Shown here piece after piece: positions 1-64,000 of a stretch of 64,000 nucleotides of DNA. This DNA comes from Ruminococcus sp. GTDB lineage: Bacteria > Bacillota > Clostridia > Oscillospirales > Ruminococcaceae. The notes under the pieces were generated by a model, which worked only from the letters and a program-made list of their open reading frames with translations, searched no databases and was not told the DNA's origin. The position numbers and the translations under genes were made by a program. The stretch is taken from NCBI GenBank assembly GCA_015066665.1, contig SVNX01000003.1, positions 39,074-103,073 of the forward strand. Direction: 5' to 3'. Position 1 is the stretch's first letter. Every line of letters starts with the position of its first letter.

Positions 1-921
1 GTAATGGACATCGCAAACCAGATGACCAATGAACAGCAGATGGCAAGCATCCGTATGCATAAGGATACGGACTTCTCCTTCCAGAGCTCTTCCGGCTATC
101 GTCACCGTGTTAACGTATATTTCCAGAGAGGCAAGACTGCAATTGCAATCCGTCTTCTCCGCAACGATATCCCCACACTGGAGGATCTGAGCCTGCCGCC
201 CGTACTTGCGGACTTCGCAATGCGTCCCCGTGGCCTTGTGCTCGTAACCGGCCCTACCGGTTCCGGTAAGTCCACCACACTGGCCGGCATGATCGACTTT
301 ATTAACGTAAACCGCAGTGCACATATCATCACCATCGAGGACCCGATCGAGTATGTGCATCAGCATAAGCTCTGCATGATCAACCAGAGAGAAGTCGGCG
401 ATGACGTTCCGGACTTCGCAAGTGCCCTCCGTGCTGCACTTCGTGAAGACCCCGACGTTATCCTCGTAGGTGAGATGCGTGACTTCGAGACCATCACCGC
501 TGCCGTAACCGCTGCGGAAACCGGTCACCTTGTGCTCTCCACCCTGCATACCACTTCCGCTGCCGATACCATCAACCGTATCATCGACGTATATCCCGAG
601 CATCAGCAGGGTCAGATCAGAACCCAGCTTGCAAATACGCTCGTCGGCGTTGTATCCCAGACACTGCTCCCGAAGCGTGATGGCTCCGGCCGAATCGCCG
701 CAATGGAGATCCTGAGCGTTACTGACGCCTGCGCCGCTATGATCCGTGATGACAAGGTGCATCTGCTGCTCTCCGCAATCCAGTCCGGTAAGCAGCACGG
801 CATGATGTGTCTCGACCAGGAGCTGGCTCGTCTCGTAAGACGCGGCATTGTTACTGAGCCCGACGCGATTGACAAGTGCCAGAGCAAGCAGGAATTCTAC
901 CGTTACCTGAACGGTCAGTAA
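1..921 (+). CDS. pilT: Type IV pilus retraction ATPase PilT; 5' end cut by the window edge
   Basis: The ORF at 4..921 stays open to base 1. It has Walker A GPTGSGKST, Asp box EDPDVILVGEMRD and His box TGHLVLSTLHT. About 50 N-terminal residues of a typical PilT are missing. Confidence 0.85.
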   Translation, partial: VMDIANQMTNEQQMASIRMHKDTDFSFQSSSGYRHRVNVYFQRGKTAIAIRLLRNDIPTLEDLSLPPVLADFAMRPRGLVLVTGPTGSGKSTTLAGMIDFINVNRSAHIITIEDPIEYVHQHKLCMINQREVGDDVPDFASALRAALREDPDVILVGEMRDFETITAAVTAAETGHLVLSTLHTTSAADTINRIIDVYPEHQQGQIRTQLANTLVGVVSQTLLPKRDGSGRIAAMEILSVTDACAAMIRDDKVHLLLSAIQSGKQHGMMCLDQELARLVRRGIVTEPDAIDKCQSKQEFYRYLNGQ

Positions 922-931
922 GACAATATGT

Positions 932-961
932 AAAGCCCTCCCATGCGGGAGGGCTTTTTTT
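932..961. terminator. Rho-independent terminator hairpin after pilT, shared with the convergent minus-strand ORF
   Basis: aaagccctccc-atgc-gggagggcttt followed by a T-run. Confidence 0.8.
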
Positions 962-1820
962 ACGCAGTCGGTGCGATAATGGGAAATCCCACAGTTTCGA
1001 GCAGATAGACCGGATCCTGCATCTGCGCTGTCGTCAGTCCCAGACGATTTGTGCCTGTCAGGTTCACCGTCAGCGATGTGTCGAGCAGATTCGTATCCAC
1101 AATGCAGACTTCTTCCGCATTTGCCGTCAGATCGACCGTGCCCGTGCCCGTGACCGCCATTGCCGTGACGGTGTTCCTGTCCTGCGGTGCGCCGGAGAGC
1201 ACAAGCGTCCCGCCATCCAGCCGCAGTGCCCCCGTCAGCAGGCAGTCCTGCAGGCAGGTCAGGGTGTTCGGCGTGATGATGGAAACCGGTGCCCTGCCCT
1301 CGAGGTGAATGTGACAGTTTGTCATCTGCTGGTTGGACAGCACCGCATGTGTGCTGCTGCCCCAGAGCTGCAGGTGCATGCCGCAGCGGTTGAATGTGCC
1401 GCCCGCCGTCAGGACTGAGCGGAAGAGCGTCGCATCGTTCAGCATCAGCCCGGAAAAGCTGCAGTCCTCGAAATGGAACGAGCCGTAGAACACACGCTCC
1501 TGCATGCCGATGACATTGCGAAAGTGCAGATTCTTGCAGAGCCGCTTCACATTATCCGGATGGAAGGTGATATAATATCCGTTCTTGGCAACGTAATTGC
1601 GGATCTCCCAGCCGCTGCCGTCCACATAGGCATAGATGTTGAGGCTGCTCTTCATGCCGCCGCGGTCTTCGGTGTCGTTGAGGTCGATGACCTTGTTCTC
1701 CGCATTGGGGTCGAGCACCACATAGCAGTTGCGGTAGGTGCTGTAGTACTTGAAATCCTCCCAGGTGTCGACGATATACGGGTCGGTCTGCGTACCCGAG
1801 CCGGAATGTGCCATATGCAT
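960..1820 (-). CDS. Hypothetical protein, possibly a beta-helix-like repeat protein
   Basis: Long ORF with coding-like composition. The start was chosen after the AAAGGGGA RBS (MHMAHSGSGTQTDPYIV...). No signal peptide or catalytic motif was recognised. Confidence 0.5.
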   Translation of the reverse strand: MHMAHSGSGTQTDPYIVDTWEDFKYYSTYRNCYVVLDPNAENKVIDLNDTEDRGGMKSSLNIYAYVDGSGWEIRNYVAKNGYYITFHPDNVKRLCKNLHFRNVIGMQERVFYGSFHFEDCSFSGLMLNDATLFRSVLTAGGTFNRCGMHLQLWGSSTHAVLSNQQMTNCHIHLEGRAPVSIITPNTLTCLQDCLLTGALRLDGGTLVLSGAPQDRNTVTAMAVTGTGTVDLTANAEEVCIVDTNLLDTSLTVNLTGTNRLGLTTAQMQDPVYLLETVGFPIIAPTA

Positions 1821-1894
1821 TTCCCCTTTCGTTGTTTTGGAAAGCAGTGCTTTCACTTTACGCATAAAAAGGGGAGAAGTTGTACATACTCATA

Positions 1895-1930
1895 CAACAA
1901 AAAGAAAACGCCTCCGGAATGGAGGCGTTT
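1895..1930 (-). terminator. Rho-independent terminator for the minus-strand pilin gene
   Basis: Hairpin aaacgcctcc-ggaa-tggaggcgttt with a U-run on the minus strand. It lies 35 nt beyond the stop at 1965 of the extended pilin frame. Confidence 0.7.
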
Positions 1931-2045
1931 TGAGTGTTTTGTTTAGAAATAAACTTCAGTTCACTTACGGAGTGGTTTTGTAGCCAGTAGCAGCTGCTGT
2001 CAGAGCAGCACCAGATGTTGTCATAGTGGCAGACTGATCTTCAGG

Positions 2046-2453
2046 TCATGCATTGGGATTAGTACCGCAGTACTTACCATCGAATACGGCAGTAGCCTTG
2101 ATTGCAGTACCATTTGTATCAATCTCATAAGCAGCCCAGCCGCTCTTCTTACCGAACTGATCTACGCCATCAAAGTACTTCTTAACCTTGGCATCAAAAT
2201 CCTTGTTGCCCTTACCCCATTCCTTCTGACCATAATCAGCTGCTACCATGGGCTTACCCTCAGCGTCCATCTCAGTCAGAGCGGTAGCGCAAGCGTTCAT
2301 CATGGTCTTCGCATTGGAGTTTGCAGAAGCAACCTTGGACTTCTTAACATAACCCAGCATGGAAGGCACCAGAATAGCTGCCAGTACGCCGATGATTGCG
2401 ATTACAACGATCAGCTCAACGAGTGTGAAACCCTTCATCTTTCTTGTTTTCAT
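2046..2453 (-). CDS. Type IV pilin (prepilin-type N-terminal cleavage/methylation domain), copy 1
   Basis: MKTRKMKG|FTLVELIVVIAIIGVLAAILVP is a class III signal peptide with G-F cleavage and Glu+5. An AGGAGG RBS is present. The ORF ends at a TGA where the paralog has Cys. Confidence 0.85.
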   Translation of the reverse strand: MKTRKMKGFTLVELIVVIAIIGVLAAILVPSMLGYVKKSKVASANSNAKTMMNACATALTEMDAEGKPMVAADYGQKEWGKGNKDFDAKVKKYFDGVDQFGKKSGWAAYEIDTNGTAIKATAVFDGKYCGTNPNA

Positions 2454-2479
2454 AATGAAAACCTCCTTAAATAAATAAT
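2256..2479. repeat. Inverted repeat, left arm (pilin 5' CDS plus RBS)
   Basis: Its reverse complement matches 3855..4078, with 3 mismatches seen in the 198-nt coding part and identity over 26 nt upstream of the ATG. Confidence 0.9.
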
Positions 2480-3424
2480 TTAAGGAGATGCCATCAGTTC
2501 CACCGCCCGCCGCTTCTGCTCCATCTGCGGGTGGACATAGAGATGCAGTGTCAGATTGACATTGGCATGGCCAAGCAGCTCGCTCACCGTCTTGTAGTCG
2601 GCCCCATGCTCGATCAGCCTTGTTGCAAATGTGTGCCGCAGACCGTGGAACGTGATGTGCCCAAGCCCAAGCTCCCGCAGCAGCCGGTCATAGCTCTCCC
2701 GATAGGTACGGGGTTCGGTGTATTTCCGTGAACCTGTGAGTACATAGGCCTCGGGGTCGGGGACACGCATCTCCTCAAGAATCGGGAAAATCATCGAGGA
2801 CAGCGGTATCGTCCTGCGGGATGTGCGGGATTTGGGCGGGGTGATGATGACCCGTGTCTCACCGCTGCCGTCCCCGTGCGGCTCGTAAATGCGCTGAATT
2901 GTGCGGCTGACCGTCAGCGTCCGTTCGGAAAAGTCGATGTCCTTCCACTGCAGTGCGCACAGCTCACCGATGCGCAGTCCCGTGTGCAGGCAGAGCAGCA
3001 CCCCCATCCGCCGCGGCGTCGGATGCTGTAGAATGTACTCCGTGAGCACCTGCTGCTGTTCCTGCGAAAAGACCCGCAGCCGTTCATGCGGGTCGGATTT
3101 CGGGTACCGGATTTCAAGCGGCATGGGCGCAGTGTATCCCGCCCGTGCGGCGGATTTCAGACTCATCCGGATAATGGCCACAAGTCCCCGCACCGTCCGT
3201 TCCGACAGTCCGCCCCGACCGTCACGCCGTCCGGCGGTGAGCCATGCCAGCACCGTCTCCTGAAGACGCTCCTCCGTGACCTCAGAAACGGGCAGCCCGC
3301 CGAGCTGCGGTACAATGTGATTGGTCACCGCCGTGCTGTATCCCGCAAGAGTCGCTTCCTTGACAAATCCCTCCCGCTGTGCAAGCCAGCCGGAGAGCCA
3401 GTCCTTGTACAGAATTGCTTTCAT
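2480..3424 (-). CDS. Tyrosine site-specific recombinase/integrase
   Basis: Catalytic motifs TGLRIGEL (Arg), HGLRHTFATRL (H-x-x-R) and LLGHANVNLTLHLYVH (His/Tyr). Start taken at MKAILYKDWL after the GAAAGGA RBS; the ORF is open up to 3484. Confidence 0.85.
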   Translation of the reverse strand: MKAILYKDWLSGWLAQREGFVKEATLAGYSTAVTNHIVPQLGGLPVSEVTEERLQETVLAWLTAGRRDGRGGLSERTVRGLVAIIRMSLKSAARAGYTAPMPLEIRYPKSDPHERLRVFSQEQQQVLTEYILQHPTPRRMGVLLCLHTGLRIGELCALQWKDIDFSERTLTVSRTIQRIYEPHGDGSGETRVIITPPKSRTSRRTIPLSSMIFPILEEMRVPDPEAYVLTGSRKYTEPRTYRESYDRLLRELGLGHITFHGLRHTFATRLIEHGADYKTVSELLGHANVNLTLHLYVHPQMEQKRRAVELMASP

Positions 3425-3741
3425 TTGCATCCATCCTTTCTTATTATATGTATCCATCTTATCGCATCTTTTCCGGATGCGCAAATGGTTCGCATCCTAT
3501 TTTCTACGGTTTGGAATATTCATAATTACATGTACGAAATGTGAACAGCTCATTTTGAAAAAATCGCCGGAATTTCTATGGAAAGTTCAAATATCAGCCA
3601 TAATTCAACGGAACGCACGCCTTAAACCGTGCATTTGTTCGTTTTCTTTGTTGATTTTGACGGAAAAAGGGTCTACTTAAACGATTTAAATTTCGTAAAC
3701 GTAAAAAACTGTTCATAATTTATTTTTTTTACGGAAAACTA

Positions 3742-3770
3742 TTGACAAAAGATTAGACATATGCTATACT
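3742..3770 (+). promoter_or_regulatory. Sigma-70 type promoter directed into pilin copy 2
   Basis: TTGACA, 17-nt spacer, TATACT, about 110 nt upstream of the ATG at 3881. Confidence 0.65.
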
Positions 3771-3854
3771 TAGTACATAAGGAACACACCAGACCGATAA
3801 TAGATGGTGTGGTCCGGAGAAGGGGGACGGGTTACCTGTTCCGACTACAATTAT

Positions 3855-4078
3855 ATTATTTATTTAAGGAGGTTTTCATTATGAAAACAAGAAAGATGAA
3901 GGGTTTCACACTCGTTGAGCTGATCGTTGTAATCGCAATCATCGGCGTACTGGCAGCTATTCTGGTGCCTTCCATGCTGGGCTATGTTAAGAAGTCCAAG
4001 GTTGCTTCTGCAAACTCCAATGCGAAGACCCTGATGAACGCTTGCGCTACTGCTCTGACTGAGATGGACGCTGAGGGT
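3855..4078. repeat. Inverted repeat, right arm (pilin 5' CDS plus RBS)
   Basis: Matches the reverse complement of 2256..2479. Confidence 0.9.
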
Positions 4079-4366
4079 CTGACTCTGGACGTTACTGCTG
4101 GTGCTGTTGTTACTTACAGTACATCCACTGACACAGATACAATGAATGGTAAGATTGCTAAGTACTTTGATGGCGTTGATTCCTTCACAGGTACTAATCA
4201 GTTCGCTGCTTATCAGATCAGCTCTGATGGTACTGCAATTGAGGGTTGTGCAGTTCGTGATGGTAAGTACACAGGTACAAACCCCCACGCTTGCCCCGAG
4301 GATAAGTCTGCTGGTCTGTCCACAGCTGCTGATGCAGTTGGAAAGGCTATCTCCGGCTCCTTCTAA
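3881..4366 (+). CDS. Type IV pilin, copy 2 (promoter-proximal in this orientation)
   Basis: Its first 66 residues match copy 1 except for one substitution. The C-terminal part is divergent and has two Cys (GCAVRDGKYTGTNPHAC). True start is MKTRKMKGF after the AGGAGG RBS, not the tracked start at 3761. Confidence 0.85.
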   Translation: MKTRKMKGFTLVELIVVIAIIGVLAAILVPSMLGYVKKSKVASANSNAKTLMNACATALTEMDAEGLTLDVTAGAVVTYSTSTDTDTMNGKIAKYFDGVDSFTGTNQFAAYQISSDGTAIEGCAVRDGKYTGTNPHACPEDKSAGLSTAADAVGKAISGSF

Positions 4367-4386
4367 GAATCACTTATGTGAACACA

Positions 4387-4416
4387 AAGACCTCCCATAT
4401 CGGGAGGTCTTTTTTT
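4387..4416 (+). terminator. Rho-independent terminator after pilin copy 2
   Basis: aagacctccc-atatc-gggaggtctt followed by a T-run. Confidence 0.8.
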
Positions 4417-4561
4417 ACATGTCTTTTGCAGTATTTTGCACAAATTTCTGCCAATCCCTTGCAATTGCCTGTGAAGTATGCTATAATGTAAGTATCACTT
4501 TGCCCGATTAAAACGGGCAGGCGAGAATCAATGAACGTTTCACCGTGAAAGGAGATCCATT

Positions 4562-5977
4562 ATGGGACTGATTAAAGCAGGTCTGGCCGCTGTCGGCGGC
4601 ACTCTGGGCGATGCCTGGAAGGAATTTTTCTACTGTGACGCCATCGATAAGGATGTGCTCGTGCTCAAGGCAAAGAAGCGTACAAACGGCAAATCCTCCA
4701 ATACAAAGGGCAATGACAACATCATCACCACCGGAAGCGGCATCGCTGTTGCGGACGGCCAGTGCATGATCATTGTCGATCAGGGTCAGGTTGTGGAAAT
4801 CTGTGCCGTGCCCGGTGAGTATACATACGATATGTCCACAGAGGCAAGCGTTTTCTCCGGCAGCCTCGGCTCCGGTATTGTTGAGACCTTCAAGACCATG
4901 GGCAGACGCCTTGCCTATGGCGGCGACACCGGCAAGGATCAGCGCATCTACTTCTTCAACACCAAGGAGCTGATGGGCAATATGTTCGGCACCCAGAACC
5001 CCGTGCCCTTCCGTGTGGTTGACAAGAACATCGGCCTCGATATCGACATCACCGTTCGCTGCAATGGTACTTATTCCTATAAGATCACAGACCCCATGCT
5101 GTTCTATGCCAATGTATGCGGCAACGTATCCGGCGAGTTCAGAAGAAGCGAGATCGACGCACAGCTCAAGAGCGAGTTCCGCAATGCGCTGCAGCCGGCC
5201 TTCGCCAAGATTTCTGAAATGGGCATCCGCTACAGTGCTCTGCCCGGCCATACCATGGAGCTGACCGATGCCCTCAACGAGGTGCTCTCTCCCAAGTGGG
5301 CTGAGACCAGAGGTCTGAGTCTGGTATCCGTTGCCATCAACTCCATCACTGCCCCCAAGGAAGACGAGGACATGATCAAGCAGGCACAGCGTCTGGCCCT
5401 GAACCGCAATCCCGGCATGGCTGCCGCAACCATGGTTGAGGCACAGGCTGCCGCAATGAAGGCAGCGGCCAGCAACAGCGGCGGAGCCATGATGGGCTTC
5501 ATGGGCCTGAACATGGCGCAGCAGCAGGGCGGTATGAGCGCACAGAATCTCTTTGCCATGGATCAGCAGCAGCAGATGATGCAGCAGCAGATGATGCAGC
5601 AGCAGCCTGCCGCACCGGCAGCCAATACATGGAAGTGCAGCTGCGGTACAGACAACACCGGCAAGTTCTGCATGAACTGCGCATCCCCCAAGCCCGCTCC
5701 GGCCGGCCAGTGGACCTGCCAGTGCGGCACTGTGAATTCCGGTAAGTTCTGCATGAACTGTGCATCTCCCAAGCCCGGTGCGCCTGCAGAAGGCTGGACA
5801 TGCCAGTGCGGCACGCTCAACACCGGCAAGTTCTGCATGAACTGCGCATCCCCCAAGCCCGCCGGTGCACCCCTGTACCGCTGCGACAAGTGCGGCTGGG
5901 AACCCGCCGACCCGAAGAATCCGCCCAAGTTCTGTCCGGAATGCGGCGATGTATTCGATGAGGCAGACATCAAGTAA
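4562..5977 (+). CDS. SPFH-domain (YdjI / 'virion core protein'-like) protein with C-terminal zinc-ribbon repeats
   Basis: N-terminus MGLIKAGLAAVGGTLGDAWKEFFYCD, a Q/M-rich linker, three W-x-C-x-C-G-x5-KFCMNC-ASPKP units and one C-x2-C...C-x2-C ribbon. Confidence 0.6.
   Translation: MGLIKAGLAAVGGTLGDAWKEFFYCDAIDKDVLVLKAKKRTNGKSSNTKGNDNIITTGSGIAVADGQCMIIVDQGQVVEICAVPGEYTYDMSTEASVFSGSLGSGIVETFKTMGRRLAYGGDTGKDQRIYFFNTKELMGNMFGTQNPVPFRVVDKNIGLDIDITVRCNGTYSYKITDPMLFYANVCGNVSGEFRRSEIDAQLKSEFRNALQPAFAKISEMGIRYSALPGHTMELTDALNEVLSPKWAETRGLSLVSVAINSITAPKEDEDMIKQAQRLALNRNPGMAAATMVEAQAAAMKAAASNSGGAMMGFMGLNMAQQQGGMSAQNLFAMDQQQQMMQQQMMQQQPAAPAANTWKCSCGTDNTGKFCMNCASPKPAPAGQWTCQCGTVNSGKFCMNCASPKPGAPAEGWTCQCGTLNTGKFCMNCASPKPAGAPLYRCDKCGWEPADPKNPPKFCPECGDVFDEADIK
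5627..5875 (+). repeat. Three in-frame tandem ~83-bp units encoding zinc-ribbon modules
   Basis: WKCSCGTDNTGKFCMNCASPKP / WTCQCGTVNSGKFCMNCASPKP / WTCQCGTLNTGKFCMNCASPKP. Confidence 0.85.
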
Positions 5978-6059
5978 ATGACGGACGGTGGTTCCATGCC
6001 GGCTCGCCGGCGGAACCATCTGCCTTTATTGTCAGTTTGAGAAGAATTGAGGTAGAGAA

Positions 6060-7139
6060 ATGGGAAATCTGAAGGAATTTGAATGCCCCTGCTGCGGCGG
6101 TAAGATCGAATTCGACAGCGCCAGCCAGCAGATGCAGTGCCCCTATTGTGACTCCACGTTCGATATGGCGGCCATGCAGGATCTGGAGGAAGACATCCAG
6201 ACACAGAATGATACATCGATCGAGTGGGCGGATTCCGCCGGCTCGGAATGGGGAGAGGGCGAACAGCAGGGCATGAGCGTGTACCGCTGTCAGTCCTGCG
6301 GCGGTGAGATCGTAGCGGAGGAGACGCTTGGTGCGTCTGCCTGCCCGTACTGCGACAATCCGATCGTCATGACAGGTAAATTCGCCGGCGATCTGCGTCC
6401 GGATGTGGTCATTCCGTTCAAGCTCGATAAGGAAGCTGCCAAGGCTGCCCTTTCGAAGCATCTCAAGGGCAAGGTGCTCCTGCCCAAGGCCTTTAAGGAT
6501 GAGAACCACATCGACGAAGTCAAGGGCGTGTATGTCCCCTTCTGGCTGTTCGATGCGAAAGCACAGGGCAGAGTCCGCTTCAAGGGACAGAAGGTTCGCC
6601 GCTGGGAGGATGCCCGCTATGAGTATAAGGAAACCAGCTATTACTCCCTCGTGCGTGAGGGCAGAATGGCCTTCGAGCATGTGCCGGTGGACGGCTCCTC
6701 CAAGATGGATGACGAACTGATGGAATCCGTTGAGCCGTATCATTACAGCGATACTGTGGATTTCAAGACTGCGTATCTGTCCGGCTATCTGGCCGATAAG
6801 TACGATGTGACCGCCGAGCAGAGCGAGGCGCGTGCCAATGAGCGTATCACCAACAGCATGGTGCAGTCGCTCAAGGATACCACCGACGGCTTCCAGAATG
6901 TGACCGTCGATTCCAAGCGCATCAGCCTGGAAAGCGGCAAGGCGCAGTATGCGCTCTATCCCGTATGGCTGCTCAATACCACATGGAACGATCAGAAATT
7001 CACCTTTGCCATGAACGGTCAGACCGGCAAGTTCGTCGGCAATCTGCCGATGGATAAGGGCAAGTTCTGGACAATGGCACTCTCACTCGGCGTTGGCCTG
7101 AGTGTTGTTGCGACCATTGTGATGACGCTGATAGGATAA
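6060..7139 (+). CDS. Double zinc-ribbon protein with a C-terminal TM anchor (YdjG-like)
   Basis: CPCCGGK..CPYCDS and CQSCGG..CPYCDN motifs. C-terminal hydrophobic helix FWTMALSLGVGLSVVATIVMTLI. Confidence 0.55.
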   Translation: MGNLKEFECPCCGGKIEFDSASQQMQCPYCDSTFDMAAMQDLEEDIQTQNDTSIEWADSAGSEWGEGEQQGMSVYRCQSCGGEIVAEETLGASACPYCDNPIVMTGKFAGDLRPDVVIPFKLDKEAAKAALSKHLKGKVLLPKAFKDENHIDEVKGVYVPFWLFDAKAQGRVRFKGQKVRRWEDARYEYKETSYYSLVREGRMAFEHVPVDGSSKMDDELMESVEPYHYSDTVDFKTAYLSGYLADKYDVTAEQSEARANERITNSMVQSLKDTTDGFQNVTVDSKRISLESGKAQYALYPVWLLNTTWNDQKFTFAMNGQTGKFVGNLPMDKGKFWTMALSLGVGLSVVATIVMTLIG

Positions 7140-7153
7140 GGAGGGAGGCCATT

Positions 7154-7585
7154 ATGAAAAAGATTCTTGCATGTCTTGCATGTGCACTGACAATGTGTAT
7201 GGCACCCGCTGTGTCCGCATCGGCTGCACAGGATATGGAGCCGGCAGTCATCGTCTGCGCAGCGGAGGATGAGATCCTCACTGCGGATGTGTCGGTTGCA
7301 GCTGTGACAGCAAACGGCGTGTCCATCGTGGCAGAAGCGGCGGGCGAGGAAAGCAGTGCGGATGAAGGCGGTTTCGATGTGATGAATCTCGTCATCGGCG
7401 TCATCGCCGGCGTGATCATCACTGCAATTATCATGGCGATTCTGGCAGGCCAGCTCAAGAGCGTGAAGAGCGAGGAGCAGGCCAAGGAATATGTGGTGCG
7501 CGGCAGCTTCAAGCTGACCGGCAAGCGTGATATCTTCCTCTACAAGCGTTTGGAAAAGAAGGAAAAACCCCAAAACAATGATTGA
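7154..7585 (+). CDS. Small signal-peptide/TM protein, third gene of the SPFH module
   Basis: N-terminal signal-like MKKILACLACALTMCMAPAVSASA, an internal TM helix and a basic C-terminal tail. It starts 14 nt after the preceding gene. Confidence 0.5.
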   Translation: MKKILACLACALTMCMAPAVSASAAQDMEPAVIVCAAEDEILTADVSVAAVTANGVSIVAEAAGEESSADEGGFDVMNLVIGVIAGVIITAIIMAILAGQLKSVKSEEQAKEYVVRGSFKLTGKRDIFLYKRLEKKEKPQNND

Positions 7586-7662
7586 CGGAACAAGTGAGTC
7601 TGACATGGTAGCCGGCCGTATCTGCCGATGGGAAAATGAAGAATTAAAGGAGAACATCAGTT

Positions 7663-8571
7663 ATGTACGGTTCATCCAATGAGTACAGAAGACGATTCCG
7701 ATGGGAATATGTCGCTGTTTTGGCGATTGTGGCGGTGTTGGCATTCGGCATCATTCTGATGCTGCGCCGGCCCGATCCGGAGTCACAGGAAACAGCGATG
7801 AATATGACGGACACCACGGGCGCATCCGATGAGACCGCACCTTCCGGAACCGCTGCCTTGACAAGTGCCGATGCGTCTGCCGAAACGGCAGTGAACGAGC
7901 AGCCGGAACCGAGCGAAACACCGGCCACCGAGCCGACGGATCCCCCCACGGAGCCGCCGAAGTGCGTGGAGATCAATGTGCCCTACATCTCACAGAAGGG
8001 CCTGCTGCCCACGGGCTGCGAGCTGGTCAGCGCACTGATGCTGCTGCAGTTCTATGACTGTGACGTCACGATCGATGATGTCGTGGAGGCGACGCCCAGC
8101 CAGTATCCCGTCACCAAGGAGGGCAAGGCCTGCGGGCCGCATCCGGAGGATGCCTTCATCGGCAGTCCGCATGATGAAACAAGCTTCGGCTGTTTTGCAC
8201 CGGTTATCACGGATATGATGAACAGTTTTCTGCCGGAGGATCTGAAAGCGAAGGACATCTCCGGCATGGATCTTGACGAGATTGCACAGAAATATCTGCC
8301 CGAGGGCAAGCCTGTGCTTGTCTGGGGGACAATCAATATGATGGAGTCCTTTGAAAATCTGGGCTGGTATCTGGAGGATGAGAACGGCAATCCCACGGAC
8401 GAATGGTACGATTGGCGTGCCAATGAGCACTGTATGGTGCTGGTTGGCTATGATGAGACGTATTACTATGTGAACGATCCCTATGGCAACAAGGGTACGG
8501 TTTCCTATAAACGGTCGCTGATGGAACAGCGGTACGAGGAGATCGGCGGCTATGCTGTGGTCGTAGAATAA
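7663..8571 (+). CDS. Membrane-anchored C39-like cysteine peptidase domain protein (YvpB-like)
   Basis: N-terminal TM, a T/P/E-rich linker, then INVPYISQKGLLPTGCELVSALMLLQFY (candidate catalytic Cys) and a downstream EHCMVLVGYD His motif. Confidence 0.6.
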   Translation: MYGSSNEYRRRFRWEYVAVLAIVAVLAFGIILMLRRPDPESQETAMNMTDTTGASDETAPSGTAALTSADASAETAVNEQPEPSETPATEPTDPPTEPPKCVEINVPYISQKGLLPTGCELVSALMLLQFYDCDVTIDDVVEATPSQYPVTKEGKACGPHPEDAFIGSPHDETSFGCFAPVITDMMNSFLPEDLKAKDISGMDLDEIAQKYLPEGKPVLVWGTINMMESFENLGWYLEDENGNPTDEWYDWRANEHCMVLVGYDETYYYVNDPYGNKGTVSYKRSLMEQRYEEIGGYAVVVE

Positions 8572-8578
8572 GAAAATC

Positions 8579-8612
8579 GGAGCCGCCCACCCTCAGGGCG
8601 GTTCCTTTTTTG
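8579..8612 (+). terminator. Rho-independent terminator
   Basis: ggagccgccc-loop-gggcggttcc followed by a T-run. Confidence 0.7.
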
Positions 8613-8642
8613 TTTCAATTTAAATTTTTTTTGAAATAGCTC

Positions 8643-8671
8643 TTGACAAATGAATCACAAAGTGGTATAAT
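8643..8671 (+). promoter_or_regulatory. Consensus sigma-70 promoter of the sdpR-like operon
   Basis: TTGACA, 17-nt spacer, TATAAT. Confidence 0.75.
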
Positions 8672-8695
8672 CTATTTAAAGAAATATTTAAATAG
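8672..8695. promoter_or_regulatory. Candidate operator palindrome for the ArsR/SdpR-type autorepressor
   Basis: Perfect 9-bp inverted arms CTATTTAAA-N6-TTTAAATAG immediately downstream of the -10 element. Confidence 0.55.
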
Positions 8696-8708
8696 ATGGA
8701 GGAGACCG

Positions 8709-8984
8709 ATGGGACTTGCAGAAACATTCAAGGCATTGTCCGACCCGCAGCGGCGGGAAATTCTGACCATGCTGCGCAGCGGCAGGCTGAATGCCGGTGA
8801 GATCGCAGAGCGGCTCGGGGTGACGGCAGCGGCACTGTCCTATCACCTGAAGCTGCTGAAAAAAGCTGATCTTGTGATGGAGTATAAGGAGAAGAATTTC
8901 GTCTATTATGAGCTGAATACCAGCGTCTTTGACGAGATGATTCTGTGGATGAAACAATTTGGAGGGAACGATCATGAAGAATAA
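8709..8984 (+). CDS. ArsR/SdpR-family winged-helix transcriptional repressor
   Basis: FKALSDPQRREILTMLRSGRLNAGEIAERLGVTAAALSYHLKLLKKADLV. GGAGGA RBS 6 nt upstream. Confidence 0.8.
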   Translation: MGLAETFKALSDPQRREILTMLRSGRLNAGEIAERLGVTAAALSYHLKLLKKADLVMEYKEKNFVYYELNTSVFDEMILWMKQFGGNDHEE

Positions 8985-9666
8985 ATGGATCTGGATTCTG
9001 GCGGCGGTTTCGGTACTGGCAGCAGCGGTGGGCATACACTTTCTGCCGGACACAATTCCGATGCATTTTGATTTTGCTGGCAATGTTGACCGCTATGGCT
9101 CGAAGTATGAGTTGTTCTTGTTTTCCGGAATCAACTTGTTTTTTGCCTTGTTCTGGCACCTGTTCATCCGGTATTATGACCGGCTGCTTGCAGAGAGTAC
9201 CGAGGATAAGAAACGTGCGGAGCTGCACACAAACCGCAAGGTGCTGGGGGTTGTATCCGTCATGACGATGCTGTTTATGCTTGCCATGCAGGCTGCTGTC
9301 ATGGTGATGGCGCTGCGTGCCGGTGAGAAGATTCAGACCATGCCGCACGATTTCAGCACATGGATTCTTGCGGCATTGGGCGTGATGCTTGCAGTGCTTG
9401 GCAATCTCATGCCCAAGTCCCGCAGAAATGCGGTGTTCGGTCTGCGCATTTCGTGGACACTGGCCAATGACCGCACATGGCAGGCGGCACACAGGTTCAG
9501 CGGCGTGCTGCTCTGTGTGACCGGCATTCTGATTGCGGTCTGCGCACTCGTTCTCGGGGGCATGATGGCGGTGTACGTCTGTATCGGTCTGCTGACTGCG
9601 GCGATGATCGCCGTCTTTGTTCAGGCCTATCTTGTCTACAAAAAATACGGAAAGGAAGAAAACTGA
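8974..9666 (+). CDS. SdpI/YhfL-family (DUF1648-containing) integral membrane protein
   Basis: MKNKWIWILAAV..HFLPDTIPMHFDFAGNVDRYGSKYELF plus multiple TM helices. It overlaps the repressor gene by 11 nt. Confidence 0.65.
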   Translation: MKNKWIWILAAVSVLAAAVGIHFLPDTIPMHFDFAGNVDRYGSKYELFLFSGINLFFALFWHLFIRYYDRLLAESTEDKKRAELHTNRKVLGVVSVMTMLFMLAMQAAVMVMALRAGEKIQTMPHDFSTWILAALGVMLAVLGNLMPKSRRNAVFGLRISWTLANDRTWQAAHRFSGVLLCVTGILIAVCALVLGGMMAVYVCIGLLTAAMIAVFVQAYLVYKKYGKEEN

Positions 9667-9667
9667 T

Positions 9668-10465
9668 ATGAGTGAACTGCATTTTTCCATGGGGACCATG
9701 CTCGGCTATGTGGCGGAGGGCATCATGGTCATTCTGATTCCCGTGCTGCTGCTGATTTTCTGGAAGCGCAAGACCAAGGCCAGCCTGATACCGGCCATTG
9801 TCGGCATGGTGATCTTTCCGCTGTTCGGCATCCTGCTGAAGACGATTCCTGCCTACTTCCTGCTGATCATGGACAATCCTGTCTCCCGTGCGATTACCGG
9901 AAATGTGTGGCTCTATTCGATCATCGGCGGCGGTCTGCTGGCAGGTCTGTTCGAGGAAGGCGGCCGCTTTGTGGCGTTCCGATTCCTGCTGAAGAAACAC
10001 ACCGACCGCAAGACCGCCATTTCCTACGGCATCGGTCACGGCGGCTTTGAGAGTGCCTATGTCGGCGTGAGCGTCATGAGCTATCTGATGATCGGCCTGA
10101 TGGTCAATACCGGCAATACCTCGCTCCTGTTCGAGGGCCTTGACGAAGCGAATGCCGCCGCACTCACAGCACAGCTTGAGACGATTGCCGCAACGCCCTT
10201 CTGGACACCGGCTGTGCTTGGCGTGCTGGAGCGCTGCTCAGCGATTGTGTTCCACATTTCCATGTCCGTTTTCGTGTTTGCAGCGGCAAGGGAAAAGAAG
10301 TATATCTTCCTGTTTCCGACAGCCATTCTGCTGCATACCATGCTCAACGGCTCCACGGTATTCGTCCAGCTGGGCTGGATCAATACCATCGGCATGGAGT
10401 GCTTCATTGCGGCATTTGCTGCAGCGACGGCCTATCTTGCAAGCCGGATTTATAAGAAGCTCTGA
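9668..10465 (+). CDS. YhfC-family intramembrane metalloprotease-like protein
   Basis: Polytopic membrane protein with GLFEEGGRF and GIGHGGFES motifs. Its ATG is 1 nt after the preceding stop. Confidence 0.6.
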   Translation: MSELHFSMGTMLGYVAEGIMVILIPVLLLIFWKRKTKASLIPAIVGMVIFPLFGILLKTIPAYFLLIMDNPVSRAITGNVWLYSIIGGGLLAGLFEEGGRFVAFRFLLKKHTDRKTAISYGIGHGGFESAYVGVSVMSYLMIGLMVNTGNTSLLFEGLDEANAAALTAQLETIAATPFWTPAVLGVLERCSAIVFHISMSVFVFAAAREKKYIFLFPTAILLHTMLNGSTVFVQLGWINTIGMECFIAAFAAATAYLASRIYKKL

Positions 10466-10469
10466 TGCG

Positions 10470-10506
10470 GCAGCCCGCACGAATCACCGTGCGGGCTGAT
10501 TTTTTA
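10470..10506 (+). terminator. Rho-independent terminator
   Basis: cagcccgcacg-loop-cgtgcgggctg followed by a T-run. Confidence 0.8.
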
Positions 10507-10542
10507 TTGTATCCGAAGTACCCGCATATTTCCCCCGCCCCC

Positions 10543-10571
10543 TTGCAGGGCGCAGCGATTTGTGGTATAAT
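10543..10571 (+). promoter_or_regulatory. Candidate polA promoter
   Basis: TTGCAG, 17-nt spacer, TATAAT with a TG-extended -10. Confidence 0.5.
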
Positions 10572-10603
10572 AAACATAGAAATACTGAATCGGAGGTCAT
10601 CCC

Positions 10604-13144
10604 ATGCGTTTACTTGTCATTGACGGCAACAGTATCGTGAACCGTGCGTATTACGGCGTGCGGGCGCTTTCCAATAAAAAGGGCGTGTTCACCAATGCCC
10701 TCTTCGGTTTTATCAATATGTATCTCAAGGAATACGGCGAGGTGCAGCCCGATGGCGTAGCGGTTGCCTTCGACCTGAAAAGCCCCACATTCCGCCATAA
10801 GGCTGTGGCAAGCTACAAGGCCAACCGTAAGGGCATGCCCGAGGAGCTGGCCATGCAGATGCCGTATCTGAAGGAGATCCTTGCTGCCATGGGCATTGCC
10901 TGCCTGAGCTGCGAGGGCTTTGAGGCGGATGATATTCTCGGTACGCTTGCCCGCAGCTGCAGCGAGCGGGGTGATGACTGCATCGTCATGACCGGCGACC
11001 GTGACAGTCTTCAGCTCATTGATGACCATGTCACCGTGCATCTCGTGACGAACCGTGAGACCGTGCCCTATACCCCCGAGCGGTTCCGGGCGGATTATGG
11101 CTTTGCCCCCATCCACCTCATCGATCTCAAGGCGCTCATGGGCGACAGCTCCGATAACATTCCCGGTGTCAAGGGCATCGGTGAAAAGACGGCCACAGCA
11201 TTGATTCAGCAGTGGCAGAGCATCGAAGAAATGTATGCACATATGGACGAGGTGCAGGCAACGCCCCGCATCCGGCAGAAGCTGCTCGACGGCAGGCCCG
11301 ATGCCGAGCAGAGCAAGTGGCTTGCCACCATTCGCACCGATGTGCCCGTTCCGGTCGGATTCGAGGACTATCGTCCCCGTCCCATGGAGGAGGATACCCT
11401 CCGCCGGATTCTGACCGAGCTTGAAATGTACAAAATCCTCGAGCGATTCCATCTGGCACCGCTCGGCAGCATCGAGGTGACTGAGGTGCAGCCCGAAGCC
11501 CCCGCTGCTGCCCCGTCCGTCACGGAAACAAACTGGCAGCCCGATGCTGTTTGCGCACTGGCACAGCCCATTGCCTATACCCTGCAGGATGGCGTGCTCC
11601 GTGTCTGCGGCGGCGATGTGGTCTATCGTACGGACAATCCTGCGGATATCGCCGCTTTTCTCCATACACCCTTGCAGAAAGCAACGGACGATGCCAAGGC
11701 ACATTATCACTATGCACTCGGACAGGGGACAACCCTTGAGGGACTTGTCTTTGATGCGGCTGTCTGCGGCTATCTTCTCAATCCCTCGGCCTCGGATTAC
11801 AGCGTGGCAGCACTCTGCGCACAGCTGCATGTGCCCTATTTTGCTGAGCTGGAAGCACTTGCCGATGTGCAGGCACTCTCCGCTCTTGCCCAAAGCGGCA
11901 TCCGCCAGCTGGAAGAGGATGGCATGATCGCACTCTGGCAGGAAATTGAGCTGCCCCTGACAAGAGTGCTGGCCGATATGGAGCATGCGGGTATTCTGGT
12001 CGATCAGGAGGGCATCCGCACCTTCGGTGCACAGCTGTCCGATGAGATCGCCTCGCTTCAGGCGCAGATCTATGATTATGCGGGCGGGGAATTCAATATT
12101 TCTTCCCCCAAGCAGCTGGGCGTGGTGCTCTTTGAAACACTCGGCCTGCCTGCCAAGAAAAAGACCAAGACCGGCTATTCCACCAATGCCGAGGTGCTTG
12201 AGGAGCTGCGGCCGAAGCATCCCATCATCGACCTGATCCTGCTCTACCGGCAGTACACCAAGCTCCTGTCCACCTATGTGGACGGCCTGCTCAAAGCAGT
12301 GGCTGAGGATGGCCGGATCCACACGAATTACAAGCAGACCGAAACCCGTACGGGACGCATTTCTTCCACCGAGCCGAACCTCCAGAACATTCCTGTCCGG
12401 ACGGAGCTGGGCAGAAATATGCGTAAATTTTTCCGTGCACAGGAGGGACATGTTCTGCTTGATGCCGACTACAGCCAGATCGAACTGCGTTTGATGGCAC
12501 ATCTGAGCGGTGATGCGGCCATGCAGGAGGCCTTCCGCAGCGGTGCGGACATCCATACCGCCACGGCTGCCAAGGTCTTTGACATGCCCGAAGATTTTGT
12601 GACACCCGAAATGCGAAGTGCCGCCAAGGCTGTGAATTTCGGCATTCTCTACGGTATGGGAGCCTTCTCCCTGTCCAAGGACATCCATGTGAGCCTGGCA
12701 CAGGCCAAGAAGTATATTGAGGACTATCTCGGTTCCTATCCGAATGTCTCCGCCTTCCTCGACCGTGTCGTGGAAAACGGCACGGAAAAGGGCTATGTCT
12801 GCACCATGCACGGCCGCAGACGCTATGTGCCGGAGCTGTCCTCCAAGAATAAAATGATGCAGGCAGCCGGCAAGCGCATTGCCATGAATACGCCCGTGCA
12901 GGGCACGGCGGCGGACATCATCAAGCTTGCCATGGTGCATGTCCATGACCGTCTCGGACGGGAAGTCCCGTCGGCACGCCTGCTTCTGCAGGTGCATGAC
13001 GAACTGATTGTTGAGGTGCCGCTGGCTGATGCCGATGCGGCTGCAAAGGTGCTCCATGAGGAGATGGAGCGTGTTTGTGAGCTGGCTGTGCCGCTCACAG
13101 CGGACGTGAACAGAGGGGAGACGTGGTACGATGCCAAAGGTTAA
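10604..13144 (+). CDS. polA: DNA polymerase I
   Basis: N-terminal 5' nuclease domain. Polymerase motif A DYSQIELR, motif B RSAAKAVNFGILYG, motif C QVHDEL. Confidence 0.95.
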   Translation: MRLLVIDGNSIVNRAYYGVRALSNKKGVFTNALFGFINMYLKEYGEVQPDGVAVAFDLKSPTFRHKAVASYKANRKGMPEELAMQMPYLKEILAAMGIACLSCEGFEADDILGTLARSCSERGDDCIVMTGDRDSLQLIDDHVTVHLVTNRETVPYTPERFRADYGFAPIHLIDLKALMGDSSDNIPGVKGIGEKTATALIQQWQSIEEMYAHMDEVQATPRIRQKLLDGRPDAEQSKWLATIRTDVPVPVGFEDYRPRPMEEDTLRRILTELEMYKILERFHLAPLGSIEVTEVQPEAPAAAPSVTETNWQPDAVCALAQPIAYTLQDGVLRVCGGDVVYRTDNPADIAAFLHTPLQKATDDAKAHYHYALGQGTTLEGLVFDAAVCGYLLNPSASDYSVAALCAQLHVPYFAELEALADVQALSALAQSGIRQLEEDGMIALWQEIELPLTRVLADMEHAGILVDQEGIRTFGAQLSDEIASLQAQIYDYAGGEFNISSPKQLGVVLFETLGLPAKKKTKTGYSTNAEVLEELRPKHPIIDLILLYRQYTKLLSTYVDGLLKAVAEDGRIHTNYKQTETRTGRISSTEPNLQNIPVRTELGRNMRKFFRAQEGHVLLDADYSQIELRLMAHLSGDAAMQEAFRSGADIHTATAAKVFDMPEDFVTPEMRSAAKAVNFGILYGMGAFSLSKDIHVSLAQAKKYIEDYLGSYPNVSAFLDRVVENGTEKGYVCTMHGRRRYVPELSSKNKMMQAAGKRIAMNTPVQGTAADIIKLAMVHVHDRLGREVPSARLLLQVHDELIVEVPLADADAAAKVLHEEMERVCELAVPLTADVNRGETWYDAKG

Positions 13145-13610
13145 ACGACTGACGGAGCGGGATATCCCGCTGCTGGAACAGGCTGCTTCGCTTGAACGAA
13201 AGTGTTTTGCCGATCCTTGGAGCTATGAGATGTTCCAGCTTGAGGCCACCCGACGCGGTGGTATGGTGCTGGCGGCAGTGAATGAATCCGGCAAGCTCAT
13301 GGGCTTTCTGACGGCAAGCTATGTGATGGATACGGCCGATCTGACCAATGTGGCAGTGCATCCGGAATTCCGCCGGCAGGGCGTTGGAGGAATGCTGATC
13401 GAAGCAATGCTGCAGGAGCTGGGCGATGGCGTTGAGGTGCTGCTTGAGGTGCGTGTCTCCAATCAGGCTGCCATCGGGATGTATGAGAGCTTCGGATTTG
13501 TGCCTGTCGGCACGAGGAAAAATTACTACGACCATCCCGTTGAGGATGCCATCCTGATGAAGCGGGATGCCCGCAGGGATGCTTCATCCGATGGGAATGA
13601 GGAGGTATAG
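13131..13610 (+). CDS. rimI: Ribosomal-protein-alanine N-acetyltransferase (GNAT)
   Basis: GNAT acetyl-CoA motif VHPEFRRQGVGGMLI. Sits directly upstream of tsaD, the usual context. Confidence 0.8.
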   Translation: MPKVKRLTERDIPLLEQAASLERKCFADPWSYEMFQLEATRRGGMVLAAVNESGKLMGFLTASYVMDTADLTNVAVHPEFRRQGVGGMLIEAMLQELGDGVEVLLEVRVSNQAAIGMYESFGFVPVGTRKNYYDHPVEDAILMKRDARRDASSDGNEEV

Positions 13611-13618
13611 AGTGATAC

Positions 13619-14653
13619 ATGTTAATTCTTGGAATTGAAAGCTCCTGTGATGAAACCGCAGCAAGCGTCGTGAAGGACTGCACCGAGACGCTTTCCTCTG
13701 TGATCGCTTCGCAGGCAGCGGAGCATGGATTGTACGGCGGCGTGGTGCCGGAGCTGGCTTCCCGCCGGCATTGTGAGAATATTCTTGCCGTGGTGCAGCA
13801 GGCACTGGCGGATGCCCATGTCACCGTGGAAGATCTTGACGGCATTGCCGTGACCCATACACCGGGCCTCATCGGTGCATTGCTTGTGGGTGTGAATTTC
13901 GCAAAGGGCCTGGCCATGGCTGCGGATAAGCCCCTGATTCCCGTGCATCATCTTACGGGACATATTGCGGCCAATTATCTGGCACACCCCCAGCTCAAGC
14001 CTCCCTATCTCTGCCTTGTGGTCAGCGGCGGTCATACGCTGCTGTGTGAGGTGAAGAGCCATACGGAGTATGAGATCATCGGCACGACCCGTGACGATGC
14101 CGCCGGCGAATGCTTTGACAAATGCGCCCGTGTGCTGGGCTACCCCTATCCGGGCGGCGTGCACATTGACCGTGCTGCGCAGCAGGGAGACAGCACAAAG
14201 TATGTTCTGCCCCGGCCGAAGGTGGCAGGCAGCGAGCTGGACTGCAGCTTCTCCGGCCTGAAGACGGCCGTCATCAATATGGTGCATCATGCCGAGCAGA
14301 AGGGTGAGACGATCGATACGGCATCGATGGCAGCAAGTCTCCAGCATACAGTCTCGGAGATTCTGGCCGAAAAGACCCTCCTTGCCGCAAAGCAGACAGG
14401 CTATACGACCATTGCCATGGCGGGCGGTGTGTCGGCGAATTCCGGTCTGCGCAGTGCGATGGAGAAGATGTGCCGGAAGCATGGCTATACGCTCTATATG
14501 CCGCCGCTTTCACTCTGCGGTGACAATGCAGCAATGATTGCCTGTCAGGGCTCGTACAATTATCTGGCCGGTGTCCGTGCGGATGAGAGCCTCAATGCCT
14601 ATGCCAGCAGCAAGCTGTCAATTGCAGCGGCCAAAGGCACAGCGATTCTGTAA
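13619..14653 (+). CDS. tsaD: tRNA N6-adenosine threonylcarbamoyltransferase
   Basis: ILGIESSCDETAASVV and the VHHLTGHI metal-binding motif. Full-length Kae1/Gcp-like protein. Confidence 0.92.
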   Translation: MLILGIESSCDETAASVVKDCTETLSSVIASQAAEHGLYGGVVPELASRRHCENILAVVQQALADAHVTVEDLDGIAVTHTPGLIGALLVGVNFAKGLAMAADKPLIPVHHLTGHIAANYLAHPQLKPPYLCLVVSGGHTLLCEVKSHTEYEIIGTTRDDAAGECFDKCARVLGYPYPGGVHIDRAAQQGDSTKYVLPRPKVAGSELDCSFSGLKTAVINMVHHAEQKGETIDTASMAASLQHTVSEILAEKTLLAAKQTGYTTIAMAGGVSANSGLRSAMEKMCRKHGYTLYMPPLSLCGDNAAMIACQGSYNYLAGVRADESLNAYASSKLSIAAAKGTAIL

Positions 14654-14663
14654 CATAATGATC

Positions 14664-14700
14664 AAACGCCCCTCCGGCTGGAGGGGCGTTTGCATTTTTT
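14664..14700 (+). terminator. Rho-independent terminator after tsaD
   Basis: aaacgcccctcc-ggct-ggaggggcgttt followed by a T-run. Confidence 0.85.
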
Positions 14701-14913
14701 GAAAAATAAAAAGATATTGTAAAGCAGCCTGGGGATTCCAAAGGGAATCATTCCCTTTGGCAGGGGGTCAAGGGGGACGGCGTCCCCCTTGTATGGCTGT
14801 GAGCAAAATAACAGCTGAGTTTTTCCGAAAGACATATTTGTCCTTTAGTTTGTATTTTCTTTCCTCTGCGATGCGTAAGCGAGCAGACGCACTGACCCGT
14901 TGCCCCCTCAAAG

Positions 14914-14941
14914 AAACGCCCCTCCGGCCGGAGGGGCGTTT
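14914..14941 (-). terminator. Hairpin immediately downstream of the acyl-CoA synthetase gene
   Basis: aaacgcccctcc-ggcc-ggaggggcgttt, a near-identical copy of the hairpin at 14664. Confidence 0.6.
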
Positions 14942-14944
14942 GTT

Positions 14945-16594
14945 TTATTTCTGTGCATCCTTCTCACGGATGACATTATAGCGGATCTTACCGCTGATGG
15001 TCTTGGGCAGCTCGGTCACGAACTCCACAATTCTCGGGTACTTATAGGGCGCAGTGCGGTCCTTCACGAATACCTGCAGTTCCTTGGCAAGGGCATCGGA
15101 TGCCGCATAGCCCTCGGCCAGTACGACAGATGCCTTGATGATGTTGCCGCGCTGCTCGTCCGGCACGCCGGTCACAGCACATTCTATAACGGCAGGATGC
15201 TTGATCAGGGCACTTTCCACCTCGAACGGCCCGATGCGGTAGCCGCTGGATTTGATGATGTTGTCCGCACGGCTGATGTAGAAGTAATAGCCGTCCTCGT
15301 CACGATAGGCCATGTCACCTGTGCGGAACAGACCATTCTTCCAGTAACGGGCATTGGCGTCGGGATTGTTGGAATAGCCCATGCAAAGGCCCTCGGGCAT
15401 GCGTTCACGGGTGTTGATGACGATCTCGCCGGCTTCGCCGTCGGGTACGGGATTGTCATCGGCATCGACCAGCATGACATCATAGAGGGGGGAGGGCTTG
15501 CCCATGGAGCCGCGCTTGGGGCTGGCACCGGTGAAATTGCCGATGATGAGCGTTGTTTCTGTCTGGCCATAGCCTTCCATGATCTCCAGACCCGTGCTCT
15601 CATGGAACATGCGGATGATTTCCTTCTGCAGTGCTTCGCCCGCAGTGGAAACATGCTTGACCGACCGGAATGCCTCGGGGCGGATGCCCGTCTTGGCCAT
15701 CAGTCTGTAAACCGTGGGCGGTGCACAGAAGGTGGTCACGCCGTACTTTTCGAGGATGTTCATCATTGCTTTGCCGTCGAACCGGTCATAGTCATAGACC
15801 ATGACGGCACTGCCGCAGAGCCACTGGCCGTAGATCTTGCCCCAGGAGGCCTTTGCCCAGCCGGTATCAGCCACGGTCAGATGCAGTCCGTCATCCATGA
15901 CGCACTGCCAGTATCTTGCGGTCACGATGTGACCGAGGGGATAGGTGTAGTTGTGGGTGACCATCTTCGGATAGCCAGTGGTGCCGGAGGTAAAATACAT
16001 CAGCATCGGCTCGGTCACATGGGTGTCCACACGGGGGAAGCTGGTGGTTTCCGCAGCCATGGCTGTATCAAGGCGCACAAAGCCTTCCTGCTCACTGCGG
16101 ACGCAATAGAGATGGTTGATGATCTTGACTTCCTGTGCAGCCTCACGCACCTTGCTGCAAAGCTCGTCTTCGCCTGCGCAGATGATGGTGCGGATGTTGG
16201 CGGAATTGGCACGGTATACAATATCCGATGCACTCAGCATGTGGGTGGCCGGTACAGCCACTGCACCAATCTTGTGCAGGGCGGGCAGTACATACCAGTA
16301 TTCAAAATAACGCTTGAGCAGGAGCAGAACACGGTCGCCCTTCTTTACGCCCTGTTTTGACAGAAAAGCAGCTGCCTGAGAGGACAGCGCACTGATCTCG
16401 GCAAAGGTGAGGGTGCGGTCGGCACCGGTTTCATCGCACCAGACAACAGCACGCTTTTCCGGTGCTTCTGCGGCGATGACATCCACTACATCATAGCCGA
16501 AATTAAAATTCTCGGGATAGGACAGCGAGAAGGATGTGAATGTGCCGTCTTCCTTTCTCTCTGCATGACAAAATGTTTGGCATAATGCTTTCAT
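14945..16594 (-). CDS. AMP-forming acyl-CoA synthetase/ligase
   Basis: AMP-binding signature YFTSGTTGYPK, downstream TGD motif GLFRTGDMAY and C-terminal GKI. Confidence 0.85.
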   Translation of the reverse strand: MKALCQTFCHAERKEDGTFTSFSLSYPENFNFGYDVVDVIAAEAPEKRAVVWCDETGADRTLTFAEISALSSQAAAFLSKQGVKKGDRVLLLLKRYFEYWYVLPALHKIGAVAVPATHMLSASDIVYRANSANIRTIICAGEDELCSKVREAAQEVKIINHLYCVRSEQEGFVRLDTAMAAETTSFPRVDTHVTEPMLMYFTSGTTGYPKMVTHNYTYPLGHIVTARYWQCVMDDGLHLTVADTGWAKASWGKIYGQWLCGSAVMVYDYDRFDGKAMMNILEKYGVTTFCAPPTVYRLMAKTGIRPEAFRSVKHVSTAGEALQKEIIRMFHESTGLEIMEGYGQTETTLIIGNFTGASPKRGSMGKPSPLYDVMLVDADDNPVPDGEAGEIVINTRERMPEGLCMGYSNNPDANARYWKNGLFRTGDMAYRDEDGYYFYISRADNIIKSSGYRIGPFEVESALIKHPAVIECAVTGVPDEQRGNIIKASVVLAEGYAASDALAKELQVFVKDRTAPYKYPRIVEFVTELPKTISGKIRYNVIREKDAQK

Positions 16595-16732
16595 TCAAAT
16601 GACCTCCAGTTGCATGCGCCCGCCGCTTTTATCATTCAAAGCGCCAAAGCGGGCGGAAATGCAGATACCCTGCACCATTTGTGGATGCAGGGATGCATAC
16701 CCTCCGCCGCAGCGGAGGATAACAGCGTCAGA

Positions 16733-17527
16733 TTAGTAGGGACGATCGGAATTATAAATACCGAACTTGCGGAAGCGCATGTAACGTTCTTCCATGAGCT
16801 GATCCTCGGACTTGGCGCACAGCTCATCGAGCATGGCAGCCAGCTGATTCTTCATGCCCTTGCACATCTTGGAGAAGTGATCGAAGTCCTCGGGGATGAT
16901 CGCCTCGGCAACACCGAATTCCTTCATGTCCTCAGCAGTGATGTGCAGGCAGTCAGCAGCATCTGCCACCTTGCCGGAATCCTTCCAGAGGATGCTTGCG
17001 CAGCCCTCGGGGGAGATGACGGAGTAAACCGCATTTTCCAGAATCAGTACTCTGTCCGCAGAAGCCAGTGCCAGTGCACCGCCGCTGCCGCCTTCGCCGA
17101 TGACAACGGAGATCACAGGGGTACGCAGGCCCATCATTTCCATGATGTTTTCTGCAATGGCCTGACCCTGACCGCGCTCCTCAGCATCCGCACCGCAGTA
17201 GGCACCCAGTGTGTCCACGAAGCAGATGACCGGACGATGGAACTTTTCGGCCTGCTTCATCAGACGCAGAGCCTTGCGGTAGCCCTCGGGCTTGGGACAG
17301 CCGAAATTGCGAGCCAGACGGCTGGGCAGATCGGTACCCTTTTCCATTGCAATAAAGGTAACAGGACGCTTGCCGATGTAGGCAAGGCCGGCCATAATGG
17401 CAAGGTCATCGCCGAAACGACGGTCACCGTGCAGCTCAATCGGGAACTCAAAGATTTCCTTGACATAGGCACCGCCGGTGGGTCTGCCGTTCTTTCTTGC
17501 AGTTTTCAGTTTTTCGTAGGAATTCAT
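16733..17527 (-). CDS. accA: Acetyl-CoA carboxylase carboxyltransferase alpha subunit
   Basis: PVICFVDTLGAYCG and VVIGEGGSGGALAL motifs. Confidence 0.88.
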   Translation of the reverse strand: MNSYEKLKTARKNGRPTGGAYVKEIFEFPIELHGDRRFGDDLAIMAGLAYIGKRPVTFIAMEKGTDLPSRLARNFGCPKPEGYRKALRLMKQAEKFHRPVICFVDTLGAYCGADAEERGQGQAIAENIMEMMGLRTPVISVVIGEGGSGGALALASADRVLILENAVYSVISPEGCASILWKDSGKVADAADCLHITAEDMKEFGVAEAIIPEDFDHFSKMCKGMKNQLAAMLDELCAKSEDQLMEERYMRFRKFGIYNSDRPY

Positions 17528-17541
17528 AACGGCAGCCTCCT

Positions 17542-18357
17542 TTATCTCTTATGAATGTGAAGCAGCTCTGCGAGGGTATCACGCAGCTCGCCTCTGGGAA
17601 TAATGGCATCGATGAAGCCGTGCTCCATAACGAATTCCGCACTCTGGAAATTGTCCGGAAGCTGGCTCTTGGTGGTCTGTTCTACGACACGGCGGCCGGC
17701 AAAGCCAACCAGTGCACCCGGCTCTGCAAGGATAATGTCACCCTGCATGGCAAAGCTTGCGGTCACACCGCCGGTGGTGGGGTCGGTCAGAACGGCAATG
17801 TACAGGAGACCTGCATTGCTGTGATTCTTGACAGCACCGCTCACCTTGGCCATCTGCATCAGGGAGATGATACCCTCCTGCATTCTGGCACCGCCGGATG
17901 CGGTGAAGCCGATGACGGGGAGATTGTGCTCGGTTGCATATTCAAACAGACGGGTAATCTTTTCGCCGACAACGGAACCCATGCTCGCCATGATGAACTT
18001 CGGCTCCATCACGAAGGTTGCGAAGGAATTGCCGCCGATGGAAGCAATGCCGCATACAACAGCGTCATCCTCATTGGTGGATTCTCTTGCCTTGTCGAGC
18101 TTGTTCTGGTACATGGGGAAGTGCAGGAAGTCCTTGCTGGTCAGACCGGTGAACAGCTCGTGGAAGCTGTGCTTGTCGGTCAGCATGCTGATGCGGTCGC
18201 GTGCTGTGAGACGATAGTGCGCACCGCACTCTGTGCAGACGCCGCAGCTCTTGTGCAGTTCGTAGGCAGTATCCTCGTGGCCGCACTTCTTGCAGGTGAC
18301 CTTCTGCTCTTCGCCGGTCAGCCCCTTGTTCTGAAGAAAATCTTTAATAAAACTCAT
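17542..18357 (-). CDS. accD: Acetyl-CoA carboxylase carboxyltransferase beta subunit
   Basis: N-terminal zinc ribbon CKKCGH..CGVCTECG and the GGARMQEG motif. Start is MSFIKDF after a GGAGG RBS. Confidence 0.88.
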   Translation of the reverse strand: MSFIKDFLQNKGLTGEEQKVTCKKCGHEDTAYELHKSCGVCTECGAHYRLTARDRISMLTDKHSFHELFTGLTSKDFLHFPMYQNKLDKARESTNEDDAVVCGIASIGGNSFATFVMEPKFIMASMGSVVGEKITRLFEYATEHNLPVIGFTASGGARMQEGIISLMQMAKVSGAVKNHSNAGLLYIAVLTDPTTGGVTASFAMQGDIILAEPGALVGFAGRRVVEQTTKSQLPDNFQSAEFVMEHGFIDAIIPRGELRDTLAELLHIHKR

Positions 18358-18358
18358 G

Positions 18359-18778
18359 TTATGCCTCCGCTCCGACCAGTGCAAAGGAGAACTCGGCAGA
18401 AACTGCCAGCTTGCCGTTCACAAAGCCCTTGCCCTTGGCAAAGTAGAACGGTCCCTTGGATCTGGTGATTTCGCATTCGGTTTCGTATGTATCGCCGGGG
18501 TGTACGGGGGTTCTGAACTTGACCTTGTCAAGACCCGTGAAATAGGGTGTGCAGCCGGAGCACTGCTCAGCGAGCAGCACGCAGGCGGACTGTGCGAGGA
18601 TCTCGCACAGGATCACACCGGGCACGACAGGATTGCCCGGAAAATGGCCCTTGAGGAACCATTCATCACCGGTGATGTGCAGCTTGCCGTGCGCCTTGCC
18701 GTCCTCGGCAGTGGCTTCATCGAGCAGCAGCATATTATCACGATGGGGGAGAATCTGCTTCAGTTCTTCTTGCAGCAT
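18359..18778 (-). CDS. fabZ: 3-hydroxyacyl-ACP dehydratase
   Basis: LPHRDNMLLLD and GHFPGNPVVPGVILCE hot-dog motifs. Confidence 0.9.
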   Translation of the reverse strand: MLQEELKQILPHRDNMLLLDEATAEDGKAHGKLHITGDEWFLKGHFPGNPVVPGVILCEILAQSACVLLAEQCSGCTPYFTGLDKVKFRTPVHPGDTYETECEITRSKGPFYFAKGKGFVNGKLAVSAEFSFALVGAEA

Positions 18779-18789
18779 ACTGTGCCTCC

Positions 18790-20013
18790 TCAGATCTTCT
18801 TGAATGCCACAACGGCATTGTGACCGCCGAAGCCCAGATTGGAGGACATTGCCAGCTCCAGATCGGCCTTCACAGCAGTGTTGGGTGTATAGTCCAGATC
18901 GCAGTCCGGATCGGCTTCCTTATAGTTGATGGTGGGGGGAACGAGACCCTCAGTCAGTGCGAGTACAGCGGCAATGGCCTCAACGGTACCGGTGGCACCG
19001 AGCATATGACCGGTCATGGACTTGGTGGAGCTGATGTGCAGCTTCTTTGCATCCTCGCCGAAGGCACGCTTGAGACCTGCAGTCTCCGTCTTGTCGTTCA
19101 GGGGTGTGCTGGTGCCGTGTGCATTGACATAGATCTTCTCAGCAGGCACGCCGCAGTCACCGTAAGCATCGAGGAAAGCCTTTGCGATGTACTTGGCATC
19201 CGGATCGGGAGCAGTCACATGATGGGCATCGCAGGTGGAGCCATAGCCGCAGACTTCGGCGATGATGTTGGCACCTCTTGCCACAGCGTGATCATAGTCC
19301 TCAAGTACCATAACACCGGCACCCTCAGCCATAACAAAGCCGCTTCTGCGCTTGTCGAAGGGTACGCATGCTTCGTTCTTATCGGAAGCAGGTGTCAGAG
19401 CCTGGCAGTTGCCGAAGCCTGCTACGGTCAGGGGATTGATGGCAGCCTCGGCGCCGCCGCAGATCATGGCATCCGCATAGCCATGGAGAATGGTACGGTA
19501 TGCTTCACCGATGGCAGTGGCACCGGTGGCACATGCTGTGGAAACAGCGGTGCAGGGGCCGTTTGCCTCAAAACGGATGGCAATGTTGCCGGCTGCAATA
19601 TTGTAGATCATCTTGGGTACGAACTGGGGAGAAACACGTCTTACGCCCTTTTCGAGGAGATTGACATGCTCGCCGCAGAGTGTCTCGATGCCGCCGATAC
19701 CGGAACCAAAGCATACACCCAGACGATCGCTCTCGATGTTGCCCTTGAGGCCGCTCTGTGCCATCGCCTCATCCGCAGCCACCATTGCATACTGTGTGAA
19801 GGCATCGGTCTTGCGGGCGGTCATCTTGTCGAGCAGAGCCACAGCGTCGAAGTCCTTGACTTCGCCGGCCATGGTGTACTTGGACTCGGAAACATCAAAC
19901 TTTGTGATGGTGTCAATACCATTCTTGCCGGCAAACATAGCTTCCTTGAAAGCAGCGACATTGTTGCCGATGGGTGTTACAGCACCCATGCCTGTAATTA
20001 CAACTCTTCTCAT
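18790..20013 (-). CDS. fabF: 3-oxoacyl-ACP synthase II
   Basis: MRRVVITGMGAVTPIG start after a GGAGGA RBS. Active-site context ACATG and HGTSTP..GH. Confidence 0.9.
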   Translation of the reverse strand: MRRVVITGMGAVTPIGNNVAAFKEAMFAGKNGIDTITKFDVSESKYTMAGEVKDFDAVALLDKMTARKTDAFTQYAMVAADEAMAQSGLKGNIESDRLGVCFGSGIGGIETLCGEHVNLLEKGVRRVSPQFVPKMIYNIAAGNIAIRFEANGPCTAVSTACATGATAIGEAYRTILHGYADAMICGGAEAAINPLTVAGFGNCQALTPASDKNEACVPFDKRRSGFVMAEGAGVMVLEDYDHAVARGANIIAEVCGYGSTCDAHHVTAPDPDAKYIAKAFLDAYGDCGVPAEKIYVNAHGTSTPLNDKTETAGLKRAFGEDAKKLHISSTKSMTGHMLGATGTVEAIAAVLALTEGLVPPTINYKEADPDCDLDYTPNTAVKADLELAMSSNLGFGGHNAVVAFKKI

Positions 20014-20370
20014 CTTTTTCCTCCTACATACTGTGAAAGAATCTATTTGTATCTTGAATCGTCCGAAGGGACGATGCAGTCTGTCGAAAAAGCCCCGTCC
20101 AGCCACTGCACCTGAACGGCGCAGGGCTGGACTCGTATTTTTAGTTTAGTTGCGCCTTCGGCGCATATAGGGGGCTGTGCCCCCTATAACCCTCAATAAA
20201 TAGCCAAAAAGCACTCTGCAAGAGGGCGGGTTGAGGGTGCGGCAGCACCCTCCCTCTTTCCCCCTCCCCTTTGGGTAGGGGGTAGGGGGTGGGGCAAAAT
20301 TAAGCGAAATCATACTTTTTTGACAAGCTGAATCGTCCGAAGGGACGATGAATGTTCTTGTGTCAGGGCG

Positions 20371-21105
20371 TTACATTGCCATGCCGCCGTCAATGCGGAT
20401 GACTTCGCCTGTGATGTAATCCGATGCGGGGGAAGCCAGGAACAGGGCAAGGCCTGCTACTTCCTCGGGCTTGCCGAAACGGCCGCAGGGGATGGACTTC
20501 TTCAGATCCTCGTTCTCCTGGAAGCTGGTGGTCATGGGTGTGGCAATGAAGCCGGGGGCGATTGCATTGCAGGTCACGCCTCTGGCAGCCAGTTCCTTGG
20601 CAGTGGACTTTGTCAGACCGATGATGCCTGCCTTGGAAGAGGAGTAGTTTGCCTGACCGGCATTGCCGAACAGACCGGATACGGAGCTGATGTTGATGAT
20701 CTTGCCGTACTTCTTCTTCATCATGGGACGATAGAACTGCTTGATCATGTAGAATGCACCCTTGAGGTTCACATCGATAACGGCATCAAAATCAGCCTCG
20801 GACATCTTCAGGATCAGATTATCCCTTGTGATGCCAGCGTTGTTGACGAGAATATCCACACCGCCGAAATCTGCCAGGATCTGCTTGCAGGTGTCGGCAA
20901 CAGCAGCGCTGTCGGCCACATTGCACTGATAGGTTCTGACTGTCACGCCCAGTGCGGCGATGGTGTCCGCAGCAGCCTGTGCCTTTTCGGGTGCACAGAT
21001 ATCAACGAGTGCAATGTCTGCACCGTTCTCTGCCATCTTCTTACAAATTTCCAAACCGATGCCCTGGGATCCGCCAGTGACTACGGCAACCTTTCCTTTC
21101 AGCAT
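20371..21105 (-). CDS. fabG: 3-oxoacyl-ACP reductase
   Basis: SDR motifs VTGGSQGIG, NNAG and Y-x3-K (YSSSKAG). Start is uncertain (21105, 21114 or 21123). Confidence 0.88.
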   Translation of the reverse strand: MLKGKVAVVTGGSQGIGLEICKKMAENGADIALVDICAPEKAQAAADTIAALGVTVRTYQCNVADSAAVADTCKQILADFGGVDILVNNAGITRDNLILKMSEADFDAVIDVNLKGAFYMIKQFYRPMMKKKYGKIINISSVSGLFGNAGQANYSSSKAGIIGLTKSTAKELAARGVTCNAIAPGFIATPMTTSFQENEDLKKSIPCGRFGKPEEVAGLALFLASPASDYITGEVIRIDGGMAM

Positions 21106-21175
21106 TGCTGTCATTCCTCTCAATCAATTTATTTCAATGAAACGGGCGGCAGAGTGCCGCCCGACGGGACCAGTC

Positions 21176-22090
21176 TTAGCCCTTGAGTGCGGCCAGTGTC
21201 TCTGCAAGACCCGCTGCATTCTCCACGCAGTAGCACTTGGCCTCGGGGAGAATCTGGGAAACCAGCTTCTGCAGGGTGTTGCCTGCACCGCATTCCACGA
21301 AGGTATCAAAGCCTTCAGCGGCCATACCGCGGATGAGCTGTGTCCACTTGACGGGATTGTTGATCTGACTGCACATCAGTGCCTTGGGGTCGCCCTCATA
21401 GGGCTGGGAAGTGAAGTTGGAGTATACGGGGATCTCCGGCAGCTTCACATCAAATTCCTCCAGAGCCTTGGCAAACGGCTCCACAGCAGGGGTCATGTAG
21501 GGGGAGTGGAATGCACCGCTGACTGCGAGCGGCACAGCACGGCCCTTGACAGCCTTGACATCGGCACTGAGGGCAGCAAGCTGCTCCTTATCGCCGGATA
21601 CAACCAGCTGCATGGGGGAATTGTAGTTTACGGGATAAACCTTGTCATACTTGGCGGCCAGCTCCTCAGCCTGCTCGCTGGGGATTCTGACAATGGCAGC
21701 CATGGATGCAATGTCTGCATCGGAGGCAGCTGCCATGCAGGCACCTCTCTTTGTGGCAATGGCAAAGCCATCTGCTGCACTGTATGCACCGGCAAAGGCA
21801 AGTGCAGGGATCTCACCGAGGGAGAAGCCGGCAACCGCATCGGGGGTGATGCCGTTTTCCTTCAGTGCCACAGCAGCGGCAAGATCAGCCAGATACAGAC
21901 AGGGCTGTGTGTTTTCTGTCTGCTTGAGTGCCGTGCCGTCGCCTGTGAAGCACTGCGCAAGTGTGCCGGGACGAATGGCCTCGGCGGCCTCATAGATGGC
22001 CTTCACTGCCGGAACGGTCTCATAGAAATCCTGACCCATGCCCACATGCTGTGCGCCCTGGCCGGAAAATACGAATGCTACTTTACCCAT
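21176..22090 (-). CDS. fabD: Malonyl-CoA-ACP transacylase
   Basis: FVFSGQGAQ and AGFSLGE active-site serine motif. Confidence 0.9.
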   Translation of the reverse strand: MGKVAFVFSGQGAQHVGMGQDFYETVPAVKAIYEAAEAIRPGTLAQCFTGDGTALKQTENTQPCLYLADLAAAVALKENGITPDAVAGFSLGEIPALAFAGAYSAADGFAIATKRGACMAAASDADIASMAAIVRIPSEQAEELAAKYDKVYPVNYNSPMQLVVSGDKEQLAALSADVKAVKGRAVPLAVSGAFHSPYMTPAVEPFAKALEEFDVKLPEIPVYSNFTSQPYEGDPKALMCSQINNPVKWTQLIRGMAAEGFDTFVECGAGNTLQKLVSQILPEAKCYCVENAAGLAETLAALKG

Positions 22091-23028
22091 GCTGCTGCTC
22101 CTTTCAGGATGGCTTCCGCCTCCTGCATGATCTCAGTGATGATCTCCTCGCAGGTCTGTTCCTTCTTGACAAGGCCGGAGATCTGACCCGCCAGTACGCT
22201 GCCCTGCTTCACATCGCCGTCCACTGCAGCCTTGCGCAGGGAACCGGCACCGAGCATGGCAATGCTGTCAGGTGTGGCCTCGGGGGCGTATTCTTCCTTG
22301 ATGAAGTTGCGGGTAAAATTGTTCTTGATGCCGCGGCAGGTGTTGCCGCCGAAGCGTCTGCCGGTCACCTGTGTGGAAATATCCTTGGCGCCCAGAACCA
22401 TATCCTTGTAATTCTGATGTACGCCGCATTCCTTGGCAACGAGGAAGCGTGTGCCCATCTGTACACCGCAGGCACCCAGCATCAGGGAGGCGGCAATGCC
22501 TCTGCCGTCAGCAATGCCGCCGGCTGCCAGAACGGGGATGCTTACGGCATCCACAACCTGGGGTACCAGTGCCATGGTGGTCAGCTCACCGATGTGGCCG
22601 CCGGACTCCTGTCCTTCGGCAATCACAGCATCGGCACCGGCCTTTTCAGCCTGCTTTGCCATGGCTGCGGAAGCAACAACCGGAATCACCTTGATGCCGG
22701 CTTCCTTCCACATGGGAATGTACTTTGCCGCACTGCCGGCACCTGTTGTGACCACAGCGGGCTTCATATCTGCACAAACCTGTGCACATTCGTCCGCAAA
22801 GGGACTCATCAGCATAATATTCACGCCAAAGGGACGATCTGTCAGGCCCTTTGCGATGGTAATCTGTTCTTTCAAATATTCTGCGTTTGCATTCATAGCG
22901 GAGATGATGCCAAGACCGCCGGCATTGGAAACCGCTGCGGCAAGCTTGCCGTCAGCGATCCATGCCATGCCGCCCTGAAATACAGGGTACTGAATGCCGA
23001 GAATTTCACAAATCGGCGACTGCATCAT
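22078..23028 (-). CDS. fabK: Enoyl-ACP reductase II (FMN-dependent, nitronate monooxygenase fold)
   Basis: IQYPVFQGGMAWI and AEGQESGGHIG motifs. Positioned between acpP and fabD. Confidence 0.85.
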   Translation of the reverse strand: MMQSPICEILGIQYPVFQGGMAWIADGKLAAAVSNAGGLGIISAMNANAEYLKEQITIAKGLTDRPFGVNIMLMSPFADECAQVCADMKPAVVTTGAGSAAKYIPMWKEAGIKVIPVVASAAMAKQAEKAGADAVIAEGQESGGHIGELTTMALVPQVVDAVSIPVLAAGGIADGRGIAASLMLGACGVQMGTRFLVAKECGVHQNYKDMVLGAKDISTQVTGRRFGGNTCRGIKNNFTRNFIKEEYAPEATPDSIAMLGAGSLRKAAVDGDVKQGSVLAGQISGLVKKEQTCEEIITEIMQEAEAILKGAAAWVK

Positions 23029-23030
23029 AC

Positions 23031-23258
23031 TTATGCCTCGTCAACCAGTGCTTCTACTGCAGCAACCAGCTTGCCAACTGTGTTCAGCTCAGGATTCATT
23101 TCCAGAGTAATGCCGAACTCGTCTTCCAGATCCATGGTCATCTCAGTGATGTCCAGAGAATCAATGCCCAGATCAGCAAACTTTGTGTCTGCGGTGATCT
23201 CAGAAGCGTCTACGTCAGTTGTCTCTGCCAGCATCTCGATAATTTTTTCCTGTACCAT
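23031..23258 (-). CDS. acpP: Acyl carrier protein
   Basis: 75 aa with the LGIDSLDITEM phosphopantetheine serine motif. Confidence 0.92.
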   Translation of the reverse strand: MVQEKIIEMLAETTDVDASEITADTKFADLGIDSLDITEMTMDLEDEFGITLEMNPELNTVGKLVAAVEALVDEA

Positions 23259-23315
23259 TGTTTTTTCTCCTTTTATATGATATAATGTGTATATGTGAAC
23301 CGGTTCGTCCGGTAA

Positions 23316-24269
23316 TCACCATTCAATGAGGCAAGCCATGTTGGACAGGCCGCCGCCGAAGGCTGTGAGGATCAGCTTGTCACCGCGCTTGAGATTGCCG
23401 CTCATGTGCAGCTCGTGCAGTGCGATCGGCACGGAAGCACTGGATGTGTTGCCGTACTTATCAATGTTGACCATCATCTTGTCCTCGGAAATCTTGAGCT
23501 TCTTGCAGGCAAAGTCGATGATTCTCTTATTTGCCTGATGCGGTACGATGTAAGCGATATCATCCATGGTCAGGCCGTTGCGGTCAAGCAGGCTCTGAAT
23601 ATCATCGCAGATGGCGCTGACTGCATACTTGAAGGTCTCCTGACCCTGCATGTGGATGTAGGGGGTATCCTGCTCCGTCTTGAAGAAGGGAGAACAACCC
23701 AGTGCATGGGGGATCTTGATGACATCATCGCCGCCCTTTACAGTGCAGACAACGTCCAGATAATTGCTGCCCTGTTCCAGAACAGCTGCGCCCGCACCGT
23801 CACCGAAGATGACACAGGTGCCGCGGTCGCTCCAGTCGAGGATGCCGCTCATACGCTCGCAGCCGACGACCAGGATCTTCTTGTAGCGGCCAAGTGCAAA
23901 ATAGGCAGCTGCGGTATCCAGCAGATACAGGAATGCAGCGCACGCTGCATTGATTTCCAGTGCGGGGCAGGTGGCACCGATCCGGTTCTGGATCATGCAG
24001 GCCATGGACGGGGAAACGGTCTCGCCGCTGACGGAAGCTGCCAGAATCAGATCCACATCCGCTGCGGTGCAGCCGGCGTTGTCCAGTGCAGCCTGTGCTG
24101 CCTTGGCACCCATCTCGGAAGTGAATTCTGTCTCGGAGATGCGGCGTTCCTTGATGCCGACTCTCTTGGTGATCCACTCGTCGTTGGTTTCCACGATCTG
24201 TGCCAGATCATCATTGGTTACGACCTTTTCAGGTACATACATACCTGTACCGATAATTTTAAAACTCAT
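23316..24269 (-). CDS. fabH: 3-oxoacyl-ACP synthase III
   Basis: Start MSFKIIGTGMYVPEK after an AAGGAGG RBS. Cys context NAACAAF and PHQAN His motif. Confidence 0.9.
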   Translation of the reverse strand: MSFKIIGTGMYVPEKVVTNDDLAQIVETNDEWITKRVGIKERRISETEFTSEMGAKAAQAALDNAGCTAADVDLILAASVSGETVSPSMACMIQNRIGATCPALEINAACAAFLYLLDTAAAYFALGRYKKILVVGCERMSGILDWSDRGTCVIFGDGAGAAVLEQGSNYLDVVCTVKGGDDVIKIPHALGCSPFFKTEQDTPYIHMQGQETFKYAVSAICDDIQSLLDRNGLTMDDIAYIVPHQANKRIIDFACKKLKISEDKMMVNIDKYGNTSSASVPIALHELHMSGNLKRGDKLILTAFGGGLSNMACLIEW

Positions 24270-24479
24270 TGTATTGCCTCCTTGTGCACGGTCGTGCACA
24301 TCACTTTCTGCAAAGTCTGTTTACTGATTAGTACCGGATTGATACCGTTTTGTTACAAAAATGCAGTACAAACTTTGGGCGTGTGACATATCAGTTTTTG
24401 GTGATTATGCCAAATGCAGCCGTTGTAACGTTTTGGCGTGCAGACGGTACTAACCTATTAAGAAAGCGTAGGTGCATTC

Positions 24480-24992
24480 ATGAAACGTGAATTCGAAGCC
24501 TTGTATGAAGAATATTTCCCCCGGATCTATGCGTTCCTTTTCAAACTGACGAACCAGCGGGATCTGGCGGAGGAGCTGACGCAGGAGACGTTCTATCAGG
24601 TGTTTATTTCGTTCCACCGGTTCCGCGGTGACAGCGATGTGTTCACATGGCTTGCGTCGATCGCAAAGCATACATATTATAAACATCTGCGGAAGAACCG
24701 GCATCAGACGGATGCCATCAGCACGGAGCTGCTTGCTGAGGTCTATTACAGTGAGAATGCGGAGCATCTGGAGGATGCTGTGGAAAAACAGCTGCTGCTG
24801 GAGAGCATACGGCGTGCATTGACAACGCTGCCGAAGAAATATCAGGATGTGACCATTCTGCGGATCTATGCGGATATGTCGTATGCACAGATCGGTGATG
24901 CGCTGCATATCAGTGAGAATTCCGCACGAGTGATTTATTACAGAGCAAAGAAAATGATGATGGAGGCGATCCGGAATGAATATGACATGTAA
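24480..24992 (+). CDS. ECF-type RNA polymerase sigma factor
   Basis: Sigma-70 region 2 (EELTQETFYQVF) and region 4 HTH (MSYAQIGDALHISENSARVIYYRAKKMM). Confidence 0.85.
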   Translation: MKREFEALYEEYFPRIYAFLFKLTNQRDLAEELTQETFYQVFISFHRFRGDSDVFTWLASIAKHTYYKHLRKNRHQTDAISTELLAEVYYSENAEHLEDAVEKQLLLESIRRALTTLPKKYQDVTILRIYADMSYAQIGDALHISENSARVIYYRAKKMMMEAIRNEYDM

Positions 24993-25323
24993 AATTGCAA
25001 TGGATCTTGCAGAACTATATAAAGCGGGCATTGTCAGCAAGGAGAGCGCAGAGGCCATCAAGCGCCATCTTCGCAGCTGCGAGTCCTGCCGGAAGTACTA
25101 TAAGGATTGTGAAGCGGCCAGCAGACACCGCTTCCTCGTAAATAATGCCCTCTCCGAGAACGATGTTACCCATGCCGAAGCAAGGGGCTATGCCGCAATT
25201 TCCCGCAAGCTCCGCAGACATCGCATGCTCCAGCTCATGGGCATCGGTGCTGCCATGGGCATTGGTGCCGCTGCACTGACGGCCGGTATCGTCATGATGC
25301 ACAAAGGCAGCACAGAACACTGA
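24976..25323 (+). CDS. Anti-sigma factor (zf-HC2) with a C-terminal TM helix
   Basis: H-x3-C-x2-C motif HLRSCESCRKY. Overlaps the sigma gene by 17 nt. TM helix GIGAAMGIGAAALTAGIVMM. Confidence 0.7.
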   Translation: MNMTCKIAMDLAELYKAGIVSKESAEAIKRHLRSCESCRKYYKDCEAASRHRFLVNNALSENDVTHAEARGYAAISRKLRRHRMLQLMGIGAAMGIGAAALTAGIVMMHKGSTEH

Positions 25324-25327
25324 TTCC

Positions 25328-25360
25328 AAAGGCCCCCGCACCCATGCGGGGGCCTTTTGT
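25328..25360 (+). terminator. Rho-independent terminator
   Basis: aaaggcccccgca-loop-tgcgggggccttt. Confidence 0.8.
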
Positions 25361-25502
25361 ATGCGCTTCAATGTTTTGTACAAATAGTCTCATATTTCAT
25401 AAAAATACGGAATGGAATACGTCGTATTGCACAAATAAGGGCGGTTTTTCTTATTTAAAAAGACGTTTTTGTGCAAGCGGATGGGAAATCTGTAAATACG
25501 GC

Positions 25503-25531
25503 TTGACTTTTAGCTAAATTTGTACTATAAT
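25503..25531 (+). promoter_or_regulatory. Sigma-70 type promoter
   Basis: TTGACT, 17-nt spacer, TATAAT. Confidence 0.65.
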
Positions 25532-25623
25532 GGTATGGTAAGTTGAGGGAGAAAAAGAGGCCTCAATCATGTCGGAGAACAGGCGTTTTCCGGAAAAATA
25601 AATAAGAATGAGGAGAAATTGAC

Positions 25624-26307
25624 ATGAGAAATGCAAAGAAGATGTTTGCGGCTGCCGCAATGTGTGCAGCTGTTGCTTCCATGGGCTGCATGGCTCTGAC
25701 CTGCAGTGCCGCTGAGGTACCCGCAGCAGATGCATATGTGTACTACCGCAGCGTGGATGAGGCAATTCGTTTTGAGGGCGTCGGCAATGAGGTCAACACA
25801 CTGGAAGCGACTCCGGTTTCCGTTGCAGCTGACGGCACCTATACAGTAGAACTGACTGCTGACAGCCTTGGCGAGATCGCAGTGCTGAAGCTCTATGTGG
25901 CTTCTGCTGAGGATCTTGGCGCTGCCGAGGTAACAGTGAACACCGTAAAGATCAACGGTGAAGAGGTGACTCTGGCAGAGACACCCGCAGCAGCAAAGTC
26001 CGAAAATGATATCTATCTCGACATCTGGGATACAAATGGCAAGCAGCTGTTTGACCGTACCGCATATCAGGATGCCACAAGCATCAGCATTGATTTTACG
26101 GTTGTCAACTGGCCTGTCGCTGAGACAACAACTGAGGAAACAACGACAGCACCTGAAACAACCACAACGGCAGCAGCTACCACAACAGCTGCCGCAACCA
26201 CTGCAGCAACAGTTTCCAACGCTGCAACCGGTGATCATGGAATGGTTATAGGCGGTGTACTCGCAGCGGCTGCAGCATGTGCGCTGCTTGCGATGAAGAA
26301 GAGATAA
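25624..26307 (+). CDS. Secreted cell-surface protein with a Thr-rich stalk and a C-terminal membrane/sorting-like anchor
   Basis: Signal peptide (..CSAAEV), ETTTEETTTAPETTTTAAATTT linker and C-terminal NAATGD followed by a hydrophobic helix and KKR. Confidence 0.6.
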   Translation: MRNAKKMFAAAAMCAAVASMGCMALTCSAAEVPAADAYVYYRSVDEAIRFEGVGNEVNTLEATPVSVAADGTYTVELTADSLGEIAVLKLYVASAEDLGAAEVTVNTVKINGEEVTLAETPAAAKSENDIYLDIWDTNGKQLFDRTAYQDATSISIDFTVVNWPVAETTTEETTTAPETTTTAAATTTAAATTAATVSNAATGDHGMVIGGVLAAAAACALLAMKKR

Positions 26308-26397
26308 GAACTGAAGAAGGCATTGCTTTTTAACTGATTACAGACGATGGTTTGATAATGGTTAGAAGCAATGCCGTTTTTTTAAGGAGGAGTAACG

Positions 26398-28152
26398 GTG
26401 AATATGCATCGATTCAAACGCCTGACGGCGGCTGTGCTGACGGCATCAGCACTTTTTCTGACTGCATGCGGCGCATTGCCGGCGGAGTACCCCGGCATTG
26501 TAGAGGAGCCTGAGGAGATTCTGATGGGCGAGAAGTTCCGTGTGAACTTCTTTTATCAGAACAACGAGAATACCTACTGCATCAGACAGAGCGGCAATGC
26601 CAACAAGTTCTTCAAGGCACTGCGTGATACTTATGCGGAGATGCACTACAGCGCACTCTCCAAGGACTATATCCTGGAGTACAACAATTCGGACGAGGCC
26701 TATCGGATCGCTGAGTTCAATCCGGCTGATTATGAGGGCACACCGCTTTGGGAAACCGCTCGTTCCTCCTACAGCGTCGAGGGTGATTTTGCTGACAATG
26801 AAGAGAGCTTCTATGTGATGGAAGGTAAGAACGGCGTCAGTATCATTCCGGATGAAAGCCGTACGGAAGGCGGCATTCTGTCCCTCTTCATGGATGAGGT
26901 GATCCGTGCTGATGTCCGGGGCTTCCGTGCTGCGGCAGAGGCCGAGGGTGAGACGGCGGATGCGCAGTCCGCCGCTCCGACAGCAGAGACGGCCGCACCG
27001 GCCGGCGATGCAGCGGAGGATTCCTTCTTCCAGAGCGAGGCCATCAACGTGATCTTCACGGATCTGAGCGAAAATGATATCACATACCTCGGCAAGCAGA
27101 TGCATGATTACTACACTGCCGACAATCGTTATGATGCCTGTGTCATGGCCATCAAGCTTGAGGTGGAAAAGAACAGCATGCTCTACTTCTCCGGCAAGGA
27201 GTCCGATAAGCTGACCGCCAAGCCCTCCGGCAATACCCGCTGGTATTACCTCGTGATGACCGGCCCCACAACGGATCTGGCCATCTTCGTGCAGAAGCTG
27301 ACACTGCAGCTCAAGGAAATCAATATTCCCGAGGGTATCGAGTACGGCGGCTATGAGCTGTCCGATCTGAATTTCACACCGGAAAACTTTGATCTGGAAA
27401 ACGATGTGGCCTTCCGGTCACTCGACGCTTCCGACGAGACCCTCACAGCGCTTGTCGAGGCAGAAGGCAAGGATGCGCTGTTTGAGAATGCCAATGTACG
27501 TCTTATGCCGGTTGAGGATAAGGCTTCTATTTTCCCCGTCGGACTTTATCGTGATGAAACGATTGAATTCCGCTATGATGCCTCCGAAAAGGCATTCGGT
27601 CTGAAGGGCTATCAGGGCGCTTCCACAAAGGACTGGGCACTGAATATCGACCTGCTCAAGGAGATCGAGAGTGCGGATGTCATTGCCGAATCCACTGATC
27701 TTGGCTATGTGTTCGGTGATCCCGTCATCTATTATCCCGAAAAGGGCAAGTGGGTGGAGATGGATCCCAACCATCAGGAACGCTTCTTCAAGAAGGTGGC
27801 CATTGATGAAGAGGATGGCAGACACCTGACCATCATTTCGGATAACGCCGACGAGTGCGGCATCCATACACTGTATATCACCGTACCCGTGCTGCAGCGT
27901 GCGACCGTCAGTCAGGTGGTCAGCGGCGATGCTGAAGCGGACACCGCATGGATTCTCAATGACTGCACCATCAAGGGCACCGACCCCAAGATGGAGGTCG
28001 TGCAGACCAATTTCTTCGATAAGTTCTACATCAATCTGATGGACATGCAGATCGAAGGGGCAAGAGATGAGAATAACAATGTGTATGAGGAGTACCGTGA
28101 TGTCTATGCACAGGTCGACGAGGTGAAGATCGTCATCGAAAACATTCACTGA
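26398..28152 (+). CDS. Hypothetical lipoprotein
   Basis: Lipobox ALFLTAC|G. GTG start after an AGGAGG RBS, with an alternative ATG at 26404. No recognised domain. Confidence 0.6.
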   Translation: MNMHRFKRLTAAVLTASALFLTACGALPAEYPGIVEEPEEILMGEKFRVNFFYQNNENTYCIRQSGNANKFFKALRDTYAEMHYSALSKDYILEYNNSDEAYRIAEFNPADYEGTPLWETARSSYSVEGDFADNEESFYVMEGKNGVSIIPDESRTEGGILSLFMDEVIRADVRGFRAAAEAEGETADAQSAAPTAETAAPAGDAAEDSFFQSEAINVIFTDLSENDITYLGKQMHDYYTADNRYDACVMAIKLEVEKNSMLYFSGKESDKLTAKPSGNTRWYYLVMTGPTTDLAIFVQKLTLQLKEINIPEGIEYGGYELSDLNFTPENFDLENDVAFRSLDASDETLTALVEAEGKDALFENANVRLMPVEDKASIFPVGLYRDETIEFRYDASEKAFGLKGYQGASTKDWALNIDLLKEIESADVIAESTDLGYVFGDPVIYYPEKGKWVEMDPNHQERFFKKVAIDEEDGRHLTIISDNADECGIHTLYITVPVLQRATVSQVVSGDAEADTAWILNDCTIKGTDPKMEVVQTNFFDKFYINLMDMQIEGARDENNNVYEEYRDVYAQVDEVKIVIENIH

Positions 28153-28195
28153 TCCGCTGTGCGAGTAAGATGCGACAATAAGGAGTTTTTCCGTT

Positions 28196-29581
28196 ATGAA
28201 ATTTGATTTGAAGAAAAATGTTTCGGTTCCGGCATGGGGGCTTCTGGTAGGCTTCTGTATTGTGATCCTCTGCCTTTCATTCTCGCTGTTCATGGGCGTG
28301 TACATGCTTACCCATAATCAGCGGGAGAGTGCCGTGCCGAGCGGCAATGTGACTGTGGCTACGGGTGACGGCATGCAGGACGATTCCCAGCAGCCCACCG
28401 GTGAAACCAATCCGCAGGGCGGACTGCTCGGTGTGATCCCCGGCGATGAGACCGACAGCAAGGCACCTGCCGCAGAGGGTACCGATGAGGTGCCCACCGA
28501 CAATACGCCCGTACCCGATGGCAGGGTGGAACAGCTTCTTGCTGAGATGAGCGTCGAGGATAAGGTTTACCAGATGTTCATCGTCACCCCCGAGGCACTC
28601 GTGAACAACGAGGTCAGCTGTGTGACGGTTTCGGGTGAGACCACAAAGAAATATATTGAACAGCGTCCCGTCGGCGGTGTCATCTATTTCACACAGAATC
28701 TGGAGGATACCCAGCAGACCACGGACATGATCTCCAAGCTTCAGGAATATGCCGGTGCCAGCAACGACGGCATCGGACTGTTCATCGCTGTCGATGAAGA
28801 AGGCGGCCGTGTGGCAAGAGCCGCCAGCAAGCTCGGCACCACAAAGCATCCCGCTATGAGCTTCTTCGGTGACGGCAACGATCCGGATGCACCGCAGGCT
28901 GTGTATGATGCAGGTGCGGATATTGCACAGGATATCCGGCAGTTCGGCTTCAATCTGGACTTTGCGCCGGTGGCCGATGTGAACATCGACCCGAATAATG
29001 AGCTGGGCGATCGTATCTTCAGCAGCGATCCGCAGCTTGTCTCCGACCTGAGCGCACAGTTCGTCAAGGGTCTGCAGGACAACGGCGTGAGCGCAACGCT
29101 CAAGCATTTCCCGGGTCTCGGTGCAGCCAATGCCAACACCCACAACAGTTCCTTCGTACGCATCAACCGTACCATTGAGGAGCTGCGTGCCGAAGAGTTC
29201 AAGGCCTTCAAGGGCGGCGTGGATGCCGGTTCGGATTTTGTCATGCTCGGTCATCAGATCGTAAGCGCCGCCGGCGATGAAACACCTTCCTCCATGTCCG
29301 CTGTTGTTGTCGGCGACTGGCTGAGAGGGGAGCTGGGCTATCAGGGCATTATCGTGACCGACGCACAGAATATGGGTGCCATCACACAGGTGTACACATC
29401 CGAGCAGGCCGCTGTGAAGGCCATTCAGGCGGGTGTGGATGTTGTGCTGATGCCTGCAGATTTTCAGAGTGCCTACAACGGCGTGCTCAGTGCTGTCAAG
29501 AACGGCACCATCCCGGAGGAGCGTCTTGATGAGAGCGTCCGCCGCATCCTGACCGTGAAAGAAAAGCATGGCTTAATATAG
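28196..29581 (+). CDS. Glycoside hydrolase family 3 (beta-N-acetylhexosaminidase/NagZ-like), membrane-anchored
   Basis: N-terminal TM, KHFPGLG motif and GIIVTDA (candidate nucleophile Asp). Confidence 0.8.
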   Translation: MKFDLKKNVSVPAWGLLVGFCIVILCLSFSLFMGVYMLTHNQRESAVPSGNVTVATGDGMQDDSQQPTGETNPQGGLLGVIPGDETDSKAPAAEGTDEVPTDNTPVPDGRVEQLLAEMSVEDKVYQMFIVTPEALVNNEVSCVTVSGETTKKYIEQRPVGGVIYFTQNLEDTQQTTDMISKLQEYAGASNDGIGLFIAVDEEGGRVARAASKLGTTKHPAMSFFGDGNDPDAPQAVYDAGADIAQDIRQFGFNLDFAPVADVNIDPNNELGDRIFSSDPQLVSDLSAQFVKGLQDNGVSATLKHFPGLGAANANTHNSSFVRINRTIEELRAEEFKAFKGGVDAGSDFVMLGHQIVSAAGDETPSSMSAVVVGDWLRGELGYQGIIVTDAQNMGAITQVYTSEQAAVKAIQAGVDVVLMPADFQSAYNGVLSAVKNGTIPEERLDESVRRILTVKEKHGLI

Positions 29582-29594
29582 GAGGGAATCGAAT

Positions 29595-30173
29595 ATGGCA
29601 GCAAAAAAGAAACCTGCAAGGAGGGCAGCCGGAGGCGGTGCTGCATCCGCATCCATGGGCGGCGGCCGATCCGCTGTCGCCAGAAGAGCCCTGCAGGAAC
29701 GAAATAAAGGCATTGTCTTCGGACTTGTGGCCGCACTGATCGGCATGCTGGTGATTACCGTGATCATGCTGTTCGGTTTTCAGGGCAAGCTCCCTGTGCT
29801 TGACCGCTGCAATTGCTCGTGGGAAAAGGTGATCGTTTTCTCCGTTGCTGCATTTGCGGCACTGGCACTGCAGACGGTGGGATACCTCATGTATCAGAGC
29901 AAATGTGCCCACTTCAAGACCATTACCAATCCCAGACAGAAGGAGAGATGGAGAAAGCAGCAGATGCCCTTCTTTGTGATGACCACGCTCCTGATTGCGG
30001 TGATTCCGGTAGTGATTGTTTATCTTGTTCTGCCGCTTCTGGTTGATCAGAATGGCAATATGCTCTGGTTTGTACAGCGCGGCATGGGCATTGTCTGCAT
30101 CCTCGTGACATTTGTAGAATCCGGTGCCATCGGCGTTCTGCAAAAAATCATCTTTACAAAAGAAGTCGCATAA
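29595..30173 (+). CDS. Hypothetical polytopic membrane protein with an Arg/Ala-rich N-terminus
   Basis: 4 predicted hydrophobic helices. Starts 13 nt after the GH3 gene. Confidence 0.5.
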   Translation: MAAKKKPARRAAGGGAASASMGGGRSAVARRALQERNKGIVFGLVAALIGMLVITVIMLFGFQGKLPVLDRCNCSWEKVIVFSVAAFAALALQTVGYLMYQSKCAHFKTITNPRQKERWRKQQMPFFVMTTLLIAVIPVVIVYLVLPLLVDQNGNMLWFVQRGMGIVCILVTFVESGAIGVLQKIIFTKEVA

Positions 30174-30188
30174 AAGGAGGGAACGTCA

Positions 30189-30671
30189 ATGGCAAGACGC
30201 AGAAACAGAAACAGAGCCGCTGCACGCAGAGGCCCCCGTACGATATGGAATGCCTATCGCCATAAGGGCGTGTCCAGTATTGTGATCTGCCTGATCCTCT
30301 GGATCATTTACTGTGTGGCAGCATGGTTCCTCATCGGCGAAAAAATGGGCTATTACAGCGGCGAGCTGGATAATTACCTCAAGGAAATCTATTCCGATGA
30401 GCGCTGGAAGCGTACCATCATCAACGGCATCATCCAGTTTCTTCTGATGATCTGGCCGATGTGCGAATATCTCTTTGTATTCCACAGACCTGTGGGTCTG
30501 AAGGATCGCTATAAGTGGTATGTGCCGTTCATTGTGATGATCTGCATTACACTGGCCGTCGTGATTCTGGTCAATGCACTGACGCTCACACTCGGCTGGC
30601 TGACACTGGTACAGATCCTGCTGGCAATGGCTGTCATCATGATCCCCCGCTTTGCTTTCCCGCCCAGATAA
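30189..30671 (+). CDS. Hypothetical polytopic membrane protein with an Arg-rich N-terminus
   Basis: MARRRNRNRAAARRGPR followed by 4 hydrophobic helices. AGGAGGG RBS. Confidence 0.5.
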   Translation: MARRRNRNRAAARRGPRTIWNAYRHKGVSSIVICLILWIIYCVAAWFLIGEKMGYYSGELDNYLKEIYSDERWKRTIINGIIQFLLMIWPMCEYLFVFHRPVGLKDRYKWYVPFIVMICITLAVVILVNALTLTLGWLTLVQILLAMAVIMIPRFAFPPR

Positions 30672-30720
30672 TTTCCATCATCCCACCATAGAACCGGTCT
30701 TCGGACCGGTGACAACGATG

Positions 30721-30748
30721 TTCATTCCGTAAACGGAGTAACGATAAT
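30721..30748 (+). promoter_or_regulatory. Weak candidate promoter ahead of the 11-gene cluster
   Basis: TTCATT, 16-nt spacer, GATAAT. Preceded by the hairpin accggtc-ttcg-gaccggt at 30693..30710. Confidence 0.25.
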
Positions 30749-30760
30749 AAGAAAGGTTGC

Positions 30761-32539
30761 GTGATATCCATGAAAAGAATCGAATTCAAGGCGTACGGCG
30801 GTACCGGTACGCTGATCGGAAGGAGCTTTGTGACGCTCATGGCGCTCAATGCCTGCGACCTGGCCGGCAGCGAGCATCAGGACGATGAGTGCGTGATTTA
30901 TCAGCTCGACTACGACGATCAGAGACCCGTCGGCAACACCACAAACGATGCTACCTACTTTAAACATGTCATCAGCTGCTATAACCAGCTGCACAACCGC
31001 GGTCTGAAATTTATCGCACCCATCAGCATGAAGATTGCACCGTACACATTGAAAAATGTCAGAGCGCACGCATACGGTGCCAATGAGGATCTGTACAGCC
31101 TGGAATCCCTGTTCTGCAGCGGCAGAAACAAGCAGGAGATCCGTGAGCTGCTCTCCTCCGCCTTTACCACCGATCCGGAATCCACAACCGAAGAGCTGGA
31201 GCGTTCCAACCGTGACGGCTGCTATGGTGACCTTGCCGTCAACGGCTTCATCAGCAAGAGACTGCTCGTGCGCCGTTCGTTCCATAATGTGGGCATGTAC
31301 AGGGATCTGGCCGGCCGTCTGGATGGTGCACAGGTGTTCTATGCCGGCTCTACCGACGGCGGTACTGCCAATACCATGATCGATAAGGACATTGAGTCCC
31401 TGCTGGACTTTCTTGCAGCAACCGGTGTTGACACCGGACACAATCGTCCCTTCCGCCTGTACGGACTGAGAACCACCCCCTACAGCAAGTTTGAACTGAA
31501 CGGCAACGATGCCGATGTTGCCATCACAGCCCCGATCCTGCGTGATAAGTTCGAAATGTCCAAGGGCGTATTCATGAACATCCAGCGTCAGAATGACAAT
31601 CCGGACAGAGAAAGCTACTACTATCTGGATCCCAACCGCTCCTACTGGCTCGATGGTCTGTTCATCGGTGCAAGCAGCACGCTCGACCTCACCTCCGCCG
31701 AGGCCAAGAAGGATAATCAGTACCACCCGTCCCATCTGGTGGAATTTGCACTGGCACAGCAGGCCATGGATGCCATTGCCGGCCGTCTGCCCCAGCTGCC
31801 CGAGTCCACCCCCCATATCTATGGCTATAACGACAGCGCCGAGGACTTCATCACACTTGACGGTTTCTTCAAGGAGAGCCGTGTGAAGTATTCCTATGAG
31901 GTGCTCACCGACAATAAGCCGCCGGAGTCCACCATTGAACTTTCCAAGTATATCCGTGCCATTCTGCTGACACTGGTGACCATCCGCGGCCAGATGATTG
32001 CTGACTTTGCCAATTATAACGACTGCCCCGACTATGTGGACGATATTTTCCATAAGTGCCATGGTGATGAGCCGACCGTGTGCCCGCTCGTTGCCACAGA
32101 GCTGAAGAAGTTCCTCGATGAATCCAAGTTCATCGTTATGACCTTCATGAACATCATGGAGTATTCCAAGTTCGACCATGGTGCACAGATCGTCCGCTTT
32201 ATGGAAAATGCCATCCAGTATATCTATGATGTGGACAATATGGGCAGACCGATCACCCGTCCGGCAGAACGCACTCTCGCAGTGATCCAGAACGATGCCG
32301 GTACCGATTTTGAAGTGCGCTTTGAGGCATTCCCCGAATTCTGGGCACTCGATGAGATGTCCCGCATCCGCTTTGAACGCGGCGGCGTATTCGGCGGCGG
32401 CAAGCTGAAGAATGAGATGTTCTACCTGAATCATCAGGGTCAGAGTGCACAGGACAGCGCTTCCATCATCGCCAATAACATGATCAAGCGTACATTTGAA
32501 ATGTATCTGTCCGTACTGAATCCCGACGGCGGTTTCTAA
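30761..32539 (+). CDS. Cluster gene A: candidate divergent tubulin/FtsZ-superfamily (Tubulin_2-like) protein
   Basis: N-terminal FKAYGGTGTLIG (T1-like), RDGCYGDLAVNG near residue 155 and FYAGSTDGGTANTMID near residue 198 (T4-like GGT). Alternative ATG start at 30770. Confidence 0.4.
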   Translation: MISMKRIEFKAYGGTGTLIGRSFVTLMALNACDLAGSEHQDDECVIYQLDYDDQRPVGNTTNDATYFKHVISCYNQLHNRGLKFIAPISMKIAPYTLKNVRAHAYGANEDLYSLESLFCSGRNKQEIRELLSSAFTTDPESTTEELERSNRDGCYGDLAVNGFISKRLLVRRSFHNVGMYRDLAGRLDGAQVFYAGSTDGGTANTMIDKDIESLLDFLAATGVDTGHNRPFRLYGLRTTPYSKFELNGNDADVAITAPILRDKFEMSKGVFMNIQRQNDNPDRESYYYLDPNRSYWLDGLFIGASSTLDLTSAEAKKDNQYHPSHLVEFALAQQAMDAIAGRLPQLPESTPHIYGYNDSAEDFITLDGFFKESRVKYSYEVLTDNKPPESTIELSKYIRAILLTLVTIRGQMIADFANYNDCPDYVDDIFHKCHGDEPTVCPLVATELKKFLDESKFIVMTFMNIMEYSKFDHGAQIVRFMENAIQYIYDVDNMGRPITRPAERTLAVIQNDAGTDFEVRFEAFPEFWALDEMSRIRFERGGVFGGGKLKNEMFYLNHQGQSAQDSASIIANNMIKRTFEMYLSVLNPDGGF

Positions 32540-32561
32540 AAAACAGAGAAGGAGTAAAGCT

Positions 32562-35500
32562 ATGAGTTATACATTTCCAGGTCAGCAATTTGCGCAGCCC
32601 GGTACACAGCCGATTGACCTTGTACAGCTGCTGGGCAACCTCCCCGAATGGGGCAAGGCCCTGAAGCTCGGCGTGGCCGGTGCACCTACATACAGAGCGT
32701 TCAATACATCCGCTGCTTACTTTGAATTCATGAACAAGCAGAATCGGGATTTCAGCGACAGTGAAGCCAACGAGTTCATCCTCTCTCCCGACCTGCCCAA
32801 GTTCCAGGATCTCAGAAAATATATGATCATCCTGGCCAATGTCCTGCTGAAGGAATACTGCGATCTGAATCTGGCTGCCAGAAAGATCGACTACATGACC
32901 GTCTGCGATTATGACGGCCAGAACGATGACCTCAAGAAGCTCATCGGTGAATGGGCCAAGGAGATCGATTCCAGAAATAACCGGGATCTCACCGAAATCT
33001 ACATCAAGGTCGACGGCACTGCCTATCCGATTGCCTTCTACTCCGAGACCAAGATGCGTGTGTATCCCTTCAATACCATCAATCGTGTTGCCCTGCAGAA
33101 GCTTCTCGGCTGGGATGAGGAGAAGAAGGACTTCACAATGGAAGCCCTTGCCAAGGATTTCAATGCCCGTCCCACCTCCGACAGAGTGCTCTATGCCGCA
33201 CTCTATGACACCAATGCAGGCCTCACCACCATCAATGCCGCAAAGGCACTGGCACTCTGGCTGACCAGAAACAGAGCCGGCATCCGTATGGAAAACGGTG
33301 CACCCTATCCGATTCAGTGCGTGGAGGTTGTCATCGACGATCAGGTGCAGAGCCTCAATCTGCCCATCCCCGCCATGCCCTACGGCCTGAAGAAGCACAA
33401 TGCCTTCTCCGAGCAGCTGCTGATCATCAAGTCCAATTCCAATGCCAGAAATCATGAGTGCGGCCTGTGCACCATCCCCAACGCCAGCATTGGTATCAAG
33501 GATGCATCCGCACCGGAGCATGCCATCGTACCTCCGCTCAGTGATTATCTGATCGGTCTGATCCGTTCCCAGCAGGTGGAATTCAAGGGTGCTGAAGTGG
33601 CCAAGAACGGCGGCGATTATCAGGCAACCATCCATCTGTGCATCCAGGGTGCGGACTGCAGCTTCACCTGGGACTATGCGGCCGGGGATGTGAGAAAGTG
33701 TGACAACTTCCCGCTGGTATCCGTCCTCAAGTGCCCCAATGAAGCCACCATTGCCCGTCTCTACCGCTGCGACTATGAGCCGGTCGACAGAACACCTGCC
33801 TCCTATCTGGACGGCTATGAGATCAAGCTGGGTCTCGCACAGGGCCATGACAATAATTATGAGCTCCAGTTCAATGTGAATGTCACCGTGAACCAGGATG
33901 AGCTGTATTACTTCGGCGTGCGTTATCACAATTCCGATGAGGGCCGCACCTATTCCTGCGGTTACCTGTTCTATGATAGGGCGCACTCCCTCTACAATGC
34001 CACCAATGCATCCGATTCCACTTCTGTTCTGATCGATGACTCCAACAACATCGCACAGATCGCAGTACTCGATACGGACACCAACAAGGTGAGCGCCTAT
34101 AACGTATACAACGACCGCATCTTCTTCTTCAACCGCAACAGCCGCAATGACTTCGATGCAAGAAACGGCAAGATCTGGGGTGAACCCAATACCACCATCT
34201 TTGAAGTGGCCGGCGGCAGCATGTTTGCACTGGCACCCTTCAGCAGCGAGTTTGCTGACATGGTGGCCAATAAGCAGATCAGACTGACTCGTGCCGACCT
34301 GAAGCAGGACGGCCATAACTGGGAGTTCTTCGTTGAGTTTGAGTACAAACGCAGAAACATGAAGACCAAGACCAGAGTCTACAAGCCCGAGGAGCAGTAC
34401 ACCTCTCCCAATCCGCCCTTCCTGTATGCTGTGCAGACCGTGAATGCCCAGACTGCAAAGCCCGGCTATGATGTCATCATGGTGCAGAATATGCGTGTGG
34501 CAGGCGGCGTGTCCCAGAGCGGCAAGTCCAATGTCCTCGATTCCAACGACCTGCAGTTCCAGATCGGCAAGAAGAGCATTGTTTCCACACTCTTTGTGGA
34601 TCAGCAGGAGCTGGATCAGCACAACCCCAGAACCTATATCAAAATCTACGGCAGCCCCTCCGACGGCAAGCCCTATTATGGTCAGATCTCCCTGCCTCTG
34701 GCATCCTACAGCCTGCTTGACGGTTTCCACGCACTGAAGGATGATTCCACCGACTGTGCCGCCGTTCTGCTCGTGAACAATATGGGTGCCGGCCAGCCCA
34801 AGCAGATCATCACCGGCCGTGTATTCGATGACAATCTCTTCCTGATTGCAAGAGAATCCTCCCGCAGTGCCTACACAGAGTATAAGTCCTGGCGCAACAG
34901 CGGTCTGTTTGTCGATGTGGAAGACATGCCCATGGAGCATCGTGACGGTAAGGAATATGAGGCTATCTTCCCGTTCAGCCTGCAGATGCTGCGTAATCTG
35001 AACAGCGGCAATCTCCAGCTGTCCCAGGGCCACAGACCCGTTGTGAGATATGACCGTGAATCCAAGTGCTACCGTGTGTCCATCTTCATCGAAAAGGGCA
35101 ACGGTGAGCAGGATCCCTTCACCATGTCCTACCGTGAAAGCCAGATCGTCCGCTGTGACAATCTGCCCTTCATCGTGCCGCTGAAGGATAACGAGAACCA
35201 TATGCACATTGTCCGCTTCAACAACGAGGCGCAGCAGCATCTGCGTGACCACGCCGACGGTACCCGCATGATCATCGACTGCATGAACGGCGAGAAGGCT
35301 GTTCCTGTGGAAAAGGAGAAGATCGTGTCGCTCGACGGCAGTAATGTGATTCTGCGTGTGGCTGCCCCCAAGGAGAATGCACAGTGCGTATGCCATGTGC
35401 TGTATCAGGCAGCAGAGCCCTTCGGTGACGGCGTGTATTCCGTGCATTCCGATGCCACCGGTGCACAGCATGTATTCGATTACAATGCCAAGGAAAACCG

Positions 35501-38285
35501 TGTCAGAGAGATCACTGTCTTCACGGATTATATCATGTGGACAAGCCTCTTTGCTGACACCTTCGCAAACGGTACAGAGCCGGTTTCCGTTTCTGACAGA
35601 GGCCGCCGTGATTCCCGTATCTATTCCATCCCGATCACAATGGAATTCTCCCGCCTCATGGAGGAGAGAGGCCTGAAGATTGCGGATTACTCCCATGTCA
35701 AGTACCACACCGATGTGAACGATGTGGACAGCGGCATCACCGACAGCAATGCCGATCTCTATGTCACCATCAGTCTCACCGGCCTGAAGGGCGGATCGTC
35801 CACCGTTCAGAAGTGCTTCGATAAGAGCCACATCGTCGGCTTCGGCCGTTACCCGCTGCCGACACTGACGGTATTCCCGTTTGTGAATTTCGTGGCCAAC
35901 CATACTTATGGCGAAAAGCTGCGCGGCAAGAGCCTCTGGCAGCAGTATTCCTACGCCAAGTTCACAAAGGAAACCGAAACCGCAGAACGTGACAGCAATG
36001 CCCGTACCGAGGCACTCGGTGCCCGTGTTGAGTTCTGGATCAACGGCAAGAAGGTTGAGTTCCAGAAGAGAAGCACCAAGATCATGGACTCCATGGAGGT
36101 CAATGAGCAGACCCGTATGGAAGTTGCCAAGGTTTCCGGATGGGGTCACTACATCCATATGAAGTACGATGGATCCAATACAGTTGCTCCCACAAAGCCC
36201 GTGGACAGCCAGTGGAACGGCAAGGAGCTCGGCTGCATCATCATGAAGCCGGCGCCTACCAAGGAGGTCGATTCCACCCGCAATGCCACTGTCGGTGTGG
36301 ACTTCGGTACCAGAAATTCCATCGTGGCCATCTATCCCGACGGCGTGACAGCTGTGAGCTTCCCGTACCACGGTCATCAGGAGCTGCAGAAGATCGTCAT
36401 CCCCGGCATGGATGATGTCGCCTTCAAGGATTTCTCCAACCTGAGCTATATTCCGCACTTTGACGGCAGAGCCGATATGGGCGTGGGCTGCGGTAAGTTC
36501 GCTTCCACCGTTATGGCCTACTCCGTTGTTGAAGCTGCCAATGAAGTGCTCACTCCCTATGACCGTGGCTTCGTGCCCAATGTACAGGGCGACGTGCTCA
36601 AGAGAATCATGAACCGCATGACCCGTCCCGGTTCCATGGCCGACCTGCTCGGCTTCTACAGCGATCTGAAGATCTCCACAAGTGCAGATACTGCCGATCC
36701 GAATCTGATCCGCATCATGGACCGCAATGTGCGTCTGTTCATCAAGAGCGTTATGTTCCATACCGCACTCAACTGCTATCAGGCAGGCTGCGGCAAGATC
36801 AATGTCCGCTTCTCCGTACCGTCCGAGATGTTCGTCAAGAATCTCAAGCCCGTATGGCTCGAGGCACAGAAATATATCGATTCCTACTTCCCCGAGCAGG
36901 CACGAGGCAATATCACCGTGGGTGAGTATGCAACCGAGGCCAAGGCCCTGTTCAAGCATCTGAGCAGCAATATGAACGGCACACCGCCCAAGTATTCTGC
37001 CATCACCGACGGCGGTGACGGTACCTATGACTTCACCATCAACAAGCTCGTCGGCAACCAGCTGACCAATCCCAATGCCTTCTCCCTGCGTTATGCCGGT
37101 CAGCAGATCATGACCGATAGCGTGAATGCCTTCTATGACCATCTGGTACGCCGCAACGGCGGTCAGCGCAGTGAGGAAGTCAAGTCCGTCTTCAGAGGCC
37201 TCTGGAAGTCCGGTGACGGCTCCGAGGCTGTGCTGGAAACCCGTGAGCAGCTGATCACGCAGCTCTCCGATTACCGCAATATCCCCGGCGGCACCGACCG
37301 TGAACGTGAGAAGACCATGGTGCTGATGCTCGTTGAGCAGTTCGGCATCGACTGCCAGAAGCTGCGCAACCCCAATGCCCGCAACCTGATGCAGATCGTG
37401 ACCCCCGAATATACCAACTTCGTCAGAATGATCCAGTACAAGTTCCTGTTCCTCTTCAACGTACTGGGTGAACAGATCCGCAAGAATATCCGTCTGGAAG
37501 AGGACGATGTGACAAGCTTCAACATCTACCTCTACGGCGGTACCGCACAGGCACTGACCATTGCAGAACCGCTCTGTCAGGGCAATCTGGCCGTATACGG
37601 CAGCCCCGGTGCCGGCAACCTGCCCATGGTGGTCTTCATTGATGCAATGCTGGATCTGCCGAGAAATGTCAACGGCGAAAAGATCATCCTCAAGTTCATC
37701 CCCGCAAAGGACTCTGAGAAGCGTGAGATCGCAAGCGGTCTGATCGCAATGCAGAGAACCGAGCTGCATAACTTCAATGTGGATGGCGGCCAGAATGTGG
37801 AGATCCCGAGCTTTGCCGGTGCAGCCCCCGCTGCTCAGCAGCAGGAACCCGCAGAAGGCGGATTCGGTGATTTCTTCAGCGGATTCGGCAATATGGGCGG
37901 CATGGGCTTCGATATGAATCCCGCACCGCAGCCCGCAGCCCCCGGTATGGATACGGGCGCAGAGAGAAACGCCAGAAAGCCCAGAACGCTCGATGGCTTC
38001 ATCGACAGCCTCAAGGAAGTACTCTGCAACCGTACCGTAGAGCTGCCGCAGGGTGAGTATTCCATCGACAACTTCCTGCCCTTCATGGACGAGAACGGCC
38101 AGCCCATCTACCTGTCCCGCATTCTCGATGATCAGATTGTCAGAAATGCAATGCTCTCCGAGCTCACAACACTGTGGAATACCGTATGCACTGAGAACAG
38201 CGACATCGACGATCCCGATATGCTCTACCATATCTACACACTGAAGATGGTAGGCCTTGCCATTGAGGCATATCTCAGAAAGTAA
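32562..38285 (+). CDS. Cluster gene B: 1907-aa giant protein with a C-terminal actin/Hsp70-like (ASKHA) ATPase domain
   Basis: GAAGGAG RBS. Ordered motifs VGVDFGTRNSIVA (phosphate 1), RFSVPS, YATEAKA, ITDGGDGTYDFTI (phosphate 2) and IYLYGGTAQ (adenosine). The N-terminal ~1230 aa have no recognised domain. Confidence 0.7.
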   Translation: MSYTFPGQQFAQPGTQPIDLVQLLGNLPEWGKALKLGVAGAPTYRAFNTSAAYFEFMNKQNRDFSDSEANEFILSPDLPKFQDLRKYMIILANVLLKEYCDLNLAARKIDYMTVCDYDGQNDDLKKLIGEWAKEIDSRNNRDLTEIYIKVDGTAYPIAFYSETKMRVYPFNTINRVALQKLLGWDEEKKDFTMEALAKDFNARPTSDRVLYAALYDTNAGLTTINAAKALALWLTRNRAGIRMENGAPYPIQCVEVVIDDQVQSLNLPIPAMPYGLKKHNAFSEQLLIIKSNSNARNHECGLCTIPNASIGIKDASAPEHAIVPPLSDYLIGLIRSQQVEFKGAEVAKNGGDYQATIHLCIQGADCSFTWDYAAGDVRKCDNFPLVSVLKCPNEATIARLYRCDYEPVDRTPASYLDGYEIKLGLAQGHDNNYELQFNVNVTVNQDELYYFGVRYHNSDEGRTYSCGYLFYDRAHSLYNATNASDSTSVLIDDSNNIAQIAVLDTDTNKVSAYNVYNDRIFFFNRNSRNDFDARNGKIWGEPNTTIFEVAGGSMFALAPFSSEFADMVANKQIRLTRADLKQDGHNWEFFVEFEYKRRNMKTKTRVYKPEEQYTSPNPPFLYAVQTVNAQTAKPGYDVIMVQNMRVAGGVSQSGKSNVLDSNDLQFQIGKKSIVSTLFVDQQELDQHNPRTYIKIYGSPSDGKPYYGQISLPLASYSLLDGFHALKDDSTDCAAVLLVNNMGAGQPKQIITGRVFDDNLFLIARESSRSAYTEYKSWRNSGLFVDVEDMPMEHRDGKEYEAIFPFSLQMLRNLNSGNLQLSQGHRPVVRYDRESKCYRVSIFIEKGNGEQDPFTMSYRESQIVRCDNLPFIVPLKDNENHMHIVRFNNEAQQHLRDHADGTRMIIDCMNGEKAVPVEKEKIVSLDGSNVILRVAAPKENAQCVCHVLYQAAEPFGDGVYSVHSDATGAQHVFDYNAKENRVREITVFTDYIMWTSLFADTFANGTEPVSVSDRGRRDSRIYSIPITMEFSRLMEERGLKIADYSHVKYHTDVNDVDSGITDSNADLYVTISLTGLKGGSSTVQKCFDKSHIVGFGRYPLPTLTVFPFVNFVANHTYGEKLRGKSLWQQYSYAKFTKETETAERDSNARTEALGARVEFWINGKKVEFQKRSTKIMDSMEVNEQTRMEVAKVSGWGHYIHMKYDGSNTVAPTKPVDSQWNGKELGCIIMKPAPTKEVDSTRNATVGVDFGTRNSIVAIYPDGVTAVSFPYHGHQELQKIVIPGMDDVAFKDFSNLSYIPHFDGRADMGVGCGKFASTVMAYSVVEAANEVLTPYDRGFVPNVQGDVLKRIMNRMTRPGSMADLLGFYSDLKISTSADTADPNLIRIMDRNVRLFIKSVMFHTALNCYQAGCGKINVRFSVPSEMFVKNLKPVWLEAQKYIDSYFPEQARGNITVGEYATEAKALFKHLSSNMNGTPPKYSAITDGGDGTYDFTINKLVGNQLTNPNAFSLRYAGQQIMTDSVNAFYDHLVRRNGGQRSEEVKSVFRGLWKSGDGSEAVLETREQLITQLSDYRNIPGGTDREREKTMVLMLVEQFGIDCQKLRNPNARNLMQIVTPEYTNFVRMIQYKFLFLFNVLGEQIRKNIRLEEDDVTSFNIYLYGGTAQALTIAEPLCQGNLAVYGSPGAGNLPMVVFIDAMLDLPRNVNGEKIILKFIPAKDSEKREIASGLIAMQRTELHNFNVDGGQNVEIPSFAGAAPAAQQQEPAEGGFGDFFSGFGNMGGMGFDMNPAPQPAAPGMDTGAERNARKPRTLDGFIDSLKEVLCNRTVELPQGEYSIDNFLPFMDENGQPIYLSRILDDQIVRNAMLSELTTLWNTVCTENSDIDDPDMLYHIYTLKMVGLAIEAYLRK

Positions 38286-38420
38286 AATGCCGTCCCCGTC
38301 CGGCCGGATGTGTCCATTCCGGACGCATCCGCCGGTGCGGCGGTGTGAAAATCGCAGTCCCTCGCTGCTTCGCAAGGTGCGGACAGTGCAGGGATCCAGT
38401 ATCTGAAAAGTGGTGATAGA

Positions 38421-39836
38421 ATGAACGCAGAAAGCGTGACACTGAACATTGCCGGCGAAGAAATGCCCGGCGCCTGGGCGGCAGGGGCAACCTATGCCAT
38501 CACCAGAGCCAATACGCCGTTTCTGCTGATCGTGGCAGAACGTGAGGATGCATTTCTGGACGCCATTCTGTATCAGAAGGGCGGTGCCGGACTGCTGGCA
38601 CAGGTCAAAATCCCCATGCAGATGATGCAGTGCCTGACGGATAAGCTGACGGGTGCATTCATGCAGCAGATTCTTCTGCGGCAGAAGCATGCACCGACGC
38701 GTGTGAATGAAGTGCTGCGTGATTTTTCCGCACTCTTCCGCCGGTCTCCCGAGGCGCAGCAGCTGTTTCAGCAGCTGGCAGGCATTGTCACAGCCGATCC
38801 GAATCAGCTGACGTTTTCCGGCATTCAGCCGGTCTTCCGCAAGCTGGTGCAGACCTGCGAGCTTGAGCCCGTCATGTATCCCCAGATCCTTCGGAAAAGG
38901 GGCATCGAAAATACAATGATGCAGCTCTATGCGGCCTCTTTGACAGAATGGAATCAGCTGACAGCCCTGCTTCGTGATTTTCTGCGCAGGCAGGCCGTCT
39001 GGCTGAATGAACCGAATGCCGATCTGCAGATCCATTTCTGCGGCAGTATCCGTAAGCTGGCCGTACTGGCCGAGCCCTCTGCCGTGCACAAGTCCACGAT
39101 ACAGATGAATCAGAACAGCCGTGACATGCTCTATGGCATGACCATGGAAATGCTCCGTGTACCTGAAAAACAAACGCCGTGGCGGATGCAGATGGCTATT
39201 TATGCCGGAGATTACGAAAAAATGATGCTGGAAGGCTATCACAATTTCCAGGCGAGAACGGCCGGTGCGCAGAATGCGGAAACCCATCCGGCAAACGTCC
39301 GTGTTTTCCACGATACTGTGCTCTCGCTGCCGGCGGAGTTTGGCATCTATGCAGGCAGTGTACAGGGGAGAAAGCTTCCTGTGAACGGCAGCCTCGTGCA
39401 GACCTCACCGCTTGACGGCAGTCTTTTGATTGCTCCCTTTTCTGATGCATTTTCGACCCTGATTGCGCAGGGCAAGGTCACTGTACAGAACATGCAGTGG
39501 ACGGCCGAGGGCGACAATCTGCAGTTCACCGTGGAATTCACCCATGAGGGACGCAGCATCCGTCCGGCACCGCGTATCTATACACCACAGGATGTGTGCC
39601 GTGTAACGACACCCCCTGAACTGATTTTGTTCCGCACGCCGGGCACCTCCGGGATGCATGTGCGGATGGAGAATACCACCATGCAGGCTGCACTTTACGG
39701 CGGCATCCGGCGAGGAAAGGCTGTTCAGGCGCAGGCCGGCATGTATCGGTATTATTTTAAACTGTATCGGGATGATGCATTCCTTGGGCAGTTCGATTAT
39801 CTCCTGGCGAAAGGAGTGAGTGCAGGCAATGAATGA
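38421..39836 (+). CDS. Cluster gene C: hypothetical protein sharing a ~75-aa module with giant protein B
   Basis: [20 protein letters not shown]...[26 protein letters not shown] aligns with ALAPFSSEFADMVANKQIRL...WEFFVEFEYKRRNMKTKTRVYKPEEQ in B. Confidence 0.6.
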
Positions 39837-41544
39837 TGAGAATCAGATGGGTTTTAACCCGTGGGGCATGGATTTCGGTGACCTCGGCGAACCCGTGAAA
39901 AAGAAAACGTCCCCGCCGGCACCGCAGCCCAGCCCCGAACCGGAAGCAGAAGCCCTTCCCGAAATCCCGAATTTCTTCGGCGGCTTCGGCGATCTCGGCG
40001 AGCCTGTGAAGAAGGCCGAACCGAAACCGGAACCCAAGCCGGAACCCGAGCCAACGCCCGAACCGGAAGCAGAAGCCCTTCCCGAAATCCCGAATTTCTT
40101 CGGCGGCTTCGGCGATCTCGGCGAGCCTGTGAAGAAGGCCGAACCGAAACCGGAACCCAAGCCCGAGCCGAGCCCCGAACCGGAAGCAGAAGCCCTTCCC
40201 GAAATCCCGAATTTCTTCGGCGGCTTCGGCGATCTCGGGGAGCCTGTGAAGAAGGCCGAACCGAAACCGGAACCCAAGCCCGAACCCGAGCCGACGCCTG
40301 AACCGGAAGCAGAAGCTCTTCCCGAAATCCCGAATTTCTTCGGCGGCTTCGGCGATCTCGGGGAGCCTGTGAAGAAGGCCGAACCGAAACCGGAATCCAA
40401 GCCGGAACCCGAGCCGACGCCTGAACCGGAAGCAGAAGCCCTTCCCGAAATTCCGAATTTCTTCGGCGGTTTCGGCGATCTCGGCGAGCCTGTGAAGAAG
40501 GCCGAACCGAAACCGGAACCCAAGCCCGAACCCGAGCCGACGCCCGAACCGGAAGCAGAAGCCCTTCCCGAAATCCCGAATTTCTTCGGCGTCTTCGGCG
40601 ACCTCGGCGAGCCTGTGAAGAAGGCCGAACCGAAACCGGAACCCAAGCCGGAACCCGAGCCGACGCCTGAACCGGAAGCAGAAGCTCTTCCCGAAATTCC
40701 GAATTTCTTCGGCGGCTTCGGCGATCTCGGTGAGCCTGTGAAGAAGGCTGAACCGAACCCGGAACCCAAGCCTGAACCCGAACCGAGCCTCGAACCGGAA
40801 GCAGAAGCCCTTCCCGAAATCCCGAATTTCTTCGGCGGCTTCGGCGATCTCGGCGAGCCTGTGAAGAAGGCCGAACCGAAACCGGAACCCAAGCCCGAAC
40901 CCGAGCCGACGCCCGAACCGGAAGCTGCTGCTATGGATGAGTGCACAGGCACGGAGGATGTACAGGAAGAACCGGCTGTCGGCTTTGATACACCTTTTGC
41001 TGCAGAAACGGAGGAAGCCCCTGCATCTCCCGCCCTCCCGGATGCACCGGACGAGGCGGATCTGGCCTTGTTTGACGCAGCGGAGACGGAAGAACCCGTC
41101 GGGGAAGAAGCTTCAGTCTGGGATGATGCGGTCATGGAGCCGTGCTATGATTCCGATGAAATCACCGCAGCACTGCCGGACAAGGATCCCTACTGCCGAC
41201 TGACTGTGCCCGCCGTTTCGGAGGATGCCCTCTGGAAGGCAGAATGCCGCAGTGCCATGCCGGCCGACGGCGAAGCCATGCTCGAAAGCGTGCTGCAATG
41301 GATGCAGGGAAGTGAGAAGGTCTTCCATTATCCGAGAATCCCGCTGGGTGACCGCGGATGGAGTGTGGAGGAGATTCTGAAGCATCCGGCTGTCCGCAGC
41401 GAAATCACCCGCAGCGGTGCCAAGCTCTGGGAGGAAACCATCCGCCAGTCCGAGACGGGAACCGCACCCGACTGGATTCGTCTGGCATGGAACCGCAAAA
41501 TGATGCAGCATGCGGTGGACTACTTCATGATCTGTATGCGATAA
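39829..41544 (+). CDS. Cluster gene D: FG-motif / PEPK-spacer tandem-repeat protein with a globular C-terminal domain
   Basis: 9 [10 protein letters not shown] motifs, 8 of them preceded by [14 protein letters not shown] is 12 nt after an AAGGAG RBS and overlaps the end of gene C by 8 nt. Confidence 0.7.
39874..40926 (+). repeat. In-frame tandem repeat: 8 full copies of 123 bp (one is 117 bp) plus a partial first copy
   Basis: Copy starts measured at 39961, 40084, 40201, 40324, 40447, 40570, 40693 and 40816. Only scattered substitutions between copies. Confidence 0.95.
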
Positions 41545-41573
41545 AAATAAATAGGAATAGGAGGAGATTTGAT

Positions 41574-43145
41574 TTGGCAAAGTTGATGTATGAAAATGAA
41601 GTCGACGGCGACGGCTTTCCGGAGTGCAAAGATCAGACAAACACAATGCAGCTGTCGTTCAGCGAAGTCAGGGAACACAACTACATCTTTGATACTGTGC
41701 TTGTCGGAGACGGCACAATGATGAAATTCTGCTACAATGAGGAGCAGGATCAGCTCTATGCATTCGAAGTGAATCCCGAAACCGGCGAGGCAGCGGAGAA
41801 TGTGACCGTGCATGCGATCTTCGATCAGGAGCTTGAACTTGAAAAGGGCACCTATACCATCGAGCTGGAAGGCGATACCTTTGCGGTGACAAAGGAAGAG
41901 CAGTCCGTTCTTAAGGGCGGCAGCGTCAGTGCGCTTGTCAGCGGCAGGGATGCCAACAAGATGGTGCTGAAGAACAATGTCGAAGCCGGCAAGGAATATC
42001 TCGCTGAGAATCAGTCCGGTGACGCCGTCACCGATGCACCGGCTGCCGAAGTTCAGACCGATGCCCCTGCTGCGGAGACTCCGCAGGCAACTGAGGAAAC
42101 TTTTGCGACACTTTCAGTGGAGCAGCCGTCCACAGAAACCGCTGCAGCAGGCGATGAGGGCGGCGGCAGTCCTGTTCTTGTGATTCTGCTTATCGTGGCA
42201 GCTGTCGCCGCACTGCTGGCATGCGGTGCTGCGGCTGTGTTTGCTGTGATGTTCAAAAAAGCCAAGAGTGAAACGGATATGCTCAAAAAGAAGGTGCGTG
42301 CACTTCAGAATGAGAGCAGCAGCAAGACCATGCTGATTGATGAAGCCAAGGCAAGCAGACATCAGAGCGAAGGTGCCATCGAGACGCTTGAATCCGAAAA
42401 TAACGAGCTGAGAGCCATGAACCAGAAGCTGATGCAGAACGAAAAGGCATGGGAACAGAAGCTCAATGATATGCATGCCGATGCCACACAGAAGCTCGAG
42501 GAGAAGGACGCACAGCTTGCCAAGATGCGCAGCACTGCCGAGGCGTGGAAGGAATACGCCGAAAAATGGAAAAATTATGCCGATCAGCTGAAGCAGTATT
42601 CGGATCGTATGGAAGGCAATGTGCAGCAGCTCGTACAGAGACTGATCAATTACGAGCAGGTCAATGCCGAACTTCTGGCATCGCAGGCACCCGCTGCACC
42701 CGATGCACCGGAACAGACCGAGCAGACGGCCCCTGCTGCAGAACCCGAGTTCACACCGGAACCCGAGGAGACACTGGAGGACAGAGCACTGCGGATCTCT
42801 CTTGATCTCGATGAGGTCGACCGCTATCCGGAAGCCGTCTTCCTGAATGTGGCCAATATGATGACCGGTGAGGTGCGCCTGAGTGCCGCTTCCTCCTACA
42901 GAACGGCACCCATCGTGCTGATCGGCCGGTATCTGTACCTGAATCCCTATTTCTTTGTGGATCTGCCCAAGCGCAGAGAGTCGGTCAATAACCTCAGAAG
43001 TGTGGAGGCCATTTATGAGATTTCCGGACTGGGCGGCGGCAATCTGCCCTATGGACTGGATTACATCAGCCCGGCACAGGCCACCGATATTGACGGCAAG
43101 AGCTTCCGTCTTGACAGCAAGGGCCGCATGACCGTCAGTGCGTAG
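41574..43145 (+). CDS. Cluster gene E: single-pass membrane protein (N-terminal domain, TM, coiled coil, conserved C-terminal domain)
   Basis: TTG start 7 nt after a GGAGGAG RBS, with an alternative ATG at 41586. TM PVLVILLIVAAVAALLACGAAAVFAVMF followed by KK. Heptad-rich segment. C-terminal domain is paralogous to gene F. Confidence 0.65.
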   Translation: MAKLMYENEVDGDGFPECKDQTNTMQLSFSEVREHNYIFDTVLVGDGTMMKFCYNEEQDQLYAFEVNPETGEAAENVTVHAIFDQELELEKGTYTIELEGDTFAVTKEEQSVLKGGSVSALVSGRDANKMVLKNNVEAGKEYLAENQSGDAVTDAPAAEVQTDAPAAETPQATEETFATLSVEQPSTETAAAGDEGGGSPVLVILLIVAAVAALLACGAAAVFAVMFKKAKSETDMLKKKVRALQNESSSKTMLIDEAKASRHQSEGAIETLESENNELRAMNQKLMQNEKAWEQKLNDMHADATQKLEEKDAQLAKMRSTAEAWKEYAEKWKNYADQLKQYSDRMEGNVQQLVQRLINYEQVNAELLASQAPAAPDAPEQTEQTAPAAEPEFTPEPEETLEDRALRISLDLDEVDRYPEAVFLNVANMMTGEVRLSAASSYRTAPIVLIGRYLYLNPYFFVDLPKRRESVNNLRSVEAIYEISGLGGGNLPYGLDYISPAQATDIDGKSFRLDSKGRMTVSA

Positions 43146-43178
43146 AATCAAATAACATGATACGGAGAAGAGGATGCT

Positions 43179-44621
43179 ATGGTCGTTTCAATTATTTTCA
43201 ACGTCATTCTGCTCCTGTTCGGCGCTTTCTGCGTGTGGAGCATTTATGTGTACAACGGCAGACTGCGGCAGCTGGATGAGGATAAGCAGCGTCTGCGTGA
43301 AGAACGCAACGCTGCCGTTCAGGAGCTGAACGAGAAGAAATTCCTGCATTCCTATCATAACCGTCCTGAGGCTGTGCAGCAGCAGGAGGAACAGATGAAG
43401 ACACTGTCCGATGAGAATCGCAGACTCCGTCAGGCACTTGCGCAGTATCATCAGGGACATGTTCCCGGAATCCAGGAAATGACAAAGCAGATCAATTCCA
43501 TGAAGATGCGTAATCAGGCACTGGATGATCAGATCAAGCAGATGAAGAACCGGGAGTTCTCCCTCGAGTCGGAGATCAAGGGCCTCAAGAATACCATTGA
43601 TGCCCTCGAACGGACAACACCGGGTTCGTCCGCAGCGGCCGGCAGTGCGGAAACCGTACAGCTTCGAGCCAGAGCGCAGGAGCTGGAGGAGGCACTGGCA
43701 CGCAAGACCAAAGAATGGAATGAGCTTGACATCCGCTGCAGGAAGCTGGAAGCCCGCATCGATCAGGATAACGAGGACGATAAGGTGCTCCGCCGCCAGC
43801 AGACCGAGGAAACCGAGGTACTGCAGAACCGTGTGCAGACACTGAACCGTCAGATTGAGACGGAACGGGATCAGTTCAGGGAGAAGTATGCAGAGCTGAT
43901 GCAGCAGCAGAAGGCGCTTGAGGAACAGAGCCGTGTGCGTGAGCAGGAGCTGGAAGCCCTGCAGAGCCGCATCCGGAGTATGGAATCGGCACTCTATGAC
44001 GCCCAGATGGGCAAGGATGCTGCCCCCGAAAGCGCTTATGACCGCCGCACTGTGGAGGCGGCCCTGAGACAGAAGGAAGATGAAATTACCCGTCTTGAGC
44101 AGCGTGTGGCTTCCATGGAACGGGATGTGACCTACCTGCAGAAGGAGTGCCGTGCCAAGACCAGAGCCTATGAGGAGCTGCAGAAGGATCAGACAGCACT
44201 CGAGAGAGCATATGAACGTCTTCTTGCAGAGCAGGAAGAAATTGTGCCCGAGGAGGTGGAAGATGCATCGGCAGACTATCTGCGGATGGCAACGGACTGC
44301 GATGCCCTTGATGAGGAAACGGAGGCACTGTATCTGCACATGAGTGTGGATCTGTCCGGCGGTGTGCGTCTGACCAATTCCGGCAGCTTCCGGAATGCAG
44401 CCGTTGTCCTTTTGCCGGACGGTGCGCTGATCCCCAATCCCTATTACTACAGAATGCCCGTGAGCGGACTTGATCTGATGGGTCTGGAGCGGCTGTTTGC
44501 CCTGCCGGAAGGTCTGGTGAAAGCGGAGCATTACCGTCTGACCGAGGTGGAACCGGCACGGGCCGAAGACCGCAGCGGCAGCATTGTGGTAACGGCACGG
44601 GGGCGTCTCGGAATCGGATAA
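43179..44621 (+). CDS. Cluster gene F: N-terminally anchored coiled-coil protein with the same C-terminal domain as gene E
   Basis: TM at residues 2-25, about 330 aa of E/Q/R/L-rich coiled coil and a C-terminal ..GGVRLTNSGSFRNAAVVLLPDGALIPNPYYY.. domain. Confidence 0.7.
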   Translation: MVVSIIFNVILLLFGAFCVWSIYVYNGRLRQLDEDKQRLREERNAAVQELNEKKFLHSYHNRPEAVQQQEEQMKTLSDENRRLRQALAQYHQGHVPGIQEMTKQINSMKMRNQALDDQIKQMKNREFSLESEIKGLKNTIDALERTTPGSSAAAGSAETVQLRARAQELEEALARKTKEWNELDIRCRKLEARIDQDNEDDKVLRRQQTEETEVLQNRVQTLNRQIETERDQFREKYAELMQQQKALEEQSRVREQELEALQSRIRSMESALYDAQMGKDAAPESAYDRRTVEAALRQKEDEITRLEQRVASMERDVTYLQKECRAKTRAYEELQKDQTALERAYERLLAEQEEIVPEEVEDASADYLRMATDCDALDEETEALYLHMSVDLSGGVRLTNSGSFRNAAVVLLPDGALIPNPYYYRMPVSGLDLMGLERLFALPEGLVKAEHYRLTEVEPARAEDRSGSIVVTARGRLGIG

Positions 44622-44719
44622 TATCCCCCTGCGGTGCAGGGTACAAATCGTTACGGAAAATGGCCATGCTGCGTCGTGGCCATGCCGTAGCGCATTTTGC
44701 ATTTATGGAGTGCTGATAT

Positions 44720-46258
44720 GTGAGGCCGGAGACCGGCGGCAGATATCAGTACTGCAATCAAATATATATCAGCAGAATGGAGGCGTTACGCTTGGATAAA
44801 GCAAGACCGAATATCGCTTTGGTGGAAGAAAACAAAGCAATGAAGCAGGAAATTCGTGCCATGGAGGAGCACCATCGCAAGCAGCTGGCCGAAGTGAAGG
44901 CTGCACTGGAACAAAAAGAACAGGCACTTGCCGCACTGCGTCAGCAGACGGAGAGCATGGAGCAGCAGACCGCCCAGCTGCAGGCTGCTGCCGCACAGGC
45001 ACAGTCCGAGGCAGCCGCACTGCGTGAGGGAAGTGAAAAGCTGCAGAACCAGAGTGCCCGCTTCAAGAGGGATTATGCTGCCCTGCAGGAGAAATATTAT
45101 AAGCTCAACGACAGCTCAAGAGAACGCATTGCGGCACTCCAGAAGGAACTGGCCGCAGTACATGCAGAGAATCCCGAAAGTCCGCAGGAACAGCTGCAGG
45201 CACTGCAGCAGGAGAAGGAAGACCTTCAGCAGAAGCTTGCGGCACAGAAAACAAGATACACCCGTGAGCTGAGCTTCTGGGAGGAGAAGTACCGGAAGTT
45301 CTATGATGATGCCATGCTCAAGATCAGTGCGAGAGACAATGCCATTGCCGTTCTCCGCCGCCAGAACCAGACCGATGAGACGGAAAAGCTGATCGCAGCC
45401 AAGAACGAGGAAATCACCGTTCTGCGTAAGGAACTGACCGAGCGCACCCAGGCCTTCCAGCGTGAAATGAGCCTGCTTGAACAGCGCCACCGCAAGCTGT
45501 ATGAAAGTGCCATGGCAAAGCTTAATGCCAAGGACAGAGAGATCGCAGAGCTGCGTCACCGCTATGAGACATCCGACATGGCAAGAGCAACGGATGCCCT
45601 GCGTCAGGAGAATGAACGCCTCAGCAATGAGCTGGAAATGCGTAAGGATACTCATGCAAGAGAAATCAAAACCTGGCAGAAACGCCACAAGAAGCTCTAT
45701 GAGGATACCATGGAGCAAATCCGTCGCCTTGAGAATGAGCTGGCCGCTTACCGCAAGGAAGAGCCCGGCCGGAAGGGCTTTGCTACCCCCGAAGAGGAAT
45801 TGCTCGCCTGGGATCTGGAATACCAGCGTGAGCTGAGCGGCTGGGAGACCCAGTACCGCAAGCCCGCAGAGGATACCTCTGTGCAGGAAGAGAATCAGCC
45901 GGTATCTCTTTCGGATATTCAGTCCATCGCAAGGGACGAGGCGCATGCCGGAAAGCGCATTCCCACCGCTCAGAAGCCTGCGGCCAAGCCCGCAGTGCTC
46001 AGCCCCGTGGATGTGCTCCGACAGGAGAACGAGAAGCTCCGTCAGGCACTCGAGGCTGAACAGCAGGCACATCAGCAGGACAAGGCCGCACTCACCGCAG
46101 AGCGTGAGAAGCTCGCATCCCAGATGCTCTCGGGTCTTGATCAGCGAGACCGCATCATCGAGGCACTGCAGACAAGCCTTGCTGCATGGCAGACTTCTTC
46201 CGCAGAGCTGAGAAATCTTTGTCAGCCCGCCGATCGGGAGCAGGGCGGCAAGGCATAA
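44720..46258 (+). CDS. Cluster gene G: soluble coiled-coil protein with ~65-aa internal repeats
   Basis: GTG start after GGAG, with an alternative ATG at 44777. Repeated R-E-x-(S/K)-x-W-x-x-(K/R)-(Y/H)-(R/K)-K-(F/L)-Y-(D/E)-x-(A/T)-M units. Confidence 0.65.
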   Translation: MRPETGGRYQYCNQIYISRMEALRLDKARPNIALVEENKAMKQEIRAMEEHHRKQLAEVKAALEQKEQALAALRQQTESMEQQTAQLQAAAAQAQSEAAALREGSEKLQNQSARFKRDYAALQEKYYKLNDSSRERIAALQKELAAVHAENPESPQEQLQALQQEKEDLQQKLAAQKTRYTRELSFWEEKYRKFYDDAMLKISARDNAIAVLRRQNQTDETEKLIAAKNEEITVLRKELTERTQAFQREMSLLEQRHRKLYESAMAKLNAKDREIAELRHRYETSDMARATDALRQENERLSNELEMRKDTHAREIKTWQKRHKKLYEDTMEQIRRLENELAAYRKEEPGRKGFATPEEELLAWDLEYQRELSGWETQYRKPAEDTSVQEENQPVSLSDIQSIARDEAHAGKRIPTAQKPAAKPAVLSPVDVLRQENEKLRQALEAEQQAHQQDKAALTAEREKLASQMLSGLDQRDRIIEALQTSLAAWQTSSAELRNLCQPADREQGGKA

Positions 46259-46288
46259 CCTACATATTGACAGAAAGGAGCCGCACTG

Positions 46289-47716
46289 ATGCAGGATCTG
46301 TTTGAACGTGTGCGTGAATATTATTATCAGGAGCGCGGCCGGAGCTGGGAACAGAACTGGGAGCCGTATCAGGTGGAATCCCAGGGCCGCTGGACACGGA
46401 TTTCGTCTCGGAATCGGGATGATCTGCGCAGACTGCATGCGGCAGTGTTTCTGTTTGCGAAAAACGGCGTGCTCGGGCAGGAGGAAGCCCGTGCCATGCT
46501 GGAGGAAAAAATGGAGCTGGCCGGCCGGATCCGCACGCTTGGCAGTGCATCGAACTTTACGGTTACTGTGGATTATGCCGCCGTGTATCCCATTATGGAA
46601 GAGAATGTGACGGTTGGCTATGATGTACTGCTGCGGTACATGCCGGAGCAGAGCGTGTGTGAACGTCTCGGCCGTGATATTCCCTTGCAGGAACGTGTCC
46701 GCTGCCTTCTTCGGACAGATACGCCCGAAGCGGCAGCCCAGCGTGATGCACTTGGAGCACAGCTTGTCCGCAGCATTGCCATGGCCATACAGGAGATGGC
46801 ACATGCCGGACTGCACCACGGCCACATCAGCCCCGATACCCTCCTTGCACGCAGCAGCGAGGGTGTGACTGAATTTGCACTGCAGGTGCCGGGGCTGGAG
46901 CGCTTTCTGAAAAGCGATGCGGAGGATCGTCTGGTGACGGATCTGTATACTGCTCCCGAGCTGCTGCTTGATCCGGCGCAGAATTTTGACATGCAGACCG
47001 ATCTGTATGCCGCCGGTCTGCTGCTCTATCAGCTGCTCAATGAGGGAAAGCTGCCGTTCGAGTCGGAGAAGGTTTCGCCGGATGAGGCCGCACGCATCCG
47101 CATGCAGGGTGCAGAGGAATTGCCCCTCCCGAGAAACGGCTGCCGTCTTTTGCAGTACATCGCAAGAAAATGCTGTGCTCACGACAGGTCGCATCGCTAT
47201 GCGGATGCGGCGGAGCTGCTTGAAGATCTGCGGCGTATGGGCAGCAGCTTCCTGACCGGATATGATCCGGCAGAAGTGGTGACCCGTTCGGAACGTGCCT
47301 GCACAGAAGCGACAGAGGCGGCTGCTGCGGAAGAAGCCTCCTGGGCTGAGAAGTACCATGCGCTCGAAGAAGAGACCGCCCGTCTTCTCAGAGAAAAGGA
47401 TGAGCAGCTCCGCAGACTGCACGAAACCGCCGCACAGTGGCGTGCCTACAGTGAAAAATATCAGGAGAATGCAAAGATGTGGCAGAACTACGCCAATCAG
47501 CTCAAGCAGCAGGTGGATTATCTGCAGCAGAGTCTCCAGCAGAATCCGCAGCCGGTTCGTCAGGATATGATGGCCCAGCGTATGGCATCACCCATGCCTG
47601 CGGACGGCGGCGTTAAGGATACACTGAACAATGTCTTCTCCTCCATTTTTGGCGGAGAACAGAACAAGCCCCCCATGCCGGACGGGGATATCTTCAAAAT
47701 GCTCGGCGGAAAGTAA
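46289..47716 (+). CDS. Cluster gene H: kinase-fold protein lacking catalytic residues (pseudokinase candidate) with a coiled-coil tail
   Basis: Kinase C-lobe pattern GLHHGHISPDTLL..QVPGLERF..YTAPELL..DLYAAGLLLYQLLNEGKLPF..HDRSHRY. HRD is replaced by HGH and DFG by PGL, and there is no G-loop. Confidence 0.65.
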   Translation: MQDLFERVREYYYQERGRSWEQNWEPYQVESQGRWTRISSRNRDDLRRLHAAVFLFAKNGVLGQEEARAMLEEKMELAGRIRTLGSASNFTVTVDYAAVYPIMEENVTVGYDVLLRYMPEQSVCERLGRDIPLQERVRCLLRTDTPEAAAQRDALGAQLVRSIAMAIQEMAHAGLHHGHISPDTLLARSSEGVTEFALQVPGLERFLKSDAEDRLVTDLYTAPELLLDPAQNFDMQTDLYAAGLLLYQLLNEGKLPFESEKVSPDEAARIRMQGAEELPLPRNGCRLLQYIARKCCAHDRSHRYADAAELLEDLRRMGSSFLTGYDPAEVVTRSERACTEATEAAAAEEASWAEKYHALEEETARLLREKDEQLRRLHETAAQWRAYSEKYQENAKMWQNYANQLKQQVDYLQQSLQQNPQPVRQDMMAQRMASPMPADGGVKDTLNNVFSSIFGGEQNKPPMPDGDIFKMLGGK

Positions 47717-47740
47717 CACGGAAGGAAAGGAGCCTTGGAA

Positions 47741-49453
47741 ATGCAGGATCTGTTTGAACGTGTAAGAGAATATTATTATCAGGAACGCGGCAGAGGCTGG
47801 GAAATGAACTGGGAACCGCATCAGCTCGATCTTTCCGACCGCTGGAGCTGTATTGCGCCAAGAAATAAAAATGACCTGCGCCGGATGTTTGTCGGCACGC
47901 TTCTGTATGCAAAGGCAGGTCTGACCTCCCGAGAGGAGGCCGAGGCACTCTTCATTGAAAAGAATCGTCTGGCCGGAAAAATTCAGGATCTCGGTGACTA
48001 CACGCTGTATACGACCAAAGTGGATTATGCCGTTGTCAAGGATATCGAGGAGGACGGCGAATATGTCGGCTTCGATGTGCTCCTGCGCTATGAACCGGAG
48101 CAGTCCGCTGTGGAGCAGGCTGCCGCAAGTGCCGCACAGCGTGACCGCATCCGGCATGTTCTGCATGATGGTTCACCCGATGCGGAAAAGCTGAGAAACC
48201 GGATCGGCGAGCAGCTTGTGCACAGCATTGCACTCGCCTTGCAGGAAATGGAGCGTGTCGGGCTGCATCACGGTCATATCAATCCCGAACATCTCATGCC
48301 CTATGAGCACGACGGCACACTTGAATTCCGTCTGCATATTCCGGGCTTTGACAGTCTGCTCAAATCCGATGCGGATGACCGCATGGTCGTCGATTACTAC
48401 AGTGCACCGGAGCTGATCAATGACAGCGCACAGCCATTCGATGTCAGCACGGATCTGTATTCCATGGGCATTCTTCTCTATCAGCTGCTCAATGAGGGGA
48501 AGCTGCCGTTTGAATCGGATACCGTTTCTCCCGACCAAGCTGCCCAGCTGCGCAGCCAGGGTACAAAGGAGATACCGCTGCCGAAGCACGGCTGTCGGCT
48601 GCTTCAGTATATCGCACGCAAGGCCTGTGCCTTTAGCAGGGTGCATCGTTATGCCAATGCCGCCGATGTTCTGGAAGATCTCAAGCGCATCGACAGCAAG
48701 GTGCTCACGGGCTATGACCCCATGGAGATTGTGACCTCCGGCGGAAAAGTCCCCGCACCGAATCAGGTCGGTACAGCGGATGCCCGTGCACTGCAGGCTG
48801 CCCGTGCAGAAGCAGAAATGCTGCGTGCCGAGCTTGCCAGAATGAAAGCCGAGGCGGACAGCGCCCTTCAGGCCGCAAAAGCCTGTGAGACACTGCACAG
48901 GGAAAAATCCGTGCTGGAAGTGAAGAATAAACAGCTTGAAGCCAAGAATAAGCAGCTTGAAGCCAAGAATAAGCAGCTTGAGAGTAAGTGCAGCAAGCTT
49001 GAAGTTGCCTGCAATATGTTGGAAATGAGCACCATTGTCAGTCAGAAGGATCGTGATGACAGGGAAGCGGCTCTCAGGCGTGAGTCGGCACTCCGGAAGG
49101 AGAACGATACGCTCAAAGCTGCCTGTGAACAGCTCAGACACGAACTGGCCGACTGTCGGAAGCAGGCAGAACAGGCCAAAGCGAAGCCCGCACCGGTGGA
49201 TACGGGACTGCAGAAAAAAATGCAGAGCCTTGAGACCCAGCTTGCCGAAGCCCGTGCAGAACTGGATGTGTGGCAGAAACGTGCTGAAAAATGGAAGAAC
49301 CACGCCTGGATGATGTATGCCCGTCAAGGCAGCGGTGCCCCCATGCCGTCCCATGAGAATACATCAGGGGTGACGCATGAGGAAACCATGCGCAAAAAGC
49401 GTGAGGCAGTCATTGATGCACGTTTTGAGCAGGAGCTGAGACAGAAAAAATGA
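47741..49453 (+). CDS. Cluster gene I: pseudokinase-candidate paralog with a long coiled-coil tail
   Basis: The first ~85 nt are nearly identical to gene H (MQDLFERVREYYYQERGR). GLHHGHINPEHLM..IPGFDSL..YSAPELI. Confidence 0.65.
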   Translation: MQDLFERVREYYYQERGRGWEMNWEPHQLDLSDRWSCIAPRNKNDLRRMFVGTLLYAKAGLTSREEAEALFIEKNRLAGKIQDLGDYTLYTTKVDYAVVKDIEEDGEYVGFDVLLRYEPEQSAVEQAAASAAQRDRIRHVLHDGSPDAEKLRNRIGEQLVHSIALALQEMERVGLHHGHINPEHLMPYEHDGTLEFRLHIPGFDSLLKSDADDRMVVDYYSAPELINDSAQPFDVSTDLYSMGILLYQLLNEGKLPFESDTVSPDQAAQLRSQGTKEIPLPKHGCRLLQYIARKACAFSRVHRYANAADVLEDLKRIDSKVLTGYDPMEIVTSGGKVPAPNQVGTADARALQAARAEAEMLRAELARMKAEADSALQAAKACETLHREKSVLEVKNKQLEAKNKQLEAKNKQLESKCSKLEVACNMLEMSTIVSQKDRDDREAALRRESALRKENDTLKAACEQLRHELADCRKQAEQAKAKPAPVDTGLQKKMQSLETQLAEARAELDVWQKRAEKWKNHAWMMYARQGSGAPMPSHENTSGVTHEETMRKKREAVIDARFEQELRQKK

Positions 49454-49475
49454 TCGTTGAAAGGAGCGAAGGAAT

Positions 49476-51626
49476 ATGCAGGATCTGTTCGACCGTATCG
49501 CCGAATATGAAGTGCTGGAACGATATAAAGGTTGGGGCGCAGACTGGAAGCCCTATAAAGAGGAAAGAGAAGGACGCTGGGTAAGAATCGCACCGAAGAA
49601 TCCGGATGACCGCCGCCGTCTCTATGTGAGTCCCTTCCGTTTTGATGAGAAGGGCATCTACGATCAGAATGAAGCACTCACTTTGCTTGAGGAAAAGCGT
49701 GCTTACATGGAAAAGGTGCAGAACCTCGGCAAAACCGCAGTCTATACCTGCGGAGTGGATTATGCCGCAGTGAAGGAACTGGAGGAGGGCGGACAGACCG
49801 TCGGGTTTGATGTGCTGCTGCGCCATGTACCCATGGTTCCGGTGCAGACATATCTGCGGACGAATGACGCTGCCGCCCGTAAAGCAAAGCAGCTGATGCA
49901 GGGAACCGATCCTGATACGGAGGAGGCCAGAAACCGTGCCGGTGAAATGCTGGCCGGCCACCTGACACTTGCACTGCAGGAAGTGTACCATGCCGGCCTC
50001 AGCCATGGACATATCAATCCTGAGCATATCCTGATGGAAGCGGACGGCAGCAGTGAGGAGATCCGTCTGAGCATTCCCGGTGAGGATGCCCTTTTCAAAT
50101 CCGCAGCCGATGATCGGAAGACAACGGATTACTATACCGCCCCCGAGCTGATTGCGGATGAATCGAGACCGGTGGACATGCAGTCGGATCTGTATTCCGT
50201 CGGCCTGCTGCTTTATCAGCTGCTCAATGAGGGGAGGATGCCCTTTGAATCGGATGCCGTGTCCCGTGAGGAGGCCGCTCACATCCGAAACAGCGGCGAG
50301 CAGCCGATTCCAGCACCGAAGAACGGCAGCCGGCTTCTGCAGTACATCGCTGTCAAGTCCTGTGCCCATGACCGTGCGGATCGCTATCAGGATGCGCCCC
50401 AGCTTCTTGAGGATCTCAAGCATGCCGACAGCAAGGTGCTCAACGGGTTTGCGCTGTCTTCACTTGTGACCATCGGTGCAGCAGCCAAGCAGAGAAGAGC
50501 CGCCGCTGCTGCGGATAAGCAGCGTCAGGCGGAACAGGTCAGAGCAGAAGCCGCCCGCATGCAGCAGGCACAGAAAAGTGCACAGGCAGCTCCTGTCGAT
50601 CTTAGCAAGAAGACGAAAGCAAAGAAGGAGCCGCCGAAGCCCGCCCCCATGCCCGTGAATATGCCGCAGCAGCATCCGTCGGCCTCCGGCGGCAGTGCAT
50701 ATCAGAATGCAGCCGCTTCCTCCGGCGGTGCTCCCGTACAGAATGCCCCCATGCATCAGGGGGCCATGCAGGCAGCGCCCCGTCCGCAGCCCATGCCGCA
50801 GCCCGGCTATGCCGGCGGTCAGGCGGGCCCCCGCAAGCGTTTCAATCCTGCATGGATTCTTGTGCCCATCATTCTTGTTGTCATCATTACCATTGCACTT
50901 CTCATTGGTGCCATCAGCATGATGAGCAAGCTCGGTTCCGATCAGGGCAGTCTTTCGGCGAACAGCAGTGGTTCCGTTTCCGCAGAAAGGGCTGAAAGTG
51001 CCGCACCCAAGGAGAGCCTTGCCCCCACAGAGGCACCGACCGCCATCCCCACCGAACCGCCGACGCAGCCCCCCACGGATCCGCCCACGGAACCGCCGAC
51101 CACCGAACCGCCCTATGTGCCCCCGACGTACATCGTGGTACAGGGCAAGTATACATGGGAAGAGGCACAGGCGGAATGTAAGGCAAGGGGCGGCCATCTT
51201 GCGACAGTCCACTCCAATGAAGAGTGGCTTCTGCTGATGGATACCGTCAGCAATGCACAGCTGTCCAACAGCAATCTCAAGTACCTCTGGATGGGTGGCC
51301 TGTCCGAGCTGAAGGAACGTCCCGACGGTGAAATGTATGCCGAATTCAAGTGGGTTGACGGTTCCGATGTTACCTATATTACTGATAAGTCCCGCTTTGG
51401 CCATTGGTTCTATAATGCCGAGCTGGATATCTATGAGCCTTCCGGATACGATGCCTATGAGTATCTGAAGAACAACAAAAAAATCGCAGAGCCGTATCTG
51501 CTGCTCTGGAACGTGGCAGCCAAGAAGGGAGCCGATCTGAAGTGGTCGCTCAATGATGTGGGCGACGTCTCCCCCTATCCGCAGTACAAGGAGAGCAATA
51601 TGGGCTTTGTCATGGAGCTTGACTGA
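49476..51626 (+). CDS. Cluster gene J: pseudokinase-candidate paralog, TM helix, Pro/Thr linker, extracellular C-type lectin-like domain
   Basis: GLSHGHINPEHIL..IPGEDAL..YTAPELI. RKRF followed by TM WILVPIILVVIITIALLIGAISMM. Then YTWEEAQAECKARGGHLATVHSNEEWLLL..LWMGG..WVDGS. Confidence 0.65.
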   Translation: MQDLFDRIAEYEVLERYKGWGADWKPYKEEREGRWVRIAPKNPDDRRRLYVSPFRFDEKGIYDQNEALTLLEEKRAYMEKVQNLGKTAVYTCGVDYAAVKELEEGGQTVGFDVLLRHVPMVPVQTYLRTNDAAARKAKQLMQGTDPDTEEARNRAGEMLAGHLTLALQEVYHAGLSHGHINPEHILMEADGSSEEIRLSIPGEDALFKSAADDRKTTDYYTAPELIADESRPVDMQSDLYSVGLLLYQLLNEGRMPFESDAVSREEAAHIRNSGEQPIPAPKNGSRLLQYIAVKSCAHDRADRYQDAPQLLEDLKHADSKVLNGFALSSLVTIGAAAKQRRAAAAADKQRQAEQVRAEAARMQQAQKSAQAAPVDLSKKTKAKKEPPKPAPMPVNMPQQHPSASGGSAYQNAAASSGGAPVQNAPMHQGAMQAAPRPQPMPQPGYAGGQAGPRKRFNPAWILVPIILVVIITIALLIGAISMMSKLGSDQGSLSANSSGSVSAERAESAAPKESLAPTEAPTAIPTEPPTQPPTDPPTEPPTTEPPYVPPTYIVVQGKYTWEEAQAECKARGGHLATVHSNEEWLLLMDTVSNAQLSNSNLKYLWMGGLSELKERPDGEMYAEFKWVDGSDVTYITDKSRFGHWFYNAELDIYEPSGYDAYEYLKNNKKIAEPYLLLWNVAAKKGADLKWSLNDVGDVSPYPQYKESNMGFVMELD

Positions 51627-51627
51627 T

Positions 51628-52749
51628 ATGAAGAAATCGCTTATGATCACGCTTTGCGTCTGCATTCCCTGCAGCGTGGTGTGCCTTGCAGCTATTGTGC
51701 TTGGCAGCGTCTACCTGAGCAGCCGTGAGGCGGCCGGGCGGACAGAAGACGGAAAAGCTGCACTTGAAACGTATTTTTCACCGATGACAACGGAAACACC
51801 GGACGCAGCAGCCATGCAGACCGCCGAAACGGAAGCTCTCACCGAATCCGAAGTCCCCGCTGAAACCGAAGCCCCCACGGAAACAGCGCCCCCTGCGGAG
51901 ACGGGGCCTGTGGATTATTCCAATGCCGGCGGCGGTACCAGCAGTGCCAATGTGTTTAACGGCGGCTTCATCGCCACGGATGGCGAACGGGAATACTTCC
52001 GCGGCAACGACGGCGGAATGTATTACAATGAGATCGGATCGTCGGAAGCCTATAAGCTGCTGGACAATGCCATCTTGTATCTGAATGTCCAGGGCGGATG
52101 GCTGTACTTTGCCGATCAGACCAACCAGTGCATGGCGAAGATGCGCACGGATGGCACGGACTATCAGATCCTCTATCCGGCCAATGTGCACGAGGTCAAT
52201 GTCAGCGGCAGCTACATCTACTTCTGCAGCGATACGCAGCTGATGCGTATGCGTACGGACGGCATGGAGCTGGAGACACTGTGCGACGGCAAAATCTGGT
52301 TTCTGAACGTCGTCGGACAGGAGCTGTACTTCTGCCGGATCGGGGATGAGCGTGCCATGTGCCGGTGCAGTGTGGACGGATCGGACTTCGAGACCATCAT
52401 TGCCGCAGAGGTCTATGACATTCTGGTCTACGGCGGCTATATCTATTACTGCTTCGGCCGTGATGAGCGTTATCTTTACGCCCGCAGCCGTGATACCGGT
52501 GAAGTCACACAGATCACAAATAATTATACCCGCTGGATCAATACCGACGGCATTCATGTATATTACACGAACTTTGAAGGCCATACCGAAGAAGGTGTGG
52601 GTTACGGCAATACCATGTACCGTGTCGATCTCCACGGCGGCGGCAATGAACAGCTCTTCACAGATATCGTGGAGGGCATGTGCATCCAGAACGGCAAGCT
52701 GCACTACATGAATACCGACCTTGAAAAGAAATATGTGGAGCTGTATTGA
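51628..52749 (+). CDS. Cluster gene K: membrane-anchored DUF5050-like beta-propeller protein
   Basis: ATG is 1 nt after the gene J stop. N-terminal TM, an acidic T/E/A linker and repeated blades (..GGWLYF.., ..GSYIYF.., ..GQELYF.., ..GGYIYY.., ..GIHVYY.., ..NGKLHY..). Confidence 0.6.
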   Translation: MKKSLMITLCVCIPCSVVCLAAIVLGSVYLSSREAAGRTEDGKAALETYFSPMTTETPDAAAMQTAETEALTESEVPAETEAPTETAPPAETGPVDYSNAGGGTSSANVFNGGFIATDGEREYFRGNDGGMYYNEIGSSEAYKLLDNAILYLNVQGGWLYFADQTNQCMAKMRTDGTDYQILYPANVHEVNVSGSYIYFCSDTQLMRMRTDGMELETLCDGKIWFLNVVGQELYFCRIGDERAMCRCSVDGSDFETIIAAEVYDILVYGGYIYYCFGRDERYLYARSRDTGEVTQITNNYTRWINTDGIHVYYTNFEGHTEEGVGYGNTMYRVDLHGGGNEQLFTDIVEGMCIQNGKLHYMNTDLEKKYVELY

Positions 52750-52872
52750 TGAGAGGCATTTCCATTCACGCATCCATCACATGTACAACAGCAAAAAAAC
52801 ACTGTATACACGCAGATTTCCTGTATCATAATAATGTTGCAAATCATTCAAACAAAGGCCATATATAAGGGA

Positions 52873-52901
52873 TTGACAAATGGTCTGCAATATGGTACAA
52901 T
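52873..52901 (+). promoter_or_regulatory. Sigma-70 type promoter opening the next transcription unit
   Basis: TTGACA, 17-nt spacer, TACAAT. Confidence 0.65.
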
Positions 52902-52959
52902 GAGTCGACCGGCAGAGAGCCGGCACAAAAAAGAATACAACTCCGGGAGGAATTTTATC

Positions 52960-53574
52960 ATGAAAAAAGCAATTGTACTGCTGCTGATGGCAGCAATGAT
53001 GACTGCATTTGCAGCCTGCGGCGGCGGTGCCGAGACAAGCTCCGTGGCAGAGACCACTGCCCCCGCAGCAACAGAAGCACCTTCTGAAGAGGAAACTGAG
53101 GCTGAGACCGAGGCTGAATCCGAGTCCGAGTCCGCAGATGAGCCCCAGGGCGACAGCAATGCTGCTTCCGGCGACACGGTTGCACAGACACTGCTGCAGG
53201 ATTTCAAGGACAGAGTGGCTGCCGATCCCGCTGCCAACACCCAGACACTGGCCGATGGCCTGCTGACCAACAGTGTCATCCAGTTCAGCGGTGCAACCAT
53301 GCCCGTTGAGCCCGGTCTGCTGACAGGCTTTGGCAATGCTGAGATCACAGGCTTCAAGGAGGGCACCATGTTTGCCCCGATGATCGGTTCCATCGCTTTT
53401 GTCGGCTATGTATTCGAGCTGGAAGAGGGGGCCGATGCGGCTGCCTTCATCAGCACACTGGAGACCAATGCGGATCCCAGATGGAATATCTGCGTTGAAG
53501 CAGAGGAGACAGTTGTGGAGCAGGCAGAGAACAAGGTATTCTTTGTCATGAGCCCCAAGTCCATGACAGAATAA
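52960..53574 (+). CDS. Hypothetical lipoprotein
   Basis: Lipobox TAFAAC|GG after MKKAIVLLLMAAMM. GGGAGG RBS. Acidic linker followed by a globular domain. Confidence 0.6.
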   Translation: MKKAIVLLLMAAMMTAFAACGGGAETSSVAETTAPAATEAPSEEETEAETEAESESESADEPQGDSNAASGDTVAQTLLQDFKDRVAADPAANTQTLADGLLTNSVIQFSGATMPVEPGLLTGFGNAEITGFKEGTMFAPMIGSIAFVGYVFELEEGADAAAFISTLETNADPRWNICVEAEETVVEQAENKVFFVMSPKSMTE

Positions 53575-53647
53575 TCATGTCACAATGGCAAGGCTCTCCG
53601 TCCATGATGGAGAGCCTTTGCTGTATCCGGACAGGAGGTGCAGGTCC

Positions 53648-55042
53648 ATGCTTTTTTCCAGTATTCCGTTTCTTTTCTATTTTCTGCCCGCAGTGCTGAT
53701 CGTCTATTTTGCTGTGCCGAAGTGCCTGAAAAATACAGTGCTGCTGCTCTTCAGCCTGCTTTTCTATGGCTGGGGTGAGCCGCGGTACATCATTTTCATG
53801 CTCATCAGTGTTGTCTGCGGCTATGTCTCGGGTCTCTTGCTCGAAAAGTGGAAAGGCAGGCCCGCTGCAAAAGCCGTACTGTGGGGATCAGCGGCGGTTT
53901 TTCTCGGTATGCTCGGCTATTTCAAATATGCTGACTTCTTCATCGAAAATTTCAGTGCCGTTACGGGTCTGTCCGTGAAGCTGCTCGGGCTGACATTGCC
54001 CATCGGCATCAGCTTCTATACCTTCCAGATCCTCAGCTATACCATTGATGTATATCGGGGTGATGCCCCCGCACAGAGAAATCCCATTCATCTGGCGGCC
54101 TATATCGCCCTCTTCCCGCAGCTGATTGCCGGCCCCATTGTCCGTTATGCCGATGTTGCCGCACAGCTGACAGAGCGTCCGCATTCCTTCGAGAAGACAG
54201 CCCTCGGCATCCGGCGGTTCCTGCTTGGCCTGGGCAAGAAGGTGCTGATTGCGAACGCCCTCGGCGAGATCGCCCCGCTCTTTGCCGATTCCGGTGAGAA
54301 ATCCGTGCTGTTCTACTGGCTCTATGCGGTTTCTTATTCGCTCCAGATCTATTTCGATTTCTCCGGCTACAGCGACATGGCCATTGGACTTGGACATATT
54401 CTGGGCTTTACGTTCATGGAGAATTTCGACCATCCCTATATGTCCCGCAGCATCACGGAGTTCTGGCGCAGATGGCATATCTCCCTCGGCTCGTGGTTCA
54501 GGGATTATGTTTATATTCCTCTCGGCGGCAATCGTGTCGGCAAGGCACGGTGGCTGCTGAACATCCTGATCGTCTGGTTCCTGACGGGCTTCTGGCACGG
54601 TGCCGCATGGAATTTCATTGTATGGGGATTGTATTTTGCTGTGTTCCTTGTCGCAGAGAAGCTCTGGCTGAAGAAGTATCTGGACAAGTCCAAGGCCCTG
54701 TGCCATGTGTATGTGGTGCTGACGGTCGTGGTGAGCTTTGTGATCTTCGGTGCGGCCGATCTTGGTGCGGCGATGCATTGCCTCGGCGGTATGACGGGCT
54801 TTGCGGACGTACCGGCCGTGACAACGGAGTCACTCTATTATCTGCGCAGCTATGCCCCGCTGCTTGTGATTGCCTGCATCGGTGCAACGCCTTTCCCGAA
54901 GCAGTGCTTTGCCGCAATTGAAAAGAAGTGCGGAGGCGTCATGACCGTGCTCGAGCCCTGCCTGCTGGCAGTCCTGCTGCTTGTTGTGACAGGCAGCCTT
55001 GTGAACGGTTCGTTCAATCCGTTCCTGTATTTCCGTTTCTAA
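53648..55042 (+). CDS. MBOAT-family membrane O-acyltransferase (AlgI/DltB-like)
   Basis: Polytopic membrane protein with FWRRWHISLGSWFRDYVYIPLGGNR, which contains the MBOAT His motif. Confidence 0.88.
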   Translation: MLFSSIPFLFYFLPAVLIVYFAVPKCLKNTVLLLFSLLFYGWGEPRYIIFMLISVVCGYVSGLLLEKWKGRPAAKAVLWGSAAVFLGMLGYFKYADFFIENFSAVTGLSVKLLGLTLPIGISFYTFQILSYTIDVYRGDAPAQRNPIHLAAYIALFPQLIAGPIVRYADVAAQLTERPHSFEKTALGIRRFLLGLGKKVLIANALGEIAPLFADSGEKSVLFYWLYAVSYSLQIYFDFSGYSDMAIGLGHILGFTFMENFDHPYMSRSITEFWRRWHISLGSWFRDYVYIPLGGNRVGKARWLLNILIVWFLTGFWHGAAWNFIVWGLYFAVFLVAEKLWLKKYLDKSKALCHVYVVLTVVVSFVIFGAADLGAAMHCLGGMTGFADVPAVTTESLYYLRSYAPLLVIACIGATPFPKQCFAAIEKKCGGVMTVLEPCLLAVLLLVVTGSLVNGSFNPFLYFRF

Positions 55043-55055
55043 GGAGGGATCTCTT

Positions 55056-56150
55056 GTGAAGCATAAAATCACCACCATTTTCATGGCCGTGCTGCTGTTT
55101 GGCATGTCCCTGTGCTGCTGGTTCAGAAAGCCGGCAGAAAGCTCCGAAAGCGAGCGCCGTGTGCTGGCACAGTTTCCGGAGATCTCAGCCGATGCCATTC
55201 TGTCGGGCAAGTTCATGAAGGATTTTGAAAGCTATACTCTCGACCAGTTTCCGCTGCGTGACGGCTTCCGGAGCGTGAACAGCTTTACCACGCTCATGGT
55301 CTTCGGCCGGCAGGATACGAACGGACTCTATCTGGAGGACGGCTATCTCTCAAAGCTCGAATATCCCATGCAGCCGAAGATGCTTGACCACGCTGCCGAT
55401 CGTTTCCGCTTTATCTATGAGCAGTACCTCGCAGAGAAGGACAATCAGGTCTATTTCTCCATCGTGCCGGACAAGAACTGTTTCCTTGCCAGGGAAAGCG
55501 GACGGCTCTCCATGGATTATGAGGCACTTGTGCAGTACATGCGGGAACGTACGGACTATATGACCTATATCGACATCATGCCGCTGCTTTCGCTGGAGGA
55601 TTATTACTGCACCGACACCCACTGGCGGCAGGAATGCATCACGGATGCAGCTGCGGCCCTTGCAGAGGGCATGGGACAGCGTCTTTCGGCGTCGTATGAG
55701 GAGAGGACGCTTGACCACCCGTTTGAGGGTGTGTATTACGGACAGATGGCACTGCCGGTGCAGCCCGATACCATCCGGTATCTGACGAATGACACGCTGG
55801 AGGCGTGCCGTGTGTACATCCACGATACGGGCAAGCCTGTTGAAACGGATGTGTACAATATGGAAAAGGCCGTGAGCCGTGACCCGTATGAGATGTTCCT
55901 CTCGGGTGCCAATGCGCTGATGACCATTGAAAATCCGAATGCAAAGACGGATCGGGAGCTGCTGGTCTTCCGTGATTCGTTCGGCAGCAGCCTTGTACCG
56001 CTGCTTTGTGAGAATTACGCCAAGGTCACGCTTGTGGACATCCGGTATGTGCAGAGCGGTATGCTTGGCAATCTGATCGATTTTGAACAGCAGGATGTGC
56101 TCTTCCTGTACAGCACCCTGATTCTGAACAACAGCCTTGCACTGAAATAA
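55056..56150 (+). CDS. DHHW-family protein (AlgX/AlgJ-like partner of MBOAT)
   Basis: GTG start 7 nt after an AAGGAGGG RBS. N-terminal TM, CTDTHW motif and FRDSFG motif. Confidence 0.75.
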   Translation: MKHKITTIFMAVLLFGMSLCCWFRKPAESSESERRVLAQFPEISADAILSGKFMKDFESYTLDQFPLRDGFRSVNSFTTLMVFGRQDTNGLYLEDGYLSKLEYPMQPKMLDHAADRFRFIYEQYLAEKDNQVYFSIVPDKNCFLARESGRLSMDYEALVQYMRERTDYMTYIDIMPLLSLEDYYCTDTHWRQECITDAAAALAEGMGQRLSASYEERTLDHPFEGVYYGQMALPVQPDTIRYLTNDTLEACRVYIHDTGKPVETDVYNMEKAVSRDPYEMFLSGANALMTIENPNAKTDRELLVFRDSFGSSLVPLLCENYAKVTLVDIRYVQSGMLGNLIDFEQQDVLFLYSTLILNNSLALK

Positions 56151-56230
56151 TGCAGAAAGCCCCCGCCTAAAGGTGAGTACACATAAAGAACTATCTCAGG
56201 TTTTAATTGAAAGGTTATGTAGAAAATGCT

Positions 56231-57925
<1,695 letters not shown>

Positions 57926-57945
57926 TCAAGCCTGCCGTTATCTGT

Positions 57946-58119
57946 TCATGCAGACTTTTCTATCTCACGGGCGATAAGCCGGTTGATAATATCTTCCAGA
58001 CTTTCATCTGTATCTGAATTGAAACTGATCTTGACACGGTAAGTTGTCAGACCGATACGGTACTCCGAGTAGGAGCAGTCTACCTTCTCTTTCTCTGCGG
58101 TAGTTGTTGTCTCTTTCAA
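57946..58119 (-). CDS. Small TnpW-like transposon-encoded protein (57 aa, below the ORF-track cutoff)
   Basis: Hand-translated as LKETTTTAEKEKVDCSYSEYRIGLTTYRVKISFNSDTDESLEDIINRLIAREIEKSA. TTG start 5 nt after an AGGAG RBS. Confidence 0.5.
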   Translation of the reverse strand: MKETTTTAEKEKVDCSYSEYRIGLTTYRVKISFNSDTDESLEDIINRLIAREIEKSA

Positions 58120-58191
58120 TTGTCTCCTTTCCGCCTGCGATTATCTATCTCTACACGCATAGGCTTTTTGTTGCAGGGCGTTACTCCTGCA

Positions 58192-58232
58192 CAGTAATAT
58201 TATAGCGCGCACCGCCGAGACTTGTCCATAGG
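58192..58232 (-). promoter_or_regulatory. Candidate promoter (TGGACA-18-TATAAT) for the tnpW-like/recombinase operon
   Basis: Minus-strand reading is atggacaagtctcggcggtgcgcgctataat. One of two copies of a ~65-bp repeat. Confidence 0.45.
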
Positions 58233-58322
58233 TATCGCGCTCAAAGTTTCTGTATCTGATTTGTGCGCACCATACAGTAACCGACGGCATCACTATAATC
58301 GTTTTGTTGTCGGGTTTATATC

Positions 58323-58712
58323 TTAACCCGCATAGGGGTTCGGCTTCTCATCAAAGAACGAAGTCTGACCGTCGGCATCATCGTCCGACTTGTTGTTGGC
58401 ATTAGCAGAGTTATCGTCAGCCAGCTCGACGATCTGCTCATAGGTCATACCGCTTGTGGTCAGCTTTTCAATCAAACCGTGTTCGGCAGTCACGGCATCG
58501 AGAAGTTTCTGCCCCTCAGCACCGCCGTAAAGCTTCGAGAGCTTATCGTAGGTGTAGAGCTTGCTATCAATGATGACCTTGCGCCTGCGCTCTTGCACAG
58601 CCTTGATAGCCTTTTCATAGCTGTCGAGCTTTGCCTGATTCTCGGCAAGCACGGCATCCGTAATGATAACGGCAGACTCGTCAGCAATCTCAGCTTTTGC
58701 TTTCTTACTCAT
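58323..58712 (-). CDS. Hypothetical element-encoded protein with an acidic C-terminal tail
   Basis: 129-aa ORF with coding-like composition. No motif recognised. Confidence 0.5.
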   Translation of the reverse strand: MSKKAKAEIADESAVIITDAVLAENQAKLDSYEKAIKAVQERRRKVIIDSKLYTYDKLSKLYGGAEGQKLLDAVTAEHGLIEKLTTSGMTYEQIVELADDNSANANNKSDDDADGQTSFFDEKPNPYAG

Positions 58713-58761
58713 TCACATCACCTCACTTCATCTGATATTGCAGGATACTCACATACCCCAC

Positions 58762-58802
58762 GATAATATTATAGCGCGCAATAAAGCCGTTTGTCTACTG
58801 GT
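58762..58802 (-). promoter_or_regulatory. Candidate promoter (TAGACA-18-TATAAT), second copy of the repeat
   Basis: Minus-strand reading is gtagacaaacggctttattgcgcgctataat. Lies upstream of the ORF at 58323..58712. Confidence 0.45.
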
Positions 58803-59448
58803 ATTGCGCTCAAACTTTCTGTTTCATTAGAGTTTTGCGTTCGACAGAATGTTATGGGGAATTTCAAAAAGCTCCAGTGTGTTCGGCTTCACTTTTACCA
58901 CTAATGATACAGAGAAACTATGACCTTCTACATATCAATACCAAATTATTCTGCCATTCCTTAAGTACCGTCGAGATATTCTCCGTTATGCACAAACAGG
59001 CTATCACAAATTCAGAAAAAGTTTTCGCAGAATATGCTTAACGAAGCTATGATTATTTTGGTAATAACTATTGAGGGCGATTTTCACCAGATTGCCGCTC
59101 TCATTGCGCTAAAACTGCGCCGTACCAGTTTACAATTTTAGAGATGATGATACTAAGAGCATCACGCAGGAGCGTGAGCGAGATACCGCCGACCGAAGCG
59201 GCGGTGAGAGATGTCGCATTCGCTCCACGAATTCGCTGACGGAGCATCGAAAGCCTGAGCAGAGAGATAAGCTCAGGCGAAAAAAATATGCGCCATAGCG
59301 CAACAAAAATAACAAGCATTGTATTTTGCGCCGCACAGCGAGCGAAAATACCAAATGCTTGTTGGGGACACCCCAAGCCCCGAAATGACCGCACAGCGGT
59401 CAGAAAAAAATCGGCTTACGCCGAAATAGAAATAAAGGAGACACCACT

Positions 59449-60120
59449 ATGGAAACCGAGAAAAAGAAGCGTGGTAGACCGCCCAAGCGCAAGGCTATGG
59501 GGTTCGAGGGTATGACCTACGAGGGAGCAATCAACCACGCACTTGACCAAGAGGTCAAAGCCGACCTTGACAAGAGCCTTGCCGACAAGGACGAGAGCCA
59601 GCTTACGGACGATGAACGCAAGTACCTGAAACGCAAGAGGGAGAAGAAGTCTTACACCCTTAACGTGAGGTTCACCGAATCGGAAATGCAGGACATCTTA
59701 GCGAGGTGTGAGCAGTACGGGTACAAGAACAAAACGGAGTATATCCGTGATTGCGTTCGGGCGAGGGTTGATCTCACTCCCGACCGCACCGAGATTGCCG
59801 AATGCAATCGTCTGATGAAACGCATCGGAGCAAACGTCAATCAGATACTTGTCCGACTTTACAGCACAGGTCACATCTATGCCGAGGATATTACCGAGAT
59901 AAAGAGAGGGGTTAATGAAATTTGGCATACACTTCTATCCATACGATCAGGGCAACAGTCAGCGCAGCGATTGCTTACATCACAAACGGAGATAAGACCG
60001 TCAACGGTATATATGTCAACTCTTATGCTTGCCGAGCCGACAGCGCAGGAGCAAGCGAGGACTTCCGCACCGTCCGAGGAACAGGCACAGGGCGAACCCA
60101 AATCCTTGCATACCACATGA
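59449..60120 (+). CDS. mobC: MobC-family relaxosome accessory protein (ribbon-helix-helix); 3' extent uncertain
   Basis: YTLNVRFTESEMQDILARCEQYGYKNKTEYIRDCV and IGANVNQILVRLYSTG motifs. The ORF runs 199 nt into the relaxase gene. Confidence 0.7.
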   Translation: METEKKKRGRPPKRKAMGFEGMTYEGAINHALDQEVKADLDKSLADKDESQLTDDERKYLKRKREKKSYTLNVRFTESEMQDILARCEQYGYKNKTEYIRDCVRARVDLTPDRTEIAECNRLMKRIGANVNQILVRLYSTGHIYAEDITEIKRGVNEIWHTLLSIRSGQQSAQRLLTSQTEIRPSTVYMSTLMLAEPTAQEQARTSAPSEEQAQGEPKSLHTT

Positions 60121-61403
60121 TTCAGAGCTTTGCCTCTGGCGAAGTCACACCAGAACAAGCTATGCAGATCGGAGAGGAGTTGTGCAACCGTTATCTCAAG
60201 GGCGATTATCAGTATGTGATAGCCGTCCACCATGATAAGTCGCACCTGCACTGTCATGTGATTTTCAATAACACCAATCTGTATAACGGACTGAGCTTCA
60301 CCACTGAGCATAATCAGGGCAGAAAGTCTGAAAGAGCGTGGGCAGAGCTGCGTGAGATTTCGGACGAGATATGTGCCGAACACGGCATATCTGTTATTGA
60401 GCCGATTGGTAAGGGTGTATCTCATTACGAGAACAAAATGAAGAAAGAGGGTAAGTCATGGAAGGACAAGCTCCGCAGTATGCTCAGGGAGATTATTTCT
60501 TACAGCAGGAGCTTTGAGGAATTTATTAAAAACTGCACAGACAGCGGAATTGAGTATGTGTATACTCCGCAGAACAAAGTTAAGCTGAAATTCAAGTTAT
60601 CAGGAGAGAGACAGCAGAGATTTACAAGAGCCGACACGCTGGGCGAGGAATTTGAGCCGAGTGCTATCACCGAAACGATTGAAACCGCACAGAAGAAAGC
60701 TGCCGCCGAAGAAGCAATGGAAAAATTCCTTGTTGCCCGTCGTGCAAGACAGCAGGCAGAGCTTGCCCTGCTTAACCGAGCTTCTGCCAAGCCAGCCGAG
60801 CCGACACCAACTCCTACCACACCGACCAAGCCGACCATTGCAGAGCCGACCGAGAGCAAGCCACCTGAAAAGAAAGAAGATCCGTGGGTAGAGATCAGAG
60901 GTATGCGTGACAGCGATAAGATGATCGCCGACCTTGAAGCTGGCGGTATCACATCGCTTGACGATCTCAGTGGCTTCTTCTGGAATTTCAAGCACCCTGA
61001 TGACCACACGGACGAGCTTGCCGAGCTGAGAGCAAAGATTGAGCCGATAGACAAGTTCATTGCGATGATGGAACAGCATTCTCAGAACTATGCTATATAC
61101 AAGGAGTATCAGGAACGGTCAGCGTTTACGCAAAAGAGTTTCCGCAAGAAGAATTCTGCCGCTATCGACGCTTTTGAAGAAGCCGACAAGTATATTGCCG
61201 AGCATATCAAGGCTTACTACATCAAAGGAAAACCGCCTAAGCAGAGCGATTTGCAGGCGAAGTCCACCAAACTGAAAGAGAAATACAATGCGCTGGTGCC
61301 TGAGCATAATGCCTTTGTCACTAAGCGTGACACGGCACACAAGTACACCCGACAGGTGCGTAACTATCTCCAAAACAAGGAACAGCAGGAGCGTAACAGG
61401 TAG
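59922..61403 (+). CDS. Relaxase/mobilization nuclease (MobA/VirD2 family)
   Basis: N-terminal (M)AYTSIHTIRATVSAAIAYITNGDKT, ILAYHMIQSF and the histidine triad HHDKSHLHCHVIFN. Apparent TTG start. Confidence 0.85.
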   Translation: MAYTSIHTIRATVSAAIAYITNGDKTVNGIYVNSYACRADSAGASEDFRTVRGTGTGRTQILAYHMIQSFASGEVTPEQAMQIGEELCNRYLKGDYQYVIAVHHDKSHLHCHVIFNNTNLYNGLSFTTEHNQGRKSERAWAELREISDEICAEHGISVIEPIGKGVSHYENKMKKEGKSWKDKLRSMLREIISYSRSFEEFIKNCTDSGIEYVYTPQNKVKLKFKLSGERQQRFTRADTLGEEFEPSAITETIETAQKKAAAEEAMEKFLVARRARQQAELALLNRASAKPAEPTPTPTTPTKPTIAEPTESKPPEKKEDPWVEIRGMRDSDKMIADLEAGGITSLDDLSGFFWNFKHPDDHTDELAELRAKIEPIDKFIAMMEQHSQNYAIYKEYQERSAFTQKSFRKKNSAAIDAFEEADKYIAEHIKAYYIKGKPPKQSDLQAKSTKLKEKYNALVPEHNAFVTKRDTAHKYTRQVRNYLQNKEQQERNR

Positions 61404-61540
61404 TACAAAGAGAAAAAACGCACACAGCAGAGAAAGAAAGACACACTTGAATGATAACAGGCTCTCTGCCGAACGGAATAGTCCCTTTGAGCCGTCTGTG
61501 ACGGTTATGGGAGAAAGTTGTACCCCTGAAATTGCAAACG

Positions 61541-61568
61541 CTCTCTGAGCGTTCAGAGAGCGTTATTC
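61541..61568. terminator. Bidirectional hairpin between the relaxase and hsdS genes
   Basis: aacgctctctga-gcgt-tcagagagcgtt. Confidence 0.6.
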
Positions 61569-61587
61569 GAGTGATCTATTCACCGGC

Positions 61588-63033
61588 TTATTCAGCGTTT
61601 ATTACATCTAATATCACTTGATTTATATCTTGTCGTAATTTTGAGACTTGTAATGATATTTCATCTTGAGAGGATATTTTGCTTTGAATTTCACTTACTA
61701 TCGTTTTCTGCATATCAATACTGATGTTGGGAACAATGAAATTACGCACGTTATCTGGCGATATGTGTATTTGATTGGTTGTGCCTGTATATTCTCTCTC
61801 AAATTGTGCAGTACCAAATACACTTCTAAGATAATAAAGAAGAAAATAGGGATCATATTTTTCTTTATCCACTCTCACAATCATTGTTTCCGTTGCTGCG
61901 AAGAATCTATCGTTTGAATCGCATATATCAACTTTCCCTAAAGAACATTTACCGATATTGCAAATCAAAATATCCCCGGGTAATATTTGAGCATCGGGAG
62001 TATCATCATATTGACTTTTTGTCACATATTCAACCTCATTTAAGGAAATACCATTATTGCTAATATTTGTAGTCTTAATTACAGCAATTTCTTCTTCTGG
62101 TGAATAAATTGGCTTTTTCCCATTATGTATATCAGTGGTAATCTCGTCAATTGTCAAAACACCATTATCTTTGAGAATATTTAATATATTATCAATGATA
62201 GGGGTGTGGCTTCTTGCAGAGAATCGTAATCCAAAGTAATTGGGAAACGTGGTGATGGACGTTGTGAAAGTAGAAGCCCGTGTATTAGTTGATGATTGAG
62301 TACCAAACGTCATACCTTTATGCAGCTTGTTTCGCAAGTCGGGATCAAGTGAAAAGTGACGGTTGAATACCTCATCTACGATGATTTGAGTATCAACTTT
62401 TTGAGAATTAAGTGTTATAATTTCAGCTATGATAGCCTTGATTTTCTCGTTTGCTGTTTCAATCAAGTCTTTTTTTAATACAGGCACACATATTTTAAGG
62501 AATTCCGACGGATTAACTCTCTTATGAGATGGTGTTTTACCTGTTTCTAAGCACCTATAAGCATTACGCATTTGTGGCATAAGCAGCAAATAGAGATAAA
62601 ATAGTCCGTTGGATTTATCTTTTAATTTATAAGGTATAAATTCAGAAGAACCTATCAAATCTGATTTAGTTTCAGGCTTTAAGTAAATATAACCTCTTGT
62701 CATACCAAGTTTAGATACAAGAATATCGCAATCTGATAGAATAGTTTTGTCTGAATTCAGCGAATCAGCAATGGTGACATTATTCTCATCGACTATTCCG
62801 TCGCCTGGTACCTGATCTGAAATATTGATTAAATAGTAATCATCATTAAGCACGCCCTTGCTTACTTTTCTAATTTGGATAGGTGTGAGCAAATCAGATA
62901 ATGCTTGTATTTCCCCTTCATATTGGAAAGCATTCCAAAATTCTTGCGAGACAAAGATACCATACTTTGCATCACATCTACACTGACCGCTTATACTGAA
63001 AGACGAGCTTTTTATAGTAGCTTGCTTTATCAT
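61588..63033 (-). CDS. hsdS: Restriction-modification specificity subunit (HsdS-like, two target-recognition halves)
   Basis: Low-GC ORF 10 nt downstream of the methylase gene. Two similar halves, each ending in a helical spacer (..KDLIETANEKIKAIIAEI.. and ..MQKTIVSEIQSKISSQDEI..). Confidence 0.55.
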   Translation of the reverse strand: MIKQATIKSSSFSISGQCRCDAKYGIFVSQEFWNAFQYEGEIQALSDLLTPIQIRKVSKGVLNDDYYLINISDQVPGDGIVDENNVTIADSLNSDKTILSDCDILVSKLGMTRGYIYLKPETKSDLIGSSEFIPYKLKDKSNGLFYLYLLLMPQMRNAYRCLETGKTPSHKRVNPSEFLKICVPVLKKDLIETANEKIKAIIAEIITLNSQKVDTQIIVDEVFNRHFSLDPDLRNKLHKGMTFGTQSSTNTRASTFTTSITTFPNYFGLRFSARSHTPIIDNILNILKDNGVLTIDEITTDIHNGKKPIYSPEEEIAVIKTTNISNNGISLNEVEYVTKSQYDDTPDAQILPGDILICNIGKCSLGKVDICDSNDRFFAATETMIVRVDKEKYDPYFLLYYLRSVFGTAQFEREYTGTTNQIHISPDNVRNFIVPNISIDMQKTIVSEIQSKISSQDEISLQVSKLRQDINQVILDVINAE

Positions 63034-63043
63034 TTACTCACCT

Positions 63044-64000
63044 TCAATCCCATTCGATTTTTCTCATTTCATCAAGAACGGTTTCTATCACATTATCATC
63101 AACAACAGGTTCATTGTTATTAACCGAGCGATAAAGCTCGTTAATGGTTTCTTTCTCGGAACGAGTTGTTCTCTTATAGCCAATGCTGTCAACCTCAGCC
63201 ATAAAAATATCGTAAGAAAGCTGCTTTGCCACCTCGGAGAACACCCACCAAACATTTACATAGCCGAAATAATCCTGCAAATCCTTATCAATTTTTGTGA
63301 TAAGCGCAAGTTCCGAGCGATATTTGGTTACGAGCTCAACTGCACTCTTATCCTTATCAGCAGGAGAAAGATATGATTGAAGCATTGTCATTATAACATC
63401 TGCTTCTTCTTTTTCTGTCAGATTTTTTATAGACGGAAGTTTCGCCTTTGCTTTCTTGCCATCAACCACATCGATAATGTTTTCTGCTCTTGTTTTAAGC
63501 TGTGAATACCGTTTTGAAACATCTGCCCATATCTTATTCCATTGTTCAATTTCTGCTTGTGTTTTCTTTTGAGCAAATAATATGCTTGTCTTAGTAGAAG
63601 TAAATGGTTCAAAAGCAAGCTGTGGCAACGAGACAACAGCCTTCACCTTGAAATACTTGTATATAAATAGTCTGATATACTTATTTTCAGATGTGTCGAA
63701 CACGCTCTCAGGGAGTACTGCTGCAAGTCTTCCGTTTTCACGAAGCAACTGATACCATCTTTCGATAAATAGGTTTTCAGAGTTTTTCTTATCACCAAAC
63801 AAGAATCCCTTTTTCAAGGATTTTTTTGTATCGTTGTCAAGCTCAACGCTAAAAGGCGGATTTGTTAAAATTAAATCAAAATTGCCGTTTACAGCTTTAT
63901 CCTGGTACAAGGCGTCTTCGCTACTATCATGAAGTACGTTGGGAGATGACTCTTTAATGTACTGAGAGAAAGGGAGCAACCCGTCTTTTACAAATATATT
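63044..64000 (-). CDS. hsdM: N6-adenine DNA methyltransferase (HsdM-like); 5' end beyond the window
   Basis: Motif IV LTNPPFS. The ORF stays open to the window end. Confidence 0.7.
   Translation of the reverse strand, partial: NIFVKDGLLPFSQYIKESSPNVLHDSSEDALYQDKAVNGNFDLILTNPPFSVELDNDTKKSLKKGFLFGDKKNSENLFIERWYQLLRENGRLAAVLPESVFDTSENKYIRLFIYKYFKVKAVVSLPQLAFEPFTSTKTSILFAQKKTQAEIEQWNKIWADVSKRYSQLKTRAENIIDVVDGKKAKAKLPSIKNLTEKEEADVIMTMLQSYLSPADKDKSAVELVTKYRSELALITKIDKDLQDYFGYVNVWWVFSEVAKQLSYDIFMAEVDSIGYKRTTRSEKETINELYRSVNNNEPVVDDNVIETVLDEMRKIEWD

Follow-up and report, generated by a model that had tools for sequence, protein, structure and literature searches.

A putative self-inverting promoter and recombinase cassette between two type IV pilin genes of Ruminococcus

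Switches that choose between surface proteins by DNA inversion are built in several ways. In Salmonella, the serine recombinase Hin acts with Fis at 26-bp hix sites, giving ON/OFF control plus a repressor. In the Moraxella Piv and R64 Rci (PilV) systems, inversion affects 3' segments while the promoter and 5' end stay in place. The Piv enzyme is of the DEDD/IS110 type, and Rci acts at 19-bp sfx sites of a conjugative plasmid. The lipoprotein cassettes of Mollicutes (Xer1, HvsR) recombine at short sites of ~20-35 bp, with the recombinase gene beside the cassettes. For Campylobacter fetus sapA, the work of Dworkin and Blaser in 1996-97 is said to have placed the promoter on a 6.2 kb invertible segment, with inversion that is RecA-dependent and proceeds without a dedicated site-specific recombinase. 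In many hsdS invertons, the recombinase lies between the inverted genes. For tyrosine invertases located between inverted hsdS genes ("epigenetic invertons"), inversion has been shown experimentally (Huang et al. 2020; PMC7672463).

Here, a locus of Ruminococcus sp. is described in which two divergent type IV pilin genes surround a recombinase gene and a promoter. Positions refer to the window, the whole 64,000-nt stretch that was analysed, and are collected in Table 1. We consider it about 75% probable that the locus forms a self-contained cassette for invertible expression of the major type IV pilin, in which a recombinase-driven flip selects the pilin; the term "major" is suggested by size and promoter strength. 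In such a switch, segment 2484-3850 (1367 bp) would carry the sole strong pilin promoter and its structured leader at one end and the recombinase at the other. The recombinase would pair both repeat arms and exchange strands near their inner ends, most likely between -26 and +100 from the ATG, with the leader/start-codon region as the best guess for the exact crossover. Strand exchange would flip the cassette, and the promoter-facing pilin body would be transcribed and translated. The body behind the recombinase would receive read-through RNA at most, its ribosome-binding site locked by an anti-Shine-Dalgarno hairpin. The expected outcome is a pair of mutually exclusive pilins with a common N-terminal assembly helix and different exposed C-terminal domains. 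That inversion moves a single promoter between two pilin bodies had been proposed in an earlier note on this DNA, and the proposal is supported here by the conserved module, promoter and hairpin, by kinship with hsdS invertases, by two flipped contigs and by a rearrangement in a sister species.

Table 1 Features of the pilin locus, in window coordinates.
Feature	Position	Strand	Remarks
Bidirectional terminator hairpin past pilin 1	1905..1931	-	
Pilin 1, silent copy at present	2046..2453	-	135 aa; N_methyl motif
Left inverted-repeat arm	2256..2483	-	~27-30 nt leader with Shine-Dalgarno plus codons 1-66 of pilin 1
Putative anti-Shine-Dalgarno hairpin	2461..2489	-	CUCCUUAAAU (recombinase 3' end) pairs with AUUUAAGGAG (pilin 1 ribosome-binding site), then UUUUC
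Tyrosine recombinase, putative invertase	2480..3424	-	314 aa; PF00589 E 4e-30 plus N-terminal SAM-like PF14659
Conserved block upstream of promoter	3625..3741	+	TTTTGACG..AAACG.TTTA.A..CGTAAAA..GTTCAYAATTT..T-tract; motifs nearly identical across 8 species when compared by eye
Predicted promoter TTGACA-17(TG)-TATACT	3742..3770	+	now facing pilin 2; 11/12 consensus positions, TG extension
5' untranslated leader, ~105 nt	3777..3880	+	UAAGGAA motif and hairpin CACACCA..UGGUGUG, then variable second hairpin
Right inverted-repeat arm	3851..4078	+	leader with Shine-Dalgarno plus codons 1-66 of pilin 2
Candidate recombinase core	3872..3888		dyad GTTTTCAT-T-ATGAAAAC across the start codon; self-complementary match; mirror copy 2446-2462
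Pilin 2, behind promoter at present	3881..4366	+	161 aa; N_methyl motif; exact protein on 23 contigs
Intrinsic terminator of pilin 2	4386..4412	+	

Much of this anatomy had been noticed earlier, namely inverted pilin 5' ends (2256-2479 / 3855-4078) with 3 coding mismatches, a complete tyrosine recombinase gene within the segment with its stop adjoining the left repeat, a consensus promoter aimed at pilin 2, and divergent C-terminal parts of the two pilins. All of these held when examined by repeat finder and alignment, by gene coordinates and Pfam, by consensus score and conservation of the promoter in eight species, and by the amino acid identity of the pilin bodies past the repeat (35% from residue 67 on). 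The arms are 228 nt each, 98% complementary and 1367 nt apart, and bracket a segment with a predicted promoter, as in invertible promoters. Aligned with each other, they differ at four positions, three coding and one in the leader (2479/3855). The 224-nt arms of the earlier description end just before this leader mismatch. Both arms share an exact stretch of 126 nt (2353-2478 / 3856-3981), and neither a further repeat copy nor a further pilin gene was found in the 64-kb window. Across eight genomes compared, arm identity begins sharply at about -27 and decays past +195. The candidate core dyad falls inside positions -15 to +14, a stretch that is 100% identical between the arms in these eight genomes, and GTTTTC-N5-6-GAAAAC is retained in all species despite a variable spacer; the dyad over the start codon may be the recombinase core. 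When the pilin repeat was compared with the 45-nt repeat of hsdS at a sister recombinase (L036), no convincing common core motif emerged.

An inverton is expected to encode its own site-specific recombinase, and such a gene is found within the segment, its TAA stop (2480-2482) lying at the inner edge of the left arm. Its product scores 105 bits against PF00589 (cut-off 27), which places it in the tyrosine recombinase superfamily, and the catalytic R..K..HxxR..H..Y residues are legible in the translation (LRIGE, PPKSR, HGLRHT, LGHANV, LYVH). The exact protein occurs on 15 contigs, and among the matches listed in a scan of metagenome contigs were relatives at 35-55% identity, which were uninformative on orientation in this species. 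Assignment to better-known families was not obtained, as the FimB/FimE-type models NF007370/NF007371 gave 26-28 bits against cut-offs of ~221, and the best Xer (XerC/D/A/S) equivalog scores were 82.6 bits against 220 for XerA and 70 against 335 for XerC. A neighbour-joining tree, built without support values, groups the pilin-associated recombinases into a single clade. The recombinases of the clade sister to it (L036/L037) and of the next one out (L039-L060) lie between inverted hsdS genes, the flanking genes there encoding Methylase_S proteins with common N-termini. Identity to these hsdS-associated relatives is 42-56%. At the Ruminococcus locus the flanking genes encode prepilins, and hsdM/hsdR do not adjoin it. 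A strong promoter for the recombinase gene itself was not found in a promoter scan of 1800-4600.

The promoter facing pilin 2 was the best site in that same interval. Its hexamers and spacing are identical in 8/8 species checked, 108-123 nt upstream of the ATG of the promoter-side pilin, and the conserved block preceding it is possibly a regulator-binding site or UP element. By visual inspection, the first leader hairpin covaries (L034 has CACAG/CTGTG). When the leaders were aligned with MAFFT and folded with RNAalifold, no usable consensus emerged; the leader hairpins are recognised by eye only. The pilA1 gene of C. difficile has a 5' untranslated region with a c-di-GMP riboswitch; Rfam models of riboswitches or leaders, searched against 1800-4700, gave no match in 3425-3880 at E<=1.

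On the recombinase side, the repeat leader is predicted to fold very differently, with an energy of -16.7 kcal/mol versus -1.5 kcal/mol for the promoter-side leader. The hairpin responsible, which was also flagged as terminator-like, is found on the recombinase side in 7/9 species (-11 to -17 kcal/mol), and its stems show compensating changes (TTAAAT/ATTTAA versus TTAT/ATAA). L033 and L034 have only a weak version; the silent third cassette of L216 also carries the hairpin. Promoter-side leaders mostly lie between -1 and -6 kcal/mol, with the exception of L028 (-10.3). The suggestion that recombinase read-through would be directed into the alternate pilin stands as to direction, but the conserved anti-Shine-Dalgarno hairpin probably blocks translation. 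Thus, the copy behind the recombinase is probably silent rather than weakly expressed.

Both flanking genes encode type IV prepilins, with N_methyl and TIGR02532 matches, in keeping with a class III signal peptide (G|FTLxE) and a hydrophobic N-terminal helix. Pilus machinery is nearby: PilT is encoded at 4-921, and L011 shows PilB and prepilin peptidase still further left. Current databases label the genes of the module merely "integrase" and "type II secretion protein", and recognition of the module improves annotation. Pilin 1 is truncated by a TGA at 2046-2048, where alleles of other strains have Cys (NPNA*PED versus NPNACPED in L196); with read-through the protein would be 162 aa, up to an in-frame stop at 1965-1967. 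The TGA is identical in 13 same-strain contigs, and a nonsense mutation of the Cys codon is the simplest reading. Selenocysteine was considered as an alternative reading of this codon. Because of the nonsense codon, the cassette may act as an ON/OFF switch in this strain. Among strains, the variable region of the silent cassette shows 44-69% identity between flanks that are ~99% identical. Its reading frame is nevertheless open in 3/4 of these divergent alleles, which implies that the silent cassette is under selection and expressed at times.

The arrangement is common to at least nine Oscillospiraceae/Ruminococcus species. In L028-L034 and L038, divergent pilin genes surround a recombinase orthologue of 55-61% identity, and likewise in L216. 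In eight of these genomes the two arms aligned with each other, at 82-98% identity over 150-970 nt; the downstream arm of L031 is missing from the alignment. The leader from -30 to -1 is 87-100% identical from arm to arm within a genome versus 52-59% between species. Since this part is non-coding, protein-coding constraint is excluded as the cause, and the pattern indicates that the non-coding part of the repeat is co-evolving between the arms of each genome. Multi-cassette versions occur in L216, L029 and L038. A sister species carries three cassettes arranged in two ways; exactly two inversions, both at the repeats, separate L218 from L216. Flanking genes are not conserved across the species compared for orientation; only hyp301 is retained, in L032 and in the same orientation. 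Taken together, the comparative data support a programmed switch.

Direct evidence for inversion is weaker. Public contigs that resolve the junctions include two in the flipped orientation (L013 and L204) versus ~25 unflipped. In L013 (JGI 3300022660), the promoter end is joined to pilin 1 at 100% identity through a chimeric repeat; in L204 (Logan ERR15157002), the recombinase 3' end is joined to a pilin 2-like gene and an SPFH gene. Both change arm identity within the 126-nt exact stretch, where de Bruijn assemblers can mis-join, and L204 is especially weak because the Logan assembly presumably uses k=31. The reciprocal junction was not recovered from the sample of L013, where L231 (3300022660) begins at window position 4310, short of the repeat. 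The earlier note had called for a comparison with related genomes for the flipped configuration; the comparison yielded the two contigs, which are open to mis-joining in the repeat, and the L216/L218 rearrangement. Many contigs end within the repeat, at repeat coordinates ~98-126 or at the inner edge, and most homologues lie on contigs of 1.1-1.6 kb. Contig breaks were discarded as a sign of mixed orientations, since a collapsed 126-nt exact repeat gives the same breaks at k<127. Such loci fragment metagenome assemblies.

Three other explanations of the locus were weighed. RecA-dependent homologous recombination between the long 5' repeats, as in C. fetus sapA, could produce inversion or gene conversion with the recombinase dispensable or otherwise employed. 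We consider this unlikely, although several features fit it: a 228-nt repeat far exceeds the core of a tyrosine recombinase, the arms lose identity gradually towards their outer ends as gene-conversion tracts do, and both flipped contigs switch somewhere in the 126-nt stretch without a defined point. Moreover, the -3 and +100 polymorphisms are spread differently over the arms in the strain of the window, L196, L197 and L198, which indicates arm-to-arm conversion. However, the repeat has a sharp inner boundary at about -27 in all species and its non-coding leader is held identical between arms, the recombinase gene is kept inside the segment with intact catalytic residues in every species examined, and the relatives of its clade all lie between inverted target genes.

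It is also conceivable, if quite unlikely, that there is no programmed switch, and that paralogous pilins in fixed orientation surround a resident, possibly decaying integrase, with pilin 2 expressed, pilin 1 decaying and the flipped contigs artefactual. Nearly all assemblies are indeed in one orientation, the pilin 1 nonsense codon is fixed in this strain, and mis-joining in the exact repeat can account for both flipped contigs. Yet a fixed locus leaves unexplained why module, single promoter, hairpin and intact recombinase persist together across at least nine species at 55-61% recombinase identity, why the leaders co-evolve between arms, why silent alleles of other strains, though highly divergent, have intact frames, and why L216 and L218 are rearranged at the repeats. 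An insertion of a mobile element or prophage between two pilin genes, with the recombinase as its integrase, is highly improbable and was rejected. Public annotation does read "site-specific integrase", and the best solved-structure match is 6emy, deposited as "Int protein" (E 8e-16), which we take to be the Tn1549 integrase; but the segment of only 1.37 kb has no other mobile-element genes, its bounding repeats are inverted rather than direct, the pilin genes are undisrupted, the arrangement is syntenic across species, and the window contains no tRNA. An invertible pilin cassette thus remains the preferred reading, in which we infer catalysis by the encoded recombinase.

Ruminococci are reported to use type IV pili as cellulose adhesins, and in R. 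albus and R. flavefaciens adhesion-defective variants go along with a loss of pilin (PMC3672088). If the cassette inverts, it would provide a heritable, reversible pilin toggle, making populations of these abundant fibre degraders heterogeneous in adhesion, susceptibility to phages or immune recognition, and could underlie the spontaneous adhesion-defective ruminococcal variants long reported. The locus would also represent an invertase lineage of restriction-modification specificity switching redeployed onto a surface filament, with the anti-Shine-Dalgarno lock as a simple way to keep silent cassettes shut off. More broadly, we lean towards the view that the capture of an hsdS-inverting recombinase lineage along with a promoter gave rise to a portable self-flipping cassette for mutually exclusive major pilins in Oscillospiraceae/Ruminococcus of rumen and gut, with a built-in silencer on every unexpressed cassette and expansion to 3-4 cassettes in some species. 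This would be an unrecognised form of antigenic or adhesive variation in Gram-positive fibre-degrading commensals.

The earlier note regarded the layout as unlike known systems, but it is less unusual than that, since Hin, the hsdS invertons and sapA each share parts of it. In sequence, the nearest relatives of the recombinase are those of the hsdS invertons. There too, the recombinase gene lies between two target genes in inverted orientation, with shared 5' (and internal) repeats over the start codon, as in L051. The hsdS invertons differ in that the target is HsdS and coding segments are swapped, whereas here whole gene bodies of a type IV pilin would be alternately activated; in the hsdS loci examined (L051), hsdM is placed upstream of the invertible unit and is not part of it, with the promoter presumably outside as well, whereas here the promoter travels with the recombinase. 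In sapA, too, one promoter sits on an inverting segment between opposed surface-protein genes, and long conserved 5' coding regions serve as the repeats, although its targets are S-layer proteins instead of pilins. The Hin H-segment likewise carries recombinase gene and promoter inside the invertible segment, and its orientation picks a surface filament protein, but it is not a toggle between two genes with common 5' ends. Systems of the Xer1/HvsR type in Mollicutes also combine a single promoter, several surface-protein genes, a locus-encoded tyrosine recombinase acting at conserved 5' sites and mutually exclusive expression; the multi-cassette loci of L216, L029 and L038 resemble them by layout. 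The Piv systems of Moraxella bovis/lacunata and the R64 Rci shufflon share the target, since inversion there chooses type IV pilin variants with a constant N-terminus and alternative C-terminal parts, and an a-by-b inversion inferred for L216 has the same geometry. Here, in contrast, the promoter cassette itself would invert, and the enzyme is a tyrosine recombinase of the hsdS-invertase lineage rather than a DEDD/IS110-like one; the layout also departs from the R64 shufflon in having two long 5' repeats only and the promoter inside the invertible segment. Thus, the logic of the switch, an inversion that moves a promoter, is familiar, but the version found at this locus seems to be undescribed.

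A repeat finder applied to the first 9 kb of the window singled out one inverted repeat, formed by the 5' ends of the two divergent pilin genes that flank the recombinase gene (see table). Alignment of both pilin genes places four mismatches between the arms, three in codons and one in the leader (2479/3855). The earlier note had reported the inverted 5' ends with the three coding mismatches, the complete recombinase gene between them and the consensus promoter; all were recovered, with the leader mismatch added, and its description of the locus is correct in all essentials. The catalytic residues of the recombinase are recognisable in its translated sequence, and a separate terminator hairpin closes each of the two pilin genes. 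No other repeat copies or pilin genes are present elsewhere in the 64-kb window. On longer public contigs, PilB and a prepilin peptidase follow further left of PilT.

Features of the pilin locus (window positions)
Feature	Position	Strand	Description
PilT	4-921		neighbouring type IV pilus machinery
Pilin 1	2046..2453	minus	135 aa; prepilin N-terminal methylation motif
Inverted-repeat arms	2256-2483 / 3851-4078		228 nt, 98% complementary, 1367 nt apart (repeat finder)
Tyrosine recombinase	2480..3424	minus	314 aa; PF00589 E 4e-30 and N-terminal SAM-like domain
Promoter TTGACA-17-TATACT with TG extension	3742-3770		best consensus match in region
Pilin 2	3881..4366	plus	161 aa; prepilin N-terminal methylation motif

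Two neighbouring genes were also noted. Directly downstream of pilin 1 lies a gene for a 301-aa protein (960-1865, minus) with no Pfam or NCBIfam match; because a 35%-identical homologue keeps the same position in the public contig L032, this may be a pilus-associated protein. On the pilin 2 side, the SPFH gene (4562-5977) contains three tandem 81- to 84-nt repeats (5630-5862), each encoding a CxxC..CxxC zinc-ribbon unit. Its product is 416, 433, 470, 471 or 472 aa depending on the contig, and several JGI records have no called gene at the site, which suggests that repeat copy number varies.

To judge whether this layout is designed or accidental, species-representative genomes were scanned, and MAGs of Oscillospiraceae and 'Ruminococcus' yielded recombinase orthologues at 55-61% identity. 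The recombinase lies between divergent pilin genes in L028-L034 and L038, and likewise in the sister-species contig L216. In seven of the L028-L034 and L038 loci the pilin 5' ends align as inverted repeats of 150-970 nt with 82-98% identity; for L031, only the promoter-side pilin is resolved. The promoter hexamers, their spacing and the TG extension are identical in 8/8 species checked and lie 108-123 nt ahead of the pilin oriented away from the recombinase. In these eight species the promoter is preceded by a conserved block (3625-3741 in the window) and followed by a conserved, structured pilin leader (3777-3850) of ~105 nt with the motif UAAGGAA and a covarying hairpin. No Rfam family matches either element; the block may be a regulator site and the leader a cis-regulatory RNA. 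Some loci have extra pilin cassettes: L029 has two per side, L038 carries a second downstream of the recombinase, and L216 totals three. These sister-species loci (L216 1016-4672, L218, L029 and L038), with three or four cassettes around a common promoter-recombinase unit, are a shufflon-like expansion of the pilin module.

Within eight genomes, identity between arms starts abruptly at approximately -27 relative to the pilin ATG, is 100% over -15 to +14 in 8/8, and then decays slowly until it is lost after approximately +195. The coding part of the repeat, which specifies the pilin assembly helix, is predictably conserved between species too. The leader (-30 to -1) is only 52-59% identical between species versus 87-100% between the arms of each genome. 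This non-coding leader co-evolves between arms, as a site of recombination must. The pilin start codon lies within a conserved dyad, GTTTTC-N5-6-GAAAAC, a candidate recombinase core.

An anti-Shine-Dalgarno sequence (CUCCUUA) precedes the pilin located behind the recombinase gene and lies 13-15 nt upstream of UAAGGAGG. The predicted fold reaches -11 to -17 kcal/mol in 7/9 species; promoter-side leaders are mostly at -1 to -6 kcal/mol, with L028 (-10.3) as an exception. Stems differ between species with compensating changes, and since the sequence lies past the recombinase stop codon in some species, it is not dictated by the protein. The silent third cassette of L216 likewise carries it. Taken together, the promoter, the anti-Shine-Dalgarno sequence and the shape of arm identity argue for a designed module.

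The flipped configuration anticipated in the earlier note was found in public contigs, but rarely. Exact-protein look-ups gave ~25 junction-resolving contigs of the source species, nearly all in the window's orientation, with two exceptions. In L013 (JGI 3300022660, 11.5 kb), the promoter end is joined to pilin 1, the 301-aa protein gene, PilT and PilB at 100% identity, and the repeat is chimeric, combining the promoter-side leader allele with pilin 1 coding alleles. In L204 (Logan ERR15157002), whose strain carries a 99%-identical recombinase, the recombinase 3' end is joined to a pilin 2-like gene and to the SPFH gene; here too, the alleles change over somewhere from the leader mismatch to +100. 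Both exchanges fall inside a 126-nt stretch identical between the arms. A genuine crossover close to the inner repeat end would lie there, and so could an assembler mis-join (Logan assembly uses k=31). These contigs are therefore suggestive of inversion, not conclusive. Frequent contig breaks inside the repeat were discounted as evidence, since the same stretch invites assembly error. The sister species offers independent support for inversion. L216 has the order pilin152(+), pilin147(-), promoter-recombinase(+), pilin185(+), with three 5' repeats identical from approximately -25 to +97. L218 is a MEGAHIT k141 contig assembled from a different sample; here the recombinase precedes pilin152, beyond which lies a convergent pilin C-terminus, the expected outcome of two inversions at the repeats relative to L216.

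Among strains whose recombinase and flanks are ~99% identical, the variable part of the recombinase-side pilin (1965-2255, compared with L196-L198, 3972 onward) is only 44-69% identical in amino acids; that of the promoter-side pilin is 68-100% identical. The recombinase-side part is a hotspot of strain-level diversity. Its reading frame is intact in 3/4 alleles, and coding capacity kept despite diversification implies that the silent cassette is exposed to selection and so would be expressed at times. In the window, pilin 1 ends at a TGA (2046-2048, minus) where the L196 allele has Cys (NPNA*PED vs NPNACPED). Read through, it would have 162 aa, the in-frame remainder extending to 1965; the 27 residues removed likely include a disulfide partner. 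The TGA is fixed, being found also in 13 same-strain contigs from different samples.

The recombinase falls in no curated family, its scores against the Xer, integron and FimB/E models being well short of the cut-offs. Its best solved-structure match is 6emy (E 8e-16), deposited as 'Int protein' (the Tn1549 integrase). Informative genomic relatives lie between inverted hsdS genes: L036 and L037 (55-56% identity) and a large clade from Bacilli and other phyla (42-48%). The flanking hsdS genes (Methylase_S confirmed) share N-termini and carry nested inverted repeats. The pilin-associated recombinases form one clade in a neighbour-joining tree, sister to the L036/L037 pair, and both are nested among hsdS enzymes; L035 and L038 are misplaced, probably from ORF extraction. 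Inversion of hsdS-type invertons has been shown by experiment (PMC7672463). A further relative, P0095 (51% identity; L206 1996-6217), lies between 1.38-kb inverted copies (88% identical) encoding a 355-aa multi-pass membrane protein and an 87-aa protein, both lacking Pfam matches, and in L212 this unit is flipped with respect to the flanks seen in other contigs. Judged by these hsdS and P0095 relatives, the enzyme belongs to an invertase lineage and not to the phage integrases. P0095 may mark a third target class of this lineage; the collection indexes it in 138 blocks. Distant relatives (31-34% identity) adjoin prepilin-type genes in Bacilli MAGs (L096 1-555, with a flanking 33-nt inverted repeat; L101 6108-7811), and the recombinase-pilin association may have arisen more than once.

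We propose that the recombinase would synapse the two arms and exchange strands near their inner ends, with the dyad over the start codon as candidate core. Inversion would place the promoter and leader in front of the alternative pilin body, and the body left behind the recombinase gene would be silenced at translation by the anti-Shine-Dalgarno hairpin. In the window strain a flip would yield a truncated pilin 1, which may make this an ON/OFF phase switch there. A promoter search of the locus region found no strong promoter for the recombinase gene, consistent with infrequent switching and with the marked bias of assemblies towards one orientation.

No published description of this pilin module in Firmicutes was found in the literature. 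Milman et al. (2023) come nearest, giving without details an 8.4-fold enrichment of 'Pilin' annotations in predicted targets of programmed inversion. In public records the genes are annotated as 'site-specific integrase' or 'type II secretion system protein'. The earlier note considered the layout different from the systems it knew. The layout is less unusual than that: in Salmonella Hin, too, recombinase and promoter both lie within the invertible segment. No known family compared fits on all defining features. Mycoplasma vpma/vsp/vsa 'promoter addition' and C. fetus sapA likewise use one promoter for alternative surface genes, with inversion at conserved 5' regions. As in Moraxella Piv and the R64 shufflon, inversion would select alternative pilin C-termini, and the recombinase shares its descent with the hsdS inverton invertases.

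Follow-up and report, generated by a model that had tools for sequence, protein, structure and literature searches.

We identified in the analysed window, a 64,000-nucleotide stretch of Ruminococcus sp. DNA, a cluster of 16 genes that spans ~27 kb, lies entirely on the plus strand (25624-52749) and is real, conserved and very rare, its carriers being rumen/gut Oscillospiraceae. Its core consists of the lipoprotein u584, the small membrane proteins u192 and u160, proteins A and B, and the bitopic proteins E and F. The best explanation, which we consider somewhat likelier to be right than wrong, is that the products form a membrane-spanning assembly on a five-protein core, and that the cluster is an offshoot, elaborated within this lineage, of tubulin-containing, membrane-proximal NTPase systems that have been described only computationally. 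The genes and associated sites are:

25503..25531, plus strand: promoter-like site TTGACT-17-TATAAT (11/12, consensus match only), preceding u227, the first cluster gene
25624..26307, plus strand: u227, secreted protein with signal peptide, ~150-aa domain, Thr-rich stalk and C-terminal TM anchor
26398..28152, plus strand: u584, extracellular lipoprotein (lipobox LTAC), core component
28196..29581, plus strand: GH3, predicted NagZ/YbbD-type beta-N-acetylglucosaminidase, membrane-anchored
29595..30173, plus strand: u192, small 4-TM protein with basic N-tail, core component (L014_162 match, 7e-7)
30189..30671, plus strand: u160, small 3-4-TM protein with basic N-tail
30693..30710, plus strand: hairpin in the u160-A spacer, 7-bp stem and TTCG loop, not terminator-like
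30761..32539, plus strand: A, divergent FtsZ/tubulin-superfamily protein related to Tubulin_2/FtsZl1, predicted NTPase
32562..38285, plus strand: B, 1907 aa
38421..39836, plus strand: C, paralog of an internal module of B, without the ATPase
39829..41544, plus strand: D, eight to nine repeats (P/E/K-rich spacer plus 14-residue motif), then a conserved C-terminal globular domain
41574..43145, plus strand: E, N-domain (outside), TM, cytoplasmic coiled coil with W-motif, conserved C-terminal domain (CTD); core component
43179..44621, plus strand: F, N-terminal TM anchor, long coiled coil, CTD as in E
44720..46258, plus strand: G, soluble coiled-coil protein with weak matches of coiled-coil type only
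46289..47716, plus strand: H, pseudokinase domain, W-motif coiled coil, FGG tail
47741..49453, plus strand: I, pseudokinase domain and long coiled coil with W-motif
49476..51626, plus strand: J, pseudokinase (inside), TM, Pro/Thr linker, C-type lectin domain (outside)
51628..52749, plus strand: K, N-terminal TM anchor and extracellular DUF5050 beta-propeller
52873-52901, downstream of K: consensus promoter with TG extension (TTGACA-17-TACAAT)

The original prediction had recognised eleven same-strand genes at 30761-52749, and we indeed found 11 plus-strand ORFs there (A to K), with junctions exactly as reported (gaps of 22 and 135 nt, an 8-nt overlap, then gaps of 29, 33, 98, 30, 24, 22 and 1 nt). 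Its claim of no internal terminators also stands, as no terminator-like site lies between genes on the plus strand and the total count of such sites does not exceed that in shuffles, and the promoter that it placed downstream is present. Its left limit at A, however, was wrong. Every close relative keeps the five upstream same-strand genes (25624-30671, u227 to u160) in co-linear order with A-B, and the cluster therefore starts five genes earlier. The hairpin that had been taken as the upstream limit does exist (ACCGGTC-TTCG-GACCGGT), but it lacks a T tract, and nothing stands out in how the spacer folds (z -1.2). The gene content first listed was thus incomplete, missing a lipoprotein, a NagZ-like GH3 protein, two polytopic membrane proteins and the surface protein u227; of these five genes, three can be traced as far as the most remote relatives, namely those encoding the lipoprotein and both small membrane proteins. 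Judged by spacing only, the 16 genes are probably co-transcribed. The G+C content is host-like, polA and fab genes are the neighbours, and no island is evident.

Six GTDB species genomes, along with additional contigs, preserve synteny in the order u227-u584-(GH3)-u192-u160-A-B-C-D-E. Order and content are kept across at least nine divergent tier-1 loci at 35-58% protein identity, u227 being syntenic in all tier-1 loci (33-40% identity), and the core is conserved down to ~22-28% identity. In each of the 14 distinct loci that were informative, an A-like gene stands next to a B-like one. Five components recur over three tiers of divergence, namely the lipoprotein, the small TM protein(s), the tubulin-like protein, the ASKHA giant and the bitopic TM-coiled-coil-CTD protein, with statistically modest links to tier 3 for the E-like CTD and the small membrane proteins. 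Homologues of u584 with lipoboxes are present in all tiers, lying upstream of an A-like gene in L001 (1e-33), L012, L016 and L018; u584 itself has no Pfam or PDB match. The notion of a self-contained apparatus was therefore upheld, the cluster being conserved, membrane-spanning and syntenic elsewhere. These synteny data contradict the very improbable reading of the locus as a fortuitous run of independent surface-protein, signalling and hypothetical genes that share a strand. Promoter-like matches within the cluster region (including one of 10/12 at 51619-51647) and the variation of accessory genes among relatives would fit such a run, but domains shared between cluster genes, in addition to the conserved order and core, do not.

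The system is rare: 29 clusters were found among 5.8 billion proteins, it is carried by 6 of 185,579 species representatives, and JGI metagenomes gave one weak match. Relatives differ in how many E/F, kinase-like and B genes they carry, and also in their accessory genes. The tier-2 locus (L001) lies between integrase and relaxase/MobC genes and tier 3 adjoins HicAB, and the more distant versions, on mobile elements, are without the GH3, lectin and kinase parts. Neighbourhoods of the A/B core share with the GTPase-centric conflict systems of Kaur et al. (2020) a mobile, patchy distribution and variable components near the membrane, many of them TM proteins.

A can be called tubulin-like only transitively, by profile homology to Tubulin_2/FtsZl1, together with weak fold matches; it fails as a direct model match, since neither A nor any of the 29 family members gave a Pfam match, to PF00091 and PF13809 or otherwise, even at E<=10. 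A profile search of 1.84 billion representatives returned only 43 clusters, the distant ones of which carry Pfam Tubulin_2: these proteins (P0062-P0074) match PF13809 at up to 47 bits (GA 27) and PF00091 weakly, and hhalign of the A family against distant Tubulin_2 proteins gave 99.85% (E 1.4e-30, 447 columns). The best named Foldseek matches of the A model (pLDDT 88.9) are tubulins, gamma-tubulin, CetZ and phage tubulin, all weak (E 0.008-0.05, the best tubulins at about 0.008-0.014; TM 0.2-0.26) and interleaved with SDR Rossmann-fold dehydrogenases. In the model, whose N-domain is Rossmann-like, the invariant T1 sequence AYGGTG follows strand 1 and the invariant T4 sequence GSTDGGTANT follows strand 4; the latter is a degenerate form of the signature GGGTG[ST]G (G to D, A, T), and tier-3 relatives have GSxFGGTGA[ST]. 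A conserved block, Q-x-H-x2-H-x2-E, lies at 320-328. No T7-type catalytic loop was recognised in A, so that its polymerisation is no more than a possibility. ATG 30770 is a more likely start of A than 30761.

B is made up of a conserved N-domain, repeated modules, an ASKHA region at ~aa 1230-1740, a disordered IPSF/GFGD linker and a C-terminal helical domain. Its earlier description as actin/Hsp70-like was borne out by fold search and motifs. The C-terminal part has 121 PDB matches in Foldseek at E<1e-3, the best being Hsp70 NBD, MreB, actin and BeeR (probability 1.00, E to 2e-6), and two RNase-H-like lobes are predicted by the model (pLDDT 68.8; 70-93 in the core). Key residues of the phosphate-1 (VGVDFGTRNS, 1244), phosphate-2 (ITDGGDGTYD, 1481) and adenosine (IYLYGGT, 1655) motifs are invariant in the family alignment, and B thus ends in an ASKHA (actin/Hsp70) fold with intact ATP motifs and is predicted to act as an ATPase. 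The B-family architecture is kept across tiers (hhalign 99.9%, E 1e-33; N-domain 84-96%). We rejected B as an Hsp70/DnaK proper: even the family profile found no Pfam, NCBIfam or PDB sequence match, the SBD is absent, and the cluster has no GrpE or DnaJ gene.

The module said to be common to B and C was recovered (BLASTP 1e-7; hhalign 98.3%, E 2.6e-14, C 312-464 versus B 540-715) and could be a beta-sandwich. The D gene contains 8.1 copies of a 123-nt repeat, and these tandem repeats are young. Linear IPxF/GGFGD motifs are common to B, D and H. The (E/D)IPxF form in D and in the linker of B presumably resembles the C-terminal peptide of FtsZ, which binds FtsA.

The paralogies, pseudokinases, lectin and propeller noticed earlier were all verified. 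The TM segments and their flanking charges match the earlier description. E and F share their CTD (BLASTP 4e-12), whose HMM reaches tier 2 at 1e-6 to 3e-4 and, after one iteration, tier 3 at 1e-4 to 4e-2. A tier-3 E-like protein bears a signal peptide ahead of the N-domain, which fixes the topology of E with this domain outside; an alternative start of E at ATG 41586 is possible. The Trp-containing coiled-coil segment recurs in E, H and I (BLASTP 2.5e-9, 2e-4), and H, I and J are paralogs (46-54% identity over ~335 aa, BLASTP). Their kinase-like domains match Pfam Pkinase at 1e-8 to 1e-10, above the gathering score and in the C-lobe only, and StkP and PknB at 3e-10, these two being closest to J. 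The catalytic loop reads (H/S)HGHI(S/N)PE(H/T) in place of HRDLKPxN and (V/I)PG replaces DFG, so that both the HRD and the DFG Asp are missing, and nothing aligns with the Gly-rich loop or the VAIK Lys; H, I and J are therefore pseudokinases, as had been proposed. The C-type lectin domain of J (Pfam Lectin_C; the lectin gene of L011 is 52% identical to J) and the beta-propeller of K (DUF5050, 7.5e-39) were likewise found, and no nuclease, protease, toxin or transporter was detected via Pfam, NCBIfam, PADLOC or PHROGs.

Upstream, the product of 28196-29581 has a GH3 N-terminal catalytic domain nearest to NagZ-type enzymes, with matches to Pfam GH3 (5e-81), NCBIfam beta-N-acetylhexosaminidase (9e-54), and PDB 6k5j and YbbD (1e-55 to 1e-47). 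Its gene is in most tier-1 loci and is missing from L009 and from tiers 2-3; L003 and L010 carry a GH25-GH3 gene upstream. The kinship with YbbD/NagZ peptidoglycan-recycling enzymes, the GH25-GH3 gene of relatives, the StkP/PknB likeness of J, the chromosomal, host-like context with stable synteny within the clade, and the presumed likeness of (E/D)IPxF to the FtsZ tail would all suit a paralogous divisome-like morphogenetic machine for a specialised envelope structure, cell-shape or cell-cell feature of these Oscillospiraceae. Part by part, A/B would correspond to FtsZ/FtsA, E/F to EzrA-type tethers and J to a PknB/StkP-type sensor turned pseudokinase, while the NagZ-like GH3 (in relatives, the GH25-GH3 enzyme) would locally remodel peptidoglycan. 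We nevertheless find such a machine unlikely. Carriage by so few species representatives argues against a general morphogenetic need, the distant versions are mobile and stripped of the GH3, lectin and kinase parts, Pfam finds no peptidoglycan synthase, SEDS or PBP gene in the cluster, and the FtsZ-tail likeness is tentative.

The cluster and the Firmicutes divisome (FtsZ-FtsA-EzrA-StkP/PknB) both pair a tubulin-superfamily protein with an actin-fold ATPase, and both have N-terminally anchored cytoplasmic coiled coils, a kinase-fold-TM-extracellular glycan-binding protein and an associated wall hydrolase. By sequence, however, the window proteins belong to none of the divisome families; their kinases are catalytically dead, with a lectin for PASTA, the system is rare and accessory, and B, at its length, has large extra domains. 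Type VIIb secretion (EssB/YukC) shares the pseudokinase-TM-extracellular layout of J, the WXG100/ESAT-6 matches of F and H (3e-4 and 0.06, weak, below threshold and within long coiled coils) and an FtsK/SpoIIIE gene (1490 aa) near tier-3 locus L012, but an EssC-type ATPase, EsaA and a small WXG100 gene are absent in and near the window cluster.

The original prediction could match the cluster to nothing described, whereas remote kin of the A/B core occur among DO-GTPase and vWA genes, in neighbourhoods corresponding to the computationally described systems of PMC2875224 and PMC7159879. Makarova & Koonin (2010) described operons of FtsZl1 (Pfam Tubulin_2, PF13809), with function predicted only, and proposed membrane remodelling for them (PMC2875224), a proposal that also speaks for the morphogenetic machine. 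As in these operons, A is profile-related to Tubulin_2, its FtsZ/tubulin similarity spans the N-terminal nucleotide-binding part (T1-T5) and the region after it departs from the canonical T6-H7-T7, and protein-kinase genes, coiled coils and many membrane proteins lie nearby. Unlike FtsZl1, A reaches no Pfam tubulin model, and neither a coiled coil nor an alpha-helical C-domain is fused to it; the window lacks vWA, P-loop GTPase and OmpA genes, and FtsZl1 operons as described lack the obligatory ASKHA partner and lipoprotein seen here.

Kaur et al. (2020) predicted that tubulin/HSP70-containing GTPase-centric neighbourhoods are conflict systems, remarking on 'effectors' that multimerise and on kinases that are inactive; the defining members of this class are DO-GTPase, GAP1 and FNIII-repeat proteins, and its tubulin and HSP70/GrpE themes are listed as not overlapping (PMC7159879). 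The most distant A/B relatives, in tier 3 and on Firmicutes-type contigs, adjoin DO-GTPase (L012, L018) and vWA (L018), and both kinds of system lie close to the membrane, display wall- or ligand-binding domains outside the cell and include inactive kinases; by analogy, multimerising NTPases would replace classical effectors. In contrast, DO-GTPase, GAP1 and FNIII-repeat proteins went undetected in the window, tier-1 and tier-2 loci (for the 16 window proteins, DO-GTPase1/2, GAP1, fn3 and vWA at Pfam E<=0.1), no conserved Walker A motif was found, the genes for the tubulin-like protein and a non-DnaK ASKHA protein are here always adjacent, and the B ATPase is unrecognised by Hsp70 models. In place of DO-GTPase/GAP1/vWA, the window version has pseudokinase-coiled coils (H, I, J), the multivalent GGFGD-repeat protein D and the B-module paralog C, and it also adds the wall-facing NagZ-like GH3, C-type lectin, beta-propeller and u227.

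Another possibility, which we consider rather improbable, is that the cluster is a genuine but degenerate DO-GTPase/vWA-type conflict system whose actual role is anti-phage or anti-invader defence, in which outside modules would sense envelope perturbation and A/B assembly would halt the cell or block entry (abortive infection/exclusion). The tier-3 core embedded with DO-GTPase, vWA and a HicAB neighbour, the tier-2 integrase/relaxase element, the classification by Kaur et al. (PMC7159879) and the rare, patchy distribution are consistent with it, as are matches of the H/I/J domains to the PADLOC models PD-T4-6, Mad6 and MkoA, which amount to generic kinase similarity. However, PADLOC is empty for A, B and C, no toxin, nuclease or pore-forming effector was found, A relatives are absent from viral contigs and have no PHROG links, the window locus lies outside any defence island, and the conflict label of the reference systems is itself a prediction only.

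Returning to the preferred membrane-spanning assembly, it is most likely a nucleotide-driven, envelope-spanning scaffold or sensor. Glycans, of the cell wall or otherwise, would be bound or trimmed by the outward-facing parts, transmission or localisation across the membrane would fall to the bitopic and pseudokinase proteins, and A and B may assemble nucleotide-dependently on the trans-envelope platform, with contacts possibly provided by the W-motif coiled coil (E/H/I), the CTD (E/F) and the IPxF/GGFGD linear motifs (B, D, H). Because an enzyme effector is absent, we propose a structural output, perhaps a local scaffold or block at the envelope. That the five-protein core constitutes a new bacterial cytoskeletal device, in which A and B co-assemble on a dedicated platform of lipoprotein, small membrane proteins and bitopic coiled-coil tether, we regard as doubtful; if true, cell-wall events would be coupled directly to cytoplasmic filament or lattice formation, and the device would be seen at its most elaborate in the 16-gene window version, as a 'second divisome-like machine' with pseudokinases and FG-type multivalent linkers.

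As to role, either function weighed in the original prediction (a cytoskeletal scaffold or an NTPase-based conflict system) may apply, and we lean slightly towards accessory surveillance or conflict over housekeeping morphogenesis. Pointers in the accessory direction are the extreme rarity, the mobile or HicAB contexts of tiers 2 and 3, the variable copy numbers, the inactive kinases and the young D repeats; on the other side, a peptidoglycan-type glycosidase fits a wall-related, housekeeping-like role equally well, and the G+C is that of the host.

The cluster is real and is larger than in the original prediction, which had described eleven forward-strand genes (A to K, 30761-52749) bounded upstream by a hairpin. 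We indeed found all eleven open reading frames, with the same coordinates and junctions, and a scan revealed no intergenic forward-strand terminator-like site between 33 and 53 kb, as had been claimed; terminator-like sites are not in excess (25 versus 18.4 +/- 4.2 in shuffles). The hairpin ACCGGTC-TTCG-GACCGGT at 30693-30710 exists. However, it has no U tract, its spacer folds no better than shuffles (z -1.2) and synteny runs unbroken across it, so it was rejected as a terminator or boundary. Five more genes belong to the cluster, and are listed here with the promoter-like site upstream of them:

25503-25531: promoter-like site (11/12), following a divergent gene
25624-26307, + strand: u227, syntenic with A-B
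26398-28152, + strand: u584, a lipoprotein, syntenic with A-B
28196-29581, + strand: GH3, membrane-anchored, syntenic with A-B
29595-30671, + strand: u192 and u160, small polytopic proteins, syntenic with A-B

In every close relative recovered (L003-L011), these genes precede A-B in the order u227-u584-GH3-u192-u160 (GH3 is absent from L009), and the conserved unit is thus one of 16 genes (25624-52749). Its downstream end is conserved too: locus L011 closes with kinase-like, Lectin_C and DUF5050 genes, and L010 carries three E/F-type genes (TM-coiled-coil proteins) and one kinase-like gene. The promoter claimed downstream is present at 52873-52901 (TTGACA-17-TACAAT plus a TG extension). Rfam and tRNA scans of the 64-kb window found nothing.

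Related loci fall into three tiers of increasing divergence, namely the window and Oscillospiraceae MAGs (tier 1), Butyrivibrio contig L001 and L014 (tier 2), and L012, L016, L017 and L018 (tier 3). The neighbourhood search suggested earlier found homologs of A and B together with other components in other genomes, and A-like and B-like genes adjoin in 14 of 14 distinct informative loci. The tier 2 order is a 229-aa surface protein, a 559-aa lipoprotein, two 4-TM proteins, A and B (1200-1300 aa), followed by a 677-678-aa N-domain/TM/linker/CTD protein and a TM protein of ~180-190 aa. Tier 3 consists of a 554-629-aa lipoprotein, a 123-166-aa TM protein, a Tubulin_2 protein, a B-like protein (1067-1207 aa) and a TM-coiled-coil-CTD protein. 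All lipoproteins of the tiers carry a lipobox, and BLASTP links u584 to L001 (1e-33), L001 to L012 (8e-7) and u584 to L016 (7e-5). Small TM proteins are likewise linked across tiers (7e-7), as are the A-likes and the B-likes (window B to L016, 4e-19). An HMM of the C-terminal domain (CTD) of E and F, whose predicted commonality was borne out at 4e-12, matched tier-2 proteins at 9e-7 and 3e-4 and, after one iteration, tier-3 proteins at modest values in a 100-sequence space (1e-4, 1e-3 and 0.04); each match falls at the C-terminus of the positionally equivalent gene. The L001 block is flanked by a tyrosine integrase on one side and relaxase/MobC/primase genes on the other, and the close carriers are all uncultured rumen/gut MAGs. 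In L011, the lipoprotein (341+220 aa), B (1222+639 aa) and the propeller are each split in two (300-2039 and 6299-11920 for the first two), a sign either of a decaying copy or of frameshift errors in the assembly. An 800-aa GH25-GH3 fusion lies just upstream of the u227 homologue in L003 and L010, and a transglutaminase-core protein immediately follows the cluster in L010 (25734+) and L018 (16450-17613), two loci that are otherwise distant.

Protein A and its 28 relatives have no sequence match in Pfam, NCBIfam, PADLOC, PHROGs or PDB. The family is rare: 29 clusters among 5.8 billion proteins, 43 clusters among 1.84 billion representatives in a profile search (E<=1e-3), and 6 loci in 185,579 species genomes, all rumen/gut Oscillospiraceae/Ruminococcus MAGs. 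The AlphaFold model is confident (pLDDT 88.9, pTM 0.92) and its fold matches are weak, the best named being tubulins, gamma-tubulin, CetZ and phage tubulin (E 0.008-0.05, TM ~0.2-0.26), with short-chain dehydrogenases interspersed among them. The weakest A-profile members, P0062-P0074 (500-580 aa), match Pfam Tubulin_2 above the gathering score (<=47 bits) and PF00091 weakly, and a profile-profile comparison links them to the A family at 99.85% probability (E 1.4e-30, 447 columns). In addition, A has an invariant AYGGTG at the T1 position and an invariant GSTDGGTANT at T4, where distant-tier A-likes have GSxFGGTGA[ST]. Taken together, the profile link and these motifs place A as a predicted, strongly diverged member of the FtsZl1/Tubulin_2 branch, the decisive link being transitive. 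This branch is alignable with FtsZ only to about helix H5 (Makarova & Koonin, PMC2875224), and the same appears to hold for A. Translation of A probably starts at ATG 30770 (MKRIEF...) rather than GTG 30761, since the database protein has 589 aa and homologues begin at the equivalent Met. A phage origin was rejected, as a scan of viral contigs found no A relatives.

No sequence match was found for full-length B or for a profile of its last 700 residues, and an alignment of its ATPase recovered only six homologous fragments. The model of residues 1200-1907 (pLDDT 68.8; core 70-93) matched Hsp70 nucleotide-binding domains, MreB, actin and BeeR with probability 1.00 and E down to 2e-6, giving 121 fold matches below 1e-3. 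The phosphate-1 (VGVDFGTRNS), phosphate-2 (ITDGGDGTYD) and adenosine (IYLYGGT) motifs are all conserved. These matches and motifs indicate that B is a predicted ASKHA ATPase but not a DnaK-type chaperone: a substrate-binding domain is missing, as are GrpE and DnaJ partners. The ATPase is preceded by a conserved N-domain and repeated modules and followed by a disordered IPSF/GFGD linker and a helical C-domain, and this architecture is kept in distant relatives (hhalign 99.9%, E 1e-33 for module plus ATPase; 84-96% for the N-domain). The module said to be common to B and C was recovered by BLASTP (1e-7) and hhalign (98.3%, E 2.6e-14); B holds a further, weaker copy of it. Searched directly, singly and as profiles, B, C and u584 gave no matches in Pfam, NCBIfam, PADLOC, PHROGs or PDB. 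In L003, B is followed immediately by a shorter second B paralog (1120 aa, 17632-20994). Some degeneration of this paralog's ATP motifs (FGVDIGARTT, ITDGGDRSYD) points to a putative inactive partner subunit.

A signal peptide in one tier-3 E-like protein places the N-domain of that protein on the outer side of the membrane and its coiled coil and CTD on the inner side. For E, F, J and K, the charges around the TM helices give the same arrangement, in agreement with the orientation proposed before. The Trp-containing coiled-coil segment of E, H and I was likewise upheld (2.5e-9 and 2e-4), as was the paralogy of H, I and J (46-54% identity over the first ~335 residues). Aligned with StkP and PknB, these three have (H/S)HGHI(S/N)PE(H/T) in place of HRDLKPxN and (V/I)PG in place of DFG, with both the Gly-loop and VAIK absent, and are pseudokinases; their alignment recovered one weak short contig from metagenomes. 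As described before, J consists of a kinase-like domain, a TM helix and a C-type lectin, and K is a TM-anchored DUF5050 propeller. GH3 is closest to NagZ/YbbD-type GlcNAc-ases. No nuclease, protease, toxin or transporter was detected in the cluster, as the original prediction had it, nor any pore. Walker-A-like strings are not conserved and occur by chance only, so a hidden P-loop NTPase was rejected.

A 123-nt unit is repeated 8.1 times in the gene for protein D (39934-40925), and the 93% identity of the copies at the DNA level points to a recent array, probably length-variable between strains. Repeat units and copy numbers differ between D orthologues, all of which have tandem GGF(G)D-type motifs in P/E/K-rich spacers and a conserved C-terminal domain; the B linker motif IP(S/N)F(A/G)G is related. 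An NCBIfam match of D to PorACj was rejected, being a short FFGGFGD motif match and not homology. In tiers 1-2, the small membrane proteins (u192/u160 at 29595-30671, L001 8791-9965 and L014 83-1069) have a strongly basic 'MAR(K/R)...' cytoplasmic start, and it is possible that these basic tails contact the very acidic P/E-rich D repeats electrostatically.

The cluster had been reported as unmatched to any described system. This does not hold: it has distant kin in systems known solely as computational predictions. Downstream of the L012 core lies a DO-GTPase gene (PF19993), and both HicAB and a 1490-aa FtsK/SpoIIIE gene are close by. The L018 core has a 917-aa vWA protein and a faint DO-GTPase2 protein on its upstream side and a transglutaminase-like gene on the other. 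Such neighbourhoods have been called GTPase-centric (DO-GTPase + GAP1-N2) conflict systems 'with or without tubulin and HSP70 components' (Kaur et al. 2020, PMC7159879), and those of L012 and L018 are of this type. They overlap with the FtsZl1 operons, where vWA and protein kinase genes occur together with a distinct GTPase and numerous membrane proteins (Makarova & Koonin 2010, PMC2875224). In the window cluster, the defining DO-GTPase, GAP1, FNIII and vWA components were not detected (Pfam E<=0.1), and we therefore treat it as a derived relative and do not file it as a member of the Kaur et al. class. A type VII secretion system was rejected, since there are no EssC, EsaA or small WXG100 genes and WXG matches are below threshold. 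Tubulin_2 proteins were uncharacterised outliers in a 2023 survey, and on clusters of tubulin-like, Hsp70-like and kinase genes, or on a tubulin-based anti-phage system, the literature searched offers nothing beyond these two comparative-genomics papers (PMC7159879 and PMC2875224).

Judged by the literature searched, two features are new: the obligate lipoprotein / TM / tubulin-like / ASKHA / TM-coil-CTD core and its pseudokinase-lectin-propeller elaboration. To our knowledge, no branch of the FtsZ/tubulin superfamily is less well understood than Tubulin_2/FtsZl1, of which no member has been studied experimentally. One of its sub-branches always comes with a large actin/Hsp70-fold ATPase and the same set of envelope proteins, and this pairing turns a loose 'neighbourhood' into a concrete, testable five-component unit. 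The A, B and lipoprotein families, as well as the E/F CTD and the C-terminal domain of D, are in neither Pfam nor NCBIfam and could be defined as new families.

Directly established are the composition of the cluster, its topology (TM/charge patterns and one signal peptide), intact nucleotide-binding motifs in A and B, the dead kinases, and interaction-type modules common to several proteins. We propose that an outer layer (u584, u227, GH3, the E N-domain, lectin and propeller) would contact wall glycans and that a membrane layer (u192, u160 and the TM helices of E, F, J and K) would couple it to an inner one. There, A and B would assemble in a nucleotide-dependent manner, organised by the E/F CTDs, the W-motif coiled coils and the multivalent D repeats, and the result would be a structural output. 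Should A and B indeed co-assemble, this would be a rare bacterial case of an obligate tubulin-like/actin-like partnership. Specialised wall or membrane remodelling is one possible role: GH3 is part of the cluster, L003 and L010 have GH25-GH3 neighbours, and the G+C is host-like and the location beside polA and fab genes. We slightly favour envelope surveillance or conflict, on the grounds that the system is rare, tiers 2-3 have a mobile-element context, the accessory genes vary, pseudo-enzymes are present and predicted conflict systems are among its kin. A defensive system of this kind would represent a mode of defence with a structural, not an enzymatic, effector.

Very long antisense open reading frames lie opposite D, F and G-H, and one of 2275 aa opposite B (32484-39311, minus strand). 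They coincide with a strong purine (AT) skew of the coding strand at 40-50 kb and are mechanical, with no evidence for them as genes. Behind the consensus extended -10 promoter, a separate unit (52873-56150) encodes a lipoprotein (~52960-53574), a DltB-like MBOAT (TIGR04091, 1e-47) and a DHHW protein, the latter two being an envelope O-acylation pair. The stretch 56231-64000, also downstream of the cluster, has a low GC of 0.36-0.47 and probably represents an integrated mobilisable element; it carries the following genes:

56231-57910, minus strand: large serine recombinase (Resolvase+Recombinase+Zn_ribbon_recom+DUF4368)
59922-61403: MobA/VirD2 relaxase

Follow-up and report, generated by a model that had tools for sequence, protein, structure and literature searches.

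The cytoplasmic protein encoded by gene A of the 64,000-nt stretch of Ruminococcus sp. DNA analysed here (the window) is very probably a far-diverged tubulin/FtsZ-superfamily protein of a Tubulin_2-like clade. Tubulin_2 or 'FtsZ-like' proteins have been recognised in sequences since 2010; the literature consulted reports no experiments on them, and we know of none. The family of A, known only from gut and rumen Clostridia and carried by 6 of 185,579 species representatives in a contig search with the family alignment (A1), is a rare offshoot of the widespread ~500-aa 'Tubulin_2 / FtsZ-like' family, which comprises at least 261 clusters and is scattered across phyla. The locus contains a Tubulin_2 branch that has drifted out of reach of the current Pfam model. 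In at least three phyla, this branch and its ~500-aa relatives share a fixed arrangement with genes for a lipoprotein, a small polytopic membrane protein and a giant Hsp70-like ATPase.

Homologues of A begin at MKRIEF, which makes the ATG at 30770 the likely start; residues are numbered from it here. The product lacks a TM segment and matches P0001, a protein of an Oscillospiraceae MAG, at 100% identity. The three glycine-rich motifs on which a preliminary description of this DNA had based a tubulin/FtsZ assignment are all present in the translation of 30761-32539, namely FKAYGGTGTLIG (residues 9-20, nt 30785-30820), RDGCYGDLAVNG (residues 151-162) and FYAGSTDGGTANTMID (beginning at residue 193, nt 31337), these residues being counted from the alternative GTG start. 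The elements of A that we delineate are as follows.

30770-32539, + strand: gene A, a 589-aa cytoplasmic protein (ORF and translation; alternative GTG start at 30761)
30791-30808, + strand: T1-type loop AYGGTG, residues 8-13, after strand S1 (residues 3-9); invariant in 29 homologues
30905-30919, + strand: T2-like position LDYDD, the end of strand S2 with acidic residues; D47 and D49 invariant
31205-31246, + strand: T3-like glycine loop SNRDGCYGDLAVNG, residues 146-159; N147, G150, L155 and N158 invariant
31340-31375, + strand: strand S4 and T4 signature variant YAGSTDGGTANT, residues 191-202; invariant
31472-31486, + strand: putative T5-like loop TTPYS (P237, Y238), after strand S5
31643-31744, + strand: S6 strand YWLDGLFIG (D295), LDLT and NQYHPSHLVE (Q317, H319, H322, E325), from invariant residues and secondary structure

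The 29 homologues of the family alignment share 24-62% identity, and the glycine-rich motifs are their most conserved blocks. AYGGTG (A8, Y9, G10, G11, T12, G13) and GSxDGGTANT (in a block with invariant Y191, G193, S194, D196, G197, G198, T199, A200, N201 and T202) do not vary, so that T1 and T4 together contribute 16 invariant residues at this level of overall identity; the four residues given above for the T3-like loop are invariant in the same 29 sequences. The C-terminal region, which had been described as free of recognisable motifs, carries six further invariant residues (D295, T308, Q317, H319, H322 and E325). The T1 loop aligns with IGGTG of the Tubulin_2-type relatives, and residues 5-53 of one relative (P0114) match PF13809 model positions 1-55. 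The T3-like loop aligns with GFYGxPxIGA / GFRGHPSIGA, a segment that in the relatives aligns to CetZ2 (4b45_A) in a profile search of the PDB, and the T4 region aligns with GSxFGGTGAS, the part that matches PF13809/PF00091 and the T4 of CetZ/FtsZ. LDYDD is probably T2-like, judged by the order of secondary-structure elements, and D39/D41 are invariant in an alignment of 30 cross-phylum relatives (A6); P237/Y238 are nearly invariant across a further alignment (A2), with LPYF invariant in A6. The S6-H7 segment aligns with FDxxYxxG...Q.N.PH..E of the A6 relatives, and in the model of A the NQYHPSHLVE motif leads into helix 323-337, which we assign as the predicted H7.

In A, T1 lies at 10-13, the T3-like loop follows ~137 residues later and T4 ~45 residues further on, an arrangement that, at the level of sequence, fits that of the Tubulin_2-type relatives (T1 at 10-13, GFxGxPxIGA at 134-142, GGTG at 181-184). 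Canonical FtsZ has T1, T3 and T4 at about 20/70/105 and tubulin at about 10/100/143, and the spacing of A is unlike either. The motifs of A are more than chance, as shown by their invariance in the 29 homologues and by a crude control in which 189 six-frame ORFs (minimum length 300 aa) of the window and of 18 fetched loci were screened for GGTG within residues 1-30 combined with GGT[GA] at 120-260; the pattern occurred 13 times, each time in a gene A homologue.

Direct profile searches are silent on A. Neither A nor members of its core family matched Pfam, including PF00091 and PF13809, at E<=1, A does not reach the Tubulin_2 (PF13809) gathering threshold of 27 bits, and nothing relevant was found in NCBIfam, PADLOC or PDB sequences with the single sequence or the 29-sequence profile. 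The profile check proposed in the preliminary description gives no match for A itself; the matches come from its intermediates. Searched against 1.84 billion representatives, the A family profile reaches ~500-550-aa proteins (E 1.8e-10 to 8e-4); in hhalign, the core family aligns to these over 446 columns with all motifs in register (Prob 99.9, E 3.7e-31), and to the 30 cross-phylum relatives over A residues 1-354 (Prob 98.8, E 6e-17). All 30 of the latter match PF13809 (best 9e-13), 12 of the 30 also match PF00091 (best 4e-6, below the Pfam gathering score), and three intermediates pass the 27-bit PF13809 threshold (P0048, 41.7 bits; P0055, 27.7; P0045, 27.3). A profile search of the PDB with the cross-phylum relatives returned CetZ/FtsZ chains only. 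Aligned with one E. coli FtsZ, a one-sequence template that is too weak for this purpose, the family alignments gave ~1% probability, which is not significant, and the sole local alignment covered S4-T4-H4. The sequence comparisons thus show homology of A to the ~500-aa family over residues 1-354, whereas its membership of the tubulin/FtsZ superfamily, as proposed in the preliminary description, is supported only via intermediate sequences.

The predicted structure points in the same direction. In the AlphaFold2 model (pLDDT 88.4, pTM 0.92), the T1 loop follows strand 3-9 and opens helix 10-25, the T4 variant comes after strand 187-194 and opens helix 198-217, and the strand/helix order fits a Rossmann-like GTPase domain followed by H7. 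The predicted T4 variant is thus at the correct structural position, and the modelled fold is Rossmann-like, with tubulin and FtsZ as its best structural matches. Among the 50 Foldseek matches listed, all 13 with a probability of at least 0.8 are tubulins or FtsZ, and the top matches in BFVD include phage tubulin and PhuZ. In terms of E, these matches are weak (about 1e-2, with TM-scores of 0.2-0.35), and the whole model found nothing better than 7e-3 in PDB and BFVD.

The matches with the lowest E among those listed are short-chain dehydrogenases (7e-3), and a Dyadobacter relative shows a weak ThiF-family match on its first 47 residues (E 1.6e-3), so we considered whether A could be an ordinary SDR- or ThiF-like Rossmann dinucleotide-binding enzyme whose GGTG is an NAD(P)/FAD loop and whose likeness to tubulin is coincidental. 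We regard this as highly improbable, given that the dehydrogenases align with a probability of 0.25-0.75 and an rmsd of 12-15 A, against 0.80-0.99 and mostly 8-11 A for tubulin and FtsZ, that the relatives match PF13809 and PF00091 and no dehydrogenase family, and that the PDB profile search gives CetZ/FtsZ only. To our knowledge, SDR enzymes have no further glycine loop of the T4 type ~185 residues downstream of their first. A more serious question within the tubulin/FtsZ assignment is what A does with a nucleotide. Its T4 reads GSTDGGTANT: the GGT is kept and A-N-T stands where G-[ST]-G would follow, three departures from GGGTG[ST]G. The ~500-aa relatives retain GGTGAS. The preliminary description called this loop degenerate; its invariance across the family instead indicates a constrained variant. 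The retained G-G-T is the phosphate-contacting part of T4. Since the phosphate-binding loops, T2, T5, S6 and H7 are all strictly constrained, A most likely binds nucleotide, probably GTP. No T7 'NxDxxD/E' loop is conserved after the putative H7 across the A1, A3 and A6 alignments; a YxYND at 351-355 occurs in the core subfamily and is not conserved in its distant members. Because the clade has no recognisable T7, GTP hydrolysis by A through the canonical head-to-tail contact between filament subunits is improbable, and A could instead be a nucleotide-dependent switch or an oligomeric scaffold. With an altered T4 and a missing T7, GTPase activity or even nucleotide binding could conceivably have been lost, which would make A a tubulin-fold pseudo-GTPase serving as a purely structural adaptor for its giant neighbour B and the membrane components. 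The non-canonical T4 beside the GGTGAS of the relatives, the want of an acidic T7 motif conserved across A1, A3 and A6, and the precedent of FtsZl1, in which T6-H7 likewise was not found (Makarova & Koonin 2010, PMC2875224), all favour such an adaptor. We nevertheless judge it decidedly unlikely: no positions of the family are conserved more strongly than these loop residues, as expected of a ligand site that works and not of one that is relaxed, and the phosphate-contacting part of T4 is intact.

A had been taken for the first gene of its cluster, which it is not, as P1, P2, M1 and M2 lie upstream of it and are syntenic in every Oscillospiraceae locus. The window holds the following genes around A.

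25624-26307, + strand: P1, 227 aa, secreted, with signal peptide, Thr-rich linker and a TM anchor at the C-terminus
26398-28152, + strand: P2, a 584-aa lipoprotein with lipobox LTAC
28196-29581, + strand: membrane-anchored GH3 glycosidase (PF00933, E 5e-81; TM segment 17-35)
29595-30173, + strand: M1, a small polytopic membrane protein with 4 TM and a basic N-terminus
30189-30671, + strand: M2, a small polytopic membrane protein with 3 TM and a basic N-terminus
32562-38285, + strand: gene B, 1907 aa, starting 22 nt after the stop of A
38421-46258, + strand: downstream accessory genes (D471, FG-repeat and coiled-coil proteins), given singly in the next four lines
38421-39836, + strand: D471, which shares a domain with B residues 555-717
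39820-41544, + strand: FG-repeat protein, with repeats of 8 x 41 aa and the repeat peptide NFFGGFGDL
41358-43145 and 43179-44621, + strand: two TM coiled-coil proteins
44720-46258, + strand: coiled-coil protein
46289-51626, + strand: three paralogous Ser/Thr-kinase-like genes with coiled coils (Pkinase, 1e-8 to 1e-10)

The conserved genes of the cassette begin with P1, which is conserved in seven Oscillospiraceae loci; the best promoter-like site lies upstream of it, at 25503-25531 (11/12 matches). P2, which found nothing among PDB sequences, is detectable in L001, L002, L004, L006, L008 and L011-L016, and a lipoprotein or signal-peptide protein occupies its position in Dyadobacter and Gloeobacter. 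The GH3 gene is present within the cassette in L001, L011, L012, L014 and L015 and has no match in L002, L004, L006, L008 or L016, so that it is a feature of most Oscillospiraceae loci only. Every locus examined has one or two 3-4-TM proteins (130-200 aa) before the tubulin-like gene. Downstream, L008, L011 and L016 conserve D471, the first TM coiled-coil protein and the C-terminal end of the FG-repeat protein; D471 is matched in L001, L012 and L014 as well. The third kinase-like gene adds a TM segment and a C-type lectin domain (Lectin_C, 2e-7); the compared loci, with flanks of 10 kb, end before the kinase-like genes, and the cassette comparison stops short of them.

In B, a long N-terminal region is combined with an Hsp70-like (actin-fold) nucleotide-binding domain in the C-terminal part, a linker rich in Gly and Phe, and a helical tail. 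Three motifs invariant in four orthologues, VDFGTRNSI (nt 36291-36323), ITDGGDGTYD (37002-37031) and YGGT (37527-37550), correspond to the phosphate-1, phosphate-2 and adenosine motifs of ASKHA proteins, and B orthologues carry canonical DFGTTN / DIGGGTSD. Foldseek with an AlphaFold2 model of the C-terminal 707 aa (pLDDT of only 62) returned 254 matches at E<=1e-3, down to 3e-6, the best 50 of which are all Hsp70 NBDs. Neither Pfam, searched also with B in pieces, nor PDB sequences gave a direct match to B, and its N-terminal 1200 aa found nothing among PDB sequences; the Dyadobacter orthologue matches FtsA/MreB/EutJ. We conclude that B carries an Hsp70-like nucleotide-binding domain. A 1120-aa gene after B in L001, considered as a counterpart of window positions 38421-41544, shows no relation to this region by BLASTP and is a second paralogue of the C-terminal half of B.

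Clostridia, Bacteroidota and Cyanobacteria all have loci in which a lipoprotein gene is followed by one or more small TM protein genes, the tubulin-like gene and the gene for the giant Hsp70-like protein. This order is found in Oscillospiraceae, around the distant relatives P0025 (source name: Butyrivibrio) and P0029, in L006, in Dyadobacter, where the cassette spans L017 8233-21313, and in Gloeobacter, with A-B gaps of 9-66 nt outside the window. Gene order is stable in all Oscillospiraceae loci, where the surroundings consist of envelope genes (GH3, GH25, MBOAT/DHHW). Some copies lie in mobile contexts: the L002 cassette is located between a phage-type integrase and relaxase/MobC, and that of L004 follows an integrase beside Eco57I-type methylase, NYN and AlkZ-like genes. 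The P0025 and P0029 versions are devoid of all envelope enzymes and are cargo of integrase/relaxase elements. Compared across L006, Dyadobacter and Gloeobacter, the conserved core includes no wall enzyme. The 4-TM protein of Dyadobacter gives faint SLATT and '4TM effector' matches (E 0.018 and 0.044); with the PADLOC models, no cassette protein rises above noise and the Dyadobacter cassette is not recognised. In the openly accessible literature on tubulin-like plus Hsp70-like operons or defence systems, we found no description of the cassette.

The closest known proteins are the ~470-540-aa members of the Tubulin_2 (PF13809) family annotated as 'tubulin-like domain-containing protein' in Dyadobacter, Hymenobacter, Gloeobacter, Janthinobacterium, Eubacteriaceae and many metagenomes. 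They share with A the whole N-terminal domain (hhalign 98.8-99.9%), the order and spacing of the motifs and a neighbourhood of lipoprotein, 3-4-TM protein and giant Hsp70-like protein. In contrast to them, the A family is missed by the Pfam model, has GGTANT in place of GGTGAS, is 50-100 residues longer, is preceded by two small TM genes instead of one and is followed by a B enlarged to 1300-1900 aa. FtsZl1 (PMC2875224) resembles A in that its FtsZ-like N-terminal domain is very divergent and has inserts separating T1 from T4, that it lacks a confidently identifiable T6-H7-T7 and that its operons are multi-gene and membrane-associated, often with Ser/Thr kinases. FtsZl1 is about 1000 aa long with a long central coiled coil and a helical C-terminal domain, its operons encode vWA proteins, a P-loop GTPase and OmpA-like proteins, and a membrane-remodelling role has been proposed for it (PMC2875224). 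A, by comparison, has 589 aa and no long coiled coil, the longest helix of the model spanning 30 residues, and its cassette shows no vWA, OmpA or GTPase family match in Pfam and no Walker A protein. FtsZl2 (the PFL_1302 family, PMC2875224) also lacks a coiled coil, and ~300 aa of mixed alpha/beta structure come after its FtsZ-like N-terminal domain; it is described as proteobacterial, with T6, H7 and T7 present and no conserved gene neighbours (PMC2875224). Set against this description, the clade of A occurs in Clostridia, Bacteroidota and Cyanobacteria, has a conserved cassette and lacks a recognisable T7.

For membrane-proximal conflict systems in Firmicutes, Kaur et al. 2020 (PMC7159879) proposed that proteins of the tubulin and Hsp70 superfamilies are components that assemble in an NTP-dependent manner, and the DO-GTPase/GAP1-N2 systems described there share both kinds of component with the cassette. 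Those systems are defined by paired TRAFAC GTPases (one or two) and GAP1, and their tubulin and HSP70 themes do not overlap, the tubulins occurring with coiled coils and vWA proteins (PMC7159879). The cassette, however, encodes no P-loop GTPase, and its tubulin-like and Hsp70-like genes always occur together; in a comparison that covered GTPase families and Walker A motifs, the cassette proteins gave no GTPase family matches and no convincing Walker A, a few isolated GxxxxGK[ST] strings aside. From FtsZ, CetZ, TubZ and PhuZ, with which it shares the Rossmann-like nucleotide-binding domain and the T1 and T4 glycine loops, A differs in an identity of about 10%, an insert of ~100 residues between T1 and T4, the lack of a detectable T7 catalytic loop, a different C-terminal region with no FtsZ_C/Tubulin_C match and the lack of a TubR- or centromere-type partner.

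As a plausible mechanism, A would work with B, the ATPase domain of which lies in its C-terminal part, and both would dock on a membrane module of small 3-4-TM proteins and TM coiled-coil proteins, linked in turn to the extracytoplasmic lipoprotein; the Oscillospiraceae version would add the GH3 glycosidase, possibly acting on the cell wall, and the whole would form an envelope-spanning two-NTPase machine. We tentatively favour, with well under even confidence, a role as a horizontally mobile, membrane-acting conflict or exclusion system over a housekeeping cytoskeletal one, on the basis of the integrase contexts of L002 and L004, the rarity of the A family among species representatives, the scatter of the wider family across phyla and the faint effector-type matches of the Dyadobacter 4-TM protein. 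The envelope genes around the Oscillospiraceae cassette fit a role in envelope biogenesis equally well. The cassette could then serve these Clostridia as housekeeping machinery for the envelope or for morphogenesis in which both NTPases are coupled to wall hydrolases, surface-polymer acylation and Ser/Thr kinases. In favour of this are the lipoprotein, the GH3 gene within the cassette, a GH25 gene close by in L001 and L008, MBOAT and DHHW downstream, the three kinases and the stable gene order of the Oscillospiraceae loci, and FtsZl1, kinase neighbours included, offers a precedent (PMC2875224). We think it somewhat less likely than the conflict role all the same, since the occurrence is very rare and patchy (six species representatives), the P0025 and P0029 versions on integrase/relaxase elements do without envelope enzymes, and the conserved core has no wall enzyme. 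On the conflict or exclusion reading or that of a new cytomotive system, it is possible, if doubtful, that the cassette is an undescribed four-part envelope-spanning machine (tubulin-like, giant Hsp70-like, 3-4-TM and lipoprotein components) that has spread horizontally across Clostridia, Bacteroidota, Cyanobacteria and Proteobacteria, forming either a new membrane-acting immune or exclusion class or such a cytomotive system, with the A family as its most derived branch carrying a re-tooled T4. If so, relatives of two eukaryotic cytoskeletal/chaperone NTPase folds would be paired in one complex.

The conserved gene order in at least three phyla makes the cassette a concrete, testable unit. Its Butyrivibrio-type version, of only eight genes on a mobilisable element at L002 6326-18310, would offer a handle on the function of a non-FtsZ bacterial tubulin, on a tubulin fold without T7 and on the cooperation of tubulin-like and Hsp70-like NTPases at the membrane. 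For annotation, the findings make a case for a new family model covering such 'hypothetical proteins' of rumen and gut Clostridia. Two long antisense ORFs in the window, at 30722-32434 (near-full-length over A) and 32484-39311, are not genes, the + strand being the coding one; they exist because A and B are free of TTA, CTA and TCA codons.

ORF 30761-32539 on the forward strand translates without interruption and bears all three tubulin/FtsZ-type glycine-rich motifs where the preliminary description had placed them, by residue and by nucleotide. Because its homologues begin with MKRIEF, translation of this gene (A) probably starts at the ATG at 30770, from which residues are counted; the resulting 589-aa protein has an identical counterpart in P0001, annotated 'hypothetical protein' in an Oscillospiraceae MAG, and has neither a signal peptide nor a TM segment. 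A word-indexed search of 5.8 billion protein clusters returned 29 homologues, 24-62% identical to A; all come from Clostridia of the gut or rumen, and none carries a Pfam domain. Invariant columns of their alignment concentrate in the motifs noted earlier (AYGGTG, residues 8-13; N147, G150, L155 and N158; Y191, G193, S194 and D196-T202), with further invariant positions at D47, D49, Y231, R234, Y238, D295, T308, Q317, H319, H322 and E325. A crude control looked for ORFs that combine GGTG within the first 30 residues with GGT[GA] between residues 120 and 260; among 189 long six-frame ORFs this pair was seen 13 times, 13/13 in A homologues.

A itself matches neither PF00091 nor PF13809, the profiles against which the preliminary description had proposed to check its kinship, nor any other Pfam entry, and gives no match in NCBIfam, PADLOC or PDB sequences with either the single sequence or the 29-sequence profile as query. 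Taken alone, these direct searches would have supplied half of what that description named as evidence against its proposal; divergent membership of the tubulin/FtsZ superfamily is nevertheless supported, through a chain of intermediate profiles. An exhaustive HMMER search of 1.84 billion representatives with the A-family profile found 44 proteins only, the outermost of which (P0045-P0064, about 500-550 aa, E 1.8e-10 to 8e-4) carry Pfam Tubulin_2 matches and weaker Tubulin/FtsZ matches, centred on a GGTG[AS] loop. Profile-profile comparison of the core family with these intermediates gave Prob 99.9% and E 3.7e-31 over 446 columns, with all motifs in register: AYGGTG of A with IGGTG, DGCYGDLAVNG with GFYGxPxIGA, GSTDGGTANT with GSxFGGTGAS, TPYS with LPYF, YWLDGLF with FDxLYxxG, and QxHxSH with QxxxxH. 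The ~500-aa family of these intermediates comprises at least 261 clusters, including members from Dyadobacter, Hymenobacter, Gloeobacter ('Tubulin-like protein'), Janthinobacterium and Eubacteriaceae ('tubulin-like domain-containing protein'). Against 30 diverse members (A6), the core family gave Prob 98.8% and E 6e-17 over A residues 1-354; all 30 match PF13809 (best 9e-13) and 12 match PF00091 (best 4e-6). In the PDB, the A6 profile matched CetZ and FtsZ chains only (best 3zid_A, E 0.016), the alignment falling on T3 and S4-T4-H4, and hhalign against a single E. coli FtsZ was not significant, S4-T4-H4 being its sole alignment. A is a homologue of the tubulin superfamily, and its nucleotide-loop residues are strictly conserved; the case for homology leans mainly on this profile chain, with structural evidence that is consistent but weak.

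The AlphaFold2 model of A, from the 29-sequence alignment, is a confident one (pLDDT 88.4, pTM 0.92), and the assignment of its elements to the FtsZ/tubulin scheme is our own mapping of element order.

Elements of the A model (S, strands; T, loops; H, helices; residues of A)
S1-T1-H1: strand 3-9, GGTG, helix 10-25
S2-T2: strand 40-46, D47/D49
H2-S3: helix 60-76, strand 86-89
Insert between T1 and T4: helical, about 50 residues
T3-H3: N147...G150 loop, helix 155-167
S4-T4-H4: strand 187-194, GGTANT, helix 198-217
S5-T5: strand 228-235, PY
H5: helix 247-276
S6: strand 292-302 with D295
Putative H7: helix 323-337, after a loop with Q317/H319/H322
C-terminal region: small sheet and helical bundle

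The structure prediction is compatible with the proposed fold: in a Foldseek search against the PDB, all matches with a probability of at least 0.8 (13/13, among 50 matches listed) are tubulins or FtsZ, but no match falls below E 1e-3, and the E-value ranking interleaves short-chain dehydrogenases with tubulin/FtsZ. FtsZ matches have probability 0.98 and an rmsd of about 9 Å over 300-346 aligned columns; dehydrogenase matches have probability of at most 0.75 and an rmsd of 12-15 Å. Phage tubulin and PhuZ models are among the best BFVD matches.

Tubulin_2 is the Pfam counterpart of the 'FtsZ-like' proteins described by Makarova & Koonin (PMC2875224; PMC9871819). Assignment of A to FtsZl1 is ruled out by the length of those proteins (about 1000 aa), their coiled coil and their vWA, GTPase and OmpA neighbours, kinases also occurring in the operons (PMC2875224). 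Compared by description alone, A also departs from FtsZl2, which is proteobacterial, has T7 and lacks conserved neighbours (PMC2875224). Family alignments show no conserved T7 'NxDxxD/E' motif in A or its ~500-aa relatives, and the T1-T4 distance of A (187 residues) is as in these relatives, unlike FtsZ or tubulin. T4, which had been called degenerate, reads GGTANT in A and GGTGAS in the relatives; the loop is invariant in the family, and it is therefore a constrained variant rather than decay. A is a new, unannotated variant in a known but uncharacterised branch of the superfamily.

Although A had been taken for the first gene of the cluster, several genes precede it on the same strand:
25624-26307, + strand: P1, secreted and anchored protein
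26398-28152, + strand: P2, lipoprotein
28196-29581, + strand: membrane-anchored GH3 glycosidase
29595-30671, + strand: M1 and M2, with four and three TM segments

The best promoter-like site (25503-25531, 11/12 matches) lies ahead of P1. The 98-nt M2-A gap holds a perfect 7-bp hairpin (ACCGGTC-TTCG-GACCGGT, 30694-30711) with no T-run after it, which could act in RNA processing or stability within the operon. A gap of 22 nt separates A from gene B (32562-38285, 1907 aa), which was not recognised in sequence-library searches. Residues 1244-1663 of B bear the invariant actin-fold motifs VDFGTRNSI, ITDGGDGTYD and YGGT, and a moderate AlphaFold2 model of its last 707 residues (pLDDT 62) has 254 Foldseek matches at E<=1e-3, the top 50 being Hsp70 nucleotide-binding domains (50/50). 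The predicted layout is ~1200 residues without assigned fold, then an Hsp70-like nucleotide-binding domain at about 1240-1700. In homologous locus L001, the C-terminal half of B has a second paralogue of 1120 aa (P0068).

Antisense ORFs cover nearly all of A (30722-32434, - strand) and lie opposite B (32484-39311, - strand, 2275 aa); similar near-full-length, same-register ORFs, up to 2275 aa, shadow almost every + strand gene of the window. TTA, CTA and TCA codons are absent from A and B, which leaves the antisense frame over them free of stops, and we reject both ORFs as artefacts: the shadows stem from codon bias, not overlapping genes.

The order P1-P2-(GH3)-M1-M2-A-B-D471-FG-repeat-TM-coiled-coil is maintained in Oscillospiraceae and Ruminococcus loci. 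A compact version of the cassette surrounds the distant members P0025 (source name: Butyrivibrio) and P0029. Ahead of A it encodes a secreted protein of ~230-300 aa, a lipoprotein of ~550 aa and two 4-TM proteins; after A come a B of 1300-1400 aa, a TM protein of ~600-680 aa and a small TM protein. These distant cassettes are cargo of an integrase-bearing element: in L002, which carries P0025, the cassette is flanked by a phage-type integrase and relaxase/MobC (region 4956-21641), and in L004 (1-6000) it follows an integrase, next to restriction-modification-like genes. The far side in L002 holds relaxase, MobC and a primase-like gene; the L004 neighbours are Eco57I-type methylase, NYN and AlkZ-like genes. 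The ~500-aa Tubulin_2 relatives share the same core in a metagenome contig (L006), Dyadobacter (L017) and Gloeobacter (L018): a lipoprotein or signal-peptide protein comes first, then a single protein with 3-4 TM segments, the tubulin-like protein itself and a protein of 1090-1180 aa that bears canonical DFGT[TS]N / D[IV]GGGT[ST]D motifs. A separate DnaK-like Hsp70 is encoded in Dyadobacter in addition. Across phyla, genome context ties A to an Hsp70-like protein, to a lipoprotein and to small membrane proteins of polytopic type, and the wider value of the analysis lies in revealing this conserved cassette. None of its proteins gave a convincing P-loop, vWA domain or PADLOC match, which sets it apart from FtsZl1/vWA operons and from DO-GTPase/GAP1 systems; in the latter, described by Kaur et al., tubulin and HSP70 themes are separate (PMC7159879), whereas here both stand in one cassette. 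Our literature search found no published description of it.

A probably binds nucleotide, presumably without using the canonical T7-dependent polymer GTPase mechanism, and would work with B at the membrane, within an envelope-spanning complex; that A is instead a pseudo-GTPase scaffold seems unlikely to us. For the cassette, we tentatively favour a mobile conflict or exclusion function, because of the mobile-element and restriction-modification context, the patchy, rare distribution, the variation in accessory genes and the faint SLATT-like signal that one 4-TM protein gives. Envelope remodelling, which we hold to be only slightly less probable, is supported in Oscillospiraceae by neighbours of the GH3/GH25, MBOAT/DHHW and kinase types. 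The SLATT-like signal belongs to the protein ahead of the Dyadobacter tubulin-like gene (L017 9533-9991; SLATT_1, E 0.018; PADLOC '4TM effector', E 0.044); both matches, too weak for reliance, are compatible with a membrane-effector role.

Downstream of B, the FG-repeat gene (39820-41544) contains eight near-identical 123-nt (41-aa) repeats (array 39934-40925), each with a 15-residue motif set in a spacer rich in Pro, Glu and Lys. The B linker (37857-37910) has a similar Gly/Phe motif, GGFGDFFSGFGNMGGMGF, and the motif might serve as a multivalent peptide on which one of the NTPases docks; the NCBIfam 'PorACj' match of the repeat gene is probably compositional. A C-terminal domain with the motif NPY[FY][FY] is common to the single-TM coiled-coil proteins 41358-43145 and 43179-44621. 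Read from its annotated ATG at 41358, the first of the two genes would overlap its upstream neighbour by 187 nt, and its real start therefore probably lies further downstream. Three Ser/Thr-kinase-like paralogues in tandem (46289-51626) have the same N-terminus, MQDLFERVREYY, and a coiled coil resembling one in gene 41358-43145 (AEAWKEYAEKWKNYADQLKQY versus AAQWRAYSEKYQENAKMWQNYANQLKQQ), and the third has an extra TM segment and a C-type lectin domain. Adjoining MBOAT acyltransferase and DHHW genes (53585-56150), which resemble a surface-polymer O-acylation pair, lie downstream of a DUF5050 surface protein (51553-52749) and share the strand of the cluster. From 56000 to 64000, G+C drops from about 55% to 36-47% and genes turn to the - strand; this change over the last 8 kb may indicate where a region of different origin adjoins.
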